From Psammoneis japonica (lineage: Eukaryota): 64,000 nt of DNA. The position numbers were made by a program, and so were the translations under genes. Below the pieces are notes generated by a model. That model had not been told where the DNA came from and made no database searches. It saw nothing but the letters and a program-made list of their open reading frames with translations. Below, in pieces: positions 1-64,000 of this stretch. The stretch spans positions 62,001-126,000 of the forward strand of contig QPGO01000139.1 in the NCBI GenBank assembly GCA_008632985.1, in the 5' to 3' direction. How positions within the stretch are numbered: the stretch's first letter is position 1; each line of letters opens with the position of its first letter.

Positions 1-123
1 GACTGCCGGACACGTTGCCGTTGATTTCCTACGTCACAGACCAAAATCTTGGACATCAACTCAAATGAACGAGAAAAGTAGGAGGCAACATCTCGCTCAT
101 TGTGGCCATCGACAACATCAACG

Positions 124-1795
124 ATGAAGGTTTTAAAGGTTGCTACGTTCCTTCTTATCCCAGCCGTGGGGTCGGCTTTCGCCCCCCCGATGCATGGTGT
201 ACAGGTATGTTGGATTGATGATATTGGCATCGGGTAATTTGGGATTGCGAGATTGATGCTGCACTCCGCATCATCTAGCCCTATTGAGAAAGCTCTTGAA
301 GTTTGAGGTTTCCTCTTGGAATGAATTGGAAAAGTTTGTTCTCCCCTTTCTTTTTTCCGTTTTCGTTGTCTCACATTGTGGTATCTGATACATTTATGTC
401 ATGTAATGCAACACGCAACCCAGAGACTATCTCCAAGTGCCAAATTGGTTTCTCCCACAAAAATGGTGTCTTCTCGGCCATCCCTTTCTTCGATGCAAAT
501 GTCATCTGCTGCGGTAAGTGAATATCGTGGGCCCACTGCCTATGTTTCTGAAGTGACTTTCATACACACAGTGTAGATCAAAACAGTGTACGAAAAGCCT
601 AATACGTGGTCGTCCCTCCTCCTTTACTACTTCAGGCCGACGGCGAAGAGAAGACCAGTCTTGGCTCCAAAATCTTCAAAGCATACACTAGGACTGCGAG
701 CATCGCCACAACTCTCTTTCCAATCTGGACCGTCCTTTTCACTGGAATTGCTCTTAAGAAACCAGACTCTTTTGCATGGTTCACCACCGAGTATTTCACG
801 GCAGGCCTCGCTGCTCTGATGCTTTCCATGGGTATTACCCTTACTCCAGCTGATTTTGCTAAGGTTGCCACTCGTCCAAATGCAGTCGTCATGCAGTTTG
901 CCCTGTGCTATGCCATGATGCCCTTGCTGGCTTTGGGGCTTGGTACTGCTTTTGGTTTGGACCCTGCTCTTCTTGCTGGGATGGTCCTCGTCGGAAGTAT
1001 CAACGGAGGGCAGGCTAGCAACTTGTGCACGTACATTGCCAAGGGAAATGTCGCTCTCTCTGTACTCATGACGACAGCTACCACCCTTGGTGCTATCTTC
1101 ATGACTCCGTTGCTATGCAAGGGTCTCCTCGGTGCCGTTGTTCCTGTTGATGCTGCAGGCATTGCCATTTCCACCGTTGAGGTTGTTCTTGCGCCAATTG
1201 CTATCGGTATGTTGACAAACAAGTTCTTCCCAAACTTTGTCAAGGCAATTCTTCCCTTTGCACCTGTTGTTGGTGTCGTCTCTACTTGCCTTCTTGTGGC
1301 AAGCGCAGTTGCCCAGGTTGCGGAACCCATTCTCAATGCCGGTATCTCTCTTCAGGTGTGTTGATGGATCTTTTCTTCTCTTTCGTCTTTCGGGCTTCTT
1401 CTCACAAAGGTGGATTTCGTTTCTTGTGTTTAAAGATTCCTGTCCTTTTGTTGCATCTTCTCGGTGGTTTCGTTGGATATCTCCTTCCCAAGTTGACTGG
1501 CTTTAGCGAGGTGTCTTCGCGTACCATGGCAATCGAAACTTCCATGAAATCTTCCGCCTTTGGATTTCTTTTGGCCAAGCTTCACTTTGGCGAATATGCC
1601 GCTCGTGTCCCTTCGGCTGTCAGTGTGGTTTGGATGGCTCTCACGGGCTCCATTTTAGCCGTAATCTGGAGATACATACCCGTCCCACAGAAGCCTTTCG
1701 ACCGTTCGCTCAAGGAGAAGTACCCTCCATTCAACGCTAAGAACGCATGGGGAAAGGTGCTGAAAGCGGTTGGGCTCAAGAAGAAGGATGATTGA
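124..1795 (+). CDS. Bile acid:sodium symporter (BASS) family transporter, plastid-targeted, 4 exons (about 124-204, 424-513, 636-1355, 1436-1795)
   Basis: Exon 1 MKVLKVATFLLIPAVGSAFAP is a signal peptide plus ASAFAP-type motif. GT-AG introns join the frames. SBF/BASS motifs MLSMGITLT, GGQASNLCTYIAKGNVALSVLMT and RTMAIETSMKSS are present. Confidence 0.9.
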
Positions 1796-2018
1796 ATTGC
1801 CATCGCACAGATTGGTGGCGCTACTCACGCGGGAATTTTGATGTAAACAAACAACACAGGTTTCTCTGTGTATTAATAACGCTAGTTGACCAAGAATCAT
1901 GTGATACGAACAAACGCTTTTTTTCTAGAAGAAGCAGTTGAGACCAAACATATGCGGTGAGACACAGAGTTTCATACCCCAGATAAAATCAGGGAAGTCG
2001 TCAAAGCCAAATGTACCG

Positions 2019-2874
2019 CTAGTTCTTCCGCTTGAGATATCGGGTGAACTCAGCGTAGGCCGAGTCTAAGTCATGGTAGAGCTGTCGCGCATCATTCTCT
2101 TCAATCTCATCCGCAGCACGCAACGCATTCAGTTTCTGAAGCCACTTTTGTACCTTTCTGTTGGGCTCGAAGTCATTTGGAGTTTCGGGAAGACGAGTCA
2201 GTGCATCCATTAAATCACTCAATAGCGGCTGGAGCTCATCCACGGCTCGCTGTTCGAGTTTAACAGCATCCATGGTTGTGATAAAATGCTGAACAGTCTC
2301 GGCTACAGTTACCGCCACGTGGTGACCATCAGTGTTTGAAGATTTGATTTGTTCGGGAATTCCCATTTTCAAGAGACGCTCCACAGCTCGAGGACAATCC
2401 ATTTGATACAACTCCATGAAGGTCCTGAAGAAAATCAGGCAGATCAGGTAAGAAACTATCGTTATGTACAATTGGAAAGCGGAGACGCCAGAACGGTCTC
2501 TGCTCAACAAGATTGGGGAAAACGGCTTAGACTTACTCTGTTGTCATGCTTTTTCCAAGGGCCGCCTTTTCTGCCAAACGAAATTGTGAAATCAGTTTGT
2601 TACATTCAGTCGTGTACTTGGAAAAGAGAAAGGTTGAAACAGCACCTTTTAGCAATTAAAAGTTCGGCGAGGAAATAACAGACGTTCAGTCGGCACTTAC
2701 TTCTTCTTGCGTAATGGCATCTCTTGCATAGGCGCGTTCCAAATGCTCAGTGGCAAGGATAATAGCATACAGATCAGCCATGTTGTCGTAATGCTCTCGC
2801 TCTTTCGAACCGTGATAAAGCTCGATTTCTTCTTCAGACCGAACAGGTTCTATGCCGCCACCCCAACCCGACAT
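2019..2874 (-). CDS. VPS28: ESCRT-I subunit VPS28, 3 exons (about 2874-2701, 2616-2537, 2424-2019)
   Basis: Motifs EREHYDNMADLYAIILATEHLERAY, YTTECNKLISQF, FMELYQMDCPRAVERL, VAETVQHFITTMDAVKL and RQLYHDLDSAY. GT-AG introns are visible. Confidence 0.93.
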
Positions 2875-3766
2875 TTTTCCTTCTGCTTCAAGATAAATCA
2901 CAGATAGACTAACAGCTGTATTTGGGATCTTTCGACTTTTGTCGGGGTTCCGTAATCAATCTCTAGAGACAAAACAGACCTGTTCTCTACTGTATGTTGT
3001 GTTGTTCAAGGGATATAATACCATACACTCAATTCAAGTCGTGTTGTGTTCGTTGCCTGTTGCCTGTACTGGGGGGCGTCTTTGGAAGTGAGATCGACGA
3101 AGGCGGTCTGATCGCCAGTGCGTTCGGGGGTTTTCCCAGTACAATTTGTACGCACAAAAAAACACGTAGGATCTGTCCAGCGATCCCAAATACCCCAATC
3201 GCACTGATTGACAGACTGTTTTAGTACAAATTCTACGTAACTTTCTTCGACAGTCTCACTTCCGAAGACGTCCCCCAGTACTGTGCAGTGAAGTTTTGAG
3301 TTTGGGCGGTCTTGTCTTTCTTGGCTGCTTGTCTGTGTGTCTGGTTCTTCCGAGAATACCAGTAAGGTTACCTTGTGATCATTTCGAATGAAATAGCCTC
3401 TCTAGCTAGAGTAGCTCTCATGGAAACCCTCTCCTTCCTCCTTTTTCTTCCAAACACCCAAAAGAGCAGCCGGTCTAAAAGTCATAAGTACTTCTATGAA
3501 ACTCTCTGCCGAAATCCCCATTGTCCATTGTCCTGCTTGACTTTGGATTGTGTACTGTTTGCACACGTACCTACATGACTGTCATCAGTCCGAAAGGGTC
3601 TACTCTAGTGGGCCTAGTAGCTAGAATTTTCGCTTACAGGGAGAAGACTTACGGTAGTATTCCGATGTTTATAAGAAAGCTTCACCATTAAGACACAAAA
3701 TCTGGTTTTGTTCTATAGCTTTACAGGTAGCGTATATCGCCACACATGCCCATTTCTCGTCGCTTG

Positions 3767-4411
3767 CTACCGAAGTCGAACGTCAATTATTGGACCACCG
3801 GAGAAATCTCGAGGATTTGGAACGTACTTCTGCATGGTAACATCTCGATAGCTAGGGTCATACTCTTCTTCTTGAACATCTTTGCTGCCTCCAACCCCCT
3901 GTTTGCCGTCCACAATCGCTTCTGCCAAGGCTTTCACAAACTCTGATTTTTCGAAAAAGGACTTTGTCGAAACACCGTATTTTTTAAGCTCCGTTTTGAG
4001 TTCACTCACTTTCATCTTTTTAGCTTTATCCATTTCTTCCTTGATTCGGTCTTCTCTTGATTTTGAAGCGCCACCGCTGGAAGTGGAAGACTTTTGTTGG
4101 GACGACTTCGTTTTTGCCTTTGGGGTTTTCCCCTCGCTCCGTGCCTTTTTCAATGCATCCGCAAACTCCGATTTTTCAAAAAAGCTCTTTGTAGAAATAC
4201 CATAGCTCTCAAGCTCCTTTTTCATCTCTCCCGCCTTCATAGAATCGACACTCGGCAAAGCGAAAAGTCGAGCGCCTGTCACTTTTTTATGGCTGTTGAA
4301 CACGGGGGCGAATGCCGCAGTTACGCCTAAGCATGCTACAAGCACCGATATCACCAACGATCGTGGAGAGGAAACAAGGGGTCGAGGGCGTTTTTGCCTC
4401 ATTGCAAGCAT
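3767..4411 (-). CDS. Plastid-targeted hypothetical protein with two SAP/LEM-like helical repeats
   Basis: 214-aa ORF with a hydrophobic signal followed by AAFAP. The repeat (M)KxxExKxELxxYGxSTKSFFEKSEF occurs twice. Confidence 0.8.
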   Translation of the reverse strand: MLAMRQKRPRPLVSSPRSLVISVLVACLGVTAAFAPVFNSHKKVTGARLFALPSVDSMKAGEMKKELESYGISTKSFFEKSEFADALKKARSEGKTPKAKTKSSQQKSSTSSGGASKSREDRIKEEMDKAKKMKVSELKTELKKYGVSTKSFFEKSEFVKALAEAIVDGKQGVGGSKDVQEEEYDPSYRDVTMQKYVPNPRDFSGGPIIDVRLR

Positions 4412-5651
4412 AGTGTTCTTCTGCTATCTTCACCCTTCACGCAACGTAAATGGGTTGACGATGAGAACAGTGATTGCTCATCGCTCATCGATAGGGCCTA
4501 GATCACGAACACGTCAGTCGTGAATCATTTTCGAAATTCCTTTTGTTAGTAACCTTCTACCATCTTTTTGTTATCATGGAACAAAAGGTGGAATTTCACA
4601 AAGTTGACCGTTGCGCCACCTTTCTCCCTCCAACATTTCGCGCATGAAGATAGAAGCACGCGAAACCCAAAACGTTCCCTCCAAGGGTTAGCTTGTGGAC
4701 CTCTTGTATTGTACTAGATATGAAAATTTAGCTAGTAGACTTTTTGTTTGGATGTTGCACGTGAGCAAACTCAAAAGAGTGAGGTCGGCCACTGCTGCGC
4801 GTAATCCTGTTCCGCATGTTTTGGCGGGAGGCGCATTTATGCGAGAAAGAAACCAACAAGCTACTCCCAACCCAAAGACAATCACCTACTAGGTTTCAGC
4901 TCCAACGTGGTTGCGGCAACTCTGCGAAGAAAGATTGTCGCAAGGCGGGTAGGACTATCACGGTTGTACTTTGGCGCAACTGCTAACTCGACTATGGTTG
5001 AAATTTGAAACAATGCTACCATTCAAACGAGAAAGAGCTCTAGCATTTCTAGAGAGTTGACAGGAGAGCATTTAACCCTGCGAATGACCAAGCAAGCTGG
5101 GCAAGGATTTAGAGTCGTCTTTAATTTGAAGGCCGCCTTGTCAGAGTAGGTCGTTCAAGATGAAAAAGGGATTGATCCAGACATTAAAAAACCAAGACAT
5201 CGCAGTCTTTGCTCTTTATTGCCACACAAACCAAACACCATGGGCGACAGGGTGGAAGAAATTCTTTGCTGATCCCGATAGAGAAGTTCTCGACGAACGA
5301 CAAGAACTGCCTTGACTGTAAAAGCTATCCGCCGATCTCACGTATCCGCCAACGTTGTCGCTCGACGTGGGTATGGATCACCACTTATGAAAAGAATCTG
5401 TTTAAACAAGCTTTCATTTGTTTCCTTCTCACCCGCGCTTCTTCACAGGAGATGCTACATCCTAAAAAATGCCCCGGTGACCACGTCGTCGAGGAATGGA
5501 CCAGATTTCAGGCACACAAAGCCTCTGCAACGCAGTCCTATTGTTTTCCTTCCTGGTATCTCAGGCATCGGCACAAGATGAAGGCCGTGTTGGCACCTTT
5601 CAAGCGACAGGAGCGCAGCCCTAGTCCGACAGTCTTCGGATTGTTCGCCTT

Positions 5652-7537
5652 TCAGTCATTTCGAAAACCAAGTAACCTCTTGGCCGTTTCTTTATGCTTG
5701 ATAAACTTGTTGATAGTTGCTTGACGCCTATGTTCTTCCAATCTGTTCCAAAATACAATGAGATTCATCCAACCGGATAAAACGACTGCAATTAACTGTG
5801 GTATGAGCAATGGTGCCGAATAGCCATTTACAGCATAGGCAAGTATCACCAAATGTAGTGTCGCTGTGGCAGAAAACAGAAAGTTGAGAATCAGCGATTA
5901 CAACAGAAAGCATTTGGTGTGTTTCATATCATAAGAAACTCACCAATAATATTACCGAGCGACACCACGCATCCGAGAACGGGACGTTTCTCGCCAAGAA
6001 AGACGCGATACCACTCATCATTCATCGTCACGGAAATTAGAAACTGAAGATTCCAATAGTGTGAGAGATGTGAATTGTTCACACGCACAACGTTGAAGAG
6101 CGAATATGTGACGAGGATCTTGCGAGGATTTTCGGTTTTGTCTCACCTGCTTCATGATGACCCCGGCGGGATCGCCTCTTGAGAACTCTCGGCTCGGACA
6201 CTTGCGAATGGCGGATGCCACGACTATCATTTCAAATATTCGCAAAGGCGCCCACGTGGCAGGAAACAAAATCGGATTCGGATCGAACCTCGGGCTGGTG
6301 GGCGCTGGCTTGGCCATGAGGCTGATCCATTCCTCAAACTCTTTCAGCCAATGAAATATATGCGACGGTCGAGTAAACACGTTAGTGGCGGCATTGAGAT
6401 TTCGTGGAGAGTATCCAGCATCCACTTGAACTCGCAATGGACCACCCCACACGGCAACCTGATGATCCGTTGATACCAACAACAGAAGTTCACAGTTGAG
6501 TTACAACTGCAGCACACGTTGAGACGTTCCACATCCTAACTTTATCTGACTTTGAACGTACCGCTGCGACACATGCATAGCCAGCCCCAACGACTGAAAA
6601 TATCCACAGCAGTACACACCATATCGAGAGTCCACCTTCACCCGAACGGCATCGAGTGTTGTTGATCCCGATCGCCCACTCAAATATTCTTGATAGAGTA
6701 AAGAGAATAACGAGCTGGGAGACAATGCGACAAGACGCCCGAAACGAAGCAGGAAGATCGTAATAGCGAATGTAAAGTTTTTCAAGTCTTGTGTAAGCAA
6801 TGCGAATGTAGCGTCCGCGCAAGTAATTTGTGCCATGTTTCCCTAGCAACTTCATCGATCTTTGTGCGACGATTCTGTTCACAAGGGCAGCAAAACGGAG
6901 ATGAAAAGTGAACAAAGAAAAAACACAGCAATGATAACGAGCTTCACATACATTGGTCCCAACAGACGAAGAGTCCCCACAATCGCCGCGCCAGCGGAAG
7001 AAGCAACATTCCAAGACAACCCGCTCAATCGAATGACGGAGGCAGGATCTGCTGATACTGCAATATGCGACTGAACGTCAGTCACTGTTGTACCAGCTTG
7101 AGCATATTCCTTTGTATCAAGAGTTGTCAGCTCAATTCCTGGAGAAGAGGCGAACGGTTCCTCTCGAAAGTCGACCTTCAAACCTCCTCGTTTTCTTCTC
7201 CTCTTGTTACGAAAATTGCGTCTCTTTTTGTTGAGCAAAAACCGAGTTGGTACAAAGGAAGAAACCAAAGATCTTCTTGGCTTTCGTAGACGGCTTGAAT
7301 TTTTCCTTTGCTGTCCGGTAAGGTATCGATTGCCCACTCCTGCTCCAGGTTTGGTCTGTTGGATTCAGCATTGGCTGAAAGATCGATTCTTCTCCACTCT
7401 TCGTTCCTTCCTGGTAAGTTAACTGATTGAAATTCAGAAGGAGTCGGCTGTGCGTTCCCTTCCTCTATAGTCAACAGGACAATAGATGTTCTCATTAACG
7501 ACGGCTTAACCCATTGTCTTCGACGCCGCTTGCCCAT
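5652..7537 (-). CDS. Multi-exon hypothetical membrane protein (exon structure uncertain)
   Basis: Chain of minus-strand ORFs (7178-7561, 6490-7014, 6018-6482, 5652-5852) with normal host composition and several hydrophobic segments. No family recognised. Confidence 0.45.
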
Positions 7538-7639
7538 GGTGAGTGGTGACAGAAAATGCATGTCGGCCGAATCCGTCGGGCGGCGCGCGCGAGCGCATTC
7601 TCCATCGTGAGTCTATGCGTCGACCGTCGCCGCAGGCAG

Positions 7640-8900
7640 CACACACAGTGATGATGCCCTGTGTCTGAGGCTGTAGATGATGAGCAATGGAAGGAGGCCT
7701 TGGGGGAGGTTGTCCAGTTGAGAAGGCACCGTCAATGTGGTGTGGGTGGATGTTGGGAGGAGAGGGAGCACCAGAGAAGTCGAGGACAGACTCCAAAGCA
7801 AAGCAACCAACCAAGCCCCCAAACGCAGAAAAAAATCTGAGGCATGGGTTGAGGTGGCAGAAGAAGGAGGCACAGCACAAAAGCTCATGCACAGTGCATG
7901 TGTAGATGCATGGCAGCTCTCACACTCATGAGGCAGGGTGTGGCAAGTGACATGGCTGCAAAGATCAAAAACACCTCATTCTGCAGAGAGCAAGATGGGC
8001 GGAGAGCCCTCTTTGTGATTCTGCCATCTGACAATGTGGCCAGCAGCATCACAGCAGAGCCTCTCTCAGCGCTTGCAGATGAGGCAAGCAAGCAGAAGCT
8101 GGGAGGAGGTGCCATGCCAGCCAATGATGCCATGCACCGTGCAGCACACTTGGCTGTTTTGTGGAAAAAGAAGGAGAATGTGTGCAGCAGCATGCACACA
8201 CGACAGATCTGAGGAGAAAGCTCCAAGTCAAGCTGTTTGATGTTGTCAGCTGGGGTGAAAGTGCAGTTGAAGGCAGAGCAGCATGCTGGTCCTTTGCCAT
8301 TCTGTGTGTGCTTTTTTTGCATCTTGTTGCTGGTTGTCACAAGTGCACAGCGACATTGCTGGCTTGGACAAGAAGGAGTTTGCGCATTTGGTGTTGTGGT
8401 CAAGCATGAAACCCAGGATGTTGTTGATGGCCACAGACAAGTTTGCCTCGGATCATTTGGGAGACATGATTGACTTTTGTGTGTGCTGGAGTTGTCAGGT
8501 GGGGGCGACGGTCAAGTGGGCATTGTCATCAGCACACCTGCTCATGTGGAGCAGGAGCAGGAAAAAGTGCCTCAAGAAAAAGGCCAGGGCTCCAGTGGCA
8601 GTGACGCCAATGATGGAGCTGCTGCAGCATTTGCAAACACTGCAGCAATGGACAAAGGCATGTGCCATGTCTTGATTCACAGGTGGGGCAACCAATTGAA
8701 GAACCAGTTGGTTGTGTGACCAACTGTCCAAGCAAGTCATGGGGTTCAGCACAATTTAGCAATGGGGAGAACTCCACTGTCTGACCCCAGATGCATGTGC
8801 TATCTTGATGATTCACTGGGGCAGGGCAACCAACTGAAGAGCCAGTGGGACAACTCATTATAAAAAAAAAAACCAAATGGAAGCAGCTTATTCATGTGTG
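7640..8900. mobile_element. Decayed repeat block (TG/CA-rich, CpG- and TpA-depleted), family not assigned
   Basis: Abrupt composition switch. Internal imperfect repeat gggcaaccaaYtgaagaRccagtKgg at about 8686 and 8824. Confidence 0.6.
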
Positions 8901-9193
8901 GGACACTCATTTAATCATGGAACTCAGAAGGCCATCCAGTAATTAAGAAAAAGAAGCTAAAAACTGCAGCAATCATTTTTGTCATGAAACGCACCATCCT
9001 TTTCTTTTCAGACTGGAAGTGAATTTGTATTTGTCGGAGATTCGTGTGTTTTGCATTCTCGTCGTTGTTTGACAAACCGACTTTAGATATTCACTCTCTA
9101 GTTCTCTGCTACTCTATTCAAAACCAAAATTACTCTAATCCTTACCGGAATGTCTCATGAAATTGCACATGCTAATGACTTATTTTAGCTATC

Positions 9194-10414
9194 TTAAGTC
9201 ATGCCTGTGGCTGCGATTCCACAAAAGCGCTTGACGACGTCGTAAATCAGTAGCTGGGTCGTCACAATGATGCCAACGTGAAGGAGTCGAGCCTTCATGC
9301 CTATAAAAAGTCCCTTCACTCCATCTGAACTTTTCCATATTTCTTTCAAGAAAGATCTTGTTGGTCTATCTCCTTCGTGCGCATTCACCAGGCTCAATAA
9401 CACATCGCCTGGTTGACTGCTAATAGTCGACAAGACACTCGCCAACATGGCCGCAACCAACGGAACCGCCACCTTAACGTGTGATCCAATAACATATCCA
9501 CTGTTTTTCAGGATTGAATAAAAGCCTTTGGTCATGATATCAAACGAAACATTCTTTGTGACCGTGTAAGGCACTTGCTTGCATAGCATCGGTGGCAATC
9601 CCTTCCACAGTCCCCTGACTCCTTCGATCCGCAACATTTTGAAGCCTCCTTGGATCCACCCATTGGGAGCAAAGTCCGGTTCTGCCACGAGCCGAATTCG
9701 TAGTGCCTCCATGGGGCACAACATGAGCGAGGCGGCGACACCGGATGCAGCGCCACATAAGAGCAGCCCAAGCAGCTGAGAGTTGAACGCTGCAACTCTG
9801 GTGGTAGATGAAACGTACTCCAGCAATTTACGCACGGTAGGCTTTAGTACCTCGTAAATACCAAATTTTACAGCGCCTTCCATTAGGTAACCAAACGTTG
9901 TTGGGCCAAGGCCAGCAAGCAGAGTTCTTGCACCTTCTTCCTTGACAATGTGCATGGTCGCTTCAGGTGTTGTCATGTGTGCCATGTGAGGCTCAACTTG
10001 CATACGAGTCTTTACTACATCAATGGGGGTGGTAATACTGTGCGATGTTGCAGCGCATATGCCCCCAGCTAGATAATATCGCCAGGCACCTGGGCCAGAA
10101 ATATGGAGCAGCGCCGCAATCGCCAGAACCATGGTGCTGGTGGTCGCCAACATGACCACTTGATCCGTTTTGGTCATCTGAAACGGGTGTTGACCAGGAG
10201 TTTGAGCCATTGGACTCTCATTGAGTATCCATTTTGACTCATCTGTTCTCGTTGGGTGATGGATTAACCGTGTTTCAGATGAACGAGCATAAAAATTGGT
10301 TGGCTTGGTCGGAGACAATCGAGCAGATCGATGAATGGCATTCGTGGAGAAAGCGAATACGCAGCAAATATTGGTCAAAGCGAACACTAGAAGAGCAAGA
10401 CTTGTCCCAGTCAT
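9194..10414 (-). CDS. Mitochondrial carrier family protein, phosphate carrier (PiC/MIR1-like), with an N-terminal signal peptide and AF motif
   Basis: Px[D/E]xx[K/R] signatures TPIDVVKTRMQ, CPMEALRIRL and SQPGDVLLS. PiC-like GYLMEGAVKFGIYE and KQVPYT. N-terminus reads MTGTSLALLVFALTNICCVFAF. Confidence 0.88.
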   Translation of the reverse strand: MTGTSLALLVFALTNICCVFAFSTNAIHRSARLSPTKPTNFYARSSETRLIHHPTRTDESKWILNESPMAQTPGQHPFQMTKTDQVVMLATTSTMVLAIAALLHISGPGAWRYYLAGGICAATSHSITTPIDVVKTRMQVEPHMAHMTTPEATMHIVKEEGARTLLAGLGPTTFGYLMEGAVKFGIYEVLKPTVRKLLEYVSSTTRVAAFNSQLLGLLLCGAASGVAASLMLCPMEALRIRLVAEPDFAPNGWIQGGFKMLRIEGVRGLWKGLPPMLCKQVPYTVTKNVSFDIMTKGFYSILKNSGYVIGSHVKVAVPLVAAMLASVLSTISSQPGDVLLSLVNAHEGDRPTRSFLKEIWKSSDGVKGLFIGMKARLLHVGIIVTTQLLIYDVVKRFCGIAATGMT

Positions 10415-10721
10415 GGTGTATTTCTCTTCTGAAGTTAAAAAGGCGTCAGCATCCTCTTCATGTCTCGTCGGTGTGACATCTCGGAATGTGCGTGTGTTCC
10501 ATGATGCTGATGGCTGATGTGTGTATCCAGCATGCGATGATTGATGATGTTGGAGGGAGTTCGCAAATCTTCTTCCGGGTTTCTCAGGTATCGCGTGCGG
10601 TTGTGACGTGGCTTTTCTGTCCGTATGTACGGATCGGATTCGGGCAGAGGGAACAAGAACAATGGCGAATGGGCCGATCTGTAGCGCCTTTGTTGTTGTC
10701 TACTCTCTTTGGTTTTGAAGG

Positions 10722-11375
10722 ATGGAGCTTATTGTTCTAGTTCTGACACTCATGTACTTTGTTGTTGGCCGGTCGTCAGGGCTTGTTCTTCCTCGCTACA
10801 CGAGCTGTCTACGAAAAGCATCGCACTCCACTTTGACCACATCGGCAGCAGTGTCTGGAGACGAGGATAATCTGCCGCAAAAATCACAAGAGACGGATCC
10901 AAAAACTCACACAATTCATTGGACAACCCCAAATAAAAATGATGTATCGTTTGAAGCTTTCGACGGCGAGACCCTTCGAACCGCAGCCTTGCGCCGAAAA
11001 CTTGTTTCTCCACACAATGGCCGCGCACGCCTCATCAATTGTCGCGGTCTTGGAACTTGTGGCACGTGTGCAGTCGAAATTGAACCGCAGTCATTGGTCG
11101 AGCCTAGCGAACGAAATCAGATTGAACGAGCTCGACTGAATTTTCCTCCTCACGGCTCGAACGATCAGTCGCCGAATCTGAGACTGGCCTGCCAGGTTCA
11201 AGTACGTGGTGACATTACTGTTACAAAGCGAACTGGGTTTTGGGGGCAGTACGAGGAATTGGCAAATCCAAGCGACGCAACAACATATTTTGGGGATTTC
11301 GAGTTTGTGCTAGATCGAAAATCACCCGCAGTTTCGACGATAGAACTAGACGAGGACAAGCAGTCGGGGGTTTAA
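10722..11375 (+). CDS. 2Fe-2S ferredoxin-like protein with signal peptide
   Basis: GETLRTA, NCRGLGTCGTCAV and LRLACQVQVRGDITV cluster-binding motifs. Confidence 0.88.
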   Translation: MELIVLVLTLMYFVVGRSSGLVLPRYTSCLRKASHSTLTTSAAVSGDEDNLPQKSQETDPKTHTIHWTTPNKNDVSFEAFDGETLRTAALRRKLVSPHNGRARLINCRGLGTCGTCAVEIEPQSLVEPSERNQIERARLNFPPHGSNDQSPNLRLACQVQVRGDITVTKRTGFWGQYEELANPSDATTYFGDFEFVLDRKSPAVSTIELDEDKQSGV

Positions 11376-11517
11376 GGTTTTTCATCAGCGCTTCTCTCTT
11401 CCTCTCCAAAGTGCATTCGAGTGATGGTTGGTGTGCGGAACATTTCCAGCTTCTACTTGCGTCGTTAAACAGGCCGAAACACATTGCTTGTCTTATTCTC
11501 GATGGTACGATGATGAA

Positions 11518-12468
11518 TTACTCGTTCGAGTCCGACGCAGCTGACGATCCCGTGTCCTCAGCGGATGGCGCGTCCTTTGTAGCCGGTTTGTCAAGAGTGG
11601 GAACGCCCACGTCGGAAATACCAAACATGATTACAGTTCCGCTGTCCGCTACAGTTGCGATACGAAGAGGAATCCCGTCGCAAGCTGCAGTCATTGCAAA
11701 AATCTCTGTCATGGTTGGCGAGGGCAGACTGTAATGTGCAATGGCTACGCAGAAATCGGGTGGACCAGGATTTGTCTTTCGAAATGCAGAGTTCGGTTGA
11801 TAGACGTGAAACGCAATCATATCAGTGTTGTCGCTCTTGCATATTCTGGGCGGCGGGGCGTTTCGAGCATCATCGCGCAGCTCTCGTCGGAGATTGCGAA
11901 GAGTAGCTGTATTCTTCCGTTTCTTCCATGTTTGGGAATTGTCATCACCAGTGGCTGTACCAATAGGTGTAGATGATGAACTTTTATCATAGAAATCCGC
12001 AACTTTTCTCACTAATTCAAGTCGTTGAGGAGTATGCCGCAGAACGATAAAGGTTTGAGACCTCAAGTGTGCATATGCCAAGTAGATTGGAAGAGGCACA
12101 TCCAGTTCCGGTAACAGCTTGTACAAATTAATTGATTCCATTTTTTGGTCCTTGTCATTGTGCACATCAAGAAGTCCCCTTTCGTGAAGAAAGAGCGCCT
12201 CCTCGATGAAGAGATACTGCGACGATGAGACTGACCCGTCCTCGTCTTGTGAAGCTCGGGCATCTGTCTTTTCCACGTGGCCGTCAAAACTTTGCTGCGC
12301 ATCGACATCATCGTTTGACGTTGACAATTTTGATTTCAAAAGATCTTCCTCCTCTTTTGTCATTGATACGCCAAATCCGCCAGAAGCAAAGGTTTTGCCC
12401 TTGCAATGCACCACACGAAACAGTTTCAATTGTGTCTCGAGCACGCAAATCGGAATCCCTCCCGGCAT
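11518..12468 (-). CDS. TSEN54: tRNA-splicing endonuclease subunit Sen54-like
   Basis: YLFIEEALFLHERGLL, YLAYAHLRSQTFIV and FHVYQPNSAFRKTNPGPPDF match the Sen54 pattern. Start codon uncertain. Confidence 0.75.
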   Translation of the reverse strand: MPGGIPICVLETQLKLFRVVHCKGKTFASGGFGVSMTKEEEDLLKSKLSTSNDDVDAQQSFDGHVEKTDARASQDEDGSVSSSQYLFIEEALFLHERGLLDVHNDKDQKMESINLYKLLPELDVPLPIYLAYAHLRSQTFIVLRHTPQRLELVRKVADFYDKSSSSTPIGTATGDDNSQTWKKRKNTATLRNLRRELRDDARNAPPPRICKSDNTDMIAFHVYQPNSAFRKTNPGPPDFCVAIAHYSLPSPTMTEIFAMTAACDGIPLRIATVADSGTVIMFGISDVGVPTLDKPATKDAPSAEDTGSSAASDSNE

Positions 12469-12955
12469 GATTTCAAGATTCTCTTTCTCCACGAAAGCAG
12501 CAGCAATTCATCGCCTAGTATTGACAATGAACATTTCAACTCTTTTCAATTTTAGATGCACCTTGCTTCGTTCTCTGCCGCAACAGCAGGAACACCAAAA
12601 ACTGTTGCCAATCCCAAAAAATGTCGCGCGCGCCTGATGTCCACCGTCGCGCGCGTGCAATCTTCTCCATCACGTTCAACGTGGGCACTAGTACAGTATT
12701 GCTTCTACAGATGACGTCATGGGTGACGTTCCAAATCTAAAAATATCTTGACGGATTCGGTGTCAATGACAACAACACAAGTAGTAGTAGGCCCTACAGT
12801 GTATGCATGCGAATCCGAAAGAGTAGGGAAGTAAGCATTGAGAGTTGATAACATCGAAGCAGTTCGAAGAGGTGGACAGCAAGCCGTGCTATACTTTTTT
12901 AAAAAGCAACTCTCGTCAACTTAGTCCCGTTTCAGGTGGCTTTGAGATAGTAAAG

Positions 12956-13465
12956 ATGATGCTAAAAGCTCTTGTTGCCTCGTTGTTTCTCGTTGTTCAA
13001 GCCAAGGGCTTTACAAGTCCAAAGCCCAGATGTCAGATCGCACGAACGCAGCTCTTGGAATCCATGCTGGAAGTCAAGATGCCCTCCGAGAATGAAGCTG
13101 TCTCGCTTGGTGTACGCGACTGGCCACAGCAGCTCAAGAAGGGATCTTGGTCGGAAACGGTCAATGATGGGAAAATGACTTGTGCGTACGTGCTGGACGG
13201 TTCGGCTTCTGTGCAAGTGACGCTGTTTGATGAAGCAGGTGCACCCAAGACTTCTTTGCCAACGGAACATACGTTAGTACCCGGATCTCTTTTGGAAGCC
13301 ATGGGACCAGCCAAGCTGGACTTCCGAGTCAAAGATGGCTTCGATTCGATACTCCTCCTGACGCCAGACTACCAACAGGGCACGTTGCTCGCTTTCGCTG
13401 GGACACTGTTGATAGTTCTTTGCGGTGTCCTTCTCAACGGCGGTATAAGCATAGGTGGAAACTAA
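12956..13465 (+). CDS. Cupin-like (DUF861/EutQ-like) protein, probably plastid-targeted, with a C-terminal TM helix
   Basis: Signal MMLKALVASLFLVVQAKGF, then LGVRDWP and CAYVLDGSASV...LVPGSL cupin-like strands. Confidence 0.65.
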   Translation: MMLKALVASLFLVVQAKGFTSPKPRCQIARTQLLESMLEVKMPSENEAVSLGVRDWPQQLKKGSWSETVNDGKMTCAYVLDGSASVQVTLFDEAGAPKTSLPTEHTLVPGSLLEAMGPAKLDFRVKDGFDSILLLTPDYQQGTLLAFAGTLLIVLCGVLLNGGISIGGN

Positions 13466-14959
13466 GCAGCGTCTCTAATGATATGAGGAAAGCAAATCCT
13501 GTGAAAACTATTCTGTTCGAGTACTTACGTCCAACATAAGCAAGCAACTACTTTTTACTCACATCATCAAGTAGTCGTTTGAGAAGCACTGTCATCGCTT
13601 CTCCATCTCATTATCATATCGTTCGTTTGAACATGTCGTTCACGAGCAATGAATGTTCCCAAAAGCCGAATGGCTTTATCCATTCAAGCCCTTTCCAACA
13701 CATTCTTTCTCGAAAATGCGACCCAAAAAGCTTGGGTTCCTGTCTCTCTCGAACGAACGGACGATATGATCGCACCTGCACAGTCGCCAAGTTGATTGCC
13801 TGCATCACTCTGTGGACACTCTCTGTCTCTTGTGGCAGAGGTGGGTTGTGGTGCAAGCCAAAAGGACACCAGACCTCCATCCAGAGTGCAGATTCCAAGG
13901 AGCCAGGAATTGGAGCTCTCTCTAGCTGGAGGGTCGTAAAGGGTGGGCAGTGTGGGCAGCAAGCATCACCTTGCTCTCAAATCCTCAATGTTTGATGCAA
14001 CATTGATGAAAGAAAAGAAAAAAAGAGATTGCTGCAGCCAGTTGTCTTTGGCAGAAATTGGCGAGGGGCACCAGCAAACATCCTGCGAGTGAGGCAGGCA
14101 CACTGATCTCTGGCTGGGCACACCCCAAAACAGAAAAGTCAAATGCACAGAGTGCCACTTCCAACAAACCCAGCAGCCATGCAAATGTGCAACTGAGAAT
14201 GGGTGATGACTTCCCAAGAAGAAAACAGGAGCAAAAAAGGGAGAAGGGCAGGGGTGGGGGGAGACAAAAAAAAACTGGAGTGCAAAGTGCTGTGTCTTGG
14301 CCACTGACTGCTTTGGCACCTGTCACAAGAAGATGGTTGAGAAACTCCCAGCTGTTGCACATGCAACATGTTTTGTGTTCTGCTGAAGATGGGCGTGACA
14401 TGCGAAATTCTGTGTGTTTGTGAAAACCTCAGAATTGCACACCATCGCTCAATTTGTCACTCTTTAAGTTGTTTTTCAGCTGTTCAAGACACCAATGGCA
14501 AGCAGCTTGTTCATTGAGAAAATGGCACTCTAAAACAAATTTGTGTGCATGCTGGGTTCTGACCAGCCTGGCCCAGGGATGCAAATGTCCAGTCAGACTG
14601 CCTGTGCTTGTTGTGGTCTGAACAGCTGCACAGGCCAACCTGGTGAATGGCAACAAGAAAAGCACTCTCAGCATCATGAAAACCCAGCCCAACTTTGCCA
14701 GAGAATGGGTGCCACATTTGATGGCTCCTGCAGCCTCCATGTCAACAATGCTTTTCAGTGTGCTGCTCTTCTGCCAAGTTGCAAGCAACTCTGCCTGGGC
14801 TCTTTTCTGGCCATCCCAGATTTGTTCTCTCCCTGAGACTTGTCTTCCTTGGGACCAGCTCTTGCAGAGGATTCTCACATTGCAAGACTTGCTGCATCAC
14901 AGGATTCACAGCCAAGACTTTCCTCTGGCACTCTCCACTCATGATGTCCAGATGCTGTG

Positions 14960-17900
14960 CACTCTCATCTCATCACCAACAAATGCCAACACACATTTCT
15001 CAAACAGACATCATGCTGCATTTTTGGCAAAAGCAAGTCAGAGGTTTGGTTGACTCCACTTGCCAAAATGGTGCCAATGATGCCTGCTTCTTTCAACTCC
15101 CACAGAAAAGAGCATTGTCTCACAACACCCCAATTCCAAATGAGGTCCTTTGGTCCTTTGTCATCTGCGTGCAATTTCACAGGCAGCTTTGCTGTTCACC
15201 CTTGGAGCCCAATGCTCTCATTGCAAACAACATCACATCCTGCACACACAAGATTGCACTGAACATTTCTGCCTCTGTTGCAGACAGTGTGCTGCAATTG
15301 GCATTTTGCTCTGCTGCATTGAAACAGGTGCTCCGTGCGTGAATGCAAGCCACCCATTTGCACCCCTCCCAGTCTCAGGATCCTCAGCATGCTCAGAGTT
15401 GCTCTTGCCTGTGATCTCAAATGTGCTGTTCTTGCTGCCACCCCACTTTGCACTCAGCTTCAAATGCAGCACACCATTCAGAGTCACCATGCAACACTTC
15501 ATTTTGTGCTTGATTGCTTCACAATGCACTGCTGCTGCTCCTTCCATGAACTTTGATGACTCCCTGACAGAAATCAACAACTCTGGTCATGTTCAGTGCA
15601 TCATGTGCAGCAGCTTTCCAACTTGAGAATGACACTTCTGTTGCTCAGCCTTGCTCACAGCAGATTCATGCTTCACCAATCATGAGTGTAGATCCACCTG
15701 CAGATGGGGGCACTTGGTGTCTTTCCTTCTGGCAAGTCAAACTTGTCTTCAAAACTCTGAACCATGGCTGGTTGTGTCAGCTTTGTGCTGCCACTCTCTT
15801 GATCAACATCAATCTTCCACCCAACATGCTCTTTGAGTTCTCCAATTTTGCTGCACTCAACAAATTCATTGTTTGTTTGTTGGCTTCTTGAACATGGTGT
15901 TTTGGCCCACAAATGAAGCAATCATCAATGCAAGGCAACCACATGACCAATCCATCAATGAACCATTTGAGCTGCAAACAAGGATCAGCCTTGCTCCTTT
16001 TGTGCTTCATCTTCTTAAAAGCCAGGTTGTTTTCCCCCCACCAAAATGTCACAATGACAGTGCAACATCTCCTGGGTGGAGCTGCTCAAATCCTTGGGAC
16101 ACTTCCATGTGCATGTTTGCCTTCTGCAAATGAGCCATTAAAAAGTTCTTTTCACACATCCAATGACTTGGCCCACCAGCACAAAGCCACCAGCATCATT
16201 GTCAACACAGCTCTTGTTGCACTGTTGTTTGCAGCTGGTGGTGTGCCAACAACATGTCTGATTCTTTGTGATGCTCTTTTTCTGCCTGCTCACATCTGCC
16301 AGCATTCATGCAAGCCCTGAACTCTCTGTTTGCTTCTCTCTTCCCACTGCCCAGGTCAAACTTGGAATTTTTGCATCTTGGGAAATTTCTTTGCAATCTT
16401 TTGGCACTCTAAAACTTCATGCACTGCAAACTTGTGATGCTCTTCTCCTGCAGCTTTGTCCAAATGTGCAGCATCAGCTGCATTCGTTGCTTCATCACAT
16501 TTTGTGACTCTTGGCTCTGACATGTTTCCAAATCTGTGTTGCCCACCAGCCTGGCTCCAATGAGTGCCAGATCAGGCATCTCTGGTGCAAAAAGAGCCAG
16601 CTCATTCAGCTCACACATTGCATCACAAAAAACCTTTCTTCTGCTGGGGTCAATCTAGCTTCGCACCTTGCTGCTCTAACTTCACAATTGCTCAGCGCTG
16701 ATGGCACTTCAACTGTCCTCCCAGATTGGGTTGTTGGCATTTCCACAGTCTCTTCCCTGCTGACAGACTTGTTGTCACCAGAGGCACAAAAAAAAATCAT
16801 CGCCATCGCAGTTGTCATTGTTGCAACAATCGTCAGCAATTTCATCAGCAGCAGCAGCAGCCTTGTCATCATCACCATCTTGGCTCTCCCCAACTTCAAT
16901 GTCAGCAGCAGTTTGATCACCAACTTCTGGTGTCAACTCCAAAATCAGGTGCATCATCATCTCAAATGTTGGCTTGACATGGCACACCTGATGCAACCAA
17001 ATGTCATCATGAGCAGCACACTTTGTCTTTGTGGTTGGTGTGGAAGCTCAGGCTCAACAGCAGATCAACTGTGTGTGCCAGAAGATCAAATTTTTTAACC
17101 ATGGAATTGCTCACTTTGAATGATGAACACAGGGGGCTTTTCAATGGTGCATTTCCTTGGTTGCAACAGAGCAAACAATGGCACACACACTGAATGCATC
17201 AAAAATCACCTCTGCCAGTCTCCAACACATGAGATCATGTGTGAGCCACCATTGGTTTGCCTCAGCAATGTGCCTGCAAAAATTTGTAGAGCTGGTTCCT
17301 TTTCCTTTTTCCCATTGGCCCCTTCATGGAGATGCAATTGGAAAAATCATTGTTGCATGGCAACAACAACAAGAGACTGTTTGAATGCAAAAACAAGAAA
17401 ATTGAATGAGGGTCAATCTTTTGAACCAAATGATTGGGTCTGCCAGCCCCATTTTTCAATGGTTGGGTCACACATTTTGCCACAATCTCCATCATGATCT
17501 TTGGCATGTCCAATGATCATGCAGCATGCTCCATGATCTACAAGAACCCTTCCCATCACTTTGTTTTTTTGATTTTTGCTGTGCACCAGCCTCTCCCCAA
17601 GCCTGAAGATGCTTTGCAAACTTTGTGTTTTTGCCCATCCAATGTTCACATTGAGTGGCCACCTTCCCACCAAGCTCAAAGACTGTCTGTCCATTGAGCA
17701 ATGTTGCCATCATGAGTGCTGCTGGGAACATCTGGTGGCACACTTCCATCAGCACATTGGCTGCTGCTCACATCATTGCTTGCTTGTGATTTGCAATGCT
17801 TGCCAGCCCCAACTCAGAGCCAAGTGACTCTGCTGTGGGGTGTCTTGTGTCTCTTGCTGTGAGAACTTGAGCTGCATGTTCATCTCTTCCAGCCCTTGCT

Positions 17901-18170
17901 CTGGGCTTGTCTGTGCAGCAACTTGTTCTCTCATGTGTTGTTGGGCTGTGTGGACTCAACTTTCTTGTTGGCATTTTTCCAATGACTCTGCTGCTCCAAA
18001 TCAGGTTCTGCCATGCAGTTCTTTGCATCATGGAAAACAGAGAATTTTAGTTGAGGCTCTTCTTCTCTGCCATCATGTGCTGGGAGGAGTGTTGCCCCAT
18101 CTTTCTTTTGTTTGACAGAAGTGACATCCCAGAAGTGACATTCAAAATGCTTTGCTCCCACTCATCTCAG
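14960..18170 (-). mobile_element. Ty1/copia (CoDi-like) retrotransposon pol remnant, frameshifted
   Basis: RT: KRSKADPCL..W...LVMWLPCIDDCFICG (YVDD motif decayed), GELKEHVGWKID and LTQPAMVQSFEDKF. RNase H: ITGKSNSEHAEDPETGRGANGW and DDKGPKDLIWNW...FLWELKEAGII. Integrase-tail DDIWLHQVC. Confidence 0.88.
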
Positions 18171-21100
18171 CTGGTTCATGCTCACTTCTTTCCTGAGGCA
18201 CACATTCTTTTGCTTTGCATGCTGCATGTGTGCTCTGATCCAAGAAGGATTTTTGCTGTCTTGTGAGCTGCATCTTTGCCAAAGTGTCCAACCTTGCCAT
18301 GTGCACCACTCTGATGTCCATTTTTGGTTGAATGCAATGCAGGGCTTGTCCGGGAGATGAAGCTGGCTGGGAGATGGCACCACACATGAAATGGCACAAG
18401 ACATCTGCTGGTGGCATCCTTGACATCATGGTTTGTCTGGCTGGCTGTTTGGCTGCCATCATGGCTGGGTCAGACACAGGGTGTGCTCACTTGCCCAACC
18501 TCAATGGCAAGGGAAAAATCACAAGAGCTGAAATCAATGCCTGGGAGGATGAAACATTTGCCATTCCCCACATTCCCATGTTTGAGGACATTGCACCTCT
18601 CTTCATTGTGGAGATCTTCCTCCCATCGGATGTCATGGGAAACAACGCCATTGACTGGACTGACATTGCCAGCTTGATGATGCCATGGAGAACATCTCCA
18701 ACACTTCAAGCAAGACATCTGAGAAAACCAAAGAGTTCATTTTCATGTTTGAGAATTTCTGCATTGGAGATTCCCAGCATGGCAGCAGTGATGAGTCATG
18801 CAACAATCTTGTGCTTGGTTGCAGGTCCAAGCAAGACAACGGATTCTTGCCTTGCTTTCAGGACAGTCAGTGCTGTTCAGACCACTGCATCAATCTGCTT
18901 CATTGAGGTGCTGCTGAGTTGTCAATGGAGAAATTTGCACCTTGGACAAAGCACATGTGAATCCGTCACTTGTGCTGGCATCTGCAGTGCTTGCTGCAGC
19001 CTTGACCATGACTGCAGTCCCAATGAATGGTGCCACATTAAATCCAGCCCAGACATTCACCAACCAAAAAAAAATCTTGCAAGTGTCACAACTGGCGGCT
19101 TTGTTGTCTTTATTGACACAAGAAAATGGGCCACAAATCATTGTGCAGCAGCAGACCAACTTGAGGTGCAGCAAGGGGTGCAAGGATTGGCATTGTGGCC
19201 CTTTTCCTTGCCAGAGTTGTTCACTCTTGCTCTGTGGAATGGACAAAATGTGGAGCCATTGCTGTGCAGAGTGCAGATGGAGGGACGGGGATCAAGGCAC
19301 GTGTTGCAACTGGGAACATGTTGCAGGTGAAGAATGGTGAAGCAGGGGTGCATCAAGTGCATTGTTGCTTGCCAAGGCACTCAACCAATGGTCTCTGCCT
19401 TCTTCTGGCTACAAGACAGTGAGTCAACCCATGCTGTCACATGGGTCTGAGTTGTGGACACTCACCAATCACATCCATTGCACGTTGCAGAGTTTTTGCT
19501 AGCCATGGCCCACTTCAAAGCATGAGGACAGTGCAGATGAGACATTTGAGTGGGTGAAACAAACAACAGAGCATGTCTGTCATTAGAGGCAGTGCCTGAT
19601 GCAGTGCCATGTGACAACAAAAAGCCTCTTCTTTGCCATCTGCAGTCATGGTGCAAATGGCGCCAGTCAGCAGGAATTTTGGCTGGAGCATTTTGATGTT
19701 CTTCGACAGGCAGCAGGTCAATGCATGGCACCAGTCCACAGATCACTTGCACTCCAAAAATGGGGCACAGTGCAGTGCTGCTGTTGTGCCCACCACTGCT
19801 GCCATGCACAGCAGGAGAAATGTGATCCTGCCAGCCACAGAGTTGGAATCAACGGCACTCTGTGTGCCAGCAAACAAAAGGCAGCATGTGGCAAGCATGT
19901 CACCCCCACCACCACCCAGCAAAGCATTAGCCAGACAGTGAAGCTTTCTGTGAGGGCACTCAGATGACAATGAGTGGGGCTGTCAACAGATCTTGTTGTT
20001 CTGCCCACAAGCGGTGTCTTGAAAAGAGTGCAAAATTAAATGACGACATGCCCTGCACATGTCACATCAGTCACACACAGCTTCTTGGCTTGCATCAGCT
20101 GTCACTGCAGTTTTGCACTGTTTGTCATTCTCCTCATGGAGCAAAAAGCAACTGGCTGAGTCTGTGGCACAGACTTTGTGATGCTGAAAAAGAGAGCAGA
20201 ATGCCATGATGTGCAGCAAAGGTTGGAGACAGGCAGCAATGAGAGCTGTGCTCTTGAGGATGAGACAGTTGCAGGTTTTTCGTGTGTCTTTCTTGCTGGC
20301 TGCAACTGTGCCAGCAGTGCCAGGAAAAATGCCAACAAGGAAAAAAGCCATTCCCAAGGCCTCACAGGTGCATGAAGCCACCTGTGAAAATGTTTTTTCT
20401 TGCCCACAACCATGATTTCACTGTTCAATTGTGCACATGGCATGACTTTGTGTTGGCAAATCTCCAGCAAAACATTTGTCAACAAGTGCAGCTCCATGCA
20501 GCATTGCTTTGAAGCTGTGCATCATGCATGGCTTCATGACCCTGCAACATCAAATCCTTGCAGAGCAGTTTTGTGCAACATGTGCTGCAGCACATTGCTT
20601 GAAAAAGCTGCACAGCCCACACTGTTCCATCTGCCTCACTTCATGTCAAATTTTCACATCACAGAGAAGCACAGCTTTGTGCATTTTGACTTGAGAAGAA
20701 AAATGTGGGGCTGTGGCAGCTGTCATTGCTGTTGCACTTTCAGAGCAAATCTCTCACTGTTGCTGCCAAACAAACTCTTTTGAGGGCCTTTCAATTCCTT
20801 GCTTTTGACTGTCAGAGATGTCTTCTGTGTGCTCCAACAAATTTCTTTCTCAGTCAGCGACTGTCAGCTGAGAGCATGGTTGCTTTTTGGACACAGTGCA
20901 TCTGATGAGGCAATGAGCATGTGCAAGATTTTGCTTCCAATCACTTTTGCATCAATGCTCTTTTTCCATTGCCGACACTTTTTCCCAATGAGATCTGGTT
21001 CACACACATGCTCTCAAAATTCTTGTTCTCACGCAAACCCATGGATGTGTGCACAAACACATTGCAGCACTCTTGGCAAATTTGCTCAGTTGTGCATGTC

Positions 21101-21935
21101 ATCCTTTGCAACACTGTCACAGAACACATCAGCACACCCTGCTCTGCCTGCACCCCCAAGCTGCAATGCACACATGTGTTGAGGTGGCCCCCCTGTGTTG
21201 TGTCCTTGCATTGAGGATGTGTGTGACACAAACAGCACACAGTCATTCAGTGTTCTGAAAGCAACTCATAAAAAGTCAAACAACATGAAGAGTGGCCATG
21301 AGGTGAGATGAGTTGATGGGTGTTGCCCCCTGCAACATGGTGCAACATGCAACAAGAAGAGCTGCTGTGGCAGTCTGTCTGCACAATGACTGGTGCTGGG
21401 GCATGACTTTTCAGCACACACACAACAAATGAAGCACTCAATGGGCAAAACATTGGGCTCTTGTCAGTTGGAGTTGCAAAAATTCTCATCATCAACCATG
21501 TGCTGGGGGACCCATGCACCATCACCACCAGATGCATTGATTTGCATTGCACTTTTGTTGGTGCAATCTCATCCTCCACAGCACCACACCTTCCAATGTT
21601 TGTTTGTTGGCTGATGCAGCCACTGGTGCAGAGCAATCAATGGTCCTTGGCAATGGAGCCTGCAGCTGGGAAGCTCATTGTTGGCAGAGTTTATGTGGGC
21701 TTTTGTCACAAGGCACCATCTTTTTGTTGACTGTTGCACTGCTGATTCTAGCATCAAAATTGCTGCCAGCCATGCATGCTGTGACAACAACACAATGAAT
21801 TGGTTTGTGCATCAGCTTCATTGTGCAACATGCTGGACCACACAGAAGAAATGTGAGAGCAGCATTTGTTGATGCAAGGCCTTTTTCATTTTTCACATCA
21901 AAGTTTTTGCAAGGGCTGCTCTCAAGGCCATGCAC

Positions 21936-22084
21936 GCTGTTTGGTGTTGAGTGAAAGCACTCAAGTTGGATTCTCCATTGCAAGTCAGATGTGAGTTGCC
22001 CAGCTCTTTGCTGTTTGGTGTGGAGTGAAAGCACTCAAGTTGGATTCTCCATTGTGAGTCAGATGTGAGTTGCCCAGCTCTTTG
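21936..22084. repeat. Two-copy tandem repeat, unit about 74 bp
   Basis: gtgaaagcactcaagttggattctccattg(ca/tg)agtcagatgtgagttgcccagctctttg occurs twice. Confidence 0.9.
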
Positions 22085-22809
22085 GAGTGGTGTGCACACC
22101 ACAAACACTGTTTGCATCACATTTCCATGCTCAACCAGAAGAGCCATGAACAATGATTGCAATTTTCACATTGGTGCTTGTTGTTTCCACCCATGCTCAA
22201 TTTACAGTGTTGTTAACTGCACTCTGTTTTGCGCTTCAATTCACAATTAATCTCACAATGATTGCCTGTTTGAGGTCACACACATGTCTTTTTTTTTTAC
22301 ATCTTGTTGGTTTTCACAAATGACAGTTGCAACCACATTGAATTCACCTTTGTTTTGCTCTGTTTCTGCTGCACTTCTCTCTGTTTTTTTCATTGGGCAC
22401 TGCACAACTTGTCCTCTGATTCAATTTGTGCTTGTGACAATGGTGCACCCCTGTCACAATCCACTTTGTTCTGGTTGCATGTCTGACAACAACAACAAGC
22501 ACACTCTCTGCAAACAATTTCAAAGGCATCCCCAGTGTTCTTCATTCTTTTCCATTTTGGCCTCAACAATGCACCTCCATCTCCCATTGGCTCTTTGAGC
22601 AATGCTGCTGCATCATGCTCTTTGGATCCATCAGGATCTCTCAACCATTCCCTTGACTCAAGCACTGATGGATTCATGCCAATGTCCCTTCCAGATGGCA
22701 ATCCACTGTTTTTGTCTCCCCTCTTTTCAGTGCCTCCTGCTTGCAATCAAGAATCTCGCTCCATGAATGACGGCAACATCTCTGTCAATCAGCAAGGTGG
22801 GGAGTTGTT

Positions 22810-23880
22810 TTTTTAACTGCAGCAGTGATTCCCAATGTTTGCCAGAGACAGGCATGGCAATGCTGACATCAGCTGGGTGGAGGAAGGGGCAATCTGGGAG
22901 AAGATTTGCAGGTTCAAGGTGAACATCATTGGATGAATGACACAATTTTGCAAGAGGCCTGAGGGTATGTGCATTGATGAAGACAGTGTCACAAATGCCA
23001 TTGGGCAACTTGGATTTGGGTTTGACTTGCAGGGAAAGGCATGATTGCCAAAGGCACCAAGGGTGGCATGTCCACAGGGACAAGGAGCATCAATGAGGCA
23101 CCACGGAGGCAGCATGGGCAAATGCAGCTTGCACTGAGTCGCCACAGTGCACTTGTCAGAGGCAAGGCAAGAGAGAGGTGTGTGTGTGGTGTGTGAGAGG
23201 AGAGAGAGAGTGAAGTGGGAGGCTGGCAAGGGGAGATCAAAGGGAGGAAAGAGGGGGGTGGACATCAGAAGGAGCATCATTGGCATGGGCAGCGGTGATG
23301 GTTGTGCTGTTGATGAGCACGGCAGAGAGACAGTGTGGCAGGCCAGGAAGAAGCGGTGTTGCTGACTTGACCAGAGCAGAGAGAGTTGGAGAGGAGAAGG
23401 GTGAGTCAGAAGCAAGGGTTTTGGAGGCAAAGTGTTGGAAGACAGCACACCAGCAAAGGTGAAAGCGAGGATTGTTCCAGGAGGAGAGAGACAGTCAGAA
23501 GCAGTGTGGGAGCTCACGGGATTCTCCAGAAGGAAGTTGTGCTCTGTGCCAAAGCAGAAGGATCAGAGCAAGGAGATGAGGAAGGAGGGGACGACAGTGG
23601 CAGCAGGATCCCTGAGGCCAAAGCCGCCAAGAGAGGTGGGGAGAAATGCATCAGCAAGGGAGCGGGGAGGAAAAGGGCTGGTGTGCTGGTGTGCATCGAA
23701 GGAAGTGGTGGATGGTGTCAAGGAGAGAGTCTTGGAAGGAAGAGGTCCAAAGAATGGGGTCGGGTGGGTTGTCGGGGTCAAAGTTGTAATGGAAATCAGC
23801 ACCAAGCAGATGGACCGAAGAAGTGACAAAGCTGTGCATTGCAGTGTTTTGCTGGAGAGTGCGTCGTCGTGATGCACAGA
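22810..23880 (-). mobile_element. CRE-like non-LTR retrotransposon 3' remnant (RT thumb, zinc finger, restriction-like endonuclease)
   Basis: FLPTSLGGFGLRD, then CPCGHATLGAFGNHAFPCK...NGICD (C-C-H-C finger), then HPADVSI (RPAD/PD-D RLE motif). Confidence 0.7.
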
Positions 23881-24097
23881 AACTGGTGTGATGCAAAAAA
23901 AACGTAGAATTCCAGTCGAGTTATTCGGAATCTGCTGTTGTGTGCCTGCACAAGGCACAAGGGTGCACCGCAGTCACTGGACCCTTTGTGGTACGGTGTG
24001 CGGTAGAGTCAAGTGAGGCCATTGTTTTTGCCATTGCTCCATTGCGTTGGACTTGTTGGCTTTCACCACCGTCTTTCCCTCCTTGCTTCGCTTCTGA

Positions 24098-25063
24098 ATG
24101 AAACTTGCTATTAAAATAGTTCGGTTGTTCCTTGGAAACATTGCAATGTCAAAAGAATCAGTCATGCCATCAGGACAGCGCGGCGTCCCCGCAAAGGCTT
24201 TGTTTGCCACCATGCCGTCTTTGGCCGAAACCGATTCGTCGTCCTTCAACGATGACTCGCATGCATCAAACCTCCCAACATTTGATGTGTATCCATTGTC
24301 ACATCTTGAAGGTTTGACAAAGCAGCAGCAAGAGCAGCGCTTCGTCAAGCTGCATGTGATTCGTCATGCCGAAGGCACGCACAATGTCAATAAGGAATAC
24401 CGTGACTTGAAACATTTGGATGCTAGACTTACCCCGAAAGGAAAGGAACAATGCGCTGATCGGGCACAAGCAGGTGGCTATAGCGAACCGCAGCTTATTG
24501 TCACGAGTCCATTGACCCGCTGTGTCGAAACCGCTCATCTTTCCTTCCCTAGCTTGGTAGACAAAGTTCCGGTAGTAGCTCACGAATCGATACGAGAGAC
24601 CGTCAATTACAGTTGCGATCGTAGGCGACGCCGTTCTGAAGTTGCTCCAGAGTTTCCCCGTGTCGATTTTTCATTGGTACAAGAGCATGACGAGATTTGG
24701 AATGGCTACGAAGAGCGCTTGGGATCAAGTCATTCAGGGCATCGAGAGAGTGGTGAACTTCACGTTGTGGCGAATCGAGGGCGGGATTTCTTTTCGTGGT
24801 TATACGGACAAGAGGATAAAAGCGAGGTGATTTTATGCAGTCACGCTGCATTTCTTAGGTGTATCTTTGGATTTGGACAGAAAGGTGGCGTCCTCAATGC
24901 ACCGCCCCAATCTCTGGATTCCCGAGAGGAGCCTAGGCAAGATGTTCCTGTTTTCAGATACCGTGGAAGTGATGACGATTTTGAAAGAAACATGCGGAAA
25001 GATTTTTCCAACTGTGAAATGAGATCGCTTGTTGTGGCATTTCCAAAGGAGTTGTCAAAGTAG
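24098..25063 (+). CDS. Histidine phosphatase / phosphoglycerate mutase-like protein
   Basis: VIRHAEGTHN catalytic motif, DARLTPKGKEQ, IVTSPLTRCVET and CSHAAFL. Confidence 0.92.
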   Translation: MKLAIKIVRLFLGNIAMSKESVMPSGQRGVPAKALFATMPSLAETDSSSFNDDSHASNLPTFDVYPLSHLEGLTKQQQEQRFVKLHVIRHAEGTHNVNKEYRDLKHLDARLTPKGKEQCADRAQAGGYSEPQLIVTSPLTRCVETAHLSFPSLVDKVPVVAHESIRETVNYSCDRRRRRSEVAPEFPRVDFSLVQEHDEIWNGYEERLGSSHSGHRESGELHVVANRGRDFFSWLYGQEDKSEVILCSHAAFLRCIFGFGQKGGVLNAPPQSLDSREEPRQDVPVFRYRGSDDDFERNMRKDFSNCEMRSLVVAFPKELSK

Positions 25064-25398
25064 AGAAGGCATCTAGCAGAATGAACGACAAGCTATGCTA
25101 TCAACTGGAGTATCAAATAATTTAGATAACCTTCAAAGCCTCCCAAAAGCCAAAAGCGTTTGCGAAGGAAAAACGGAATGACGACTGGCTTGCGAATCGA
25201 GAGTGTACTTCTAATCTAGCATCGTGGCGTTGAGGCTTCTGTGACTATACGGCACTTCTTTCAGCGCAAGATACCTACTAGTACCCGATCCAACGGCACA
25301 GAGCACGCCTGCTGCAAACATGGCGATTTCTTAGAGTTTGGTAGCTTTGCGTTCCGCGCGCTGTCTCTGCACCATCTCCAATTTGCAATGCGGGGGTG

Positions 25399-25560
25399 AC
25401 CTCTACTCTAGAGGGCCCTACTTCTACTCTAGACTAGAAGTAGCTCTCTAGACAGAGTCTAGCTCTAGACAGAGTCTAGAGGGCCTCTACCCTCTACCGT
25501 ACTATGATAGAGAGGGCCCTGACATAACATACCTATTGTAGGAACTAGGCCTATGGTACG
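25399..25560. repeat. CTAG/CTAC/GGGCCC low-complexity island
   Basis: ctctactctagagggccctac...ctctagacagagtctag (x2)...agagggccct. Confidence 0.8.
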
Positions 25561-25763
25561 AGCACCGACGTGGCCGTACTCGTGACTCCGGAAGATGCAA
25601 CACGTGACTGAAGAAGAAGCCGCATCGCGAGTTGCGATTTGGCGATTTGCGATCGATGGATGCGCTCAGAGCGCGTAGGGCCCTAGTAGGGCCCGCCCTA
25701 GCGCCTCATCGTTCTCCTACCGTACGGTATGCAGGTATGATGTTGTCCACAACGCACTTCAAA

Positions 25764-26312
25764 ATGAGCTTTATTCTCTTCGTTCTTGTTTTTGCTCCCA
25801 TCACTTCTGTATGGTCGTGGACGATTCGAATTCCTGGCGGAGGCAAGGTCTCTCTTGATAATTCCGGTGTGCTCCGCATCCAGACTCGACCGGTTGAAAC
25901 CCCTTCGATCCCTGAATCTCCACCGGATGCACGTGTCTTAACTTCTATTCAGATTCGAGATACGGGAACTGTAAAGGGTTTTGGGGCATACTGTACAAAG
26001 CCTCTTGATAAATTTACATTCCTCGGGCTATATGAAGGGAAGAGAGTGTCGAGCATTGACGAATGTGCTAACAAGGACTACATTATGAGTCTAGATGGTG
26101 GAGTGACGTTTCTAGATGGCTATCAGCGTGCTCAGAATCGAACGGTTTTCACTCCAGCACATCTCAACCATGCGGATAGCGGGAATTGTATGAGGGTATT
26201 AGAAGATGAGAGGGTTGCTTTCTTCACATCTAGATCCGTTGACGCTGGGGAAGAGCTCTGTTTTGACTACGGGTCAAACTACTGGATGGGACGGTCACAG
26301 CACAAGATTTGA
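25764..26312 (+). CDS. Small SET-domain protein with a predicted signal peptide
   Basis: KGFGAY, FLGLYEG, HLNHAD and FFTSRSVDAGEELCFDYGSNYW. Hydrophobic N-terminus MSFILFVLVFAPITSVWSW. Confidence 0.85.
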   Translation: MSFILFVLVFAPITSVWSWTIRIPGGGKVSLDNSGVLRIQTRPVETPSIPESPPDARVLTSIQIRDTGTVKGFGAYCTKPLDKFTFLGLYEGKRVSSIDECANKDYIMSLDGGVTFLDGYQRAQNRTVFTPAHLNHADSGNCMRVLEDERVAFFTSRSVDAGEELCFDYGSNYWMGRSQHKI

Positions 26313-26454
26313 AAATGTTCTATCCATGATTGTCATCGCTGAAATCCGTTGACGCTGGGGAAGAGCTCTGTTTTGTCTGCGGGTCAAACTACTGGATGGG
26401 ACGGTCACAGCACAAGATTTGAAAATGTTCTATCCATGGTTGTCATCGGCTGAA
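26234..26454 (+). repeat. 110-bp tandem duplication of the SET gene 3' end and stop codon
   Basis: atccgttgacgctggggaagagc...gtcatcg(g)ctgaa at 26234 and 26344. Confidence 0.95.
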
Positions 26455-29400
26455 AAGACCCTAATGGATGGAGGAAGACCGTTGCTCTTGCAGTTACTCT
26501 CGTTGAGGTTCGGATCGCGGTCAGCACCACAGGTGAAGATCACAAAAGAAGGGAAATCCTGCCGGCAGCGCCAACTATACTGTATCCAAGAATCTTTGGT
26601 GGGTGGGTGAGCACAAGGCGTGAATTGTGCAATTTAGAGCAATTGTGAAATCTAGTAGAACAGCGTTGCCACGTTTTCGAATTCCCTCTTGACTCATCAG
26701 CTTCCTCAAACCTTGCCATTTTTGAGCAACACACCACACACCAGAAACGTAAAGCAGAGCATTGCCCTCTCCATGCTAGATTTTACAGATGCATGCGTAG
26801 TCGCGATTTCTGAACTACTCGTATCATTAGATGCCCCGAAGAACAAGTTTTGAACAAAATGAATGTGAGCTACGGCACTTTTTCATGGTGTCTACAAGTT
26901 CAAGCTTGCTTCGGCATCTTGTCAGACAGCGGTCAAGATCACATGAGCTCCTTTCCAGCACCCTGTCCAACTTATTCTGGAAATGTTTCTCATTCTAAAG
27001 CTCCACAGATTTTTCTGGTCAACCACGAACACGTGAGAATTCCAATGGACCCTCATGAAGGTCAGGTGGGCCAATGCTGACAACCCTCAAATGAACTCAA
27101 ACCAACTGCCCATGGGCCAAATGGTTTACAAAATCATGAAGGCGCCCACTGAAGCACAGCTTTGAAAGGATGGCCACTGCCAACCATGGTCTTCAAAGCG
27201 CAGCTGCAAACAGCAAAAGCAAATGGATGTTGCTGAACAGATGGCAGCCAGGACCACAGAGGAAACCAGCAAGAACCCTGGTGGAGCACAACAAAACTGG
27301 TGCAACCACATTGTGCCCATGACAAAACACATCTCATCACACTTGGTTGCAAGAACCAAGAATCCGCCCCCAATGGCCATGGCAGCAATTTGTGCTTGCT
27401 CCATTTTGACTTTGGAGCAGGGTGAAAGACACCACCCAAAGCCAATCTTGGCACCCCACAACACCAATGGACAGGAAATCCCAGAAAACCATGCCAAAAA
27501 GCATGCACAAGAGGCAAAATGGTGCAACAAACATGCTGCCATGAAGTGCTTCAGCAGCCCAGTGTGCACTTTGTTTCTTGCCCTCACTGTCACACATTTT
27601 GTCAATCTTGTTTGCCCTCACACAGCCATGCCACATCCTCTGACAGGGGGGGGGGGGCACAAAGAGCAAATGCTGCCAAGAGCAATGTGACAAGCAGGCA
27701 TTGCCCACAGCTGCTGCATGGCCAAACATGATGAACATCCTGAAGTTGTCACCAAGATTGCAGCAATGCAAAGATTTGCACTGTTTTCAACATGCACCAA
27801 ACGAAGTGACAGGAAGAATTGCTGAGGCTGAAAGACATTTCCGCGCAAATGCTTCCCCATGCCTCATCCTGCTTGCCTTCCTCTTGCAACATCTTTTTCC
27901 ATTTCTGCAGATTTTGACCAAAGCATTTGCAGCAACCCTGCTCATGACCAGCATGCATGTGAAAGAGTTGAGCATGCTGAGAAAAAGTGCACAGCAGCTG
28001 CTGTCAGGGCAACCCAATGAAGCACACATTCTGCCAATCCTTCCAGGGAGCTCATTGTGAACTCTGTCAAGTTGACAGGAAAGTGCTGCAAAGCGCAACC
28101 TTCCTGTTGAAAAACTTCAAAATTGTTGATGTCTGGATGTGGCTGTGGGTGGACTGTTGCAATGTTCCTTTCTGCAGCAACTGCTTGCATGGCATGGTGG
28201 AAGCAAAAATTTGCCCAGCACGTCCCTTTGGCACCGGCAATTTGTTGTGTGTGATGCTGGCAAGGTGAGCATCAAATCCAGCTCTGCAAACTCTTTCAAA
28301 AGCACTGGGACCTTTCTGACATGACAAATTTGAAATGACTGCAGCATGGGGTGGCCCACTTGGCTGACTCTGAAGACAGGGTGGGGCCACAAACACTCTC
28401 AGCTGGCACCCCCAATGTCGCACATTTCAGCTCTCTGCTTCACACCAAGAGTTGGATCTTGTCCAACTTAAAGTGATGCAGACATCATTGCAGCTCAATT
28501 AATTTGTGCAAAACATGCAGATGTGCAGCACTCATCTTCATGCTGCCCTGCCAAATGGTGCACAGGGGGTGCTCTTCTTGACAAAAAGAATGTTTGAAAG
28601 AGCACTGCTTTGCAAGCTTGTCTGTCTGTGGCCCTCAAATTTGGCGCTGATGGTGGCAGAGTGACACAGAGCATCTTTTGCATTTGCAAATGCTTGTAAA
28701 CCTGTGCTGTGTCACAGGTGTGTGGGAATCTTTTGGATCTCAGCACATTGGCAGCAACACAAATTTGCTCATGATCATGACAACCTTGAGGCTTTGTGCC
28801 TGGAAACAGAGCTCCTTCAGAAAACCCAGCCTGCTCCTTTTGAGAACTGCCCCAGTTTGCTTCTTGCTTTGAAGATGACAATTTTTCAGCACAGCAGCTT
28901 CCTGGGTGTTGCTCACTTCATCTGCACACCCTGCTTCTTGCCAAGCTGCACACACATTTTGCAGCTCTCACCCTCTCTGGCCCATGCACTTTTTTCTTTT
29001 TGCCCTGGTTTTGCAAGCACCCAGCCAGCGCTGTTCAGCTTTTGCCTGCACTTTTGCTCAAAGGACCCAGAGATGAAGCAGAAATGATGGAAGACAATGC
29101 AGTGCAGAGTGCCAGTGCAAAAGCTTGCATTGCTTGAAGATGAGACACTCTTGAGCTGTTTGGATGAAACAACACTTTTTTGAGACAATGAAGCTTTGAA
29201 ACAAATCTACATTGAACCATGACAAAGAGCATCATCTGCACAATGACCTGAAAAGCATTGAGGTGTTGTGACAGATGCAATTCATTGCCCATCATCAACA
29301 CATCAACAAACAAACAACCCACATGAGCAAGACAGTTCTGGGTTGTGATGGCAGGCCTCACAGTCTTGTGAATTTTGTCAGCAATGAACACATCATAAAA

Positions 29401-29521
29401 CAGTTTTGCCCAACCACTGACCATCGCATGAGCAGTGTCAACCCATGCGGCACCAGGGGCAAGCGCCACCTCTTGCTTTTTTCACCTCCACCACAAATGC
29501 ACAAGTCTTGACACTTTGACA

Positions 29522-30250
29522 ATGGGCATCAAAGACATGTGGAAGGAGGCGCTTGGAGCATCAATGCGGCACTGTCTGTGCCCTTTGGCATTGCCAAGGA
29601 CAGCATTGTCTGTGTGGCTCACAAAAACTGCCACAGCAAGCGCAATGAAGGCATTGCACAATGTTTGATGTCACAGCCACCGCATCCACCAACTGGGCTG
29701 CTGTTGTCTCTTCAGCCCATGCATCACAAGCTTGTTGCTGATGGCATTGTGCCGCGTTGTGCATTTGATGGATGCCATTGTCCTGTGAAGAGTGTTGCTT
29801 GAGCCGCACACAACAAAAAGACAGTCAAGGCTCAGAATTGGATGTGAGACTTTGTCAGCCGGGCAGGCTCTGCTGAAAAGCCTGGATGGAGCCAGAAGGT
29901 GTCAAGCATGAGTGTGCTCCTTTCAAGGTGGAGCATCACCTTGTGAAATTGGAGGCAGAAGGTTGGATTGACAGAGTTGTGACTGAAGACAGAGATGCAA
30001 CAATTTTGTGCACAAAGGTTGTTTGTTTTAAAGTTGACCTGAGAAATGGAAAGTGGAAAGTGTGCAAAAGGGATGCATTGCCAGATCAATGTCCAATGTC
30101 AAAATGCAAACTTGAAGACTGACCAGCTGTGGCCAATTTGCTTGGATCTGATTGCAACAAAAAAAATCAACAACATTGGATTTTTGTGCATCTTCACCAA
30201 GATTCTTCCTGGCTGAACAGATTTCTTAGGCAAAGCTTTGGACAAGGCCA
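29522..30250 (+). pseudogene. Decayed XPG/EXO1/FEN1-family nuclease
   Basis: MGIKDMWK start, LSVWL, GIVPRCAFDGCHCPVK (VFDG..P.K) and GVKHECAPFKVEHHLVKLEAEGWIDRVVTEDRD (APYEAE..TEDSD). Frameshifted. Confidence 0.72.
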
Positions 30251-30379
30251 TCAGAGAAGCACTTCCCTTGTTTTGGTGGTCTGGAATGCCTGCTGATGCA
30301 CCAGTGGATTCAATCACACGGCATCTCTGTTCAGGCATTGTCCTGTGCTTGATGCCGAAGGAAGTCTGGGGCCACTGAA

Positions 30380-31950
30380 TGCACTGCAACCAACAGAATG
30401 AAGGGTGTGGGGCTCTGTGGTTGGTTCTGGGAAACCAGATCTGGCAGATCTGCTGCCAGCTGCAGCAGCAGTGCCCAGACTGTGGAAGGGCTTGGCAATC
30501 CAATGGTCCAACATTCTTGACAGGCCAACCTTTGCAAGAGTTTTTGACTCCAAAGCACAGCACAGCAGAAAATGATGAGGCAGTGGGACAAGTGCTTCCA
30601 TGGTTTGCACACTTGAATTTTGATTTGATGCCTGTGGAGTGCCTCGTGACTGATGTGCTCAATGTTGGACACCTGCGTGACGTGGATGCCCAGCTGTCAG
30701 TGACTGTGAGGCAGTTGAGGCTGCCACATCTGAACTGAGAGTCCATGATGCACAAGTGTTGGAGCCTGAAAATGTTCCCATTCAGAATTCAGATTGGGCA
30801 ATGGCTGGTTCACAAGGTGCTGGAACTGGCAGATGCATCTGAGGGTTGGGATCGTGATTGTCACTTTGAAAAAGTTGCTGAATTGGAACCCTGCAATGGC
30901 TCAAAGCTGGAACACTTCCATCCAAAGGGTGATGAACACAATCTTGAACGGGGGCTTCCATTGCTCCAAGGCAGGAGTTTGCTTGTGAATGCAATTCAAT
31001 TCAAGCATTTTTGGGCACTTGCAGATGGCACAATCATTTGGTTGTTCAAGCTGCACTGCATTCCTTCCATGAAAACTGAAATCATCTCATCCAACTTGGA
31101 ATCACTGAATCTAAGAAAATTCAAACAGGATGCACCCTCCATGCTGGCTTTGATGGAGAAACTAAGAACACTTGTCATGCTGTGGGTGCTGTGATGGACA
31201 GGGCATGTGCTTGCACACGATTGCAGTGCTGCCAATGTTTTGACAAATTCAAAGGTGTTGCAGCAGAGAGACATTTGAGAGGCAGGGCGATGCCCAAGTT
31301 GCCACTTGACCAATTCCCAATGCCAATTGAATGACTTGCGTTTCAAGAGACAAAAATCATGTCATGGCCCAAGCAGCTTTCTCAGATGGAAACAAAAGAC
31401 AACAATGGCAGCTGCAACGACAACAATGACACCATCAACAATTGCAATGGCAGTGACAGCAATGGCAACAGCAACAATGGCAACAGCCACAATGCAAGTT
31501 TTGAGAAAAAAACCATGCAGCACCACAGCGCCCTTTCTTTCCAAGTGACACCCGCACACTTGGTTGTTGCAGGCACTTCTGGCAACAACCATGCCCACGC
31601 ACTTTGTGACTGCAGAAGATGTTCCAGCAATGATGACACCCATGGACTTCACCACTGCAGGTGTTCCAGCAATGACAATGCCTGTTCTGCACTGCTTGTT
31701 TAAACCTCAGAGACACTGCTCATTTGGTGTCTGCAGAGACAACTGTGCTGCTTGTTTAAACCCCAAACACTCCAGCAGTTGCCAAGGAGACCACTGTCCC
31801 CACCTGGCTTGTGGAGTGGCAAACCAAGGTTCATTTCCACATGGCCCCAATCCAGCATGCAGTGCACAAGGCAAATGTCACAGGAGTGTGGTCACTGCCC
31901 ATCCAATGAAGCAAGTCCCAATGGAACTCCTTCATCATTTCAACATGCAC
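30380..31950 (+). mobile_element. Possible LTR-retrotransposon gag-like remnant with an N/G-rich linker
   Basis: DGTIIWLFKL...LESLNLRKFKQD followed by an NNGS..NGNSNNG low-complexity tract. Resemblance only. Confidence 0.35.
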
Positions 31951-31989
31951 ACTGAACATGCATCAGCGGAGAATCTTGCCATCACGCAG

Positions 31990-33316
31990 TTGATGCAAAT
32001 GCCAAAACAACTTCAGCTCTTGCAGAAACGACTCTGGTGAATTTTGAGAAGACAAATCCAGAGCTTTCAGGCTCACATCTTGCATGCAATTTTTGTCTTC
32101 TTGAAGCATGCTGATTGCTTTGGCACTCCTGGCTTCTCACAGCTTGGCTGTCTGTGCCATCATTTTCACTCAATTGCCAGCTTCATCTCAACAAATTCAT
32201 CAGGCATTTCCTTTTTAAAATGCTCATGAGGCATCAGAAGGATGGACAAGACTTTGCCGCATGTGCCCCACCTTGGTGCCCATTTGTTGACACAGTTCAT
32301 TGCAGTTGCACACGTGACACCAAGCTCCTGAGCAACAACCTTCCACACTGGACAATGATGAACAAAGTGCTTCACCATTGACAGCTGCTCAAACTGACTT
32401 GGGCATTCTGGGAGGTGCACTTGAACATTCCTTCGTTCTTGTCAAGATGGATTTTGGGAAACTCCAAAGGGGTGTCAGAAAAGAAGGATTGAACATGGAG
32501 CTTGAGCTCTTGACATGTGGCAAACCCAAACATGTCCTTGGCTGCATTCGGGTTGCTCTTGTGCTGAGATTCCAAAGTCAGCTGGGCTGTTTTGCTGCAC
32601 TGCCATCAAGAAAATCTGTCATCAGTTGCTTGACATCCACTGACAAATGACTGTGTCCTGTGCAGCAGCAAGTGCTCTCTTCTGCATGGCCGCTGTTGAA
32701 GAGCTGTTGTTCGTCATGCTCAAAGTGCCCACACACGGTGACACATTTTCTTTGTTTGCACTCTCTTGTTCTCTTTCATTGACATGATCACCAAATGAAT
32801 GTCTTTCATGTGATTCCTTGCAATTGTCAAGCTTGGCAAAAGCAGCTTTTTGTTCCCCTTGACAACGCTCCTGCTGCCTTGGTTCGATCACTTCATTTTG
32901 GCTTGAGTTGATTTTCTCTCTTGGGACACCGGGGCAGAGAAAGAGTCAAGGCTTCTTGTTTTTTATGTCAAAGAGAAGCATTTGTTGGGGTTGTGTGGTG
33001 AAATCTTTGCAAGTTCTGATGGTCTCAATGGAGTGGACGCTTCTTGCCCTTGTCGAAGTGACTCATTTGCGATGCCGTCCAATGGTGCCTGGCAATGGGA
33101 GCACACTTCAAATCCCCCATGTGTCCATCGATTCCAAGATTGGTCAGCACAGCCTCTCTTGAAACAAAATGGACTTGTCAGAGTTCCCAGAGAGATCCAG
33201 CCATTTGCATCTGCTGGCACGCGGCTCAGCTTCTCCTGCTTCGACGGCACTCCAGGCCCCAACTGCATGCGCAGCAATGTCATTCTCTTCCCTGTGGATG
33301 GCGGTGTGGATGCCAT
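31990..33316 (-). mobile_element. ISL2EU/PIF-Harbinger-like transposase remnant (THAP-like, HTH, start of DDE)
   Basis: HCCACSWGLEC...IARHHW (THAP-like), VAQELGVTCATAMNCVNKWAPRW (HTH) and NDGTD (first catalytic Asp of DDE_Tnp_4). Confidence 0.55.
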
Positions 33317-33587
33317 TGTCGACTTATGCCACAGATGACTTTACGGGTCCGTCGTCGATTGTGATGGATGCCCCAGAAAATCCATTTTGTTCATCTTTCA
33401 TCTTTCGCGTTGTGGCAGCGATTCGATTTTTAGCAACAGTGGCATCGATGGAGATAAACAAATAAACACTTCATAACCCAAATGACTAACAAGACTCAAA
33501 ATGTTTATCGTACACAGTATTTTTTGTCGATTTTTGCGGGCGGAAGCTGGAACGAAGCAGGAAGCAACCAAAAAAACGCGTTGCAAG

Positions 33588-34349
33588 ATGAAGCCCGCAA
33601 CGCGAGAACATACCGGGCTCAGCCTTGTGGCATACCTTACTTCACAGGTCTTTGCTGTCGTGGTGCTTGTGGTGGTTGCCATGGCAGCGTACGGATTTCG
33701 CGACATCAACGACGCTTTGGCATTTTATGGCGTCTATCATCGTGAACCCATGAATCAGTTCATTCATTTTTTTGGCGTTCCTCTGATTATCTGGACCTTG
33801 TTCATCCTTGCGTCATTCTTGCCCATACCCGTCGTGGATCGTTATTTTCAAATAAAGATACCATTTACACCGACACACTCCGTCACATACGCCACGATCG
33901 CGGCTTTGGGGTATGCTGCATTTTATATAAAGATTGATCCTTTTGGTGGTTTGCTGTACTCTCCCGTGCTCTATGCCATGTATGCTTCGGCTACGACCAT
34001 GGCTGTCAACGATCTAGCAGAGGGAGAACTTAAGCGAGAAAAAGAAAAAAGCTCGAACATTGGTTGGACTGGTACAGGCAAAGTTATGAAAACTGCGCTT
34101 CTTCTTCATGTGTTGGCTTGGTACATTCAGATTCATCCGGGTCATGCTGTGTTTGAGGGTGCCAAGCCAGCGCTCATGGATAGCTTTGGTGGTGCTTTAA
34201 CGTCGGCACCGCTATTTGCGTTTTACGAGGGGCTTTGGTTTTTGGGGATTAACCTTCCACTGCAGGAGCAAACACATGCCCTTGTAGCCAAATACACCGC
34301 AGAGCTGTGTGCTGCTGGTGCAACGATGCGCGTGTGTGCTAGTGTTTAG
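33588..34349 (+). CDS. Mpo1-like / DUF962 ER membrane protein
   Basis: FYGVYHREPMNQFIHFFGVPLI and AWYIQIHPGHAVFEGAKPALMDS...APLFAFYE. Confidence 0.88.
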   Translation: MKPATREHTGLSLVAYLTSQVFAVVVLVVVAMAAYGFRDINDALAFYGVYHREPMNQFIHFFGVPLIIWTLFILASFLPIPVVDRYFQIKIPFTPTHSVTYATIAALGYAAFYIKIDPFGGLLYSPVLYAMYASATTMAVNDLAEGELKREKEKSSNIGWTGTGKVMKTALLLHVLAWYIQIHPGHAVFEGAKPALMDSFGGALTSAPLFAFYEGLWFLGINLPLQEQTHALVAKYTAELCAAGATMRVCASV

Positions 34350-34671
34350 ACGTACCGTCGGGTTGGCCCAAAACACAGATATAATGTGACAATTCCATAT
34401 CCATCCGTCAACGCAATTGATCCTAACAGTAGTAGTAGGCAACTCTTGAAGCAAAAAAGAGCGCATAGACTATGCAGAAAGTGTCTCAGTGTAAAGTTCT
34501 TATGAGACACAGAGTCCTTTCGCCGGTTGCTATTGCGAGTGTTGAACGAAGCCCGAGAGATTCGACGGCAGAGAGAATTCTTTGCTTTCAACTCCGAAGA
34601 ATGATATATACGCGCTAGTACCTTCGACACGGTGTTGTGCTGTAACAAAGTTACAAATTTTGAATCATACA

Positions 34672-34849
34672 GAGGAAGCAAGCTAGATCGATGGGGTGGT
34701 GCCAAACTGTTTTATGACAAGGGAGTTAGACACACTTCATAGATGAACAAGAATCAACCCACTGCATGAAACATGCTAATCGTGTGTGAATGATGAGGGG
34801 GGGCTGTGTACAAAATTTGAGACCAATTCGGACATGCGCAAGATTCCGC
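34672..34849 (+). repeat. About 180-bp direct repeat, copy 1 (copy 2 at 38917-39096), flanking a hypermutated block
   Basis: gatcgatggggtg...aagggagttagacacacttcatagatga...gtgtacaaaatttgagaccaattcggacatgc is shared by both copies. Confidence 0.9.
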
Positions 34850-35487
34850 TACATTGGGCAGGGCCCTAGGAACTGAGTGCTCGACTAGTCGGATGTGCAA
34901 TGATGTCCAATGACCCAACATTTGTCTTGACTTTTGAAGACAGATGAGACAGGCTAAATCTCAAGTCACAAGCCTGCATCCCAAGGAGAATTGCAAATGG
35001 GATCCATCACAAGGAAAAGGAAAAATTGTTTGCACGAGATCATGGTGGATTGTTGGGTTTTTGCGTTCTGCCTTGGTTTGATGTTTGTCTCCACGCTGGG
35101 CACAGATGCAAAGTTCACACCTTGGCAAAGTGCGGTCAGAGTCTGCACCCCGTGCCAGAGCATCCTTTGATCTGTCCACTCATCACACCCAACGATTTGA
35201 CATCACACTGGGTTGCATCATTTTTCCCAGCTGCTGCTTCCTCAGCACTGATTTGCTTTGTTCCACTGCCAGAGAGAGAGATGGAGAGAGAGAGAGCTCT
35301 GTTGGCAACCAGGTTGCACCCAGTGTGAAGATTTGAGTCAGAAGTCAGGGGCAGAAATGCTCGTGCCAATGCAAAGCTTGGGAGGTTGAGCAAGCTGAGG
35401 ATGCTTGGGGTGCCCATGTCAAGGTCCTCAAGGCAACTGGCAAACAACAAAATGACTGGTCAAGTCAAGAGAGAGATTTGTGTTGCT

Positions 35488-37263
35488 TGACAGGATTTGA
35501 GCAGGATTTGGGTGCGCACGAAATGTCACGTGCTGTTTAGTTTGCCGCGCACAGTTTTGTGTGCTCTTCAGTTCCGCGCGCATGCGCGATGCAGTTTGCT
35601 TTGAGCCACACGGCTCACAAGAACAACAACAGTGGCCCGATCACACCGACTTGCACGTCTTTTGGCTCCTGTGACGGTCTCTGAGCAGAGACTCATCTGC
35701 CATTTAGACAGCAGCAAGGAGTCATTGTTTGAGTTCTTGCCATTTGCCTTCAATTTCTGTCAGATTGCCTGAAGTCTAGTGCCTCGAGACTGGGCCTCCT
35801 GGCTGGATGCCCCAAGTCTCGTACCTTGAGACCAAGCCTCCTGACTGGATGCCCCAAGTCTCATGCCTTGAGACTGGGCCTCCTGGTTGGATGCCCCAAG
35901 TCTCACACCTCGAGACCAGCCCCCCTGGCTGGATGCCCCAAGTCTCGTACCTCGAGACCAGGCCTCCTGATTGGATGCCCCAAGTCTCGCACCTTGAGAC
36001 TGGGCCTCCTGGTTGGATGCCCCAAGTCTTGCACCTTGAGACCAGGCCTCCTGGTTGGATCCCTCAAGTCTTGCGCCACAAGACTCGGCCTCCGGATTGG
36101 ATCCCTCAAGTCTTGCACCACGAGACTCGGCCTCCCAATTGGATCCTTCAAGTCTCATGCCTCGAGAGACCAGGTCTCCTGATTGGATGTCCCAAGTCTC
36201 GTGCCCCGATGCTGGGCCTCCTGATCGGATGCCTCAAGTCTCCTGCATCGAGACTGGGCCTCCAGATTGGATCCTCCACATCTCATGCCTCAAGACTCGG
36301 CCTCCGGATTGGATCCCTCAAGTCTTGCGCCACGAGACTCGGCCTCCGGATGGGATCCCTCAAGTCTTGCACCATGAGATGTCTTGCTCCAATCCAATCC
36401 CCAAAGGCTTGCACCTTGAGACTCGTTCCTCCAATTGGATCAGTCTCTCAGGAGATGCAGCTGAGCTTGCAATCGGATTGGTGGAACACAAGACCACCGC
36501 TTGTGCCTTTGAACTCATGCTTGCTCTGTTCCCCGAGTCGTGCAAACGCCATGCCACCCTGCTCGAGCACTGCTCTGTTTTTCCAGCAGCAGCCCAGTGT
36601 GGCAACCGTTCCAAGAACCAACAGACGGCTGTCAGTCTTTGCGACCTTCACTCAGGGAGTGAAGGTGATGTCAACTTGTTTGCATTGTCCTGCAATGTTG
36701 CCCCGCTGTTCAACATTGTCAACCAGACCAAGCTTTGCTCCCTCCATTGCAAGTGTGGATGTGGAGTCCCACAAGATCCCAAGTGTGCCTTGAGCTTTGA
36801 AAAGCACAACGGCATCTGCAATTGGGGAGACACAGCTCATCTCAAGATGACCCACTTGGAGAATGCAACGTTGCTCCAAGATCTTGATCCTTTCTTGTCT
36901 CCTCGTGTTTTGGTGCTTTGACTCCAAAGTTCTTTAGTCAATCCGAAGTTGAATCTGTTTCTGTGACTCTTCAAGCAAACTGGGGAGTGACAGGATTTGA
37001 ACAGGATTTGGGTGCGCGCGAAATGTCGCGTGCTGTTTAGTTTGCCGCGCACAGTTTTGTGTGCTCTTCAGTTCGGCGTGCACGCGCGATGCAGTTTGCT
37101 TTCGAGCCACACGGCTCACAAGAACAATGACAGCAGCCCGATTGTGCCGACTCACACGTCTTTCGGCTCCTGCAACGGTCTCTGAGCAGAGACTCATCTG
37201 CCATTTAGACAGCAGCAAGGAGTTGTTGTTTGAATTCTTGCCATTTGCCTTCAATTTCTGTCA
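35488..37263 (+). mobile_element. Internally deleted copia-derived LTR element, 1776 bp, LTRs 35488-35762 and 36988-37263, 5-bp TSD TTGCT
   Basis: LTRs read TGACAG...CTGTCA. TTGCT lies at 35483-35487 and 37264-37268. PPT-like ggggag precedes the 3' LTR. Internal HCKCGCGVPQDPKCALSFEKHNGICNW resembles the CoDi pre-RT YKYGYEVPR...ALxxDxxNG..W motif. Confidence 0.92.
35786..36447 (+). repeat. 42-bp minisatellite, about 16 units, inside the LTR element
   Basis: Unit gagactgggcctcctggYtggatgccccaagtctYRYRcctt, translating as MPQVS[YCHR]LETxPPxW. Confidence 0.95.
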
Positions 37264-38916
37264 TTGCTTCTTGCAGACTCAGTGTAAAAAGTGCCAAGTT
37301 GATGGTGCTGCAAGTGCTCAGAGCTTGGCATCTGATGACAGGCTTTTCAGAGCACTCGAGCTGGGTGTGAGAAAGAATGCCAGCAACAGAGGCCACAGAG
37401 GCAAAAAGAAGAGGCAACTGCTCAGTGAAACAATGCTGCAAAATGCTCAGAATTAAGAGCACAAAACTTGCTTCATGACAAATGGCACAGGTGCTCTGCA
37501 CTCCTTGCCACTTCCATGCAGACTGCCTTGCCCAGATGAGGGCCTCAAGAGTGAGTTGAAGGCTCAATCCTGTCATGACTGGCGCAGACTGGGAAAGCCT
37601 CAGAGATGCATTTTTGGACACTGTGCCCACCAGTGATGAGCTGCAAGAGCTTCTGACCAACCCATCCCAAGGTCCTGCACTGTTGGGCTAGACTGCTGAC
37701 TTTGTGCATGGCCGCTGCATTTGCATGAACACAAACTTTGTGTTGACTCATCCAAAGTCTTGCTCCTGTCAGTCTTCAACATGATGGGATGCAAGCCCTT
37801 CAAAAACCTGAGAGTGGAAGCAGCCTGCTCTCAAGCTTTTGGGCACTCTGCAAGAGAACACTGCGCTGGTTGCAACGGAACCTTTGGTGCTTCCATCTTT
37901 GACTGACCTGCTTTTGTTGCATTTGGCAAGTGCCGTGAACAAGTGACTTGCGCCACTTTCTGAGGTGCCTCTGCCACATGACATGCACTCCCAGCAACTG
38001 CTCAACTGTGTTGATGGCACATTGCTTGCACCCCTGCTGCCACCCCTTCCATGGCTGCCAGCTGACCCCAGCACCCACCGCAGCCATGACTGGAGACCCT
38101 CTGCCACTGTGCCAATGCTGGCCCTGACCAGGGCCTCTGATTCAACCACTCCATTGGCCCCACCCTGCCTGAACCTCACCCCCCCAAGAATGCATGCCTC
38201 CTTCTGCTTTTCTTTGTGTGCAAATCTAAGCTGGCTGCATTGCTCCAGGCACTGCACTCAGATGCCCCAATGCAGGCATGAACAGGAGCTCCAAAATGTG
38301 CGCACCAGTCTCACGTTGGTGTCATCTTTCCCTTCTGCTTCATGTGGCTTTGAGTTGCTTGTCAATTTCCAGGTTGGCGCAGTTCTCAAACTCCAACATG
38401 TTTTTCACAATCTCGCTGTGTCAAATTGTCACATCCAATGCATTGCTTGCACTCCAACATTGTTTTTCTTGCCCTTGCCTTTTTGCATGCACAAATCATA
38501 ATTTCGTGTCCTCACCCATCCTTTGATTTGTGCTTCAATGGGTCGTTGCTCCAGGCACTTCACCAAACTTTGTGGAGCACTTCATTGAACTTTCAGTCAA
38601 CTGCCCATTTCCAAATTGGCACAGCTCTCTCCTGCAAAATGTTTTTTGTTTGCTGTGAGAATCACACTGCATCAAATCATTGCATCGGTGCAAACGTGCT
38701 GCACCAAAGTTGATTTTTTCATTGACACAAAACTGATGCAGGATCGAGAGCCCTGACTGGCACCTCCTGTTCGGCAAGACTGGGCGCAAAGCAAATTTAA
38801 TTGGGTTCGATGAAACCCTCGCACGGAAGGACGGGTTGGACATCACCAGCACTGTCACTGCTGTCGACTTGCCTGACGGCGTGGTGGTTCTACTGTGCAT
38901 GCACGAGAGTCCAACG

Positions 38917-39096
38917 GAGGAAGGAAGCTGGATCGATGGGGTGACAGCAAACTGTCTTAAGGGAGTTAGACACACTTCATAGATGACCAAGATCATGATG
39001 TATTAACCCAATTTATGAAACATGCTACTCGTGTATGAATGATGATGGAGCGGTGTACAAAATTTGAGACCAATTCGGACATGCACAAGATTCCGC
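38917..39096 (+). repeat. About 180-bp direct repeat, copy 2 (3' flank of the MFS gene)
   Basis: Aligns to 34672-34849. Confidence 0.9.
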
Positions 39097-39113
39097 CTTG
39101 CGACACGCTCTTA

Positions 39114-41885
39114 TCATTTTTTTCCGTCTTCGGGTAGATATGACCATGTTCCCGAAAAGACCAGGCGACCCTGATGCACACCCATGGAACCCTCGACAAC
39201 AACTTCTCCGTCGTCCCTGCCACGAGACTCCGCATTCTCCGCCTTGTCACTTTGAAGGCTGGGCATTTTTTCCGTGACCAACTTAGAAGAACATGATTCT
39301 TCAGCCGGGTCAACAGCAGAAAACGGAAAACGCACGGTATCGAGGCTCGTCTCAATGATATGTTCGGTAGGACGCTCTAAGAAAGAAGCATCCTTTTCCA
39401 ACAGATACACCCCAATGTAGCTAACAGAACCAAGTGACATGAACGCCAAAGAGAACCAAAGCAACGTGTCTTCTCCATCGTCCATCCCCATGAACGCCCC
39501 AGCAATAAAAGCATTCACCGAGTCAATGAGGTTGCCAAGGATGGCGTATATTCCGTATCCGAGACCTGCACGAGCTGGGCCTACGATGAAAGGAATAGTG
39601 ACAACGCCAAGGTCACAGTAGCTAGTTGTGACGGCAAATAGGCATGTTGCGACCCACACAACAGCAGAATTCTCTGTTGACAGTAGGAATCCGTATGCCA
39701 ACAAACTCATAAACACGGCAAGAAAGCTAAGTCTCGCACGGGCACCGGTTTTGTCACTGAGGATGCCCATCACAGGACTCACTAACGAACCGCAGGAGGA
39801 AGAATCGGAAGCGTCAACCAAAATTATCCGATTTTTGCAAGAGTCATTCCGACGATTGTGCAACGAAAGCAAAAGCACTTACATGGGCCAGCAATGAGTG
39901 AGGTTAGTCCGGTGGCCAGTGAAGCTTGAGACTGAGAAAGACCGTATTTTTTGGCATACAAGTCCACGGAGTAAAGTGAGAACGTGTTGAAGTAGTAATT
40001 TACCCCCTTGATTCCAAGAATTGTGAGATAAAAGGAAGCCGGGAGTTTGAACGAAGCTAGTCCCGTCGGAGCTTTAGGAATTGCAGCCTTCGCAAAGCCT
40101 GCAAAAGTTCTTTCGAGAACAGCTTCGTCAGAGTCGTCCGTGCTATCGTTTTTCTTCCTCTCCTCCATGAAAAGCCCCGCAGCAACAGCGTAAGTAGCAG
40201 CAGTTGAAATAATACAAAACATAAAGCACATAAAGAGAGCAAAATCAGTTCCCGTGTTGTCGAGAGGTGTCTCGCTTCGACTATCTGCAATGACAGGTAG
40301 GAACTGGAAAGCAGCAAAGGCCTCAACTGCGATTAGAAGTCCCATAATTCCAATCATCAGCCCGATCTGCTTCGGAAATACAAGGCTGTAACATTCGCTG
40401 GTAGCAAAGAACAGGGTTTCCAGCCCAAATCCAATGAGGAATCTTGCAAAGACAAGAAGTCCATACAGATCTGGGGTATCTGCATACCACTGCAGGAGAG
40501 CCCCTATCGACATCTGCGGGACGTGCAGCGGTACAACAGAGGCAAGCAGTACAAAACATGAGCCATACAAAGGTCAAACCGCGGGACCATTGGCTAGATC
40601 GAGCAATAACACGCTCACGACTGAACTTACTATTGTACTGGCGCCAGCGCCTACGGGAGCAGGTCCTGTAACATTATCCATAAAGTAGCCACCGATGAAT
40701 GGACTGATCATTCCGGCAGCAAAATAGGCAGTGTTCAATACCCCAATCTCTGCCTCGTTAATGTCCATCCTTGCCATGAATCTTTCAGTCATGGCAGCCA
40801 CGGCAAAAAGAGCGAACAGCCCACCAAATGTGAACGTGGAGATGGCACAGAAGTAGAATGTACCACGGCAGGTCGGAAGGCACCTCGTTCCATTGGATTC
40901 CTCCCCATCTTCGCCCTTCTTGACAACGACAGCCCGCACAAACGCTTCCCTATCAAGTGTTCCGTTAAGCCGACGCTGTTCGCCGACCCAATCTGTGATG
41001 CGGGAAACGGTTGATTCTGGAAGATCTGGTGTTGACGACAGGTCAGCCCCCTTTATAGTTTTAAGCTCTTGGGCCATTCCTCTGTCCATCAGACTTGTAT
41101 TTCCTGTCTTGACGGGCGTAATATGAGACGTGTGCTTGACTTTCATAACATTTCGTTGGGACATGAGATCGGCGTAACCTAAACAAACATCCTCAGCCGA
41201 AAGGTCACCGTCCTGTCTCGAATAGGGAAAAGAATGGTTACAATATGCGATAACCAATCAAACAACTGAAATGAAAGGGGTCTGAATTCACTTACCTGAT
41301 CTACATCGTAGAGCGAGAAGAACATGTTGGCAACGTCTTCCGGCGTTCCCCTCAAAAGTGGGGAAATGCCCTGCACCAATTCAAACCTTGTGATTTCTCC
41401 TGAATTGTCATCGTCGAAAAACGTCCAAAGGCGCCTCACCAGCCCCTCGTGCTTCAAACCAGCGCTCCCACACAACGTGGCAAACTCCTCATAGTCAATC
41501 ATACCATCGTCGTTCACGTCGTTGACATCCTCGCGGTTGTAGAAATCAATGATTTCGCGTTTGGAAAAGTTGGTAGTTTCGAGGAGGGTTGCAAGTTCAT
41601 CCTCCGGGACATTGCTGATTCTCCGCCCTTTCTTCTTCTTTTTCTTATCATTGTCACTCGTTTTCCTACGTCAAGTCGAGTAGAAAGGGAAAATAATGAG
41701 AAGCCGAGGACAAACGCAGTGTGCACTGAGTAGTTAGCTATCGATGCAACAAATTTGTGAGTGGCATCTTGAACTGATCTCCCACCGACCAGCCATCACA
41801 ATAGGACTTACTCTACATATCCTTCTTCCAAGTCCGGGATAGTGGAGCTTTTGCCCTCGTTCTGTTTCGAGACATCGGCGTTCAT
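39114..41885 (-). CDS. EF-hand (NCS/calcineurin-B-like) domain fused to an MFS (MFSD1-like) transporter, about 5 exons
   Basis: ELATLLETTNFSKREI, EF loops DVNDDGMIDYEEF, DDDNSGEITRFE and YDVDQ|DGDLSAED. Then MFS helices (SPFIGGYFMD, ARFLIGFGLE, PVMGILSDKTG). GT-AG introns at about 41811-41668, 41295-41213, 40630-40514 and 39882-39782. Confidence 0.82.
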
Positions 41886-42255
41886 CTCGTCGTCCTTGTC
41901 AATGTTGTCAAAATTGGTCTTCAATGAGGCTGGGTCACCCGCTGTCACGCATTTCACAACATTTTTACCAGTACAGGCAGTGTGTACCGGTAGGGCCTAC
42001 TCTAGAAGTACCAGGTAGGTTGAAAATGAGTGAGTGTACAGTATGTACGTATGTGCGTGGCAAGATCTTTGCAATAGCCCCTGCCCCTGCCCTGCCCTGT
42101 TGAAGATCGCTACTGTACATTTTTCAGATCACTTGTCCGTCGATTTTTTTAATTAGGGGACCTCTCTGAAAAATTGAAATATTTCAATTCGCTCCAGCAG
42201 CGATTTTCAGCGTGGAGCGCCAAAGCGAAAGATGCCACATCGGGACCAAAGCCAT

Positions 42256-44520
42256 GACGACGATGAACAGCGCTGCAGCGACGCTCGGGCCCTTCGACTT
42301 CATCAGCCGCATTGGTTTGGGTGACATCGAGCCTGAAGAAGTCAAGAAGGCCACAGATGGGAGAAAGTTCACACCATCCCAAGAAAGAGACAACTTCTCA
42401 AAACGGCAGCTGACAACCAAGCAGCAATTCTGGCGGATCTTCGCACTCGCTTTGGGTTGAAAGCGGGTGAAGTTGATCAACGCATTGCTCAATTTGAAGA
42501 AACGATAAAGGGAATGCCCAAGCTCTCGAGTGGCAACTTCAGTGGATCCGTGTGCAGCGAGTGCTGCTTCAATTTTGCCGCTCTGCTCAAAAACATGCTC
42601 GGCACCTCATCCGACAAGCCGTGGACCAGAGAGTCGTGCAAGAAGTGTTTGGATCCACTTGTGTGTGCTCACAAGGAAGCAAAAGAACCAGCACTGGAGA
42701 AAAAGCATGACTGCCTCAACTCCTGCATTGTGAAGCTCAGCAAGGAACAGCAGAGTCGCGGCCATGGCGCAGATGCCATGGACCCGCCAGATGGGGACAA
42801 GACTTGTGTTTCATGCGGTCATGACTCACTTGATTTCCCATGCTCAAGCATGGCAAATCATGAGGCAAATGCAAAGAAATGACAAGAATGTGAGGCAGCA
42901 TTGTCAGAACACAACCACGACCCAGTGGCGTGGCGAGCCGCAAACAACAAACAGAAGCCTGCCGAACCCAAGCACACAGCTGCACATGCACAATGCCACT
43001 GTCACCAAATGCACTGCATGGGCCACATGCAAGGCACGTGCAATGCATGCAAACAAGATCCACCCAGACCACAGGACGATGGTGTGTGCCCTTGTGCGGC
43101 ATGCCTTTGTGAATGCAAGGCAGCAACCCAGGTGAGTCGTGTTGTCGAGCTCATCCTGTTTGCATGTGATCAACGTCATGTTGCGTGACTGCTTGCATGT
43201 CGTTTCTGTCTTTGCACTGCATCTTCACAGTTTGACAAGAAGCAGCAACTTGTGCACATTGCATTGAGAAATGCGCAGAGTGCGAACCGTCTTGACACAA
43301 GGGAGGAGCTCCTCAAGCAAGCTGTTGCCGATTCTTGCATCTTCGGAGCGCTCAACACAGGATTTGCGAATGGCAGCAGGGCAGCTGCTGAAGTTGCAGC
43401 CCAGGCATGTCCGCATGCTGATGCCGTCGCAATTTGTTCACAACAGATGAGCATGGGGCACTGTCTGCGGCAAAGGCATGCGCCGGGTTGTTGCCATCAT
43501 TTGCAAATCAGGCCGAGGGTGAGGAGATGAGGCAGCTTCGTTCTCTCTTTGACAAACCAACTGCCAAGGCAATTGGGCCCGCGGGTGACCTTGTTGATGC
43601 TTGAGGAACTCATGCAACAAAGGGACATCGAAGTGGGGACAATTGCATCAAGGACAGTGCAGGTCCTTCCCGGGGAGGACTCGGTTCAACTCATGTGAAG
43701 ACCAGTCCACCGGTGCCGGCACAAGGTGGCAACATTTCTTCACGTCACGACGTGCCAGTGGATGTTGCACCTCCATTTGGCCACCTGATTGGGCCCTCAG
43801 CTGTGGCCACAACACCAGCCACAGGGTTGGCAACCAGCAACCAGGGCTTTGCTCCACCGCCTGTGAGCCCCAATGAATGCCTCCATCTTCTCCAGCACAA
43901 TCCTGCTGAACTTCATGCCCAGATTGAGGCACTCAGAAAATGCGAGCATTGCCAACCCAGCTTTCAATCCCCGCCTTTTCATGCCGCAGGTTCCTTGCAA
44001 CAAATTGTGAATGACCCATCTGCACTGCAGGAGCAGGTCCATGCATGTCAGCATCATTCACAGCAGGCCAGCCAGAAACCAGCAGCTGTCAACAAGGAAA
44101 CGATGGCGCAAGAAGCAATCAATGTTGATGAGGGCAAAGATGAAGGGAACACACTCTCTCTAAAGATGGGCAAGCACTTGCATTTGCCAGCAGTTTTGTT
44201 GGTTGGTGCGTGGCTCACACAGTTTTGCACTCATGCAATCACTCAGAGGCAAATGACACACCTTCCAAGGGAAAACGCGCTCGAGCCACAATCAGGCTCC
44301 ACGATGCAAGCTTTGGGATCCGAGCCCTCGATGGTGCGACAGCCGATGAAGCTTTTGACTCGTATGAGTGTTCCACCCCCCATCCCACGGAAGTCAGCAA
44401 CCACCTCCAAGCAGTCAATCGCTCAAGGAAAAGGAACTGGGAATTCAACGAATTCGACTGCGAGGCCAAAAGGCCTGGATCGTCCGACACCATGGGGTCA
44501 GAAGCGGCAGCCAATGTGGT
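42256..44520 (+). pseudogene. Second (cargo) ORF of the Tc1-like element, Cys-cluster protein, disrupted, with one apparent intron (about 43132-43230)
   Basis: Continuous reading frame with in-frame TGA stops: CVSCGH...CHCHQMHC...CNAC...CPCAACLCEC. Donor cag|gtgagt and acceptor cttcacag. Confidence 0.6.
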
Positions 44521-44849
44521 GATTAGTCTAAATCGCCACCAGAAGAAGAGGTCTTCTCAGCTGTTGTGGATCGTCCAAGAAGACTGTTGTAGATGGCCAG
44601 ATGGGCCAGCTCAAAGCAGAAAAGAGGGAACACAGCAGTGGACAGAAACACCGTAGATGTGATTTGCAACTTCCAGAATGCAGCAAACAAGAGACACCTT
44701 AGAAATGAATTGCAACTTCTAGAATGCAGCAGACAAGAGATGCCGCACCTTAGAGTCGAATGGAAACTGTCACACATCACATGAGTGCGGCACTTGTGAG
44801 GCATGCTGAGATGAAGAATGGCAGTGGCTGACAAATTATGTTCTAGCAT

Positions 44850-45900
44850 CTGTCAATTTTTTTGTCTAAAACCGACCTCATAAAAACATGGGCGGCAAGG
44901 ACCAAGCGTTCTGACAACAGAACGCGACTCTCACACAAGATCTTCGTCGTTGAAGATCTTGTGCGAGCGGTCCTTGAGGGCCCCTTCGAATGTGTTGAAC
45001 ACGAGTTCAATGGGGCCGTCCACCGGGCAGCAGGGGGTGCGGAACACCACCCGGTGGCCCGCCATGAGAATTGATCGGACAACTGGGGGGTGGTGGTGCA
45101 CCACCAAGTTGTCCATCATGAAGCATCGTCGCCTGTGACCAGGTGCCCAAGGGCCAATGTCTGCTAGAATCCCGTCAACAAAACTCCTGAATGGTGTCAC
45201 ATCAGCTCCAGCTTGCTCCACAAATTTGCGCCAATGATGACCACATGGAGACATCGGCCTTCAAAAGAATTCTGCCTCTTCCATGACCATGCACTCCAGT
45301 TTTGCGGCATCGGCACTCCAGTGATGTCTTGGCACGTGATCGGTTCGAGAACTCAGCAAGAATTTTTGCTTCGTCTGCATCAATCACATCTTCAAGCTCA
45401 GTGTCAGCAATTCCAAAGGGATGCACCACACACCAAAACACTGCTCACTGTAAACACAATGTGGCTCACAGGCTTGGTGCACAGTTGTTGACGATTTCTT
45501 CCGTGAAAACCCAGTTCGCTGCTCCACCTTCGCAATCTGGCCCTCGTTGCACCAAATTCCAGCGGCTTGATGCAACATTGCAATCTTTTCCAACCCAGTT
45601 GCATCAGGGAAGCACATTGCACAAAGGGCCAATGGGACAAGCTCCGGTCCTTGCAACACATGAGCTCTGATGTTGCCGGCATGCCGATGCTCACAGCAAG
45701 CATTTTCGATCCGCGCACGGTTCCGCCATCGACTGAGGGTCCATGTGACTGGATGCAGCTTCAGTCTGCACTGCTCTCTCACTAAAAAATCTTCATTTCC
45801 AGTCACACAACATTGCAAACAAATCAGTCTCAAATCCCTCGAGTGTGCAGGAATTGGCTTTCTCACAATTGTGCCGCGACGGTGCACGGTCTTTGTGGGG
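44850..45900 (-). pseudogene. DD34E transposase, disrupted
   Basis: IDADEAKI, then MMDNL-x34-PIE (FRTPCCPVDGPIELVFN). N-terminal HTH-like TLSRW and GFSRKKSST. Confidence 0.9.
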
Positions 45901-46911
45901 GGGGGGGGGGTTCTGGCATTTTTCTGCACTTTTCCATTCACCATCTTTGCAGTGGCATTCCACATCATCATGTGCATCAATGCAACATGCAATGTCATCA
46001 TCAAAGTGTTTGCTGCACTCCATCTGACGTCCGATGGTTGGTCATGATGTTTTTTGCCGTGTGAAACCACGTGGCGCATCGGATTCTTGAAATGTTTCAC
46101 AATTTTTCAGAGAGGTCTCCCAATTAAAAAAATCGACAGACAAGTGATCTGAAAAATGTGGTGATCATCGCATCGTACAGCACAGTGCTGCACTGCATGT
46201 ACAGTGCATGCTGCATCAGCCAGCCCGCCAGGCCAGGCAGACACAGAAATGCAGCAGTGCCGCCACCGGCATTCACAGGTCCGCGAAGAATCAAACAGTT
46301 GCTCAATCATGCTGTGCTTACGAAGAGACCAAACAAAAAGAGGCAGACTAGAAAGGTGGCGTTCAAGGTGCGCAAATGGTGTGATGATGTGCCACATCTT
46401 CATGGCCAATGGCCATCGCCTCGGTGCCGGTCGGCACACATTGAAATTTGCTCAAGCGTGAGATGGGGGGTGCTTTGGGTCTTTTTTCGTTTTGTTTTTC
46501 CATTTTTTCATCCCCAACACTTTTAAAGATTCTTCTCATGTAAGAAAGGAAGGAGGACACACTTAGACTAAAGGACATGGTGCATGCATCTGTTTGTTGC
46601 GATGCGATGCGATGCGATGCATTTCTGGGAAGCAGAAGAGAAAATTCGGAATTTTTATGAATTTCGCAAAAATCTGTGTTTTGACAAAAATGGTGTGTAT
46701 GTTTTGGCGGGAAACAATGTTAATATTAGTTATTGAATACGGTATATAATAAGACAACTGGAGGAACAACGACACAGGATACAAAAGGCTTTAACGATGT
46801 GATGTGATTGATGATAGGCCTTTCTTCTCCTCTGGAACGATGTATTCAAAGCAAATCCGCAGCCGTACATCATTTGTGAGTAGCTTTGGCGATATGAAAA
46901 CAAGCGACGGC

Positions 46912-48850
46912 ATGCAAGTACTGGTAAGGTTGTTGCTGTTCTTTTATGTTGCTACTGCGGTTCAGTCGCTTGCCGCCACAAGCAGCAATACCAGAGAAAG
47001 ACCCATTCCAATTACAGTCCTATCGGGCTTTCTTGGAAGCGGGAAGACTACCTTGCTCCAACATCTGTTGCACAACCGAGAAGGCCTTCGCATCGCTGTG
47101 ATTGTCAATGATGTTGCTTCAGTCAATATCGATTCAAAGCTGATTAGTGGTGGGACTGCGTCGGAAGCAGCGGGCATGGTGGAACTACAAAATGGATGCG
47201 CTTGCTGTTCTCTATCGGATGAATTGCTGGCGTCGGTATCAGAACTAGTGACTTTGTCGGATATGAGAGGAGATGAAGAAAAGTTCCACCATATTGTCGT
47301 GGAACTCAGCGGCGTGGCTGACCCCAAGAGTGTGCGTGCCAAGTTTCAAGAAGCGATTCTCTATGACATGCCACTGATGGAACGAGTGAGACTGGATACT
47401 CTTGCTACCGTTGTTGATTGTAGTGTATTTTTAGAGCACCTTAAAAGTTCCAAGGACGCAACAGCCACGGAAGCACCGGAACTCTTCTATCGTGATGGGC
47501 AAAAACCAAAAGAGGAAGAACCAGAGGCGTGGATGGAAGGCATGCCGGCTCCACTGGTGGAAGCTCTACTGGCGGGACAGAACTCGGCAATGTCGTCCAT
47601 GATGGAGACGTCGGGTGACGGCGTTGCGGACTTGTTGGTAGGCCAAACAGAAACTGCTGATGTAGTGCTGCTCAACAAGATAGACCTGGTCGATGAGGAA
47701 ACATCCTCACAGATTGAGCAAGTTGTTCGGGCCCTTAATCCTCGTGCTACAGTTCTGCCATCAAAATATGGAGAGGTGGACCCAACGCAGATTTTGGCCT
47801 TTGCGGGTGGAAAGGGTGTTGTGGAAGCAGGCGTGGTTGATGATCATAGAGATGCCGTTGAGGCTGTGACGAAGTTAGTAGATGTTGGAGAATCTTTGCA
47901 TGCTGCTTCGAAATCCGACCCAAGCCATTCGCACACTCACAGCCACCATCATCAGTCAGATGATAGCACGGATCCAAGTGATTCCCATTCGCACACTCAC
48001 AGTCACCATCATCAGTCAGAGGATTGCACGGACCCTAATTGCACGGACTCAAGCCATTCCCATTCGCATACTAGTCATAGCCATGCAGGGATTGGCTCTT
48101 TTGTGTATCGATCCCGTCGACCTTTCCATCCTGGGCGACTCGTTGCATTTCTTAGAATGTTACCAATTTCTCGTGGTCTACCCGAAACGCAAGAGGAAGA
48201 ATCTCTTGAAGTCACTACCGAAACAGAAACTGCGCTCAAGAGCGTTTTGCGGAGTAAAGGTTTTGTTTGGTGTGCAGATTCAAACGTTGCCGCCTTGTAC
48301 TGGAGTCACGCCGGCAGCTCTTTTGAGATGCAGGTAAGAATTTTGAAATGGCGTTCTTACACAGGCTCAGCCTGTGGTTCTGATGATGCAGTGAGGTTTA
48401 TCGGAATGCGTCTAAAACTTACTTTCTCTTTTACTTTTGAAGTGCCTCGGTCGATGGTGGGCAGCATTACCAAGATCACAGGTACGTGCTACGAAATCCA
48501 AGTGATGGCACTTGCGATTTTCTGAGAGAACTTGTACTAACAGTCGTTCTCTTGCTCTCTCGTGTACTCTCTAGTGGCCAAAGGAAGTAACACGTACTAT
48601 TTTAGCAGATTTCGATGACGCGGATCATGTCGAAGGAGAAAGTGACTCTGTGGGTGATCGAAGACAAGAGATAGTTTTTATTGGACAGAGACTGGCTGAC
48701 GACCAAAGACAGAACCAAATTTCCAAAGCCCTCGACCAGTGTCTTTTGACATCCAAGGAGTGGAGTGATTTTCGATCCAATGCTAACAAGGAAGAGAATC
48801 TGCGATCGCTATTTGCGAACTCATTAAATGTTCGAATGGCAAGCTACTGA
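46912..48850 (+). CDS. CobW/COG0523 metal-chaperone GTPase with signal peptide and His-rich insert, 3 exons (46912-48333, 48443-48481, 48575-48850)
   Basis: LSGFLGSGKTT, IVNDVASVNID, LQNGCACCS, ELSGVADP, LNKIDL, RPFHPGRL, LRSKGFVW, GRWWAAL and GDRRQEIVFIG. Confidence 0.93.
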
Positions 48851-49054
48851 TTTCGGAGGGACACCGTTGAGTGGAAAAACAGAGACGACATCATCACGCA
48901 CCCACACTCGTTCATCAGACGTCTGGCAATGTTCAAAAAAGAAAGATACCATACCTTATATTTGTCGTGAAGCTAGAGATACGCTGCCTCGCAACTGCCT
49001 CTACGAGTGCTTTTCCCTCCTCTCTAAAGTAGCTATAGCCCTAGACCCTAGCAC

Positions 49055-49940
49055 CAGCCAGCTGTGCCATGGGTCGATCTCGCTCACCGGAAAAGGAGAG
49101 AAACATGTTGTGCTGACAAATGCGCATGCAAAGAGAGGGTGCCACAAGCGCAAAGCATCATTTGAGAGCTGTCGACATCACAAAACATGAGCTTGTGGCA
49201 GCTGGCTGCAAGCTGCATTTGTGGGGGAGGGCGGGGGTGTCCTTGGCTTGTTGAGATGGCACTTAGATCCACAACAGCCCTGTCTTGCAAGGTGAGTTTG
49301 ATGGCGCACGCTTGGTTGCTGCAAACAACTTGCGAGAGGGCTTTTTTGTCCAAGCGCTGTTTTTTTCTCATCACCTGGGCTGGAGAAAAACTCAGCCCAT
49401 TTCTGTCAAGCTGAGCTTTTCTGTGCTGCAATCCAAAAAAGCAATTTTTTCATTTTGTGCAACAAAATGAGGCGTGCTCACAGCGACAAGAGCTGGCTGC
49501 AAGAAGCGGGGTGGGGCGCAAACAAAAGGAAGCAGCGCAAGGAGCATCGGCGCACTGGCTGTGGGGGCTGGCTGGGGGTGTTTGACAATGGTTTGCATGA
49601 CGAGGAGAGTGCTGCTGGCAAGAGCTTCCAAAGACTGCCACAAGAGGGTCGCCAGGCACACTGCTGGCAGCTCTGGCCTTGCTTGGAGCCTGGGCAACGC
49701 GGCAAAACCAGCTGCAGAGGGGCTGTTTCTCCAACCAGAAGCGCAACTCACTTGTCTTTTGCAATGCACTGAGACAGTCCAACTCTGACTGAGAAGAGGT
49801 GCACACCTGCTGGCAGCTTTAGAGTGGACGTAAAGCTTCAAGCGGGGGGAGGGGGCAGTGGTTTGGTCCTGGCATGCATGGCTGGGTTGCCCTGTACAGT
49901 CGTGTGGGTGCCACTTAAGTGGCTGTTGCTTTGCAAGACT
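49055..49940. mobile_element. Short TpA-depleted decayed repeat block, family not assigned
   Basis: TA nearly absent while many CG are retained. Starts immediately after a CTAG-rich patch. Confidence 0.55.
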
Positions 49941-50974
49941 TACTATGGTGGGACGACTTTTTCAGTCCTGGGACGATAAGGTTTGTTTTTATTCAATCAT
50001 GATTTAGTAAATAAAGCTTTGTTCATATCAAATTTATTCAATCTTAAATATATACATTTACGAAAGTAACACGATTGGATTGGATGCCACCACAGTTTTT
50101 TGGCAAGGGATCTTGCTTGGCAGTCACCGAGATTCAGAGTGTCACTTCCACCTGCCTCATTTCACACATCAAGTCGTTTCTTTGCATCATTGAGTTCTCC
50201 ATCCCATGCGATCCATAACAAGCCTCAAGGCTTCTATCTTGAGCCTTTTCCTCTTTTTTGTTTGTTTGTATGACGTAGTTATCGTGGTCGAATGCGGTTT
50301 CAAAGAAGCACAAGTTCCAGCATGCTCTTCGAGTTGGGGTCTCTCGCAGGAACCATTCGTGGAGACCTGTTCCCTATTACTCCGGAACGAAGCTTCCGCT
50401 AGCTCAACGATTATGAGAAGTACATTCGCAGACCTTATCTTCAACGTGACCGAAGGCGGAGTTGAAAGGTCCTTTGGTGGTCTTCCGCTCGCGCTTGTTG
50501 GAACTTTTCACGTTTTGGCCTGTGCCAATGGGAACCCATGCGTAGGAGAGAACGCTGGGATCCCGGCATCATCTCCCTCTGACTACATTCAGGCGTGCAC
50601 AATGATTGAAACTACCTTGAATCGACTTAATCTGTTACCTCTGCAAGCAGAATCTTGCCTGGATCACAACATGGCCTCTCCTTTGAAAATTGCAGGCTAG
50701 AGTAGAGTTCACTGTTGGTTGGAACAGCAGGAAAGCCAGCGAGCCTTATCAAACAATTTTTTACTATAATCGTGTAAATACCGTACCTTTATAACCCTGA
50801 TCGCGTCAGGATCGTGTGTCGTGTGGCTATTTTCTACGTTTAGATGTGAGCTGTATGGAAGGTAGAGAGGTTGATGGCTTTGACGAGTGGTATTTCACAT
50901 CTGGAGTCTACAATAGTTTCCGAGTTAAGACTAGATAAAACCGATATTTGATATCGCCCTCAAATATCCATCGC

Positions 50975-52701
50975 TTACACGATACTTTCTGGAGGTTGCT
51001 GTGCTAGTAGCGCTTCTTGATCGGGTGGCCTAGATGGTTGACGCCGACGTCCCATGTCACTCGCCATGGGCAGAGGAAGGAATTCCGGTTCTCGCGAAGA
51101 GGGCAAGATTGCTAGCAACGGATGACGCGTTCCGTAGACCTGCTGCCAATTCCGCTTGGTACCCAAGTCATAGGGATTGACAAATTTCCGCTTTTGTTTC
51201 TTTGCCCGTCTCTTGTTGGCGCAGTTTCCTGTGAGAAAAAGCGAGAGCAGATCCAGTAGATTTTGAGAGACAGCACCACGTCAATCCATCAACCTAAACA
51301 TCGCCTCTATTGTCTTACCATGAAATTCAATAGTCGTTTGTGCCGTGAGCAGAAGGTAAAGATGAAACCCAGCTAAACAAGAGACTGCCAACCCCACAGC
51401 CAAGCACATCATGAAACTTAACGCAATGGGCGCCTTTTCACTCGCAAAGGGAGTCAATGGGTACAGTCTTTCCATTGGATTACTTCCTTTGGCTTTGTTG
51501 TATCGTACTTGTTCCAAATATTTGTATCGATTGTTTCCGGAGCTCTCCAAGAATGGAACCAGCGAAACAATGGCACCATACAACATTCCTGCGCTCACGT
51601 AAAAAAGAAAGTTCACAAAGTATCGATAGTTGAAATAGCCAACTGTGTTGAACATCCTTAAATACAACACGGATGACAACGATACATGGAACAGGGAGGT
51701 TGAGTATCATGAAGAAAACAATTCATTCAAGCAATCCATAGCTACAAGACAAATTCGTACCATGGGCAGTAATGATCCATGTTGAGCACAAGGCATTTCA
51801 TGACATGATCGTAATGGGATCGTGGCGGCTTTGGTTGGTTGGAATAGCTACAGAATCCCCACTCATCTGGCGACATGAGCATCCAACGGTGCACCCTCTC
51901 GCCCGAGGTCTTGCTGTTGGCAGTGCTCGCAGATGACGAATTAGATGGTGCCGCAGACGACTGTCGTTGTGTAACTGTGCCCCCACCCTGACTAGAAGAA
52001 GTAGTAGTACTTGTTGCAGAATTTGCGTTTCGTCGCTCACGCGCTTGTCGTCGTTGCGTGTAAAAGAACATTTTCTCTTGATAATCCCGCTTTGCTTGTT
52101 CCACTTGTGCGGGCGTTTCTGGATAATTGTATCCCGTCGCTACTGCCAGTTCACGCACCACCTTATCAAAATGTGGACCCTTATTGCGTGTCATGACGCA
52201 TAGAGCATAATTGTAGAGGACATTTACCAAAATAAAGGCAACATATGATACGTGACTGGCAACCTTAATCTTTCCCACCCACGTGTCTTTGTTGTATGCA
52301 ATCAGCATCGGCAATACAATGTAGAAAAAGGTGTAACTCAATCCACTCGCAATGGCCAAAGCAAAGCATATCAGCACTGGCCCCAGCAGGTACACAACGC
52401 CATCCACAAGCGCAGTGGCGACATTTAAGCAAGCCTCCTTCATTCTAGGTGGCAACGTGAACCGGAACCGTCCACCTATTGAAAAAACCCGTCTGCCGCT
52501 ATTCCGTCTCAAATCAATCACAGTGTGCGGTGAAGACATTATTTTCCAGTATGTTTGTAGCTGTCTTTCTGTTGTGCTTACAGCTTCGTTGCGGCAGCTT
52601 CCGGGGTGCACAAAGCGCTTTGCAGCGGCCGCTGTTTTTGCCCACTGTTGACTGTTGCCTGTTGCCGACATTGTTCGTGTCGTCCTGCCGCGTGCGTTCA
52701 T
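50975..52701 (-). CDS. DHHC-family palmitoyltransferase (DHYC variant), 3 exons (52701-51761, 51656-51319, 51228-50975)
   Basis: KPPRSHYDHV...MDHYCPW|MFNTVGYFNYRYF, QTTIEF and NPYDLGTKRNWQQV. Confidence 0.9.
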
Positions 52702-52940
52702 GCTGTGGTCCGTGTTGGTGTGTCCGTGTGTTTGATCGGTCGTCGGTCAGACAGGCTGCGAGACACCGCGCGCGCACGCGACGTGATGCGATCTTTATTT
52801 GGAATGGATGTTTTGGGTTTGCGATGTTGCTGGTGTGCTGGATCGAGTGAAATAGCTTCATCGACATATTCTTTTAAATGCACATGAATAAACTGTTTCT
52901 CTCTAGTGCAGTGATATGGTGATAAGAATATAATGAAAAC

Positions 52941-53471
52941 ATGGGCGTGGTGATAAAAGAAGCGACGTTTCGTCCGGCAGAGACAGACATGACTGGTTTT
53001 GTCAATGTCGTTCTCAAGGGTTGGCTCTTTTCTGGAGCGGGTTTCAAAATTGAGGATTCCGACTGCAAGGAACCGACGCTTGTTGATGTGGGTACCTACA
53101 TTTGTGCAAGAAACATGGTGCTTGAAATTACCCGACTCGACCGACAAGCGGGTACCGGTATCATTGAATACAAAATGGTTCAGGATGCTGTTTTACAGCG
53201 ACTTTTAGACGCAGCCGAATCCTTGGAGGAGAATATTGTGAGTGAGAAACCTCCAATCGCCTCCTTTTCTGGTTATATTCACGTGACAAAAGAGGAAAGC
53301 GGCGAGTTTAGAGTCAATTGGAAATGCACCTTTCAAATCAAGCTGCACGTGAATCTGTTATCGTTTGGATTCTTCTCTAGAGAGTTTGGTAATTTGACTC
53401 AAGATGCGATTGATAGCGATTTACAGAGGATTGAAGATGCAGTCGCAGAGGAATCTAAATCAAAAGGCTGA
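52941..53471 (+). CDS. Hypothetical protein (176 aa, possible SRPBCC/START-like fold)
   Basis: Clean ATG ORF with host composition, divergent from the DHHC gene. The fold assignment is a guess. Confidence 0.6.
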   Translation: MGVVIKEATFRPAETDMTGFVNVVLKGWLFSGAGFKIEDSDCKEPTLVDVGTYICARNMVLEITRLDRQAGTGIIEYKMVQDAVLQRLLDAAESLEENIVSEKPPIASFSGYIHVTKEESGEFRVNWKCTFQIKLHVNLLSFGFFSREFGNLTQDAIDSDLQRIEDAVAEESKSKG

Positions 53472-55488
53472 AACGGACAAGTCACATGGTCACACCGCAT
53501 ACTCAGGTAGTTCTGGGACGCATGTCAGCTATGTACGGGCGCACTGGTTGCGTTCGGGTGTTTGCTTCACGAATGCCCTACATACAATTTAAATGTAATC
53601 TAAGATAGACTACTAGTACTCCCTCGTTGGCCGTAGCCGGCTGTTCCCCAAGATGTTTTGGCCGCCTATTCCATACCGGTAGTTAGTTTATCGTATGACA
53701 AGAAACTAGGATTGTGAGCTTCTTGTCGGCCCGCTTATTGGCGGACAGGCTACGGTACGCATGCTTGTTTCCATCATCTTGATCTTGAATCCCGATCCAC
53801 TCGCGTTGTACTTGAATCCCTATCCGCTGCACATGGCTCATGATTGCTTGTAGTTCCAGGTCTCGTTGATTCTGGCATTTCGAGTCTTCCACAATCCGTA
53901 ACGTTTGAATGTAGGTACGTGTTGGTTGTGCGTATGTTCTGAACCGCAGACGCCACGAAATTCTGGATGGAATATCGCTGCTAACCCGGCTTACCGTTCA
54001 CGCACGTAACAGTTAGTACCTTGGGCATTCGATGATACGGATTCCATCAATTGCGCCAACGATAACGTCAATTCTTGCCACATCTCCACAAGCTGAACCG
54101 CGCTAGCTGTCTGAAAGTAGGTGCGTGTTGTGCATATGCTGTATCCGAACTGCAGGCGCCACGAAGTCTCTTTTGAATATCGCCGCTCACCCGAACTTAC
54201 CGATCGTTACTGAAAGCAACAACACGACCTTGATCATTCAAGCCGCACGGAATCAGCTTGGGCAGTTGATAAAACTCGTTTGAAAGCATTCATCTGGAAC
54301 CAGTAAAGCAATCAAGGACCAGTGCATTCCCAAGCCCACCGTCTTTATCTTCTTGCCTCGTCTTGATTTCTAACAGCGCTCTCTTTATCTCCCGCTTTCT
54401 CTGTCGTTAGCCATTTGCTTGGTGTCTCTCTTGATCTTCCCCGCTCTCCCATCACTGTCTCTCTCTCGAACGACTCTCTAGCAATCTTGAATCTCCCCTC
54501 TCTCCGCCAACTTTCAACCGATGATAGCCAACTTCAACAGTAGATGCAGTGTGCCGAACACGTATATTCCAATCTTCATCGTCGCAATTCGCCATTCCTG
54601 TCCATTTGATGCAGCAAAGCGTCGTGTAAGTCACAGCGGAGAACATTGGTCGAGAACGATTCAAGACAATTGAACCATCGGAGTCACAAGAGACTAAGCA
54701 ATATACATTGACCGGACTTGATGGTGATTGTCCGGCTCTCGTCGAGATCGCGTACTGTAGATTTATTCAGTCCGTCAAGTTACATGTCTGTTGTGTGCAA
54801 GAGTCAACGAATGCAAAACAAACGAGGTTGCTGGCTTTTTGACACAATAAAATACCCATGCCCAATGAATTCGTCTTGATTCGAGGTCGATGTGTACCCC
54901 CGACCAAATACACAAAGGAAAACAGTAACAGACCAATCCACATGAGGTCCACGTTTGGGTTGCCAATAAAACTCGAGACGACTCACCCTGTAGCCGAGCA
55001 GCCTTGGATACCAACAAACCCACGTGGTTATAAAAGTGATATCAATGACTGAGTTGCGTGTCATGTGAACGCGTGAGCGTCATCCGTCTGATTTGACTGA
55101 CCGCCATTTTGAAACGCCAAAAAATTGTTTTGAACGAAATTGTGACTCGGAACCAACGACTTCAATAAATGATATTAGAATTCGTATATAAATTGATTCC
55201 TTCGACGTCATCGATCATATTTTCCTTATCATTTCATGAATAACCTACAGTGACAAATTGGGGATTGAAATATCCAGTCACTTGAACGTCCAAAATGATA
55301 ATGATTTTTTAGGGAGATAGAAGATGAGAGATTTCCAGATTGAGATCGAGAAGGATCGATGAGAACCCCACAAAAATTGCAATCCACAGAAACACCCGAG
55401 TGCTTTGAGCTTTGACACCCCGTTATTACCATCCGTCTTTGAGCTGTATCCGAAGTCGAAAGCCCGTCCCAGTTTCACAATCTCAACG

Positions 55489-56142
55489 ATGAAGAACATT
55501 GTGTTGGTATCATTCTTGATTTATCTGGGGATCGCGAATTGCGACGACGCTAAAATTTCCTTTGATGCTGACTTGGACGAGAACTGCATGGATCGCGTCG
55601 CCGACTGCCCCACCGACGCTGCATTGTGGAATTCGTGTCCTATTGCTTGTGCCACATCGTTGGAGCCACCAATCCGTGTGGATTTTAGCAATATTGATTC
55701 CGATGATTTTTTGGCATTGACGGCTACTGACATTCATGGCAAGACGATTCGCTTCGAAAACTATGACGGATACGTCACGTTAGTCACCACGGTTCCCTCC
55801 GTTTTGGTGCCCTACTACTATGAAATGTTGGAGCACTTACAATCTATTTATCCCTTTGCGTTGGAAGTTCTCATGATTCCTTTGGAAAAGAATAAGTCGA
55901 AAAAGAGCAAAATTGTTCCTCACGAAAATGGCAAGGTTGTTGTTTTGACAGAAGCGGACAAGGTTCTAGATTATTTCACGAAGGACTTGCGCAAGGTTGT
56001 CAACGAAACCTATGCCACCGGCTTCTTATTTTCTGTCGACGACGATTTCCTTCAAGTGCATCATTCGCCAAATATGGAGACTCTCAAAGATCACATCCGA
56101 AAAGACATGATTAAATTGGAAGACCATCAGCCAGAATTTTAG
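55489..56142 (+). CDS. Secreted/ER protein with an ShK-like Cys motif and a glutathione-peroxidase-like thioredoxin fold
   Basis: Signal MKNIVLVSFLIYLGIANC, CMDRVADC...CPIAC and FLALTATDIHGKTIRFENYDGYVTLV. C-terminus ends QPEF. Confidence 0.7.
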   Translation: MKNIVLVSFLIYLGIANCDDAKISFDADLDENCMDRVADCPTDAALWNSCPIACATSLEPPIRVDFSNIDSDDFLALTATDIHGKTIRFENYDGYVTLVTTVPSVLVPYYYEMLEHLQSIYPFALEVLMIPLEKNKSKKSKIVPHENGKVVVLTEADKVLDYFTKDLRKVVNETYATGFLFSVDDDFLQVHHSPNMETLKDHIRKDMIKLEDHQPEF

Positions 56143-56279
56143 AGATTATTTGATATCCAATAAGCTGCATGTGTCAACTTACCTTGTGATATAACTCTCT
56201 GAATATGCTACGAGTCTTATGTGTGAACGTGTAGTGTTGGCGAAGGAAGATAGCAACTCAGAGCTTATGATTGAATGGC

Positions 56280-56525
56280 TCTCTCGCTCTCTACTCTAGA
56301 GAGGTGAGATTGACGTTTAGTTGTTGAGATTTGCCACCGGACTGATTTGATCACTATTACTTGGACCAGGATACAATAGACTACTCTCTAGAGAGTAGGG
56401 CCCTACTACTTACTACTTCTACTCTCTACTCTCCTACTCTAGCTACTCTCTAGAGACTAGAGTAGAGAGTAGAGGTCTACACTCTTTAGCTACCGTAGCT
56501 ACGGTAGAGTAGGCGAGCGTACTGT
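56280..56525. repeat. CTAG/CTAC/GGGCCC low-complexity island
   Basis: ctactctctagagagtagggccctactacttactac...ctagagactagagtagagagtag...taccgtagctacggtag. Confidence 0.85.
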
Positions 56526-56559
56526 AGCTTTGGAGACGAAGCATTGCATTAGAGACTGA

Positions 56560-59500
56560 CACGATGGCCAGAGCCAACCGAGGCTCCTCCGATTTACCGA
56601 CGTGCACGATCACCAGACTTGGTCTTGATCCTAGCAGACAACAACCAACACCACCACTGAGAGAGCATTAAAACCATGTAGGTTAAAAAACAATTGAGAG
56701 GAGTCTCATGGCTCGATGCATTCGGCAGATGCGTGCAAGTCACACTGGGGGGTTGGGCAACATGTTTCCCACACCCTCCGCAGGGTCTCCCCACTGGAAA
56801 CAGCAAAGAGGGCTCAAAGGCAAAACCCTGGATCCAGCCTGGGGGGGGGGTGATCCAAGCTTTGATGTAAACCCATGCCACGGTGTCATTCATCATGGTG
56901 GAAGTTTGTTGCAAAAGCAAATCCCCGCGTCGAGAGGGCAGCTCAGCTTGTCCTCTCAATCCCTGGGGCCCGACATCCAATTGGCTTTCCTCACTCACAT
57001 CCTCAGTGGCTCCCTTGGCTGCCTGAGAGAAGTGTGAGCACATGCCCACCCCCCCCCCCCCCCCCATTGAGAACCCTCATTGGTGGTGGCCATGTGCCAC
57101 CTGCGCGACACAAGAAAAGCACAAGGAACCACACTCTGCAGTGCTTGGCAAATTTGGCCAACTCTTTTTGCTTGCATTGCACAAGTGTGCCACAAAAAGG
57201 GTTCCAGGAGCAGAGTGACATCTGCACAGTGATGCTTCATTCGATGGGTGGGGCATTTTTCCTTCTTGGCCAAGCGGTTGATCATGTCAACGTCATTCAT
57301 GTCGACCGTTTTCATGATGGCACAAGAATCCAATCCTCACCAAAAAGATCTTGATGCATCACATTTTTCCTCAATGTCAGCATGCAAAGAAACATCCAAC
57401 TGAATCAACAACAAAAAGTGCAAATTGAAGACACAGCACAAAGCCTGATGAAGCTGAGCATTTGAGGCTCCAGAGGTAAGATGTTTCCCCCGAGATTGCC
57501 GGCCCACTGACTCTGCCCAAATTTTCATTGCTCGCCACTGCCTTCTGGAGCCACAAGTGGATCTGAGTGCCAGAGCTGGTCTTGTCACAGCACAGAAAGA
57601 GATGTCAGGGCTCCCTGTGCTCTCCCTTGACCTTGCCCAGCAAAGCCAGAACCACATGATGGTTTGAGTGGGCCCAAAGGCACACCAAATCAAGCAACAA
57701 TCCTTCTGGACCCTGGAATGAGAGAACAAGGCTCGCAGCAAAGCAAAAGCCTGCAACAAAAAGCCAAGTGTGACCAGAGCTGCTGAGCTTGGAGAGTTGA
57801 CCTTGTCTGCCACCTGAGACAGCAAACAGCTCATTGACTTTGCTGAAGTGGCTCAATCGGGGCACCAGTCCTGTCCCACTCAGTGCTTGCAACCAGCAAA
57901 GAACCTCTGGTGCCACAGGGGTGCACAAGGGTTGCTGCAGATGTGCAAATGCTGCTTTCCATCCAAGTTGACCATTGCCCATGCCTTCAAGTTTGCCTCT
58001 GCAGTGGCTCAGACCTGATTTGAGTGGGCCAAGCAAAGAAGTCTCCCCAAACTGTGTCAAGCTGAGTGCGCAGGTGGTGGGGCCCAAATCCAAGTCCCAA
58101 ACTGAAACTTGGTGGGCAGGTCAAGTGGAGAGCTTTTTGGGCAATGCCACCCAGCAATGTCATGGCCCTTTTGGCACCAATTGACAGGAGACAGCAACAC
58201 TGGTTTGGGGGTGCCACCCCAATCCTCAATCCAGGGTGACAAAGTGGGAGACCTCTCGAAGGCTCCCAAATGCAGTGGAATGAAGGACGTCATGCATTTT
58301 CCTTCCATGACTCCCTTGGTGAGAACTCCATGGGAGATCCTGTCAGTTCCTTGAGCCGCCAGTGTCCAAGTTTCATGCCGTGCACCAATTGGAGTTTCGG
58401 GCACCACAAGTCCAAAGTGAGATGCCAGCCCTTTAAGAAAGGGTTCAAAAAGTCACACATTGTGGCCAAATGCACAGTGCAACCCCTCTTCTTCTCCAGG
58501 TCCTTGAAATCAACAAAAGATGGCAACTCAATTCTTCCTTCCTCCTGCACTTCCTTGTGGACAAGCAGCAGGCTCTGGATGATGAGCTTGGTCTTGTCCC
58601 ACTTTGCCATGGACATGGTCGCCATCAAGTCTGTGCTGTTCAGCACTCAGAAGATTGCTGCTTTAGCCCAAGCACCAATTTGCTCTCTCAACGGTCCCTC
58701 TCCTCACTTGATTTGATCATTTCAGCTGCAGAGTCATGGTTTTGAGAGAAGTCACTGCATTCCACAGATCTTCATCACAGTGTGGTGTCAGCGCTCCACT
58801 CTCAGGAGCAAATTGGGTGGTGTCAGTTGTTTGATGGACGTTTCTCCAAAGTGTGGAACATGACACAACTTCACATCTTTTGGCAAGTGGCACTCATCAG
58901 ACCCTTTCAGAACAAGAGAAGAGATTGAAAACTGAGTGGCCAGCATTGGCAACTGCATTTGGGAGCAGTTGTGGGAGTTGTTGGATGAACACAATGATGC
59001 AGTTCACGGGCACAATGCAGAAACAAGGAAGTCTTCTCAGCATCAAGATTCCAAAGCAGAAGTGAAAGCCATTTGTTTGTGATCAGATGATTGCCCAGTG
59101 AGAGACAAGGCACATCTGCTGGATTTGGCAGAAGAACACTTGACACATTTGACACATCATCTCTGCAACTGGCTGGCCATGGTCAAGCCAATGTTCAAAT
59201 CAAGCATCAGAGAAGCAAAGCGGTTTGCTGCCAGAGGTGCAAGAACCATTGCAAGTTGTTTTGGTGTGGCGTCACCCTCAGGTGATGCTGATTCTGGCCA
59301 ATCATCACATGCTCCTGCTGCGCTGTTGGTGCACAGGGGGTGTGGGTTGGCTTGTTGCTGGAGTTGCAGGGTGGAAGTGCAGCAGCACTTTAAAATGTGG
59401 ATTTTTGGTTTTGTTTTGTTTTGCTCTTTCAATGGTGGTCAGAACTTGTGTGGTGCATTCTGGGTCCCCAAGTGCTGGAGTCGTGATGCCATTTGTCTTG

Positions 59501-61000
59501 CCACTCACCACATGTTTTCCTTGCTGAACCCCAGCCCCCTTCTTGGATCATCTGCAGACATTTTAAGATCACACTCAGCAATGGCCTGACACTTCTCAAT
59601 CCACTTCATTGCCCTGGGGGGAACCATGGTTTGTGCACCATGTCTCCAGGAAGGTTAAAGAATGTGAGAGCAAAGCCCACAGGATTGTCTGGGAGAGAAG
59701 GATCTCCCCTGCTGCAAATCTCTTTGGCCCAACAGAACATCCTCACCACATTGCATGGACTTGGCATCACACCCATGAAGAGGCAAGCCCATTGTTCATT
59801 GTTCATTGTTCACAGCAGACGGGAGGCCATTCAAACCCTTTGGGTTCTGGGAGACACTTGGTGAGAGGAGAAAGGTTGACAACCACATGTGGTCTAATCT
59901 TGAGATCCACAAATGTGTTGAGGAAACAATCCCCCAGATCCAAGTCCACTGAAAAGGTTGGTGCAGTCATGCAACCCAGTGCAGACTTGGGAGAAGGGAG
60001 AAAGAAACCTGGGGCCCATGAATGAAGTGTCATTCAGACTCAAGGACATGCTGTTTGCAAACCATCTTAATGTCTTCAACAATCTCCACCAACTCTCCTC
60101 CCTCAGGTTCCTGACACACAATCTTGGGGACCCAGAAGCAGTCAGTGGACTTTTGACATGCTCGCACTTCAGGTGCCCATGAAGGTGGACCTTCTGGATC
60201 TTTTCCACACCATTTGTTTGATCTTGGAATCTGCACCTTAAATTTGCTGTCACCTGGAATGCTGGGAAAGAGGATCTCTGATGAAAATGGGAGTGCCATC
60301 AGCTGCACCAAGAAGTTCCTCCCCTTTTGGTCAATGCCAGAAGAAAAGGGTGGAACCCCTGTCTCAAGCCCACCAAGAACTTGGGAAAACTTGCTCCAGA
60401 GCTTCACAACCAAGTGCAGCATTGACCCCCCTGCTTCCGACCATGTTGGTCTGCATGAGTTCACTGCAAGGCAAACAATGCCACAGCCCAGGTCTCCCCA
60501 TGAGAGTCCCAAAGACAATTGCAAACAAATGCCAAAGACACTGGCACCACCCCTGGAAAGCACCCAATTGCAGCACCTCAAGTGCCTCTGGAGACATGGG
60601 GAACAGCAACACAATCCGTTTGTCCCAAAGCCAAAATGGAGGAGCCACACTGACGCTTTTGGCAGCCTCATCCATGATGAGTGAAAGGTCAATCCATGCA
60701 TGGGGCAAGAATCTCCCCAACTCAGGGAGCCACATCTCATCAGCACATTGAGGCTGCGGGCATGTGCTGAGATCAGCATTGAACAGGAAAGCTCCAGGCT
60801 GCTGGCAACTCATCTCCATCCACAAGCTCCAACCACCCTGAGATGCAAAAGCAAGGTGGACAACCACCACCTTGTGCAGGTCCATTGGTTGCAAGCAATC
60901 ATTGCTTGAGTGACAGTCCCTGGACCCCGCAGCAGGCACATTTTCACCCATGACCTTGTGATTGATTGTGTGTCCAATGGCCCTTGTTTGATGCATGGGC
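56560..61000 (-). mobile_element. Tyrosine-recombinase (DIRS/Ngaro-like) retrotransposon remnant
   Basis: RT: CFWVPK..DIKMVC, WAPGFFLP, DLDLGDCFLN, MGVMPSPC and NLPG. Then LEKKRG...PFLKGWHLTLDLW and AQGTDRISHG...FIPLHL...WAPPPA. YR tail: DVDMINRL...MKHHCAD. Confidence 0.8.
58690..59560 (+). mobile_element. Non-LTR (LINE) 3'-end fragment nested in the YR retrotransposon
   Basis: LWELLDEHNDAVHG (W..W..RN..VHG motif) and HLCNWLAMVKP. Splits the YR-element RT. Confidence 0.55.
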
Positions 61001-61139
61001 GGGGGGGGGGGGGGGGGGGTCACATCAAAACCTGATGCAAAAAACTTGGGTTGCATGGACATGACTCCACCAACCCACCTGTGGGGAATGGAAACCAGTT
61101 TGGCACTCTGCAGATCATCACACCAACTTCCTTTTCCAA

Positions 61140-62472
61140 ATTGCATGTGGAAGTGCCTTGAGTGCCTTGTCTCGCTGTCTGGGAGCCAAAACTGTGGAGG
61201 TGCCTTGAGTGTCTTGTCTTTCTTCAATGGGGTCCCATCATCTGAGGGAACTCCAAATGTGGAGGTGTGCCTTGAGTGCCTTGTTTCCCTTCAACAGGTT
61301 CCCATCTGTGGGAACCCACAATGTGGAGGTGCCTTGATTGAATTGTCTTCCTTTAACAGGCTCCCATCTGAGGGAGCCCAAAACCTGGAAGTGCCCTGCC
61401 CCCCTTCAATGGGTTCCCATGTGAGGGAACCCAAAATGTGGAGGTGCCTTGAGTGCCTTGTCTCCCTTTGATGGGATCCTGCATGATGAGAGAACCAAAA
61501 ATTTTGAGGTGCCTTGAAAGTCTTGTCTTTCTTCAATGGGTCTCATCTGAGGGGCAGAACCCCAAATGTTGAGGTGCCTTGAGTGCCTTCTCTCCATTCT
61601 TCAAGCAATCCCCTCTGACAGAGCCCAAAATGTGGAGGTGCCTCAAGTGCTTTGTCTCCCTTTGACTGGTTGCCATTTGAGGGAACCCAAAATTTGGAGG
61701 TGCCTTGAGTGCCTTGTCTCCCTTTAACAGGTTCCCATCTGTGGGAACCCAAAATGTGGAGGTGCCTTGAGTGCCTTGTCTCTCTCTAACAGGCTCCCAT
61801 CTGTGGCAGCACAAAATGTGGAGTTGCCTTGAGTGTCTTGTCTTGAGCGCCTTGTCTCCCATTGACATGGGATGCTGCATGAGAGAACCAAAAATGTGCA
61901 GGTGCTTTGAGAGTCTTGTCTTTCTTCAATGGGGTCTCATCTGAGGGGCAGAACCCAAAATGTGGAAGTGCCTTGAGTGCCTTGTCTCACTGTGGTGGGC
62001 TCCCATCTGTGCTGGGAGCCAAAAATGTGGAGGTGCCTTGAGTGTTTTGTCGTCTTTCTTCAATGGGGTCCCATCATCTGTGGGAACTCCAAATGTGGAG
62101 GTGTGCTTTGAGTGCCTTGTTTCCCTTCAACAGGTTCCCATCTCTGTGGGAACCCACAATGTGGAGGTGCCTTGATTGAATTGTCTCCCTTTGACAGGCT
62201 CCCATCTGAGGGAACCCAAACCCTGGAAGTGCCCTGCCCCCCCTTCAATGGGTTCCCATGTGAGGGAACCCAAAATGTGGAGGTGCCTTGAGTGCCTTGT
62301 TGCCCTTTGACAGTTTCCCATTTGAGGGAACCCAAAGTGTTGAGATGCCTCAAGTGCCTTGTCTCCCTTTGACATGGTCCCATCTGTGGGGACCCAAAAT
62401 GTGGAGGTGCCTTGAGTGCCTTGTCTCCCTTCAATGGGTTCATGTTTGAGGGAACCCAAAATGTGGAAGTGC
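61140..62472. repeat. About 60-bp minisatellite (about 22 units) with higher-order duplication
   Basis: Unit gggaacccaaaatgtggaggtgccttgagtgccttgtctccctttRacaggYtcccatctgW. Confidence 0.93.
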
Positions 62473-63559
62473 TTTTTTGAACAATTTATCATGTGGAATT
62501 GTTCTGCAGGAGTTTGTGTGTTGAACACAGAATTTCAGTGACAATGTGGAGTTGATGTGTGCCAAGATGAGCTCACTTCTTGAAAACAGCAGCACAATGT
62601 TGCAGCTTTTCTTTTAGTCTGTTCCCCCCAGTGCATGCCTTCACAGGGTATTTTGTTCACTTTGTCAGAGCCATTTGCCGCAAGTGGTGACAATGGCATC
62701 AATGATTTCACTTGTGATTGCTTTGCAGCAACAGCTTTCATTCCACAGAGTCAGGGATGATGCACAAACATCTGCAAGCACAAGATGGTGCTCGTGCTTC
62801 ATGAGTTGGTTGCTCCCAGACATAGTTTGACTGCAACACTTGTTGACAACTGCAGTGTCAAACACCATTCTGATGTGTCACATGGTGAACATGTGCAGAC
62901 ACAGAGCACAACCCATGGATTTGGGGTGCCATTTTTACTCCGAAGTTGTCTCGGAGGCAACGCGTGAGTGATTTGAAATCGCTGGGTGACAATGTCATGT
63001 GTGGACTCAAATGTGACATGATGTCAGTTTCAGTCACTAAAATCATGTGTCATGTTCAGACACACTCACAAGTGGAACACAGTGAAAAGCAAGTGATCAT
63101 CTGGATCATGAGCTGCTCTCTCATGGTGGACTGAAAATGTGGCGAGGAACAAGGAAACCATCAGCGATTGGCGATTCATGTGCTGACGGCTGATGGTTTT
63201 CCTGTGCTGACCATTGATGACATCAGTTTGAAAAAGCTCTGCTCTCAAGCCACCCAGAAAAGATGGCAAAAGCCATCTGGCTTTTGACAAGATGAAGATG
63301 AAAGCGGAACATGGAGCCATGAGAATGTGATGGAGGATGGATGATGGGTCAGGGAAAAAGCACAGATGCAAAAACCTGACAGCAAAAAGAAAAGAAAAAG
63401 AAAAAAGGGGACAGTTCATTTTGAGCTTTGAATTGATTTTGGTGCCAACTCCATTTTGGATTGGGTGGAGAATGGTGCGGCATGGATTGTCGCATGGACA
63501 AAGGCTCACAGCCAAAGCCAATTGTCACATGTGTGCTTGCATGTCAGGAGAGCAGACAA

Positions 63560-64000
63560 TCGGGCTTCGACAAGTGGATCTTGATGGACAGCATGAAACT
63601 GTGTGTTCACGTGACATGAGAATGACAGGCGGGACAGATTTTGGCTCGGTGCTTCATTTTGCAATGCTTGGACAGCAAAGACAAGATTTTCCAATCGTGA
63701 GATGACATGTGGTCATGTGTTTGCATGCCGTTGATGTGGTGGCAAAGTCAAATGGTCCATGAAGGAATGCATCTTGGTGATGAACACACACCCATTGGGA
63801 GAAGACAATGAGTCATTTGTCACATGCATGGCCAATTTCATTTGGGGAAGGTTTGAGCAGATGAAAGTCATTGTGAAGGACAAATCGTCCATTGAGCTCA
63901 CATGACATTCTTTCCAATGTCACTGATTTGGGGCATTGAATTGCACATCATGAGGGTGCCGTGCAAAAAAGTTGGTGCAGATCTTGCCACCAGAGAAGAC
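63560..64000 (-). mobile_element. Possible copia-like pol 3' remnant, truncated by the window end
   Basis: Hypermutated composition. AFLHGPFDFA resembles a motif I recall from diatom copia-like polyproteins (unverified). Confidence 0.35.

Follow-up and report, generated by a model that had tools for sequence, protein, structure and literature searches.

RIP-like transition hypermutation at TpA and CpG dinucleotides in discrete blocks of a diatom genome

The window analysed here, a 64,000-nt stretch of a contig from the diatom Psammoneis japonica (QPGO01000139.1, positions 62,001 to 126,000 of the forward strand), contains genes, among them a CobW gene, and seven blocks (B0 to B6) in which the dinucleotides TA and CG are scarce and TG and CA abundant. 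Block limits were set from 1-kb bins and TA-free runs. The features are listed below by position in the window, with dinucleotide values as observed/expected (o/e) ratios.

7674-8757, hypermutated block B0; TA 0.03, CG 0.19, TG 1.76, CA 2.10; no Pfam match
13937-23787, hypermutated block B1, containing a candidate copia-type remnant (minus strand); TA 29 (0.04), CG 49 (0.09), TG 1.82, CA 1.97
15780-16085, minus strand, candidate eroded copia-type reverse-transcriptase remnant, with CIDD (15921-15932) where RVT_2 has YVDD
about 27000-33325, hypermutated block B2; over 27127-33325, TA 0.03, CG 0.17
26993-28654, minus strand, EMP70/TM9SF pseudogene (Pfam PF02990), wholly within B2
34669-34849, plus strand, left direct repeat flanking B3, outside the TA-free zone (partner 38914-39096)
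34955-38798, hypermutated block B3; TA 0.06, CG 0.38
35488-35762, plus strand, internal direct repeat of B3, copy 1 (partner 36988-37263)
35772-36435, plus strand, 42-bp satellite array in B3, varying mainly at YR positions
36988-37263, plus strand, internal direct repeat of B3, copy 2 (partner 35488-35762)
38914-39096, plus strand, right direct repeat flanking B3 (partner 34669-34849)
42117-42187, plus strand, left terminal inverted repeat of B4; TA and CG kept
42180-46125, hypermutated block B4, interior of a putative Tc1/mariner-like element bounded by terminal inverted repeats (TIRs); TA 0.08, CG 0.59
44934-45260, minus strand, weak DDE_3 transposase remnant with PCCP (PF13358, E=0.0015, below cut-off)
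46087-46159, minus strand, right terminal inverted repeat of B4; three differences between the arms (CG/TG, TA/TG and G/A, one of each)
49049-49820, hypermutated block B5; TA 0.05, CG 0.42
56868-64000, hypermutated block B6, continuing past the window end; TA 0.04, CG 0.15
61186-62472, plus strand, 62-bp satellite array in B6, 20 units with differing YR states

Pooled over 32,829 nt, the seven blocks hold 98 TA (o/e 0.05) and 467 CG (0.23), together with 3606 TG (1.77) and 3674 CA (1.78), as against 1248 TA (0.57), 1592 CG (0.92), 2340 TG (1.19) and 2281 CA (1.19) in the 31,171 nt of non-block DNA. Blocks of this composition had been proposed earlier from inspection of the sequence, and the o/e counts bear this out, with limits that nearly match. 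TA is depleted below CG in all seven, and of the 51 TA-free runs that reach 200 nt or more, 50 fall within them, the longest measuring 1,655 nt. The summed YpR frequency is the same in blocks and non-block DNA, so the change consists of transitions only. GC content is 0.494 inside and 0.471 outside, and TC/GA are slightly lower in the blocks (0.99 vs 1.10-1.14). The near-equality of TG and CA indicates strand balance, and runs tests (z from -1.5 to +2.9) show the two outcomes to be unclustered. Non-block DNA stripped of long ORFs (14,192 nt) stands at TA 0.62 and CG 0.88, so the loss is not a general trait of non-coding DNA. The boundaries are sharp: 311 nt separate the end of B1 from the ATG at 24098, and 176 nt separate the end of B2 from the ATG at 33501, while at the left edge of B2 the last normally spaced TA, at 26996, is followed by TAs only at 27127 and 28469. 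What lies in the blocks is dead transposons and one dead host gene, in which nearly all TA and most CG have become TG or CA, and the adjoining genes are untouched. No 1-kb window that was TA-poor, CG-poor and TG/CA-rich occurred in 80 metagenome loci chosen as carriers of relatives of the CobW gene (377,928 nt), a sample of gene-rich, short contigs that carries little weight; among those with GC of at most 0.51, the longest TA-free gap was 253 nt.

The transposon classes assigned to these blocks by the original prediction fared unevenly. All five motif strings on which they were based are present where expected, namely CIDD at 15921-15932(-), CKCGC at 36748-36762(+), PCCP at 45024-45035(-), HCAD at 57220-57231(-) and DIKMVC at 60057-60074(-). 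Profile tests for copia, DIRS and YR elements failed: searches of 150 block ORFs against Pfam detected no RVT, rve or integrase domain, no RVT_2 or integrase in B1, either in ORFs (E <=0.05) or in read-through frames (E <=0.01), and no domain in the read-through frames of B6. The copia, DIRS and YR labels, which draw on short motifs, are thereby weakened. In a protein-language-model search, the ORF at 15780-16085(-) adjoins RVT_2 Atlas clusters (score 0.95, 187 of 256 features in common), a neighbourhood that suggests a lead and is no proof of class. No LTR pairs were found in the blocks. The DDE_3 match in B4 scores 18.9 bits, below the cut-off of 28.6, and lies in an element whose terminal inverted repeats span 60-73 nt with 92-95% complementarity. 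Tc1/mariner insertions are expected to show a TA target duplication; the dinucleotides next to this element are TA at its left end and TG at its right. B4 includes a less mutated stretch with 13 TAs (44161-44881), and its strand counts are TG 348 and CA 462.

One protein-coding sequence in the blocks is of host type. The EMP70/TM9SF locus matches PF02990 with 60.7 bits (cut-off 27, E=1.4e-16), is recovered by tblastn with 33 full-length homologs, and scores E=9.6e-29 against an HMM built from them; in-frame stops and a frameshift show that it is not an intact gene. None of its 13 consensus tyrosines is kept, five now being Cys (TGT) and one His (CAC), while Gly is kept at 13 of 18 positions and Trp at 4 of 6. 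The replacement of conserved Tyr by Cys or His, first noticed in the putative transposon remnants, thus extends to a well-conserved host family. The pseudogene stands at single-copy depth, even at 80% likeness, and is best explained as a host-type copy, engulfed or duplicated, within silenced and mostly transposon-derived DNA.

Repeats within the blocks place the mutations after duplication. The two copies of the 276-nt duplicate in B3 differ at 22 mismatches, 19 of them exchanges of one YR for another; the mismatches include seven CA<->TG doubles, five CG<->TG/CA changes and three others. Thirteen CG sites persist in both copies and five in one copy, which implies a CG loss of about 16% per copy and about 0.24 doubles expected from CpG decay; TA must therefore be the source of the seven observed. 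Neither copy retains a susceptible TA; both of the TAs still present lie in TTTAG. With outcomes assumed to be 50:50, and from this one duplicate, TA loss is estimated at about 10-13 times CpG loss and about 100 times background, and CG>TG/CA at about 12-23 times background. The satellites behave likewise: one column of the 62-bp array reads CA in nine units, TA in three and TG in six, another TG in nine and CA in nine; YR positions of the 42-bp array show all four YR states; and a 74-bp tandem in B1 shows a single CA/TG double. The repeats flanking B3 (82% identity over 190 nt) keep four shared TAs and differ by TA<->TG/CA at four sites. The 32 listed differences between the window and contigs assembled from read set X1 include five TA<->TG/CA changes, 11 CG<->TG/CA changes and a single TG->CA double, and CG<->TG/CA differences are seen both between repeat copies and between haplotypes. 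Mutation thus took place in situ, the copies being resolved independently after duplication.

A raw-read check for artefacts had been named in advance, and here k-mer contigs of up to 11.4 kb, built from X1, reproduce the TA-free blocks at about 65x, the single-copy depth, although X1 and the likely assembly source share one sample, and X1 may be the assembly's own data and excludes base-calling or polishing error only if its reads are accurate short or HiFi reads. Contig depth is 62-66 over blocks and 57-73 over neighbouring genes, with 0-17 differences per several kb; at B1, a contig of depth 65.7 shows none over 13501-16079 and 17 over 16124-21964. Given accurate X1 reads, the TA-free sequence is no assembly artefact. 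Copy number bears on the further claim that the process is restricted to repeats. Confinement to discrete blocks stands, and some block parts occur in more than one copy when matches of at least 80% likeness are counted (depth 110-349); B2 is at depth 63-66 over 27.5-29.5 kb and at 110-219 over 29.5-32.2 kb, so that part of it is repeated. Against the claim, most block parts, including most of B1 and B2 even at 80% likeness, and the EMP70 pseudogene are at single-copy depth, and short repeats at or outside block edges (a 110-bp tandem, the 190-bp direct repeats and the 70-bp TIRs) are spared or lightly hit. Repeat dependence is therefore inseparable from chromatin-domain dependence in this window.

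TA loss depends strongly on the flanking bases. With ancestral tetranucleotide counts approximated from non-block DNA, R-TA-Y survives at 1.7% and Y-TA-R at 25%: block/non-block counts are 1/86 for ATAT, 2/97 for GTAC and 3/169 for ATAC, compared with 24/57 for TTAA, 29/103 for CTAA and 9/89 for CTAG. CG survives best between GC-rich flanks (GCGC 0.70).

The prediction of a second, strand-symmetric A:T>G:C process at TpA, acting beside CpG decay, agrees with the preserved YpR sum, the parity of TG and CA, the independent divergence of copies and the change of Tyr to Cys or His. We regard the pattern as real and striking RIP-like hypermutation with a new chemistry, which points to a locally targeted and so far undescribed mutation process attacking A:T pairs at TpA; a literature search found no description of a hypermutation process that erases TpA. 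On balance we favour, with some reserve, an enzyme-driven, in-place and domain-limited transition hypermutation that approaches saturation at both self-complementary YpR dinucleotides in silenced diatom DNA. In its CG arm, CpG would become TpG/CpA at about the usual methylated-CpG rate, presumably by 5mC deamination. In its TA arm, TpA on either strand would become TpG/CpA through base modification by an enzyme targeted to the block domains, with a preference for R-TA-Y over Y-TA-R and sparing AA, ApT and the adjoining genes. Most likely, adenine 3' of T would be deaminated to hypoxanthine and read as G, by a candidate deaminase with a -1 T preference that might be recruited by the silent-chromatin or repeat state and might serve in genome defence; to our knowledge, no natural eukaryotic DNA adenine deaminase has been described. 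Alternatively, TET/JBP-type oxidation of T in TpA could be followed by mispairing with G.

A less probable but serious explanation is passive decay without a dedicated system, in which context-biased repair or polymerase error, such as that of a translesion polymerase or of biased T:G mismatch processing coupled to the 5mC repair system, slowly erodes TpA and methyl-CpG in late-replicating, methylated, untranscribed chromatin. The blocks do look old, having no LTR pairs and mostly single-copy depth; CpG decay co-occurs, the edges match gene-proximal boundaries as those of chromatin domains would, and the single-copy pseudogene is affected too. Such decay fits poorly with a TA loss that exceeds CpG loss in every block, by about 13-fold in the one dated duplicate, or with the strong R-TA-Y preference; survival is highest in TTAA, the context that melts most readily, and spontaneous damage that depends on breathing would yield the reverse. 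Pol-eta-type WA mutagenesis, one of the mechanisms first put forward, would give A>G at both TA and AA and is disfavoured, since AA/TT are undepleted at 1.20/1.22 in blocks vs 1.17/1.20 and 1.12/1.09 outside (range 1.09-1.20).

A-to-I editing of transposon RNA, fixed by reverse transcription and re-integration, is largely refuted and now appears very improbable. ADAR hyperediting in metazoan retroelements gives clustered A>G changes in mobile elements with a 5' U preference, which the TA arm resembles, and B1 carries a candidate copia-type remnant. Such editing acts on RNA and needs retrotransposition, whereas the diatom changes arose in place, with differing outcomes in duplicates and satellite units, hit both strands equally and extend to non-retroelements, the TIR-bounded DNA-transposon-like element and the host pseudogene being equally affected; AA is undepleted, and the terminal repeats escape, unlike what is expected of LTRs, which edited RNA would have templated. 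Sequencing, base-calling or polishing error at modified heterochromatin bases is comparably hard to credit: the X1 library type is unrecorded and the sample shared, but the contigs reproduce the blocks at gene-level depth, there is no halved depth or splitting of haplotypes such as strand-dependent misreading would cause, real decay is evident from frameshifts, stops and non-YR substitutions, and TG/CA outcomes differ in a fixed way between in-place repeat copies. That the elements are natively poor in TA and CG, through evasion of host sensors or foreign origin, and unmutated is refuted for the examined sequences. RNA viruses are known to suppress UpA and CpG (PMC3829696, in excerpt), but Tyr cannot be encoded without TA, the host-type EMP70 copy has Cys or His where Tyr is conserved, stops and frameshifts abound in the blocks, repeat copies carry CA and TG at the same site, and the pattern is common to unrelated sequence types.

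Among known systems, fungal RIP (Neurospora; RID/DNMT4-type enzymes) is alike in being a near-saturating, transition-only, dinucleotide-specific hypermutation of transposon-type DNA, changed in place on both strands, with sharp edges and destroyed coding capacity, and the diatom changes are likewise transition-only, near-saturating, on both strands and in discrete segments. The chemistry is different: RIP is C:G>T:A mainly at CpA, makes TpA and lowers GC, whereas in the diatom blocks A:T>G:C changes eliminate TpA and GC remains at about 49%, so RIP chemistry was rejected on TA (0.05), CA (1.78) and GC (0.494 vs 0.471 outside). RIP responds to duplications that exceed a threshold of length and identity, requires a RID/DNMT4-type enzyme and operates before meiosis. 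According to an excerpt of PMC9998398, 31 of 60 surveyed diatoms carry DNMT4, a relative of RID whose function is not known. Methyl-CpG deamination decay of vertebrate and plant transposons matches the CG>TG/CA arm (CG 0.23 in blocks vs 0.92 outside), and CpG/TCG hypermutation is described in basidiomycetes (PMC3318451, in excerpt); such decay cannot remove TpA, and in the diatom blocks TA loss is faster than CG loss and goes further. In E. coli, very-short-patch repair depletes CTAG via T>C, tied to 5mC-associated T:G repair; it too depletes a TA-containing word, but it is bacterial, CTAG/CCWGG-specific and genome-wide, and CTAG is among the better survivors in the diatom blocks. Within the SAR lineage, dinoflagellate TET/JBP enzymes mark transposons with 5-hydroxymethyluracil, a thymine modification on repeats that coincides with 5mC and, in C. 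cohnii, favours TA (and TC) dinucleotides; the excerpt of PMC11572971 consulted describes an epigenetic mark and reports no mutational outcome, and TC/GA values in the diatom blocks are only slightly lowered.

The window contains seven blocks, delimited in 64 kb by 1-kb bins and the spacing of TA dinucleotides and numbered from left to right; the rest of the window is referred to here as non-block DNA.

7674-8757: block B0
13937-23787: block B1
~27000-33325: block B2
34955-38798: block B3
42180-46125: block B4
49049-49820: block B5
56868-64000: block B6

Together the blocks comprise 32,829 nt with 98 TA (observed/expected ratio, o/e, 0.05), 467 CG (0.23), 3606 TG (1.77) and 3674 CA (1.78), and the 31,171 nt of non-block DNA hold 1248 TA (0.57), 1592 CG (0.92), 2340 TG (1.19) and 2281 CA (1.19). 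The o/e values of these four YpR dinucleotides sum to 3.83 in the blocks versus 3.87 elsewhere; the gain in TG and CA matches the loss of TA and CG, and the signature is therefore one of transitions only. All but one of the 51 TA-free runs of at least 200 nt lie inside blocks, the longest measuring 1,655 nt, and non-block DNA outside long ORFs has a normal composition (TA 0.62, CG 0.88). The background control consisted of 80 metagenome loci in which a relative of the window's CobW gene lies (377,928 nt of short, gene-rich contigs): none of the 80 contains a TA-poor, CG-poor, TG/CA-rich window, and the longest TA-free gap in those of similar GC is 253 nt. Pooled counts, TA-free runs and controls thus confirm the original prediction of TA- and CG-poor, TG/CA-rich blocks beside normal genes. 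The window is diatom DNA: the closest named relatives of the CobW-type GTPase ORF (46804-48525) belong to Fragilaria, Seminavis, Mayamaea and Cylindrotheca (53-61% identity), and the other ORFs of the window encode ordinary eukaryotic proteins (mitochondrial carrier, DHHC, Mpo1-like, SBF and histidine phosphatase). The o/e of GpC is also raised in B0-B5 (1.21-1.62) and not in B6 (0.96), which could stem from adjacent YR sites (e.g. TATA to TGCA) or from family composition.

The window was compared with the k-mer contigs of X1, a public sequencing run from the same sample as the likely assembly source. In X1, 92% of sampled 31-mers of 24001-34000 are present, contig depth is equal in blocks (62-66) and neighbouring genes (57-73), and one contig of 11,369 nt matches 13501-16079 with no differences and 16124-21964 with 17. 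Neither the halved depth nor the split assembly expected from strand-dependent misreading of a modified base was found in these contigs. An assembly or polishing artefact, raised alongside the original prediction, is thus countered by TA-free blocks reproduced at gene-level depth; the X1 contigs exclude long-read base-calling error provided that the X1 reads are accurate short or HiFi reads, X1 being possibly the assembly's own data and so not a fully independent replicate.

Four lines of evidence (a duplicate, a satellite, a pseudogene and polymorphism) show that TA is ancestral and was altered in place. Two of them come from the following features.

35488-35762 and 36988-37263, forward strand: direct repeat of 276 nt inside B3
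26993-28654, reverse strand: complete but dead host-type EMP70/TM9SF copy, wholly in B2 (Pfam E=1.4e-16)

The copies of the 276-nt repeat differ at 22 positions, 19 of which belong to YR-to-YR changes: there are seven CA/TG doubles and five exchanges of CG with TG or CA, and only three other differences. Both copies keep CG at 13 sites and one copy alone keeps it at five, corresponding to a loss of ~16% per copy, from which ~0.24 CA/TG doubles would be predicted; since seven are observed, they derive from TA. Neither copy retains a susceptible TA, the two remaining TAs both standing in a TTTAG context, and by arithmetic on this one small duplicate, with equal outcomes assumed, TA was lost more than 10 times as fast as CpG and ~100 times as fast as other sites changed. 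Among the 20 units of the 62-bp satellite in B6, one column has CA in 9, TA in 3 and TG in 6, and another has TG in 9 and CA in 9. Of 32 listed differences from single-copy X1 contigs (421 further differences exist), five exchange TA with TG or CA, 11 exchange CG with TG or CA and one is a TG-to-CA double, where B1 and B2 together retain only 43 TA and 111 CG.

Thirty-three full-length homologs served to map the EMP70 pseudogene, and the HMM derived from them aligns at E=9.6e-29, revealing in-frame stops and a frameshift. Tyr is found at none of its 13 well-aligned consensus-Tyr columns, which hold five Cys (all TGT), one His (CAC), one TAA stop, two Phe and four others; by way of comparison, 13 of 18 Gly columns and 4 of 6 Trp columns still carry the consensus residue. 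On its left, B2 begins at the pseudogene's stop codon: TAs are regularly spaced up to 26996, and the next are at 27127 and 28469. The copy might have arisen by gene duplication or retro-copying, or be a gene engulfed by a silent domain. A word-based homolog search with an EMP70 fragment at longer lengths gave 724 candidates, none at E<=1e-5, probably because hypermutation destroyed shared words, and a PDB sequence search with the fragment gave no hits. In the alignment around 27290-27293, Gln stands opposite a conserved Trp (TGG to CAG, a TG-to-CA double change), a site which suggests that TG-to-TA or TG-to-CG changes are rapidly re-resolved to TG or CA.

The blocks are old, mostly transposon-derived DNA. 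The five motif strings in which conserved Tyr residues of transposons had been read as Cys or His are all present, and a language-model search puts the ORF carrying CIDD beside clusters of RVT_2 (score 0.95). Profile searches mostly fail because hypermutation has eroded the protein signals: Pfam returned only EMP70 and a weak DDE_3 match (E=0.0015) as relevant among 150 block ORFs, and no transposon domain in seven read-through frames of B1 or eight of B6. A match to ILVD_EDD_N (E=0.0029) in a B1 read-through frame is at chance level. An Atlas search with ORF 60033-60809 (reverse strand) gave no usable match, and self-BLAST of the window detected LTR pairs in none of B1, B2 and B6. As to the claim that hypermutation is restricted to repeats, parts of B1 and B2 do have extra diverged genome copies (X1 depth 110-349), with 172 X1 contigs matching them at a likeness of at least 80% (below 90% for 100 of the contigs); however, most block sequence, and also the EMP70 copy, is at single-copy depth, and the restriction is thus not demonstrated.

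TA loss exceeds CpG loss in every block, most clearly in B4 (TA 0.08, CG 0.59). Across blocks the process is strand-symmetric (TG 3606 versus CA 3674), with outcome skew only in B4 (TG 348, CA 462), and a runs test for tracts of a single outcome found no clustering (z -1.5 to +2.9). When survival is taken as block over non-block counts, with non-block DNA as a proxy for ancestral counts, R-TA-Y is nearly gone (ATAT 1/86, GTAC 2/97, ATAC 3/169; pooled 1.7%), Y-TA-R persists (TTAA 24/57, CTAA 29/103, CTAG 9/89; pooled 25%) and words with mixed flanks are intermediate (4.6%). A hand-fitted additive per-flank model matches five of the six non-palindromic classes, the -2 effect being indistinguishable from the +1 effect. 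CG follows a different rule, surviving best in GC-rich flanks (GCGC 0.70).

The CG arm resembles ordinary methyl-CpG deamination, and the transposons of the model diatom species are CpG-methylated (PMC9998398). For the TA arm, an enzyme is favoured over spontaneous damage: the loss is fast, specific to one dinucleotide, dependent on flanking bases, restricted to domains and indifferent to local melting, the last indicated by TTAA surviving best. Our first choice is that the adenine 3' of T would be deaminated to hypoxanthine on both strands by a putative deaminase with a -1 T preference; APOBEC and TadA enzymes have -1 preferences. As a second choice, the T of TpA might be oxidised by a putative TET/JBP-type enzyme to a miscoding product, and 5-formyluracil miscodes. 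Dinoflagellate transposons carry 5hmU, with TA and TC favoured in C. cohnii (PMC11572971). A WA-type polymerase error, put forward in the original prediction as a Pol eta-type candidate for the loss of TA, is disfavoured because AA/TT is intact in the blocks, as is ApT. The in-place duplicates (the B3 repeat pair and the B6 satellite), with their different outcomes, refute RNA editing with subsequent retrotransposition, and the lost Tyr codons and the EMP70 pseudogene refute TA-poverty as an intrinsic composition. GC-biased gene conversion, for which no dinucleotide specificity is expected, and a UV signature, which would hit dipyrimidines, were rejected on reasoning. We consider it possible, if somewhat short of probable, that this lineage or diatoms in general possess a dedicated A:T hypermutator for genome defence, a deaminase or thymine dioxygenase that converts TpA to TpG/CpA in place in silenced or duplicated DNA with a preference for R-TA-Y. 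Such a hypermutator would erase all Tyr codons and TAA and TAG stops in a domain faster than methyl-CpG decays; its targeting may be homology-based, as in RIP (fungal repeat-induced point mutation), or based on chromatin state.

To our knowledge, every known transposon-directed hypermutation system (RIP, RIP-like CpG/TCG decay and APOBEC) deaminates cytosine. Fungal RIP follows a like logic with the reverse chemistry: RIP makes TpA, whereas the diatom process removes it. No description of TpA-directed transposon hypermutation was found in the full-text literature searched (main articles as distinct from supplementary files), nor does the main diatom transposon paper (PMC2806351) mention it under any of the terms searched. 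If true, the proposed hypermutator would be without precedent both as a RIP-like system of A:T-to-G:C chemistry and as a natural eukaryotic DNA A-to-G editor, and possibly a new natural activity of relevance to base editing. Selective, near-complete loss of TpA in silenced DNA would add a new mutational signature and a new route of gene inactivation for genome defence, leaving no Tyr codons and TGA as the sole stop. The existence of a RIP-like pathway in diatoms, whose DNMT4 genes are related to RID and have no known function, also becomes testable. Profile searches missed the affected transposons here (one weak transposon-domain match in 150 block ORFs), so repeat annotation of genomes like this one will under-count them, and a simple TA/CG/TG+CA index would detect them.

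Block edges are sharp, B1 ending 311 nt and B2 176 nt upstream of the start codons of intact-looking genes, and the ends of elements escape or are only slightly affected, as in two sets of repeats.

42117-42187 and 46087-46159: TIRs, 60-73 nt, of a Tc1-like element around B4
34669-34849 and 38914-39096: direct repeats of ~190 nt (82% identity, four shared intact TAs) bracketing B3

The direct repeats mark the limit of the mutated domain and could represent short LTRs or a target that was duplicated. Next to the B4 TIRs stand TA at the left end (42116-42117) and TG at the right end (46159-46160), as would be expected if a TA target-site duplication had changed to TG in its right copy. In DNA of normal composition, a 110-bp tandem duplication (26234-26455, 96% identity) overlapping the end of ORF 25632-26312 is not hypermutated. 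Within B4, a less mutated stretch of ~700 nt (44161-44881) keeps 13 TAs, and a 46-bp tandem repeat lies at 44644-44740; B2 contains a 36-nt imperfect tandem repeat (31392-31484, 2.6 copies) rich in ACAACA/GCAACG. About 350 nt outside B6, a low-complexity, TA-rich sequence (56404-56525, TA every 3-10 nt) is untouched.

Follow-up and report, generated by a model that had tools for sequence, protein, structure and literature searches.

Long terminal repeats of a short retrotransposon in the diatom Psammoneis japonica point to regional TpA loss that outpaces CpG decay

Introduction

Fungal RIP consists of C to T changes, mostly at CpA; it creates TpA and lowers GC content. A change that acts on TpA itself is described for Bigelowiella natans in the main text of a recent preprint, which reports de novo TpA to TpG/CpA mutations in integrated viral DNA at about 6e-7 per site per generation and describes the hypermutation of integrated giant-virus and virophage DNA as TpA specific (Mettrop et al., bioRxiv 10.64898/2026.01.13.699255). 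The words "CpG," "context," "flank," and "diatom" are absent from that main text. A literature search covering listings and the opening parts of abstracts found no diatom report of a TpA-loss signature, and this 2026 preprint is the only published precedent that we found.

Here, we describe a stretch of DNA from the diatom Psammoneis japonica in which a short long terminal repeat (LTR) element lies within DNA that is almost free of TA. The reading that we favor, at a probability of roughly three in four, is that a short element of an abundant family inserted at this site and has since been subject, in place, to a fast regional process that erases TA and to a slow decay of CG. At this locus we observed how the substitutions are distributed, the division into blocks, the flank rule, the ratio of the two rates, and the bias in dating.

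Materials and Methods

The window, by which we mean the whole stretch of DNA that was analyzed, comprises 64,000 nt of P. japonica (assembly GCA_008632985.1, contig QPGO01000139.1, positions 62,001 to 126,000, forward strand). All coordinates below are window positions. The two LTRs were aligned globally (35488 to 35762, 275 nt, versus 36988 to 37263, 276 nt). Family letters are per-position letter shares among Logan contigs from one sample, possibly the source of the window's own assembly. At the sites where the LTRs are discordant, the letters were taken among the rows listed; position 37224 has no row, and at three sites the partner letter is not listed. Bins that lacked depth in runs X2 to X4 were set aside, as were rows beyond those listed.

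No outgroup copy of the element was found within the window, since all 19 alignments from a blastn search with the element (word size 7, E of 1e-3) lay inside the element itself. Degenerate patterns built from the most conserved stretches of the LTR were scanned twice against metagenome contigs and gave 0 matches each time. The 42-bp tandem array inside the element was considered as an internal outgroup and rejected for two reasons: one unit column held TA twice, TG six times, CA five times, and CG twice (15 units), and the divergence of the units may predate the insertion.

Results

The window is bimodal in composition, and eight sharply bounded TA-depleted blocks account for 32.5 kb of its 64 kb. 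Depleted blocks had observed/expected (o/e) ratios of 0.03 to 0.09 for TA, 0.09 to 0.61 for CG, and about 1.5 to 2.0 for CA and TG, whereas the normal blocks, which carry host genes, had ratios of 0.50 to 0.65 for TA and 0.85 to 0.96 for CG; one normal block of 547 bp was lower (TA, 0.31; CG, 0.66). The pyrimidine-purine sum was 0.2391 in depleted versus 0.2394 in normal DNA, and the mass balance was nearly exact, with a combined loss of TA and CG of 0.0747 versus a gain of CA and TG of 0.0745. Where TA alone is gone, the GC content is raised to 0.51 to 0.54. A Pfam scan of 71 stop-to-stop open reading frames (46 plus 25) from depleted blocks found no transposon domain above the cut-off; it gave a DDE_3 match below the cut-off (E of 0.0015; 44931 to 45260, minus strand) and one EMP70 fragment. 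The loss of TA removes TAA and TAG stops and thereby leaves long spurious reading frames that gene finders are liable to call. As a control for whether duplication by itself sets off the process, a tandem duplicate of 105 nt (26234 to 26448) was taken from a normal block; its three differences, one of them TA/TG, are too few to serve.

The element lies in one of the depleted blocks, between an Mpo1-like reading frame on the plus strand (33501 to 34349) and MFS-like reading frames on the minus strand (39114 to 41257). Individual TA positions place the edges of the block at about 34956 and about 38797. Its features are as follows.

35001 to 38817, no strand: depleted block containing the element, by composition; TA o/e 0.06, CG o/e 0.39
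35483 to 35487, plus strand: left target-site duplication, TTGCT, identical to 37264 to 37268
35488 to 35762, plus strand: 5' LTR by alignment, 275 nt, TG...CA, with 2 TA (both TTTAG) and 15 CG
35763 to 36987, plus strand: internal region, by composition and Pfam scan; TA o/e 0.06, CG o/e 0.41
35772 to 36367, plus strand: 42-bp tandem array, 14.1 copies, 80% matches, with a degenerate extension to about 36435
36941 to 36987, plus strand: terminal 47 bp of the internal region, common to the high-copy family by a jump in depth and including a polypurine-tract-like run
36988 to 37263, plus strand: 3' LTR by alignment and a depth drop at its end, 276 nt, with 2 TA (both TTTAG) and 19 CG
37264 to 37268, plus strand: right target-site duplication, TTGCT, read in the sequence

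The element spans 1,776 bp (1.78 kb; 35488 to 37263), and its LTRs are 92% identical and in direct orientation. Both begin with TG (35488 and 36988) and end with CA (35761 to 35762 and 37262 to 37263), and the 5-bp target-site duplication is within the 4 to 6 bp expected for an LTR retrotransposon. A short purine-rich run (36977 to 36987), polypurine-tract-like by sequence, adjoins the 3' LTR on its upstream side. The summed contig depth was 2e5 to 7e5 over the LTR versus 58 in the unique flank, with a drop from 5.2e5 to 64 immediately past 37263. Depth in the internal region was 40 to 180 times that of the unique flank, and the LTR exceeded the internal region about 50- to 100-fold. Toward the 3' LTR, contig depth rose from about 1e4 to 5.7e4 in the bin 36926 to 36963, with loose ends at 36941; after the 5' LTR, only the first 4 bases match the majority continuation of the family, as read from contig loose ends. 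Neither of the two long internal reading frames (35807 to 36793 and 36055 to 36921) matched a Pfam family at an E of ≤0.01, and a search for tRNA genes as partners of a primer-binding site found 0 in the window. The element is a real nonautonomous, TRIM-like LTR retrotransposon from a family of thousands of copies. The reading frames without a Pfam family and the great excess of LTR depth over interior depth would fit reliance on an autonomous element that carries this LTR.

The LTR alignment contained 22 substitution columns and a single-base indel (column 116). The first-pass annotation, which rested on a manual alignment, had counted about seven sites where CA faces TG between the LTRs, about five where CG faces TG or CA, and about three other substitutions, and these counts proved exact in the global alignment. 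Its statement that many CGs but only two TAs survive was likewise borne out (15 or 19 CG and 2 TA per LTR, both in TTTAG). The CA/TG sites begin at columns 141, 147, 156, 158, 166, 186, and 237 and read as follows.

35627 to 35724, the seven sites in the 5' LTR: 35627 CA, 35633 TG, 35642 CA, 35644 CA, 35652 TG, 35672 TG, 35723 CA
37128 to 37225, the seven sites in the 3' LTR: 37128 TG, 37134 CA, 37143 TG, 37145 TG, 37153 CA, 37173 CA, 37224 TG

The CG versus TG/CA sites are at columns 30, 40, 92, 96, and 177. States common to both LTRs were CG at 13 sites, TA at 2, CA at 23, and TG at 21. Pyrimidine-purine dinucleotides held 19 of the 22 substitution columns but only 142 of the 275 columns overall (binomial P = 7e-4), and there were 8 adjacent mismatch pairs versus 1.7 expected, a number reached in 11 of 200,000 random placements; this lies far outside chance expectation. 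The three other substitutions are G/A at column 14, C/G at column 88, and G/A at column 247. Two of these three are G/A differences in an identical TTTGA(G/A) context, for which our preferred explanation does not account.

A CA/TG pair is the expected outcome of two hits on opposite strands of CG as well as of TA, and methyl-CpG decay could on its own be proposed as the source of all 12 pyrimidine-purine differences, with a family that was natively poor in TA. CG decay is real here, given the five single-hit sites and the CG ratios of 0.09 to 0.61 in depleted blocks, and diatom transposons are described as CG methylated (PMC9998398). However, a single CG-decay rate across the 13 intact, 5 single-hit, and 7 discordant sites was rejected (G = 13.9, P = 1.9e-4), and the single-hit rate of 5 in 36 copy-sites predicts 0.17 discordant double hits versus the 7 seen (Poisson P = 8e-10). 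Five intact CGs and one single-hit CG of the LTR's 3' half interleave with the seven discordant sites, some of them 3 bp apart, a pattern with a P of 1.3e-12 under the local CG rate. Under CG decay alone, the probability of a hit per copy would have to be near 0.85 at 7 sites and 0.14 at the other 18, even though the two sets interleave at 3 bp, and the TA ratios of 0.03 to 0.09 alongside CG ratios of 0.4 to 0.6 and the raised GC content would be left unexplained. We consider this reading very unlikely.

The family letters agree with TA ancestry. At 37145/6, C made up 14% and A 32%, which places TA in at least 18% of the depth. At 37173/4, T made up 26% and G 21.5%, which places TA in at least 5%, and the loose-end consensus from eight records reads TA there. 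The values at 37128/9 (C, 30%; A, 32%) gave a TA-ward excess of 2 points only. At 37134, 37144, and 37153, the TA-ward letter stood alone among those listed (26%, 15%, and 77%). Thus, the three discordant sites with both letters listed all had a net TA-ward excess and none had a CG-ward one, in contrast to control sites at which this copy reads TG or CA (36756, 36831, 37031, 37081, and 37187), where the CG-ward letter stood alone at 53 to 100%. The seven sites most likely were TA, not CG, and each LTR probably held at least nine TAs at insertion. The proposal that the CA/TG pairs arose by independent hits on opposite strands of an ancestral TA or CG therefore resolves in favor of TA, as judged by the model test, the interleaved intact CGs, and the family letters. 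Other copies had been suggested as the check, and their per-position shares, among the rows listed, lean toward TA and never toward CG; a natively TA-poor family in which every such site had been CG, the outcome that would have overturned the proposal, was not what we found.

All seven sites sit in a 98-bp stretch of the LTR's 3' half, and in the 5' half, the sites at which family letters point to a former TA are concordant. Along the LTR, the two kinds of TA-derived site, concordant and discordant, show partial segregation (runs test, P = 0.076). Such clustering could accommodate a conversion tract or mutation before insertion. By gene conversion or ectopic recombination, columns from about 141 to 238 of one LTR could have been replaced from another family copy, so that the differences would not be postinsertion, and family polymorphism (14 to 77%) is indeed seen at each of the six discordant sites for which letters are listed. 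On the other hand, both LTRs carry an A at 37188, between sites 37173 and 37224, that makes up only 3% of family depth, as well as a minority C at 37112 (12%), and a random donor would therefore seldom fit. Imported CA or TG would still be derived from TA, so the mutation process stands and only its timing changes. We regard conversion as unlikely, and mutation in place after insertion remains our preferred reading.

A TA-only model with one rate (two intact, zero single-hit, and seven discordant sites) did not fit either (P = 6e-4), and a flank rule is therefore needed to exempt the two TTTAG sites. Such a rule is seen across the window. TTAA or TTAG/CTAA accounted for 47 of 81 surviving TAs in depleted DNA versus 151 of 1,215 in normal DNA (odds ratio, 9.7; P = 3e-20). 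Normalized for context, TA survival was 0.54 for T_TA_A and 0.21 for C_TA_A and 0.00 to 0.06 for the other eight classes, and CG survival was flat across contexts (0.17 to 0.39). None of the seven discordant sites has a TTAR/YTAA flank, and both surviving LTR TAs do. The rule, by which TTAA and TTAG are spared and ATAT, ATAG, and ATAC are erased, provides a fingerprint for testing candidate deaminases.

Depletion extends beyond the element, to block flanks of 487 and 1,554 bp with TA ratios of 0 and 0.06, and the CG ratio in these flanks is 0.21 to 0.24 versus 0.56 in the element. The flanks bear on the idea that no chromosomal mutation took place and that the differences came from editing of RNA or cDNA during reverse transcription or from assembly or polishing. 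Deaminases that act on cDNA mutate retroelements, and thousands of LTR copies invite mispolishing. Editing of cDNA cannot, however, yield TA-free flanks that are not repeats; an independent contig matches the unique right flank (37237 to 37600) with 0 other letters; and mispolishing toward the commonest allele should bring the two LTRs closer together, not drive them apart. An origin by editing or artifact is extremely unlikely, and we keep to chromosomal mutation.

The LTR pair records both processes on the same DNA and over the same time span and so gives a direct rate ratio. All 14 TA copy-sites were hit, versus 5 of 36 CG copy-sites; these counts put the speed of TA loss in the element at no less than 11 times that of CpG decay. 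TA sites took at least 1.65 hits each, compared with 0.011 substitutions per base in each copy at columns that are not pyrimidine-purine, which places the TA rate at least about 70-fold per base above that background, a lower bound because the TA sites are saturated. The Jukes-Cantor (JC) distance was 0.085 over all columns and 0.023 over non-pyrimidine-purine columns, a ratio of 3.7. The first-pass annotation had expected TA erosion at least as fast as CpG decay and badly inflated LTR dates; the first holds with a margin of at least 11-fold (14/14 versus 5/36), and the naive divergence is 3.7-fold too high (JC, 0.085 versus 0.023). LTR divergence is the standard clock for dating retrotransposon insertions; for this element, it would saturate at a value set by TA content, not by age, and transposon chronology in the P. 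japonica genome needs TA and CG sites to be masked.

Discussion

In the sequence of events that we favor, the element would have entered intergenic DNA already stripped of TA and CG, and two transition processes would have acted on the chromosomal copy after insertion. The fast one would change A:T to G:C at 5'-TA-3' on either strand, giving TG or CA, and would have reached every TA in both LTRs except for the two in TTTAG, a context that it would largely spare. With the LTRs hit independently, about half of the former TA sites should read CA in one and TG in the other, which would produce the seven discordant sites. The slow one would be ordinary CG to TG/CA decay (5 of 36 copy-sites), presumably by deamination of methylated cytosine. 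The fast process would be regional, filling bounded intergenic blocks and leaving genes alone.

By analogy with the proposal for B. natans, we infer an enzymatic origin for the fast process, the simplest candidate being the conversion of adenine to hypoxanthine by deamination within silenced chromatin. Tentatively, and at somewhat less than even odds, diatoms may possess a chromatin-targeted, flank-reading DNA-editing defense that deaminates the adenine of TpA on both strands, mirrors fungal RIP, and is common, by descent or convergence, with B. natans. If so, that defense clears the TA of a new transposon while only about 14% of its CpGs decay, and it would represent a widespread genome immunity system of the stramenopile-alveolate-rhizarian group. 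Should the process prove enzymatic and targeted, a type of defense known from a single 2026 preprint would gain a second, ecologically dominant algal lineage, and its targets would widen from viral inserts to transposons.

Among known systems, the element itself resembles TRIMs in its short length, LTRs with TG...CA ends, 5-bp target-site duplication, and lack of coding capacity, and in LTR and polypurine-tract-proximal sequence that is common to a more abundant family. Unlike them, it has an interior dominated by a 42-bp tandem array, and both its LTRs and its internal region run somewhat above the size range of classic TRIMs. Methyl-CpG decay is similar in that CG becomes TG or CA on either strand and in its confinement to transposon and intergenic blocks; the CG deficit and the TG/CA excess are both present, methylation is presumed, and such decay would explain 5 of the 22 LTR differences. 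However, it cannot account for the loss of TA, the raised GC content, or the seven CA/TG sites. Fungal RIP in ascomycetes likewise wrecks repeated or mobile DNA in bounded regions through dinucleotide-specific transitions and skews its composition, but here TpA is destroyed, and GC content is raised (0.51 to 0.54) where TA alone is lost.

The closest system is that of B. natans, as described in the main text of the preprint. Both involve TpA to TpG or CpA changes, A:T to G:C on either strand, although at our locus the ancestry is inferred: 14 of the 22 LTR substitutions form the seven CA/TG pairs, with TA ancestry drawn from statistics and family letters. Both are regional, fall on nonhost or silent DNA, and far exceed the background rate, and both leave low TpA with high CpA plus TpG in clustered windows as a long-term footprint. 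The changes here are not limited to TpA, in that depleted blocks also lose CG and five LTR differences lie at CG; this CpG decay in the same blocks and the flank rule that spares TTAA and TTAG set our locus apart. The depletion also is far deeper here, with TA o/e ratios of 0.03 to 0.09 compared with a Rho of 0.45 in the NCLDV region. Finally, the preprint reports de novo mutations in viral insertions of a rhizarian, whereas our evidence comes from the standing sequence of an LTR retrotransposon and intergenic blocks in a diatom.

LTR alignment and ancestral state of the CA/TG sites

The two LTRs belong to a small retrotransposon with the following parts (window positions).

34956 to 38797 (both approximate): the element's own depleted block, with the 3' end of a gene on either side (a convergent pair)
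35483-35487 and 37264-37268: 5-bp target duplication TTGCT, flanking the element on both sides
35488-37263: the element, 1,776 bp, bounded by direct repeats
35488-35762: 5' LTR, 275 nt, with TG start and CA end
35772-36367: 42-bp tandem array in the interior, 14.1 copies, 80% matches
36988-37263: 3' LTR, 276 nt, with TG start and CA end

A formal alignment reproduced exactly the differences counted in the first-pass annotation: seven sites that pair CA with TG (discordant sites), five that pair CG with TG or CA, and, as the remainder, three substitutions (two G/A and one C/G) plus one 1-bp indel. States common to both LTRs were CG at 13 sites, CA at 23, TG at 21, and TA at 2; thus, many CGs survive and only two TAs are left per LTR, both in TTTAG, as had been described. 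Pyrimidine-purine dinucleotides occupied 142 of the 275 columns and held 19 of the 22 substitution columns (P = 7 × 10^-4). There were 8 adjacent mismatch pairs compared with 1.7 expected; of 200,000 random placements, 11 had at least as many. Of the three differences that fall elsewhere than in these dinucleotides, two, at LTR columns 14 and 247 (35501/37001 and 35733/37234), have G in the 5' LTR and A in the 3' LTR, both in TTTGA[G/A], and neither a TA nor a CG process accounts for them.

The CA/TG sites had been proposed to reflect opposite-strand hits on TA or CG, and three lines of evidence, from statistics, position, and family copies, point to TA. If all had been CG, the classes would be 13 intact, 5 single-hit, and 7 double-hit sites on opposite strands, which one rate fails to fit (G = 13.9, P = 1.9 × 10^-4); the CG single-hit rate of 5/36 copy-sites predicts 0.17 discordant doubles (P = 8 × 10^-10). 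Regional heterogeneity does not save the CG model, since five intact CGs and one single-hit CG in the 3' half of the LTR are interspersed with the seven discordant sites, some of them 3 bp apart.

For the family copies, we used the letter shares per position in four runs, all of one sample that is possibly the source of the window assembly; the letters listed cover six of the seven discordant sites. At 37145/6 (TG here), the family has C at 14% and A at 32%, so TA is present in at least 18% of family depth. The shares are T 26% and G 21.5% at 37173/4 (CA here), where the consensus of eight loose-end records has TA, and C 30% and A 32% at 37128/9. At 37134, 37144, and 37153, the only letter listed is the one leading to TA (26%, 15%, and 77%), and no discordant site covered leans toward CG among the letters listed. 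The method is able to reveal CG, because five control sites with TG or CA here (36756, 36831, 37031, 37081, and 37187) gave only the letter leading to CG, at 53 to 100%, among the letters listed. The comparison with other copies that the annotation had proposed therefore comes out on the TA side, and CpG decay alone, which statistics, interspersion, and family letters all disfavor, is a very improbable source of the CA/TG sites. Each LTR had at least nine TAs at insertion, by hand calculation an observed/expected (o/e) ratio of roughly at least 0.45. This is close to the genic level, so that the family was not natively TA-poor, the counter-case that had been raised.

The packing of the seven discordant sites into 98 bp, with a weak runs test (P = 0.076), could suggest that one LTR imported a tract from another family copy. 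However, both LTRs carry A at 37188, a 3% family allele lying between discordant sites, and import, which we consider unlikely, would even if real alter only the timing and not the nature of the mutations.

Rates and LTR dating

With the two TTTAG sites excluded, 14 of 14 TA copy-sites derived from the discordant sites were hit (95% lower bound of 0.81 per copy, equivalent to 1.65 or more hits per site) versus 5 of 36 CG copy-sites, which corresponds to 0.15 per site. TA was thus lost at least 11 times faster than CG, which strengthens the earlier claim that its loss is at least as fast. In columns outside pyrimidine-purine dinucleotides, the rate of change was 0.011 per base per copy. The naive divergence was 22/275, or 8.0% (Jukes-Cantor [JC], 0.085), against 3/133, or 2.3% (JC, 0.023), over the 133 non-pyrimidine-purine columns; LTR dating is thus inflated, as the annotation had held, and by a factor of 3.7.

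Element and family

Besides the array, the interior has about 500 bp of unique sequence. A Pfam search matched no family in its two long ORFs, and blastn found no second copy in the whole window. Contigs of one public sample, aligned over 36470-37600, had a summed depth of 2 × 10^5 to 7 × 10^5 over the LTR compared with 58 in the unique right flank, falling from 5.2 × 10^5 to 64 exactly past 37263, and of 2.5 × 10^3 to 1 × 10^4 in the internal region. High-copy homology started about 47 bp 5' of the 3' LTR and took in the purine-rich run 36977-36987. From the LTRs, the target duplication, the interior without Pfam match, and this depth profile, the element is a short nonautonomous LTR retrotransposon, whose LTR and the sequence next to its putative polypurine tract are common to a family that numbers roughly in the thousands; summed depth is only an approximate guide to copy number. 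In contig loose ends, other copies mostly diverge from the element interior past the LTR end (37263/37264; 35763 onward here), with only the first four bases in common, so the putative primer-binding region is unlike that of the main family.

Block structure and flank preference

The composition of the window was sharply bimodal. Eight depleted blocks, totaling 32.5 kb, had TA o/e of 0.03 to 0.09, CG o/e of 0.09 to 0.61, and CA and TG o/e of about 1.5 to 2.0. Normal blocks had TA at 0.50 to 0.65 and CG at 0.85 to 0.96, except one 547-bp block (0.31 and 0.66), and hold typical eukaryotic genes (CobW, mitochondrial carrier, DHHC, Mpo1-like, SBF, and MFS). For the CobW protein, the nearest atlas clusters are most frequent in Bacillariophyta, consistent with a diatom-like host. 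Pyrimidine-purine dinucleotide frequency was 0.2391 and 0.2394 in the two classes, and the TA+CG deficit (0.0747) equaled the CA+TG surplus (0.0745), as expected from transitions at TA and CG. TA loss was common to all depleted blocks, while CG loss varied; GC content was 0.51 to 0.54 where only TA was lost, 0.48 to 0.50 where both were lost, and 0.46 to 0.48 where neither was.

Within the element's block, the nonelement flanks had TA o/e of 0 and 0.06 and CG o/e of 0.24 and 0.21. The element had TA at 0.09 and CG at 0.56 over its whole length, with CG at 0.84 and 1.04 in its two LTRs. As the flanks are poor in both and the element still bears CG, we conclude that a CG-rich, TA-bearing element inserted into previously mutated DNA and then lost TA first. 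cDNA editing or a polishing artifact could create differences between LTRs but leaves the TA-free nonrepeat flanks unaccounted for, one of which was matched by an independent contig with 0 differences; we find this explanation hardly credible.

Among 81 TAs surviving in depleted blocks with edges trimmed by 150 bp, 25 were in TTAA and 22 in TTAG/CTAA. The corresponding counts among the 1,215 TAs of normal blocks were 50 and 101 (odds ratio for both contexts, 9.7; P = 3 × 10^-20). Normalized to the number of pyrimidine-purine sites per flank pair, TA survival was 0.54 in T_TA_A, 0.21 in C_TA_A, and 0.00 to 0.06 in the other eight classes; CG survival was flat across flanks (0.17 to 0.39). This rule explains why exactly two TTTAG sites were kept per LTR, and also the misfit of a TA model with one rate (P = 6 × 10^-4); none of the seven discordant sites has a TTAR/YTAA flank.

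Other features of the window were as follows. Long ORFs (at least 300 amino acids) occur in several frames of depleted blocks (e.g., 18332-19330, 35807-36793, and 43605-44522), none with a Pfam family; they are probably spurious, since TA loss strips TAA and TAG stops, and could be called by gene finders. At 27126-27617 (minus strand), close to the left end of block 27044-33305 and inside it, where both TA and CG are depleted, a 163-amino-acid stop-to-stop ORF matches the C terminus of Pfam EMP70 (profile 364-501 of 517; E = 1.4 × 10^-16). The minus strand upstream of it yielded no more of EMP70, and the ORF looks like a hypermutated host-gene fragment. A weak DDE_3 transposase-like match at 44931-45260 (minus strand; E = 0.0015; 18.9 bits, under the 28.6-bit cutoff), located where the intermediate block of 547 bp (44441-44987) gives way to block 44988-46391, which is depleted of TA but retains CG, may be a DNA transposon remnant. 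Depleted block 56820-64000 contains, at 61176-62537, a complex array whose 62-bp units form higher-order repeats (families D2 to D5). In a normal block, a 105-nt tandem duplicate (26234-26448; 97% identical) has kept its TAs, three in one copy and two in the other; the three differences between the copies include one of TA versus TG.

Mechanism and comparison with known systems

Transitions at TA and CG have struck both strands, independently in each LTR. They lie in bounded blocks, and a preference for certain flanks holds for TA but not for CG. We infer that the TA process is enzymatic and edits A to G in the chromosomal DNA of silenced regions, for which adenine deamination to hypoxanthine would be the simplest chemistry. 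For CG, decay of methylated cytosine would be the simplest reading; CG methylation of diatom transposons runs via DNMT5a, and DNMT4, a relative of the fungal RIP enzyme, is present in some diatoms (PMC9998398).

Our full-text literature searches, judged from listings and the openings of abstracts, found no diatom report of a TA-loss signature, and the sole precedent found is a preprint on Bigelowiella natans (bioRxiv 10.64898/2026.01.13.699255), in which Mettrop et al. also propose adenine-to-hypoxanthine deamination. Two viral inserts there accumulated 231 de novo mutations, almost exclusively TpA to TpG/CpA, at about 6 × 10^-7 per site per generation, and an ADAT2-like candidate was named. 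In the main text of the preprint, a term search for CpG, flanking context, and diatoms returned nothing. The present case adds TA and CG hits adjacent in one LTR pair, which give a rate ratio, an ancestral state checked against family copies, and a mass balance of pyrimidine-purine dinucleotides.

Follow-up and report, generated by a model that had tools for sequence, protein, structure and literature searches.

The DD34E elements among IS630/Tc1/mariner (ITm) transposons include Tc1, HvSm, Tec and TBE (Dupeyron et al. 2020, PMC7325037). The element described here resembles the DD34E elements outlined in that survey in its DD34E triad, DDE_3 domain, short terminal inverted repeats (TIRs) and 2-bp flanking dinucleotide, and the ciliate elements TBE and Tec, as presented there, likewise carry an extra ORF beside the transposase. 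It differs in that the elements outlined there duplicate TA, not CG, in that its clade is diatom-associated, and in that its second gene matches no Pfam family, as judged from the relatives' ORF2. A non-TA duplication is summarized in a preprint for the Tc1/mariner-related Tc4 (bioRxiv 10.1101/2023.11.06.565293), which has a DDD triad, targets CTNAG and duplicates TNA (3 bp), whereas the present element combines DD34E with a 2-bp CG. A CG-duplicating ITm family was not found in the literature searched, with Repbase and Dfam outside the scope of that search.

Transitions from TpA to TpG and from TpA to CpA on both strands have been described in foreign and repeat DNA of Bigelowiella natans, where the TpA-depleted sequences are enriched in DDE endonuclease genes (Mettrop et al., bioRxiv 10.64898/2026.01.13.699255). 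The hypermutation of the present element matches this pattern, with TpA transitions on both strands and confinement to foreign or repeat DNA. The B. natans data are new mutations measured in integrated viruses, with TpA only halved, whereas the present transposon shows an end state, with an observed/expected ratio (o/e) of 0.08. Unlike in B. natans, the transposon also loses CpG and the affected zone has a sharp edge near genes. Fungal RIP is similarly repeat-confined, dinucleotide-specific and prone to spill into flanks; its transitions (C>T at CpA) create TA, whereas the process seen here removes TA.

Extent and gene content of the element

The window, i.e. the whole 64-kb stretch of Psammoneis japonica DNA analysed, contains a decayed two-gene element of the DD34E ITm type at positions 42110-46161 (4052 bp). 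The family's TIR starts with CTACATTTT, so that a TA stands at TIR positions 2-3. The TIRs, about 74 bp each, form a pair of 60 nt with 95% complementarity, which is not due to chance; the next inverted pair in the window is 38 nt with 71%. The left TIR (42110-42188, plus strand; 74 bp and a 5-bp insert) has every TA and CG step intact, matches intact ends of MITEs and of a copy on C2, and is preceded by an intact CG (42108-42109) as target-site duplication (TSD). The right TIR (46087-46161, minus strand) is the transposase-promoter end; by comparison with the left TIR and intact family ends, its terminal TAG is now TGG. The right TSD, TG at 46162-46163, derives from a CG that changed after insertion, by analogy with a copy on C9 that has CG and CA as TSDs and CG in its empty sites.

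The initial annotation described a Tc1/mariner element at 42116-46160 with TA as TSD. The letters it quoted are present (TA at 42116-42117 before CATTTTTCAG, and TG at 46159-46160 after CTGAAAAATG). Its boundaries lie 3 bp inside the actual ends, which in the family read CG followed by CTACATTTT. On the right, the TG that was read as a changed TA duplication belongs to the TIR (46159-46161, TGG from TAG). On the left, the supposed duplication is the end of the 5-bp insert (42113-42117, plus strand), which follows the TA at TIR positions 2-3, gives TA-NNN-TA and so created a TA that was mistaken for the TSD. The insert is missing in the other 25 family ends. It may be the excision footprint of a TA-targeting element, a reading without local statistical support since TACTGTA and TACAGTA are not enriched in the gene islands of the window (4 and 2 occurrences in 28.4 kb; control 7-mers, 4-9). 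Short-read contigs cross both junctions of the element; the one at the left junction (39055-42145) carries the insert and has no differing letters, its 5 gap letters matching two recorded indels.

The left neighbour is an EF-hand/transporter-like gene on the minus strand, whose 5'-most transcribed piece found (41812-41948; from spliced contigs in run X2, the joints reading CT..AC) lies 160 bp from the left TSD; the EF-hand Pfam match covers 41182-41670, and the transporter-like appearance was judged by eye. The right neighbour is a CobW-family GTPase gene (46796-48940, plus strand; Pfam cobW, E 9e-46), whose spliced X2 contig begins 633 bp from the right TSD. The description of the left end as the one next to the gene island does not cleanly set it apart from the right end: spliced contigs are found on both sides, and on the right the TA loss reaches about 450 bp into host DNA.

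The transposase gene (44862-45944, minus strand; 359 codons) is decayed: it has two frameshifts that compensate each other (near 45430 and 45260), a single in-frame TGA at a site where Arg or Trp/His is found in relatives, and CAA at the position of the relatives' stop. It is the most complete copy found in this genome. It matches the intact relative P0001 over its full length (E 1.7e-97; 54% identity, with X at the breaks), and a decayed fragment matches DDE_3 (E 0.0015). The catalytic residues are D (45375-45373), D (45113-45111) and E (45008-45006), the latter two in DD34E spacing (34 residues); D188/D190, D277 and E312 are nearly invariant among 58 sequences. In this clade the first catalytic Asp is followed by the segment GLYGHG[K/R]G, a candidate for a role in target choice, since the target-contacting region of Mos1 and Sleeping Beauty lies there. 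DDE_3 is found in 54 of the 58 aligned relatives and in all top Atlas matches; the IS630 model NF033545 gives E-values of 3e-8 to 3e-13, below its curated cut-off, and spans residues 38-345 of P0080. By these matches the product is a DDE/D transposase of the DDE_3/IS630 type, as in ITm elements. Its motif YxPxDGPIE has the counterpart YSPDLNPIE in Tc1. No helix-turn-helix (HTH) domain was matched by Pfam among the 58 clade members, a PDB sequence search with the clade transposase gave chance matches only, and a profile found no solved ITm structure.

The transposase tree comprises relatives of this clade only and includes no reference sequences of Tc1, mariner, pogo or IS630. Among named proteins, those of Thalassiosira are the nearest relatives (about 40% to P0001), and the commonest taxon in the Atlas cluster of the clade is Bacillariophyta. 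Intact relatives are present in public metagenomes; one metagenome scan yielded 10 loci, all distant (34-40%), of which three (two insertions) showed a TIR end. No transposase relatives were found in viral contigs.

The second gene (42200-44520, plus strand; limits approximate) is decayed, Cys-rich and convergent with the transposase gene, and its product is probably metal-binding; no Pfam family was matched by the relatives' ORF2 used for this search. The stretch 42667-43110 aligns with two other ORF2s, that of the sister element located on C1 (E 3e-4, pairwise) and that of the metagenome element L162 (E 0.004), and a profile of four ORF2s, the sister included, ranked the second-gene frame top in the window (E 0.04, high bias). 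For ORF2, a word search found no homologue, there was no Atlas match, and a three-sequence profile was not significant; together these results weakly suggest homology to the relatives' ORF2.

The duplicated dinucleotide

Scoring of the TSD and TIR states of the family copies, which the initial annotation had proposed as a check of its TA reading, gave CG. Among 26 distinct family end contexts, 13 keep CTA, and all 13 are directly preceded by CG, with varying bases further out; the left end of the window element is included here, scored by eye owing to its insert. One extra short end on C47 likewise follows CG. The 13 altered ends turn the same TA into CTG (six) or CCA (five), or read CAA or ATG (two); three of the 13 have AG, AG or AA at the TSD position.

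Empty sites were recovered for three insertions, and none contains TA. At C200, both flanks are present in seven of the 17 paralogues, six of which show CG and one TG. At C9, where the inserted copy is 2.3 kb and carries the transposase 5' end, all nine fetched paralogues are empty (six CG, three CA), though some are near-identical to one another and the nine are thus not nine independent sites. At C17, CG directly precedes the insertion point in five of five paralogues (left junction only). An origin of CG from TA by two hits was considered and rejected, since in young MITEs and their empty sites the junction reads CG although the TA steps are preserved. The target is thus CG in the empty sites, the TA lies inside the TIR, and with high confidence the family duplicates CG. 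The Tc1/mariner assignment stands for the ITm-type transposase and falls for the target, as does the premise of a TA-targeting ITm transposon on which the initial annotation had made its reading depend; the element is ITm by transposase and a variant by target.

Junction-spanning paralogues were not found for C248, C101, the C9 MITE, C9:357543, C85, C37 and the right end of C2. For the insertion in the window, the assembly shows no empty allele, and none of the X1/X2 contigs joins one flank to the other; this is not equivalent to absence because contigs drop rare variants. The TIR pattern had 37 and 16 matches in viral contigs (none of the 37 extended as a TIR) and 120 in prokaryote genomes, taken as chance.

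CTAC-ended DD34E sister families (C1 in this genome; L160/L161 and L165 in metagenomes) start their TIRs with CTAC as the present family does, and are alike in an inward-reading transposase from one TIR, a convergent Cys-rich gene and a length of about 4 kb; their transposases are 32-35% identical to P0001. They differ in their TA flanks: the 11 ends of the sister family in this genome comprise nine TA and two TG, known from ends only since no paralogue crosses a junction of the C1 element, and the two metagenome families (34-35% identity to P0001; one end each for L160/L161 and L165) read TA followed by CTACATTTTCCA.

These data bear on three other readings of the ends. The first would have a parallel in IS630, which prefers CTAG as target. 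If the TIR started at CATTTT, with TA as TSD within a strict CGCTAGCG target palindrome, the element would conform to the TA target that defines ITm elements in the accounts consulted (PMC7325037, PMC2874221), and TA does stand directly before CATTTT at every intact end. However, the empty sites of all three insertions lack both the TA and the six extra bases, and the relatives' TIRs start with CTAC and have a further TA outside, which makes this reading almost certainly wrong. An insertion with no duplication, blunt between C and G, strictly CpG-specific and with ends GCTA...TAGC, would yield identical filled and empty sequences; the known ITm chemistry, as outlined in PMC2874221, is a 2-bp staggered cut, and since the sisters share the CTAC start with another 2-bp flank (TA), the end of the element falls at the C, so that we consider a blunt insertion very unlikely.

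The CG-flanked copies could also have been moved by another enzyme, e.g. of the CACTA/CMC type acting on CGCTA ends, with the DD34E gene as a passenger. CGCTA does resemble CACTA, the terminal motif of CACTA/CMC elements, and no intact DD34E copy of the family was found in this genome although young MITEs exist. But the CG is present in the empty site, so that CGCTA is not a terminus; the transposase is DDE_3, where CMC membership implies CMC termini and a CMC transposase; and the DD34E gene sits 217 bp inside the TIR, with the layout seen in the TA-targeting sisters. Furthermore, the same TIR is found in translation upstream of the transposase of a close relative that comes from another source; a passenger role is extremely improbable. 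In the read-through protein P0081 (a close relative, one decayed copy) the translated TIR is preceded by Ser, which would fit neither CG nor TA if the P0081 TIR is intact.

Loss of TpA and CpG steps

The changes reported for the right TIR were recovered: at 46094, A>G turns TA into TG; at 46121, T>C turns TA into CA; and at 46138, G>A turns CG into CA. Overall, three of its four TA steps are converted (the TTAA step is kept), as is one of two internal CG steps; a further C>T at 46118 lies outside any TA or CG step, and the TIR pair also differs by a 2-bp insertion and a transversion at the inner TIR edge. The claim that the left TIR keeps the ancestral states is borne out by its identity to intact family ends apart from the insert. 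The claim that this polarises the change without an outgroup fails with its false TA-TSD premise; support for the direction comes instead from intact ends of the family and from intact transposase relatives. None of 17 Tyr residues of P0001 is kept in the window transposase (seven are His, six Cys; 1 of 13 kept in the comparison with P0002), compared with 4/4 Trp and 10/18 Phe. As read from the family copies and the intact relative, the direction is TA>TG/CA and CG>TG/CA, and as a historical pattern A>G and T>C are confined to TpA on both strands.

The element contains 155 CG and 17 TA; the TA o/e of its interior is 0.08, compared with 0.61 and 0.53 in the flanking genes. TA loss extends about 450 bp into the right host DNA, and the partly stripped flank (46164-46600; no paralogue found) has a TA o/e of 0.29, compared with 0.53-0.61 in gene islands. 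Across TA-stripped elements, all five ends whose outer 300 bp contain at least six TA are intact, and all 13 ends with five or fewer are altered (Fisher p 1.2e-4, with a post hoc threshold and non-independent ends). In a duplicated element (C38/C5), 116 of 167 differences are CG versus TG/CA, unpolarised, and the copies differ by 2.2% inside versus 0.2% in the right flank, the one proxy here for the 1000-fold raised mutation rate, attributed to a deaminase, of Bigelowiella-type hypermutation.

The asymmetry of the two ends might be something other than a post-insertion edge effect: a young copy could have served to repair or replace the left end, or the donor could already have carried the mutations; the left TIR equals young ends save for the insert. 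End state, however, follows flank state across the family, and the right TSD is converted together with some 450 bp of unique host flank, a change possible only in place, so that such an origin is very unlikely.

Proposed history and its meaning

Very probably, then, a CG-duplicating ITm insertion was followed by hypermutation of its interior and right end. On this account, an ITm transposon of the cut-and-paste kind, from a DD34E clade associated with diatoms, landed at a CpG that lay between two genes of divergent transcription, and it duplicated CG, its transposase presumably making the usual 2-bp staggered ITm cut but reading CG for TA, a target switch that may have arisen within the clade. 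The element then entered the repeat-confined mutation zone of this genome, where TpG or CpA replaced almost every TpA and some of the CpG, a change seen in both pattern and direction. This zone ends about 80 bp inside the left end, the one 160 bp from a transcribed gene, and overruns the right end by about 450 bp, so that the ancestral state survives in the left TIR and TSD and their right-hand counterparts are edited. By analogy with Bigelowiella, deamination of adenine on one or the other strand may underlie the TpA change, and decay of methyl-cytosine the loss of CpG.

We consider it likely that the family represents an undescribed CpG-targeting ITm branch, in which a DD34E transposase switched from TpA to CpG while the sister families kept TA. 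That the switch was favoured because TpA was erased first from host repeat DNA, leaving CpG as a safe landing site, is a bolder and improbable suggestion.

TA as target is used to define IS630/Tc1/mariner elements, and a CG-duplicating DD34E family departs from it. Since TG and CA arise from either TA or CG, what is known of a transposon family in general does not justify taking a TG in this genome for a changed TA duplication. Outgroups confirm the hypermutation as such. CpG is the methylation site in diatom repeats, so that a CG-targeting enzyme could be steered by methylation, and this may be a transposase whose insertion reads CpG methylation. The CG family and its TA sisters, with the same TIR start and layout, make ITm target choice testable by domain comparison, and the intact metagenome relatives would be a natural pair for finding its determinant.

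Terminal repeats and target-site duplication

The two terminal inverted repeats (TIRs) of the transposon (42110-42188 and 46087-46161) match each other well beyond chance level. The letters quoted for both ends in the initial annotation, and its three TIR mismatches, are present in the sequence; the two TIRs also differ by a C>T that lies in neither a TA nor a CG step, by a transversion and by an insertion of 2 bp, and one TA step, in TTAA context, is still intact in the right TIR. Matches to the left TIR in the 91.4-Mb P. japonica assembly, on which all own-genome searches ran (26 by own-genome search, 25 by pattern search), were pooled into 26 distinct end contexts, with identical contexts on contigs C38/C5 and C101 collapsed. 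CTA before CATTTT is retained at 13 of the 26 ends, and CG precedes CTA in all 13, with variable bases beyond; the left end in the window, with a 5-bp insert between CTA and CATTTT, was placed among these by eye. The 13 altered ends read CTG (6), CCA (5), ATG (1) and CAA (1), preceded by CA (5), TG (3), CG (2), AG (2) and AA (1); one, on contig C309, was re-registered by eye. By themselves, these contexts remained compatible with three readings: a target-site duplication (TSD) of TA in a strict palindrome, a TSD of CG, or a CGCTA terminus.

The three were separated by empty sites. A MITE on contig C200 is inserted within a repeat, for which 17 paralogues of the site were examined: seven with both flanks have one dinucleotide each (6 CG, 1 TG), five of a diverged subfamily have a single CG (by eye), and five are without that end. 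A 2.3-kb copy on contig C9, containing the transposase 5' region, is flanked by CG and CA; one dinucleotide is found in all nine empty paralogues fetched (6 CG, 3 CA) from about 31 matches, some near-identical to one another. A truncated MITE on contig C17 begins immediately after CG, and the same CG is found in 5/5 near-identical empty copies. None of the empty sites of these insertions has TA at the junction. Since they carry a single CG, or in a few cases a single TG or CA, and no TA, the dinucleotide duplicated is CG, with the TIR starting CTACATTTT; judged from these alignments, this is the TSD and TIR start of the family, and the TA duplication proposed in the initial annotation has to be replaced. 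Blunt C^G insertion without duplication would yield the same sequence appearance, and is regarded as a minor alternative to CG duplication. With a CG duplication, the element in the window comprises 42110-46161 (4052 bp), with CG on the left and TG on the right.

The repeat hit by the C200 MITE (L045 left flank, paralogues L053-L059) terminates in reverse-complemented CACAGTG, which we take to be a Transib/RSS-like terminus. Another MITE (L041, C101:66929-67253) is bordered by a perfect ~35-bp inverted duplication of host sequence, possibly a rearrangement at insertion or an assembly artefact.

Coding content and related elements

A full-length DD34E transposase remnant (45944-44862, minus strand) is broken by an in-frame stop and by two frameshifts that compensate each other. 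It clusters with 11 intact or near-intact proteins (support 100/100) in a midpoint-rooted tree of 36 rows without ITm references from outside the clade. Its nearest named relatives are Thalassiosira proteins, and Bacillariophyta are commonest in its top cluster in Atlas, a protein cluster resource; both suggest a diatom host. The assignment to the IS630/Tc1/mariner (ITm) transposons rests on DDE_3, an IS630 model below its cut-off, and Atlas.

A decayed Cys-rich second gene on the plus strand has weak similarity to the second gene of sister and metagenome elements. This conserved, unnamed Cys-rich protein is common to L162 (~770 aa), L163, L166, L168, L387 and the window (42667-43110), and has no match in Pfam or Atlas. 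The region between the convergent genes (44480-44865), which includes a 46-bp repeat in three copies, has a TA observed/expected ratio (o/e) of 0.35 vs 0.02 and 0.08 in the coding parts.

The young 255-bp MITEs of the family, with 14 TA steps apiece, show that it was recently active; the 21 candidates scored in the assembly included no intact cognate transposase. Composite elements of 8.7-11.5 kb with the same CG-flanked ends (L093/L094, C38:533434-544990; L095/L096, C5:20719-30350; L092, C2:410734-419410) each carry kilobases of cargo and, internally, a fragment of the transposase 5' part; the C38 composite has an additional 1.9-kb TA-rich (younger) insertion, missing in C5.

In a sister family (C1:1123361-1127271 plus shorter copies), the two genes are arranged as in the window element and the TIRs begin CTACGAATT, flanked by TA at 9/11 ends and TG at 2/11; the transposase frame of its C1 copy is stop-free and partly TA-converted. 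At their transposase end, the metagenome insertions L160/161 and L165 show TA|CTACATTTTCCA (one end each). Together, these ends set the start of the TIR at C, with a flanking dinucleotide that varies between families. In P0081, a decayed read-through copy of a close relative, translation upstream of the transposase covers the same TIR as in the window family, which supports a link between TIR and enzyme. The residue preceding this TIR is Ser, which matches neither CG nor TA if the TIR is intact, and would count against presuming CG throughout the clade. Abundant in the assembly are several more CTAC-ended DD34E/MITE families, which fall into at least four TIR types (91 pattern matches; L387, L388, L389); the flanking dinucleotide was scored for one of these types.

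Direction and position of sequence decay

The direction of mutation proposed in the initial annotation is correct, as judged from family copies and outgroups. None of the 17 Tyr of the intact relative P0001 is kept in the window copy (7 His, 6 Cys, 2 Arg, 1 Lys, 1 Phe), which retains Trp 4/4 and Phe 10/18; relative to P0002, 1/13 Tyr is retained. The position of the relatives' stop reads CAA, and one TA becomes TG in some family copies and CA in others. Polarisation without an outgroup was claimed on a basis that does not stand, as the right TSD records CG>TG and not a TA change. Inside the element, o/e is 0.08 for TA and 0.59 for CG; the two flanking genes have 0.61 and 0.53 for TA, and 0.89 and 0.86 for CG, respectively. 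The window as a whole alternates between gene islands (TA o/e ~0.5-0.6) and repeat blocks (TA near 0, CG low).

Leftover TA steps are context-dependent: when TA-poor bins from the window and from 14 loci are pooled, survival relative to gene islands is highest in TTAA (ratio 0.39) and CTAA/TTAG (0.26), and no ATAT remains among 1148 A-flanked/T-followed TA, TG, CA or CG steps. The mutator may prefer certain sequence contexts. In single-copy TA-poor DNA at 38273-38274, the assembly reads CA vs TG in a contig of sequencing run X1, which may be read as two alleles or strains with one ancestral TA or CG resolved oppositely.

TA steps continue on the left side to 42180 and are absent beyond; on the right, TA is scarce until ~46600-46700. 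Spliced contigs of run X2 (labelled 'DNA?', yet with intron joints) span both neighbour genes and almost none of the element; they start at distances of 160 bp (left TSD) and 633 bp (right TSD). Among TA-stripped elements of the family, the end state follows the number of TA steps in the outer 300 bp (5/5 ends with 6 or more TA intact, 13/13 with 5 or fewer altered; post hoc threshold). Mutation may act in a positional zone, with its edge restrained near transcribed genes. The duplicated element on C38/C5 differs at 167/7668 sites, and its flanks at 7/3640 (right) and 25/4425 (left, partly stripped); the 167 differences, all unpolarised, include CG vs TG/CA (116), TA vs TG/CA (15) and CA vs TG (10), and fit a process in which TpA would be lost fast and CpG later and slower. 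CG methylation is known from diatom transposons.

Compared with the assembly, an X1 short-read contig carries 4 extra bp at 42014, where the promoter DNA is TA-rich; this insertion and the 5-bp TIR insert (42113-42117) both look like Tc1/mariner excision footprints, the general form being TA-NNN-TA and that of Sleeping Beauty TAC(A/T)GTA. A footprint TAG(T/A)CTA is given in PMC2874221.

Comparison with described elements

The ITm target is given as TA in PMC7325037 and PMC2874221, which also describe TBE and Tec as multi-ORF, and Tc4 is stated to duplicate TNA (10.1101/2023.11.06.565293). No CG-duplicating ITm transposon was found in the literature covered (subscription journals, Repbase, Dfam and supplements, outside this scope, may contain one), and the search found no paper on diatom ITm elements. 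TpA>TpG/CpA hypermutation was measured in Bigelowiella by Mettrop et al. (10.64898/2026.01.13.699255), who propose an adenine deaminase as its cause. We consider it very probable that the element is a CG-duplicating ITm transposon, one end of which was edited after insertion. As a process, the hypermutation is of a known kind, seen here in a new host. What is new is the CG target, which makes the element a variant of ITm transposon.

Follow-up and report, generated by a model that had tools for sequence, protein, structure and literature searches.

Why a dead transposon should be almost emptied of TpA (TA) and yet keep most of its CpG (CG) is the question raised at 42,116-46,160 of the window, by which we mean the whole 64,000-nt stretch of Psammoneis japonica DNA analyzed here. 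Between 42,200 and 46,100 there are 17 TA where 176 are expected (21 TA at 42,118-46,165) and 156 CG where 208 are expected (survival 0.75, Poisson p 1e-4), with the flank-matched host DNA of the window as a stand-in ancestor. The few TAs amid abundant CG are thus as the initial annotation had noticed, with CG abundant yet not intact.

The element appears to be a dead Tc1/IS630-type (DD34E) transposon (Table 1). Tc1/IS630 elements use TA as their target site; here, judging from a single site, the TG at the expected right target site is presumably a mutation that followed insertion. Self-BLAST pairs the terminal inverted repeats (TIRs) over 73 nt at 91.8%; their 60-nt arms are 95% complementary, and of the four substitutions between arms, two set TA against TG or CA and one sets CG against TG. 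No empty-site joint was found among the read joints listed. The transposase relic, with two frameshifts and one in-frame TGA, is identical to its intact relative P0001 in 196 of 360 columns of a frameshift-aware alignment. P0001 has 34 residues between D277 and E312, a spacing that we take to be the DD34E signature, and the relic aligns there without gaps; the DDE_3 E value is 0.0014 in the relic and 3e-10 in the relative P0002. Six ORFs of the left-arm cargo gave a sole, weak Pfam match (GATA, E 0.03). Other copies of the element in run X1 carry indels at 45,453 and 45,256. Among 195 candidates in metagenome contigs there was one related locus (L001, 43% identity), which is not TA-poor (TA observed/expected 0.65-1.06 over five 500-bp bins); among 90 candidates in viral contigs there was none. 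Matching ends and many close copies point to a young element. Run X2, RNA-like with its GT..AG joints, gives almost no cover on the element, to which we attach no weight.

Table 1. Features of the window, with remaining counts and, in parentheses, expected counts
Feature	Position	Strand	Counts or basis
Short TA-erased block	7508..8757		TA 3 (59), CG 32 (67)
Comparison block, both lost	13678..23905		TA 32 (445), CG 63 (532)
Comparison block, both lost	26997..33325		TA 14 (273), CG 64 (329)
Broken EMP70 host-gene relic	27129..27617	-	Pfam EMP70, E 1.4e-16
Second 4-kb block, 42-bp array	34887..38958		TA 16 (167), CG 108 (201; half kept)
Left target-site TA, intact	42116..42117	+	Sequence
Left terminal inverted repeat, 3 TA retained	42118..42187	+	Self-BLAST
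Left arm, cargo	42200..44150		TA 1 (89), CG 78 (105)
Surviving-TA patch, 13 of 17 survivors	44150..44900		Counts and permutation
Dead DD34E (DDE_3, IS630-Tc1) transposase	44865..45944	-	tblastn to P0001, E 1.7e-97
Right terminal inverted repeat	46087..46158	-	Self-BLAST
TG at expected right target-site TA	46159..46160	+	Sequence
Single-copy right flank	46162..46520		TA 4/97 and CG 16/97 of YR steps
Short TA-erased block, single-copy	49050..49820		TA 1 (34), CG 23 (38)
Comparison block, both lost, 62-bp tandem array	56685..64000		TA 19 (289), CG 70 (353)

The deficit recurs across the window. Seven TA-poor blocks hold 107 TA in 34.3 kb, against 1,232 in 29.7 kb of host DNA, or 0.07 of the host frequency. 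These blocks keep 3-11% of their TA and 12-75% of their CG; in the three long ones (13.7-23.9, 27.0-33.3, and 56.7-64.0 kb) survival is 0.05-0.07 for TA and 0.12-0.20 for CG, in line with the earlier reading that other blocks had lost both. The blocks are even in TA (chi2 8.5, p 0.21), a level partly built in by delimiting them on TA with an HMM, and heterogeneous in CG (chi2 291). The proposed comparison of the two losses gave no joint scaling across these seven blocks of one 64,000-nt window (Spearman 0.14). All the same, every TA-poor block is also short of some CG, and host segments never have a CG observed/expected below 0.87. TA loss is a separate, faster chemistry than CG loss, and it affects the same domains: the uncoupling suggested by the initial annotation holds for chemistry and rate but not for targeting. 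The 49-kb block had been likened to the element, and its counts agree; as a Tc1-like insertion it was rejected, being without terminal repeats and of single-copy depth in run X1 (60.4).

A Pfam scan of 142 ORFs from the TA-poor blocks left one credited match above the cut-off, the EMP70 relic; a Yme1-like_N match, confined to 10 residues within the 42-bp array, was discounted as a repeat effect. Intact genes with Pfam matches all lie in host segments. No usable relative of the EMP70 relic was found for codon-level polarity, so that polarity in the old blocks is read from composition.

In the transposase relic the direction of change can be followed codon by codon. None of the 17 Tyr residues of P0001 is kept: the relic has CAY (His) at 7, TGY (Cys) at 6, CGN at 2, Lys at 1, and Phe at 1. 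Tyr has thus become Cys or His at 13 of 17 positions, with both strands hit about equally (7 CA, 6 TG). At 42 Arg positions there are 14 CGN and 10 CAN/TGN codons, a CG-type survival of 14/24 that differs from Tyr retention (Fisher p 3.5e-4), and at invariant residues 0/6 Tyr are kept versus 9/12 CG-type Arg (p 0.009). This upholds the claim that the TA process is faster; the companion claim, that it acts earlier, may hold as well. The requirement for a 5' T is strict. At conserved I/M/T/N/K codons, first-position A has gone to G in 6 of 7 cases after T (none kept) and in 1 of 27 after other bases, and no second-position A-to-G change was found at the relic's conserved K, N, E, D, Q, and H codons. 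Invariant Tyr238 reads CGC, which requires two changes. A secondary CA-to-CG activity that refills CG was rejected for now: it is seen at none of the 9 conserved His/Gln and 6 Cys/Trp columns, and CGC is not in excess where blocks are rich in CG; Tyr238, and an array column in which TA and CG both occur, are left as exceptions. In P0138, a relative from another assembly, 5 of the 6 conserved Tyr columns covered are His or Cys (at most 2 in the other 167 proteins), and TpA erasure may be widespread.

Context distinguishes the two losses as well. YTAR makes up 65 of the 107 surviving TAs, against 241/1,232 (19.6%) in host DNA; it accounts for 10/17 survivors in the element (p 4e-4 versus host) and 18/29 at 14,000-23,900 (p 6e-7), as had been noted by eye. 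The NTAN tetramer count that the initial annotation called for is not flat (chi2 132, df 9). CG survival is flat by flank class (YCGR 0.300, mixed 0.302, RCGY 0.307). The fitted k by base 3' of TA is 0.37 for A, 2.06 for C, 1.18 for G, and 2.42 for T, and loss is as complete at TAT as at TAC. These values support a target that favors a 3' pyrimidine on either strand. The proposed TAY target survives in this form, as a graded rule that extends to +2: the fitted loss order is TAYY > TAYR ~ TAG > TAA, with TAAA and TAGA most resistant, and TAYR survives at 38/777 versus 12/906 for TAYY (p 2e-5). For TACG, 7 of 55 expected survive, a small number confounded by CG decay. The element's survivors are not independent, because 13 of 17 are clustered (0 of 20,000 permutations as extreme), some of them within a direct repeat of 46 bp (44,644-44,768).

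The products give a less uniform picture. At Y..Y sites the TG share is 0.581 in TA-poor blocks versus 0.539 in host DNA (p 0.001); in the element alone p is 0.43, and the 56.7-64 kb block, at 0.487, goes in the wrong direction. This test ranks TAG at least as high as TAT, whereas survivors rank TAT above TAG, and the right target site has become TG where the context rule favors CA. Changes did not appear in strand-coordinated runs, at low power: lag-1 autocorrelation is 0.03-0.05 in blocks versus 0.07 in host DNA. When the two loss rules alone are applied to host DNA, its trinucleotide make-up correlates with that of the blocks at 0.97 instead of 0.72.

Reads add a view of other copies, although run X1 may come from the window's own sample and so is not fully independent. 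Of 513 places at which other copies in X1 differ, 432 are transitions. The 34 listed differing places in the element comprise 9 CG kept or lost, 3 TA kept or lost, and 8 in four TG/CA doublets, among others; this classification covers 39 listed rows out of 514, with one X2-only row excluded. The element is multi-copy. Depth at 46.2-46.5 and 49.05-49.8 kb is that of single-copy DNA when counted at 80% likeness, and older copies may be too diverged to be included. X1 contigs have the same TA-poor sequence, with 4 other letters at 46,490-50,300; the window has CA where X1 has TA at 49,451-2, and there is one TA/TG difference at 48,785. The right flank, at an X1 depth of about 60, the same as host genes, is poor in TA next to six intergenic stretches of host DNA picked by eye, in which TA share is 0.21-0.48, and the left flank (41,760-42,115) retains 19 TA. 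Loss in the right flank is possibly spread beyond the element.

We propose two separate point-mutation processes in domains that are repeat derived and predicted to be silent, both ending in TG/CA. One would be a fast, targeted A:T-to-G:C mutator of integrated double-stranded DNA, acting on either strand, only at TpA, and best before a pyrimidine run (TAYY), with TAAA and TAGA resisting; because a 3' pyrimidine is favored, TA would survive mainly when both strands read TAR, that is, in YTAR. The other would be ordinary, slower, context-flat decay of CG, presumably methylated, with 5mC as the probable source of the loss. If the first process saturates, with about 7% left, during the second, young elements would be TA-empty but CG-rich, and block differences would probably reflect age. 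We consider this two-process account highly probable. For the first process we lean, with moderate confidence, toward adenine deamination by an enzyme of the deaminase fold (dA to dI, which is read as G), and the whole explanation, two processes with adenine deamination, is our best one and somewhat probable in its entirety. The candidate enzyme would presumably be recruited to silenced chromatin as a genome defense. That it is specifically of the TadA/ADAT2 lineage is doubtful. It need not be TadA; stramenopile-restricted deaminase-SAM-Tudor proteins, as described in PMC3239186, may be candidates. Retrotransposition of edited RNA was excluded since a DNA transposon is affected, on both strands, and UV damage was set aside as pyrimidine-run contexts appear resistant.

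The sequence does not fix the enzyme class, because A to G after T on one strand reads as T to C before A on its complement. The target might therefore be T: a thymine in RRTA, oxidized or modified by a TET/JBP-type enzyme (5hmU, then 5fU), would miscode or be misrepaired as C, and all counts fit this equally. 5hmU mostly still pairs with A, which counts against it, and near-pure transitions with the order 5' T, 3' C up, 3' A down match TadA-derived editors. In dinoflagellates transposons are marked by 5hmU that TET/JBP enzymes produce and that overlaps 5mC (PMC11572971), but the main text of that report is without "diatom," "TpA," or "T-to-C," and we think modification of T unlikely. TA loss as a by-product of CG decay is less likely still. 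It would have an error-prone polymerase, Pol-eta-like (WA to WG), fill repair patches at deaminated 5mC. Pol eta has a WA mutation signature, and TA-poor and CG-poor domains do coincide; however, AA is not lost in the blocks (ratio 0.95), A-to-G change is all but confined to A after T, second-position A of K/N codons is kept, TA is nearly gone where just 25-40% of CG is lost, and TA beside a YR step survives better, as the TAYR and TAYY counts attest. An artefact of assembly or polishing gains a little from the possible common origin of X1 and the window, but a strand-symmetric pattern confined to non-genic blocks, with codon-level polarity and reproduced in X1 contigs, makes it exceedingly improbable.

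Two further alternatives concern what the element can say about rates. It might have been TA-poor before insertion, through a TA-stripped parent or its composition, so that the locus holds no rate information; TA occurs in another copy at only 3 of the 34 listed places, and erased sites are maybe common to copies. Against this stand the four TG/CA doublets between copies, two of them in codons (Ile230, Val19) that, to judge from relatives, once had TA, TIRs that differ at TA sites, and a relative (L001) that is not TA-poor. Even then, the lineage would have lost TA far faster than CG, and we give prior TA poverty little weight. The uneven CG loss might instead reflect methylation density, set by domain size and edge distance rather than age, with TA erasure reaching past methylation. 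Longer blocks keep less of their CG (Spearman -0.71, p 0.07, n=7), CG share at five long-block edges falls from 0.100 over the outermost 500 bp to 0.026 inside, with TA flat, the two short blocks do not differ from such edges (p 1.0 and 0.33), and the single-copy right flank has lost TA, not CG. The naive p of 2e-14 for the edge excess, however, becomes 0.058 (0-250 bp) and 0.021 (250-500 bp) with boundary-selection bias simulated. Interior CG share is 0.153 in the element and 0.13-0.15 in both 4-kb blocks, versus 0.026 in long blocks, and the element looks young. Block size or edge distance may be why the two short blocks are high in CG; density as the general cause is a tentative proposition, compatible with the two processes and adenine deamination that we favor, and may hold for short blocks.

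The closest known system is the rhizarian alga Bigelowiella natans, in which TpA-to-TpG/CpA hypermutation affects integrated NCLDV and virophage DNA, according to the text of a preprint (Mettrop et al., bioRxiv 10.64898/2026.01.13.699255). De novo mutation is greatly raised there, in part of the lines. The mutation-accumulation lines had 230 of 231 hypermutable-region changes A to G or T to C, all at TpA, with u(AT->GC) 6.85e-7 versus u(GC->AT) 3.9e-9; TpA-poor CDS are enriched in DDE and RT domains, and ADAT2 is put forward, not shown, as the enzyme (bioRxiv 10.64898/2026.01.13.699255). As far as that text goes, the two systems share action on both strands of integrated DNA in foreign or silent regions, single-copy regions included, and TpA loss far faster than C to T, a rate measured there and deduced here. 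They differ in host, here a stramenopile (diatom-like), in extent (about 93% erasure versus a Rho of 0.45 in the NCLDV region), and in that DNA transposons and a host-gene relic are affected here, atop CG decay and with a rule on 3' context. The words "CpG," "context," "trinucleotide," and "diatom" are absent from the preprint's main text, although context may be addressed in its Fig. 2B and tables. Among the literature matches listed for targeted TpA hypermutation it was the sole one, with no diatom report.

In ascomycetes, repeat-induced point mutation (RIP) changes C to T and creates TpA; it is set off by duplicated sequence and requires RID/DNMT4 and a sexual stage. It is likewise domain restricted, destroys transposon ORFs by dinucleotide-specific transitions, and may leak into flanks; it enriches TpA, whereas here TpA is removed, and here a block with single-copy depth is affected. 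Some diatoms have DNMT4 relatives, and diatoms methylate transposable elements through DNMT5, per the text of PMC9998398; 5mC deamination there would fit the slower, nearly context-flat CG-to-TG/CA loss and cannot remove TA. Native TadA is described as requiring TACG/YTACGAA in an RNA stem-loop (PMC12255301), whereas here TACG is not preferentially lost and TAT is affected as well as TAC. TadA/ADAT2 deaminases, which carry HxE-PCxxC, work through an inosine intermediate. The TadA resemblance first suggested is only partial and fits engineered editors better: TadA-derived adenine base editors are described as up with 5' T and 3' C and down with 3' A (PMC8989541), as here, with the same A-to-G outcome, though their 5' T preference as given there is just 25-52% and is near absolute here. 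A natural DNA-editing ADAT2 of amphioxus prefers GAA (PMC10354150), not TA. A "PyAPy" editor motif was not found among the papers listed and plays no part here.

TpA hypermutation itself is thus already published for B. natans, and near-complete erasure on ordinary transposons in a diatom genome suggests an extension of it that widens targeted A:T-to-G:C hypermutation of chromosomal DNA across SAR. The results argue against TA loss as a by-product of CG decay, and they set a motif that any candidate enzyme must reproduce, the strict 5' T and graded 3' preference described above. Insertions could be ordered by two clocks, TA lost first and CG later, and Tyr-to-Cys/His change together with erased TAA/TAG stops explains why such elements escape protein-based annotation. 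One can envision, though we hold it as speculative, a RIP-like diatom defense in which a natural double-stranded DNA adenine deaminase, strict for TA and preferring TAYY over TARA, would sweep newly silenced transposons, preceding CG methylation and reaching a little past it. If true, such an editor would be of interest to the base-editing field.

The observation that TA and CG are lost to different extents in this DNA, and that the surviving TAs lie mostly in a YTAR context (5′ pyrimidine, 3′ purine), is confirmed; the interpretation placed on it in the initial annotation is partly supported. The window is eukaryotic, with many genes, and is spliced (GT..AG joints in X2, an RNA-like run). An HMM on TA alone separates seven TA-poor blocks (107 TAs over 34.3 kb) from seven segments of host DNA that total 29.7 kb (TA observed/expected 0.51 to 0.66, CG 0.87 to 0.98). 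The pool of YR steps (TA, CG, TG, and CA) is equal in both, at 225 to 257 per kb, while its TG plus CA fraction rises from about 0.61 in host DNA to 0.82 to 0.96 in the blocks; the lost steps therefore reappear as TG or CA.

The "Tc1-like" label first given to the central element is borne out by its terminal repeats, by its match to the intact transposase relative P0001 (196 of 360 columns identical, with two frameshifts and one TGA in the relic), and by the DDE_3 domain and D-34-E spacing of the relatives. It is flanked by TA on the left and TG on the right. In X1, a sequencing run matching the window, it is multicopy, and transitions make up 432 of 513 differing places. Among the best-supported 40 of 514, 34 are differences between the element and other copies, 9 of them CG kept or lost and 3 TA; 8 of these places pair into four TG/CA doublets. 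Within 42,200-46,100, 13 of 17 surviving TAs fall in a single 750-bp patch (TA survival 0.42, versus 0.01 in the left arm), possibly a protected site or a later insertion. The block at 49 kb, originally grouped with the element, proved to be a separate thing, with no terminal repeats and single-copy depth.

Features of the window
Feature	Position (strand)	Description
Tc1-like element	42,118-46,158	terminal inverted repeats, 73 nt, 91.8%
Dead transposase	45,944->44,865	alignment to intact P0001, E 1.7e-97
Cargo, left part of element	42,200-44,150	about 2 kb, long open frames; no convincing match in Pfam scan
TA-retaining patch	44,150-44,900	at transposase 3′ end; contains 46-bp repeat
Invariant Tyr238 codon	45,228-45,230	reads CGC
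Right flank of element	46,162-46,520	single-copy
CobW-family GTPase gene	46,896-48,850 (+)	His-rich repeats; introns 48,331-48,441 and 48,479-48,573, from X2 joints
49-kb block	49,050-49,820	
SET-domain gene 3′ end	26,234-26,455	110-bp tandem duplication, 540 bp from TA-poor block; 1 of 3 substitutions between copies is TAC/TGC
EMP70/TM9SF copy, broken	27,009-27,617 (-)	Pfam E 1.4e-16; 0 Tyr in 203 codons, two stops
Direct repeats, 190 bp (82%)	34,669-34,849; 38,914-39,096	border 34.9-39.0 kb block (interior: 276-bp duplication, 42-bp x14 array); retain several TAs
Mixed column of 42-bp array	35,772-36,361	TA, CG, TG, CA in 2, 2, 3, 4 of 11 units
TA-rich intergenic tracts	25,400-25,520; 56,380-56,520	very rich in TA; lie upstream of host genes and consist of short repeats of CTAG/TAGAG type

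The element had been described as poor in TA yet rich in CG, and its counts in 42,200-46,100 agree: 17 TAs against 176 expected and 156 CGs against 208, a CG deficit significant in itself (p 1e-4). Across the seven blocks, TA survival is homogeneous (0.03 to 0.11, p 0.21), an evenness that is in part a product of the TA-based segmentation, whereas CG survival ranges from 0.12 to 0.75 (chi2 291). The two are uncorrelated (Spearman 0.14) and so do not scale together across these blocks. Because of the segmentation, polarity was tested directly on the transposase codons. None of 17 Tyr positions of P0001 is Tyr in the relic (7 CAY, 6 TGY, 2 CGN, 1 Lys, 1 Phe), whereas at 42 Arg positions 14 codons are CGN and 10 are CAN or TGN (p 3.5e-4 versus Tyr). 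In invariant columns, 0 of 6 Tyr are kept, a count that leaves out one further Tyr reading CGC, against 9 of 12 CG-type Arg (p 0.009). TA is thus essentially gone where CG is only 25 to 40% gone; this polarity indicates that TA vanished ahead of CG, as first proposed. In the element, CG decay is still under way and TA loss is mostly complete. In space, the two losses are not uncoupled, since CG loss is present in every TA-poor block and in no host segment; the claimed uncoupling holds for rate and fails for location. The Tyr238 codon and the mixed array column point to TA<->CG double changes, beyond either single rule.

Survivors are indeed mostly YTAR: 10/17 in 42,200-46,100, 18/29 in 14,000-23,900, and 65/107 in all blocks, against 19.6% in host DNA. 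Counting NTAN tetramers revealed strong dependence on context (TA survival: ATAT, 0.012; CTAG, 0.09; CTAA/TTAG, 0.24; TTAA, 0.48), and CG survival across the same flank classes is flat. TTAA survival is 0.60 (23/38) in CG-poor blocks versus 0.19 (3/16) in CG-rich ones, possibly through a steady-state build-up of newly formed TTAA. A two-strand model of the 3′ base gave k(A) 0.37, k(C) 2.06, k(G) 1.18, and k(T) 2.42 (2dLL 122), and sites with no adjoining YR step survive in the proportions TAC 4/354, TAT 4/305, TAG 50/586, and TAA 86/414. The proposed TAY target therefore stands as the favored 3′ context but is incomplete, since the second 3′ base also counts (TAAA 59/187, TAGA 36/204; 2dLL 56); TAYR also outlasts TAYY (38/777 versus 12/906). 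An independent product test bears this out on the whole, with the TG share at Y..Y sites at 0.581 in TA-poor blocks versus 0.539 in host DNA (p 0.001), and indicated TAC as the strongest context, although it was not significant in 42,200-46,100 alone, was reversed in the last block, and did not place TAT above TAG. At conserved codons, first-position A->G occurred in 6/7 cases after T versus 1/27 after other bases, and no second-position A of conserved K, N, E, D, Q, or H codons in the relic changed to G. The requirement for a 5′ T is near absolute.

Longer blocks have lower CG survival (rho -0.71, p 0.07). The outermost 500 bp at five edges of long blocks have a CG share of 0.100, compared with 0.026 inside, an excess that is weak against a simulated sharp boundary (p 0.058 and 0.021). 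Two short blocks, including that at 49 kb, have CG at this edge level and so are poor evidence for youth. Edges do not explain the interior of the element, where the CG share more than 1 kb from them is 0.153. Its right flank has 4 TAs and 16 CGs in 97 YR steps, compared with a TA share of 0.21 to 0.48 in six host intergenic stretches and 19 TAs kept in the left flank. This suggests one-sided spread from the element, although the flank could be another decayed element. The CobW gene beyond it, flanked by two TA-poor blocks, is mostly unaffected; the nearest clusters of its protein have Bacillariophyta as the commonest phylum, on which basis the host is described as diatom-like. One of the two TA-rich tracts directly adjoins a TA-poor block, yet is spared. 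The EMP70/TM9SF relic lies within a block depleted of both TA and CG, so copies of host genes or captured genes are also affected. Position 49,451 is CA in the window and TA in X1, and position 48,785, at the CobW gene 3′ end, is TA in the window and TG in X1 and X2; these are possibly recent events. Three of five X1 differences listed outside the element are YR transitions.

RNA editing is excluded, since a DNA transposon has been affected on both strands after insertion. Retention of AA argues against a polymerase with a WA mutation signature. Nor is TA loss easily a by-product of 5mC repair, given that it runs ahead of CG loss, which would itself proceed through methylation, judging from diatom DNMT5 work (PMC9998398, in its accessible part). 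With these set aside, what remains is a base-modifying step at TpA, presumably within silenced DNA.

We lean slightly toward adenine deamination, the simplest form such a step could take. T-directed chemistry, such as the TET/JBP oxidation described in PMC11572971 (available portion), would fit all counts equally, since TpA is its own reverse complement. An enzyme of the TadA/ADAT2 lineage in particular is less likely than not to be involved. The suggested resemblance to TadA holds for the flank trend: TadA-derived editors gain activity with 5′ T and 3′ C and lose it with 3′ A, according to the accessible text of PMC8989541. It breaks down for native TadA, which in the portion available of PMC12255301 requires TACG/YTACGAA, a context not favored here; this, together with DNA editing by amphioxus ADAT2 at GAA (PMC10354150, in part), speaks against TadA identity. 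A deaminase with SAM and Tudor domains, restricted to stramenopiles as far as PMC3239186 was available, would be a candidate alternative.

The same erasure may have touched another organism: P0138, a 389-aa DDE_3 relative from an ENA assembly, has 1 Tyr and carries His/Cys at 5/6 conserved Tyr columns. A further relative, P0109, has His/Cys at 2/2 such columns. The TpA->TpG/CpA process itself has been measured in Bigelowiella natans (Mettrop et al., bioRxiv 10.64898/2026.01.13.699255), where in an NCLDV region it is about 175-fold faster than GC->AT; independence from C->T decay is thereby already implied there. CpG, context, and diatoms do not appear in the main text of that preprint, as far as it was available, and the literature searched, which held few subscription papers, yielded no report of TpA hypermutation in a diatom. 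The window is thus a further case of a recently described process; what it adds is the rule for flanking bases and the layering of two rates.
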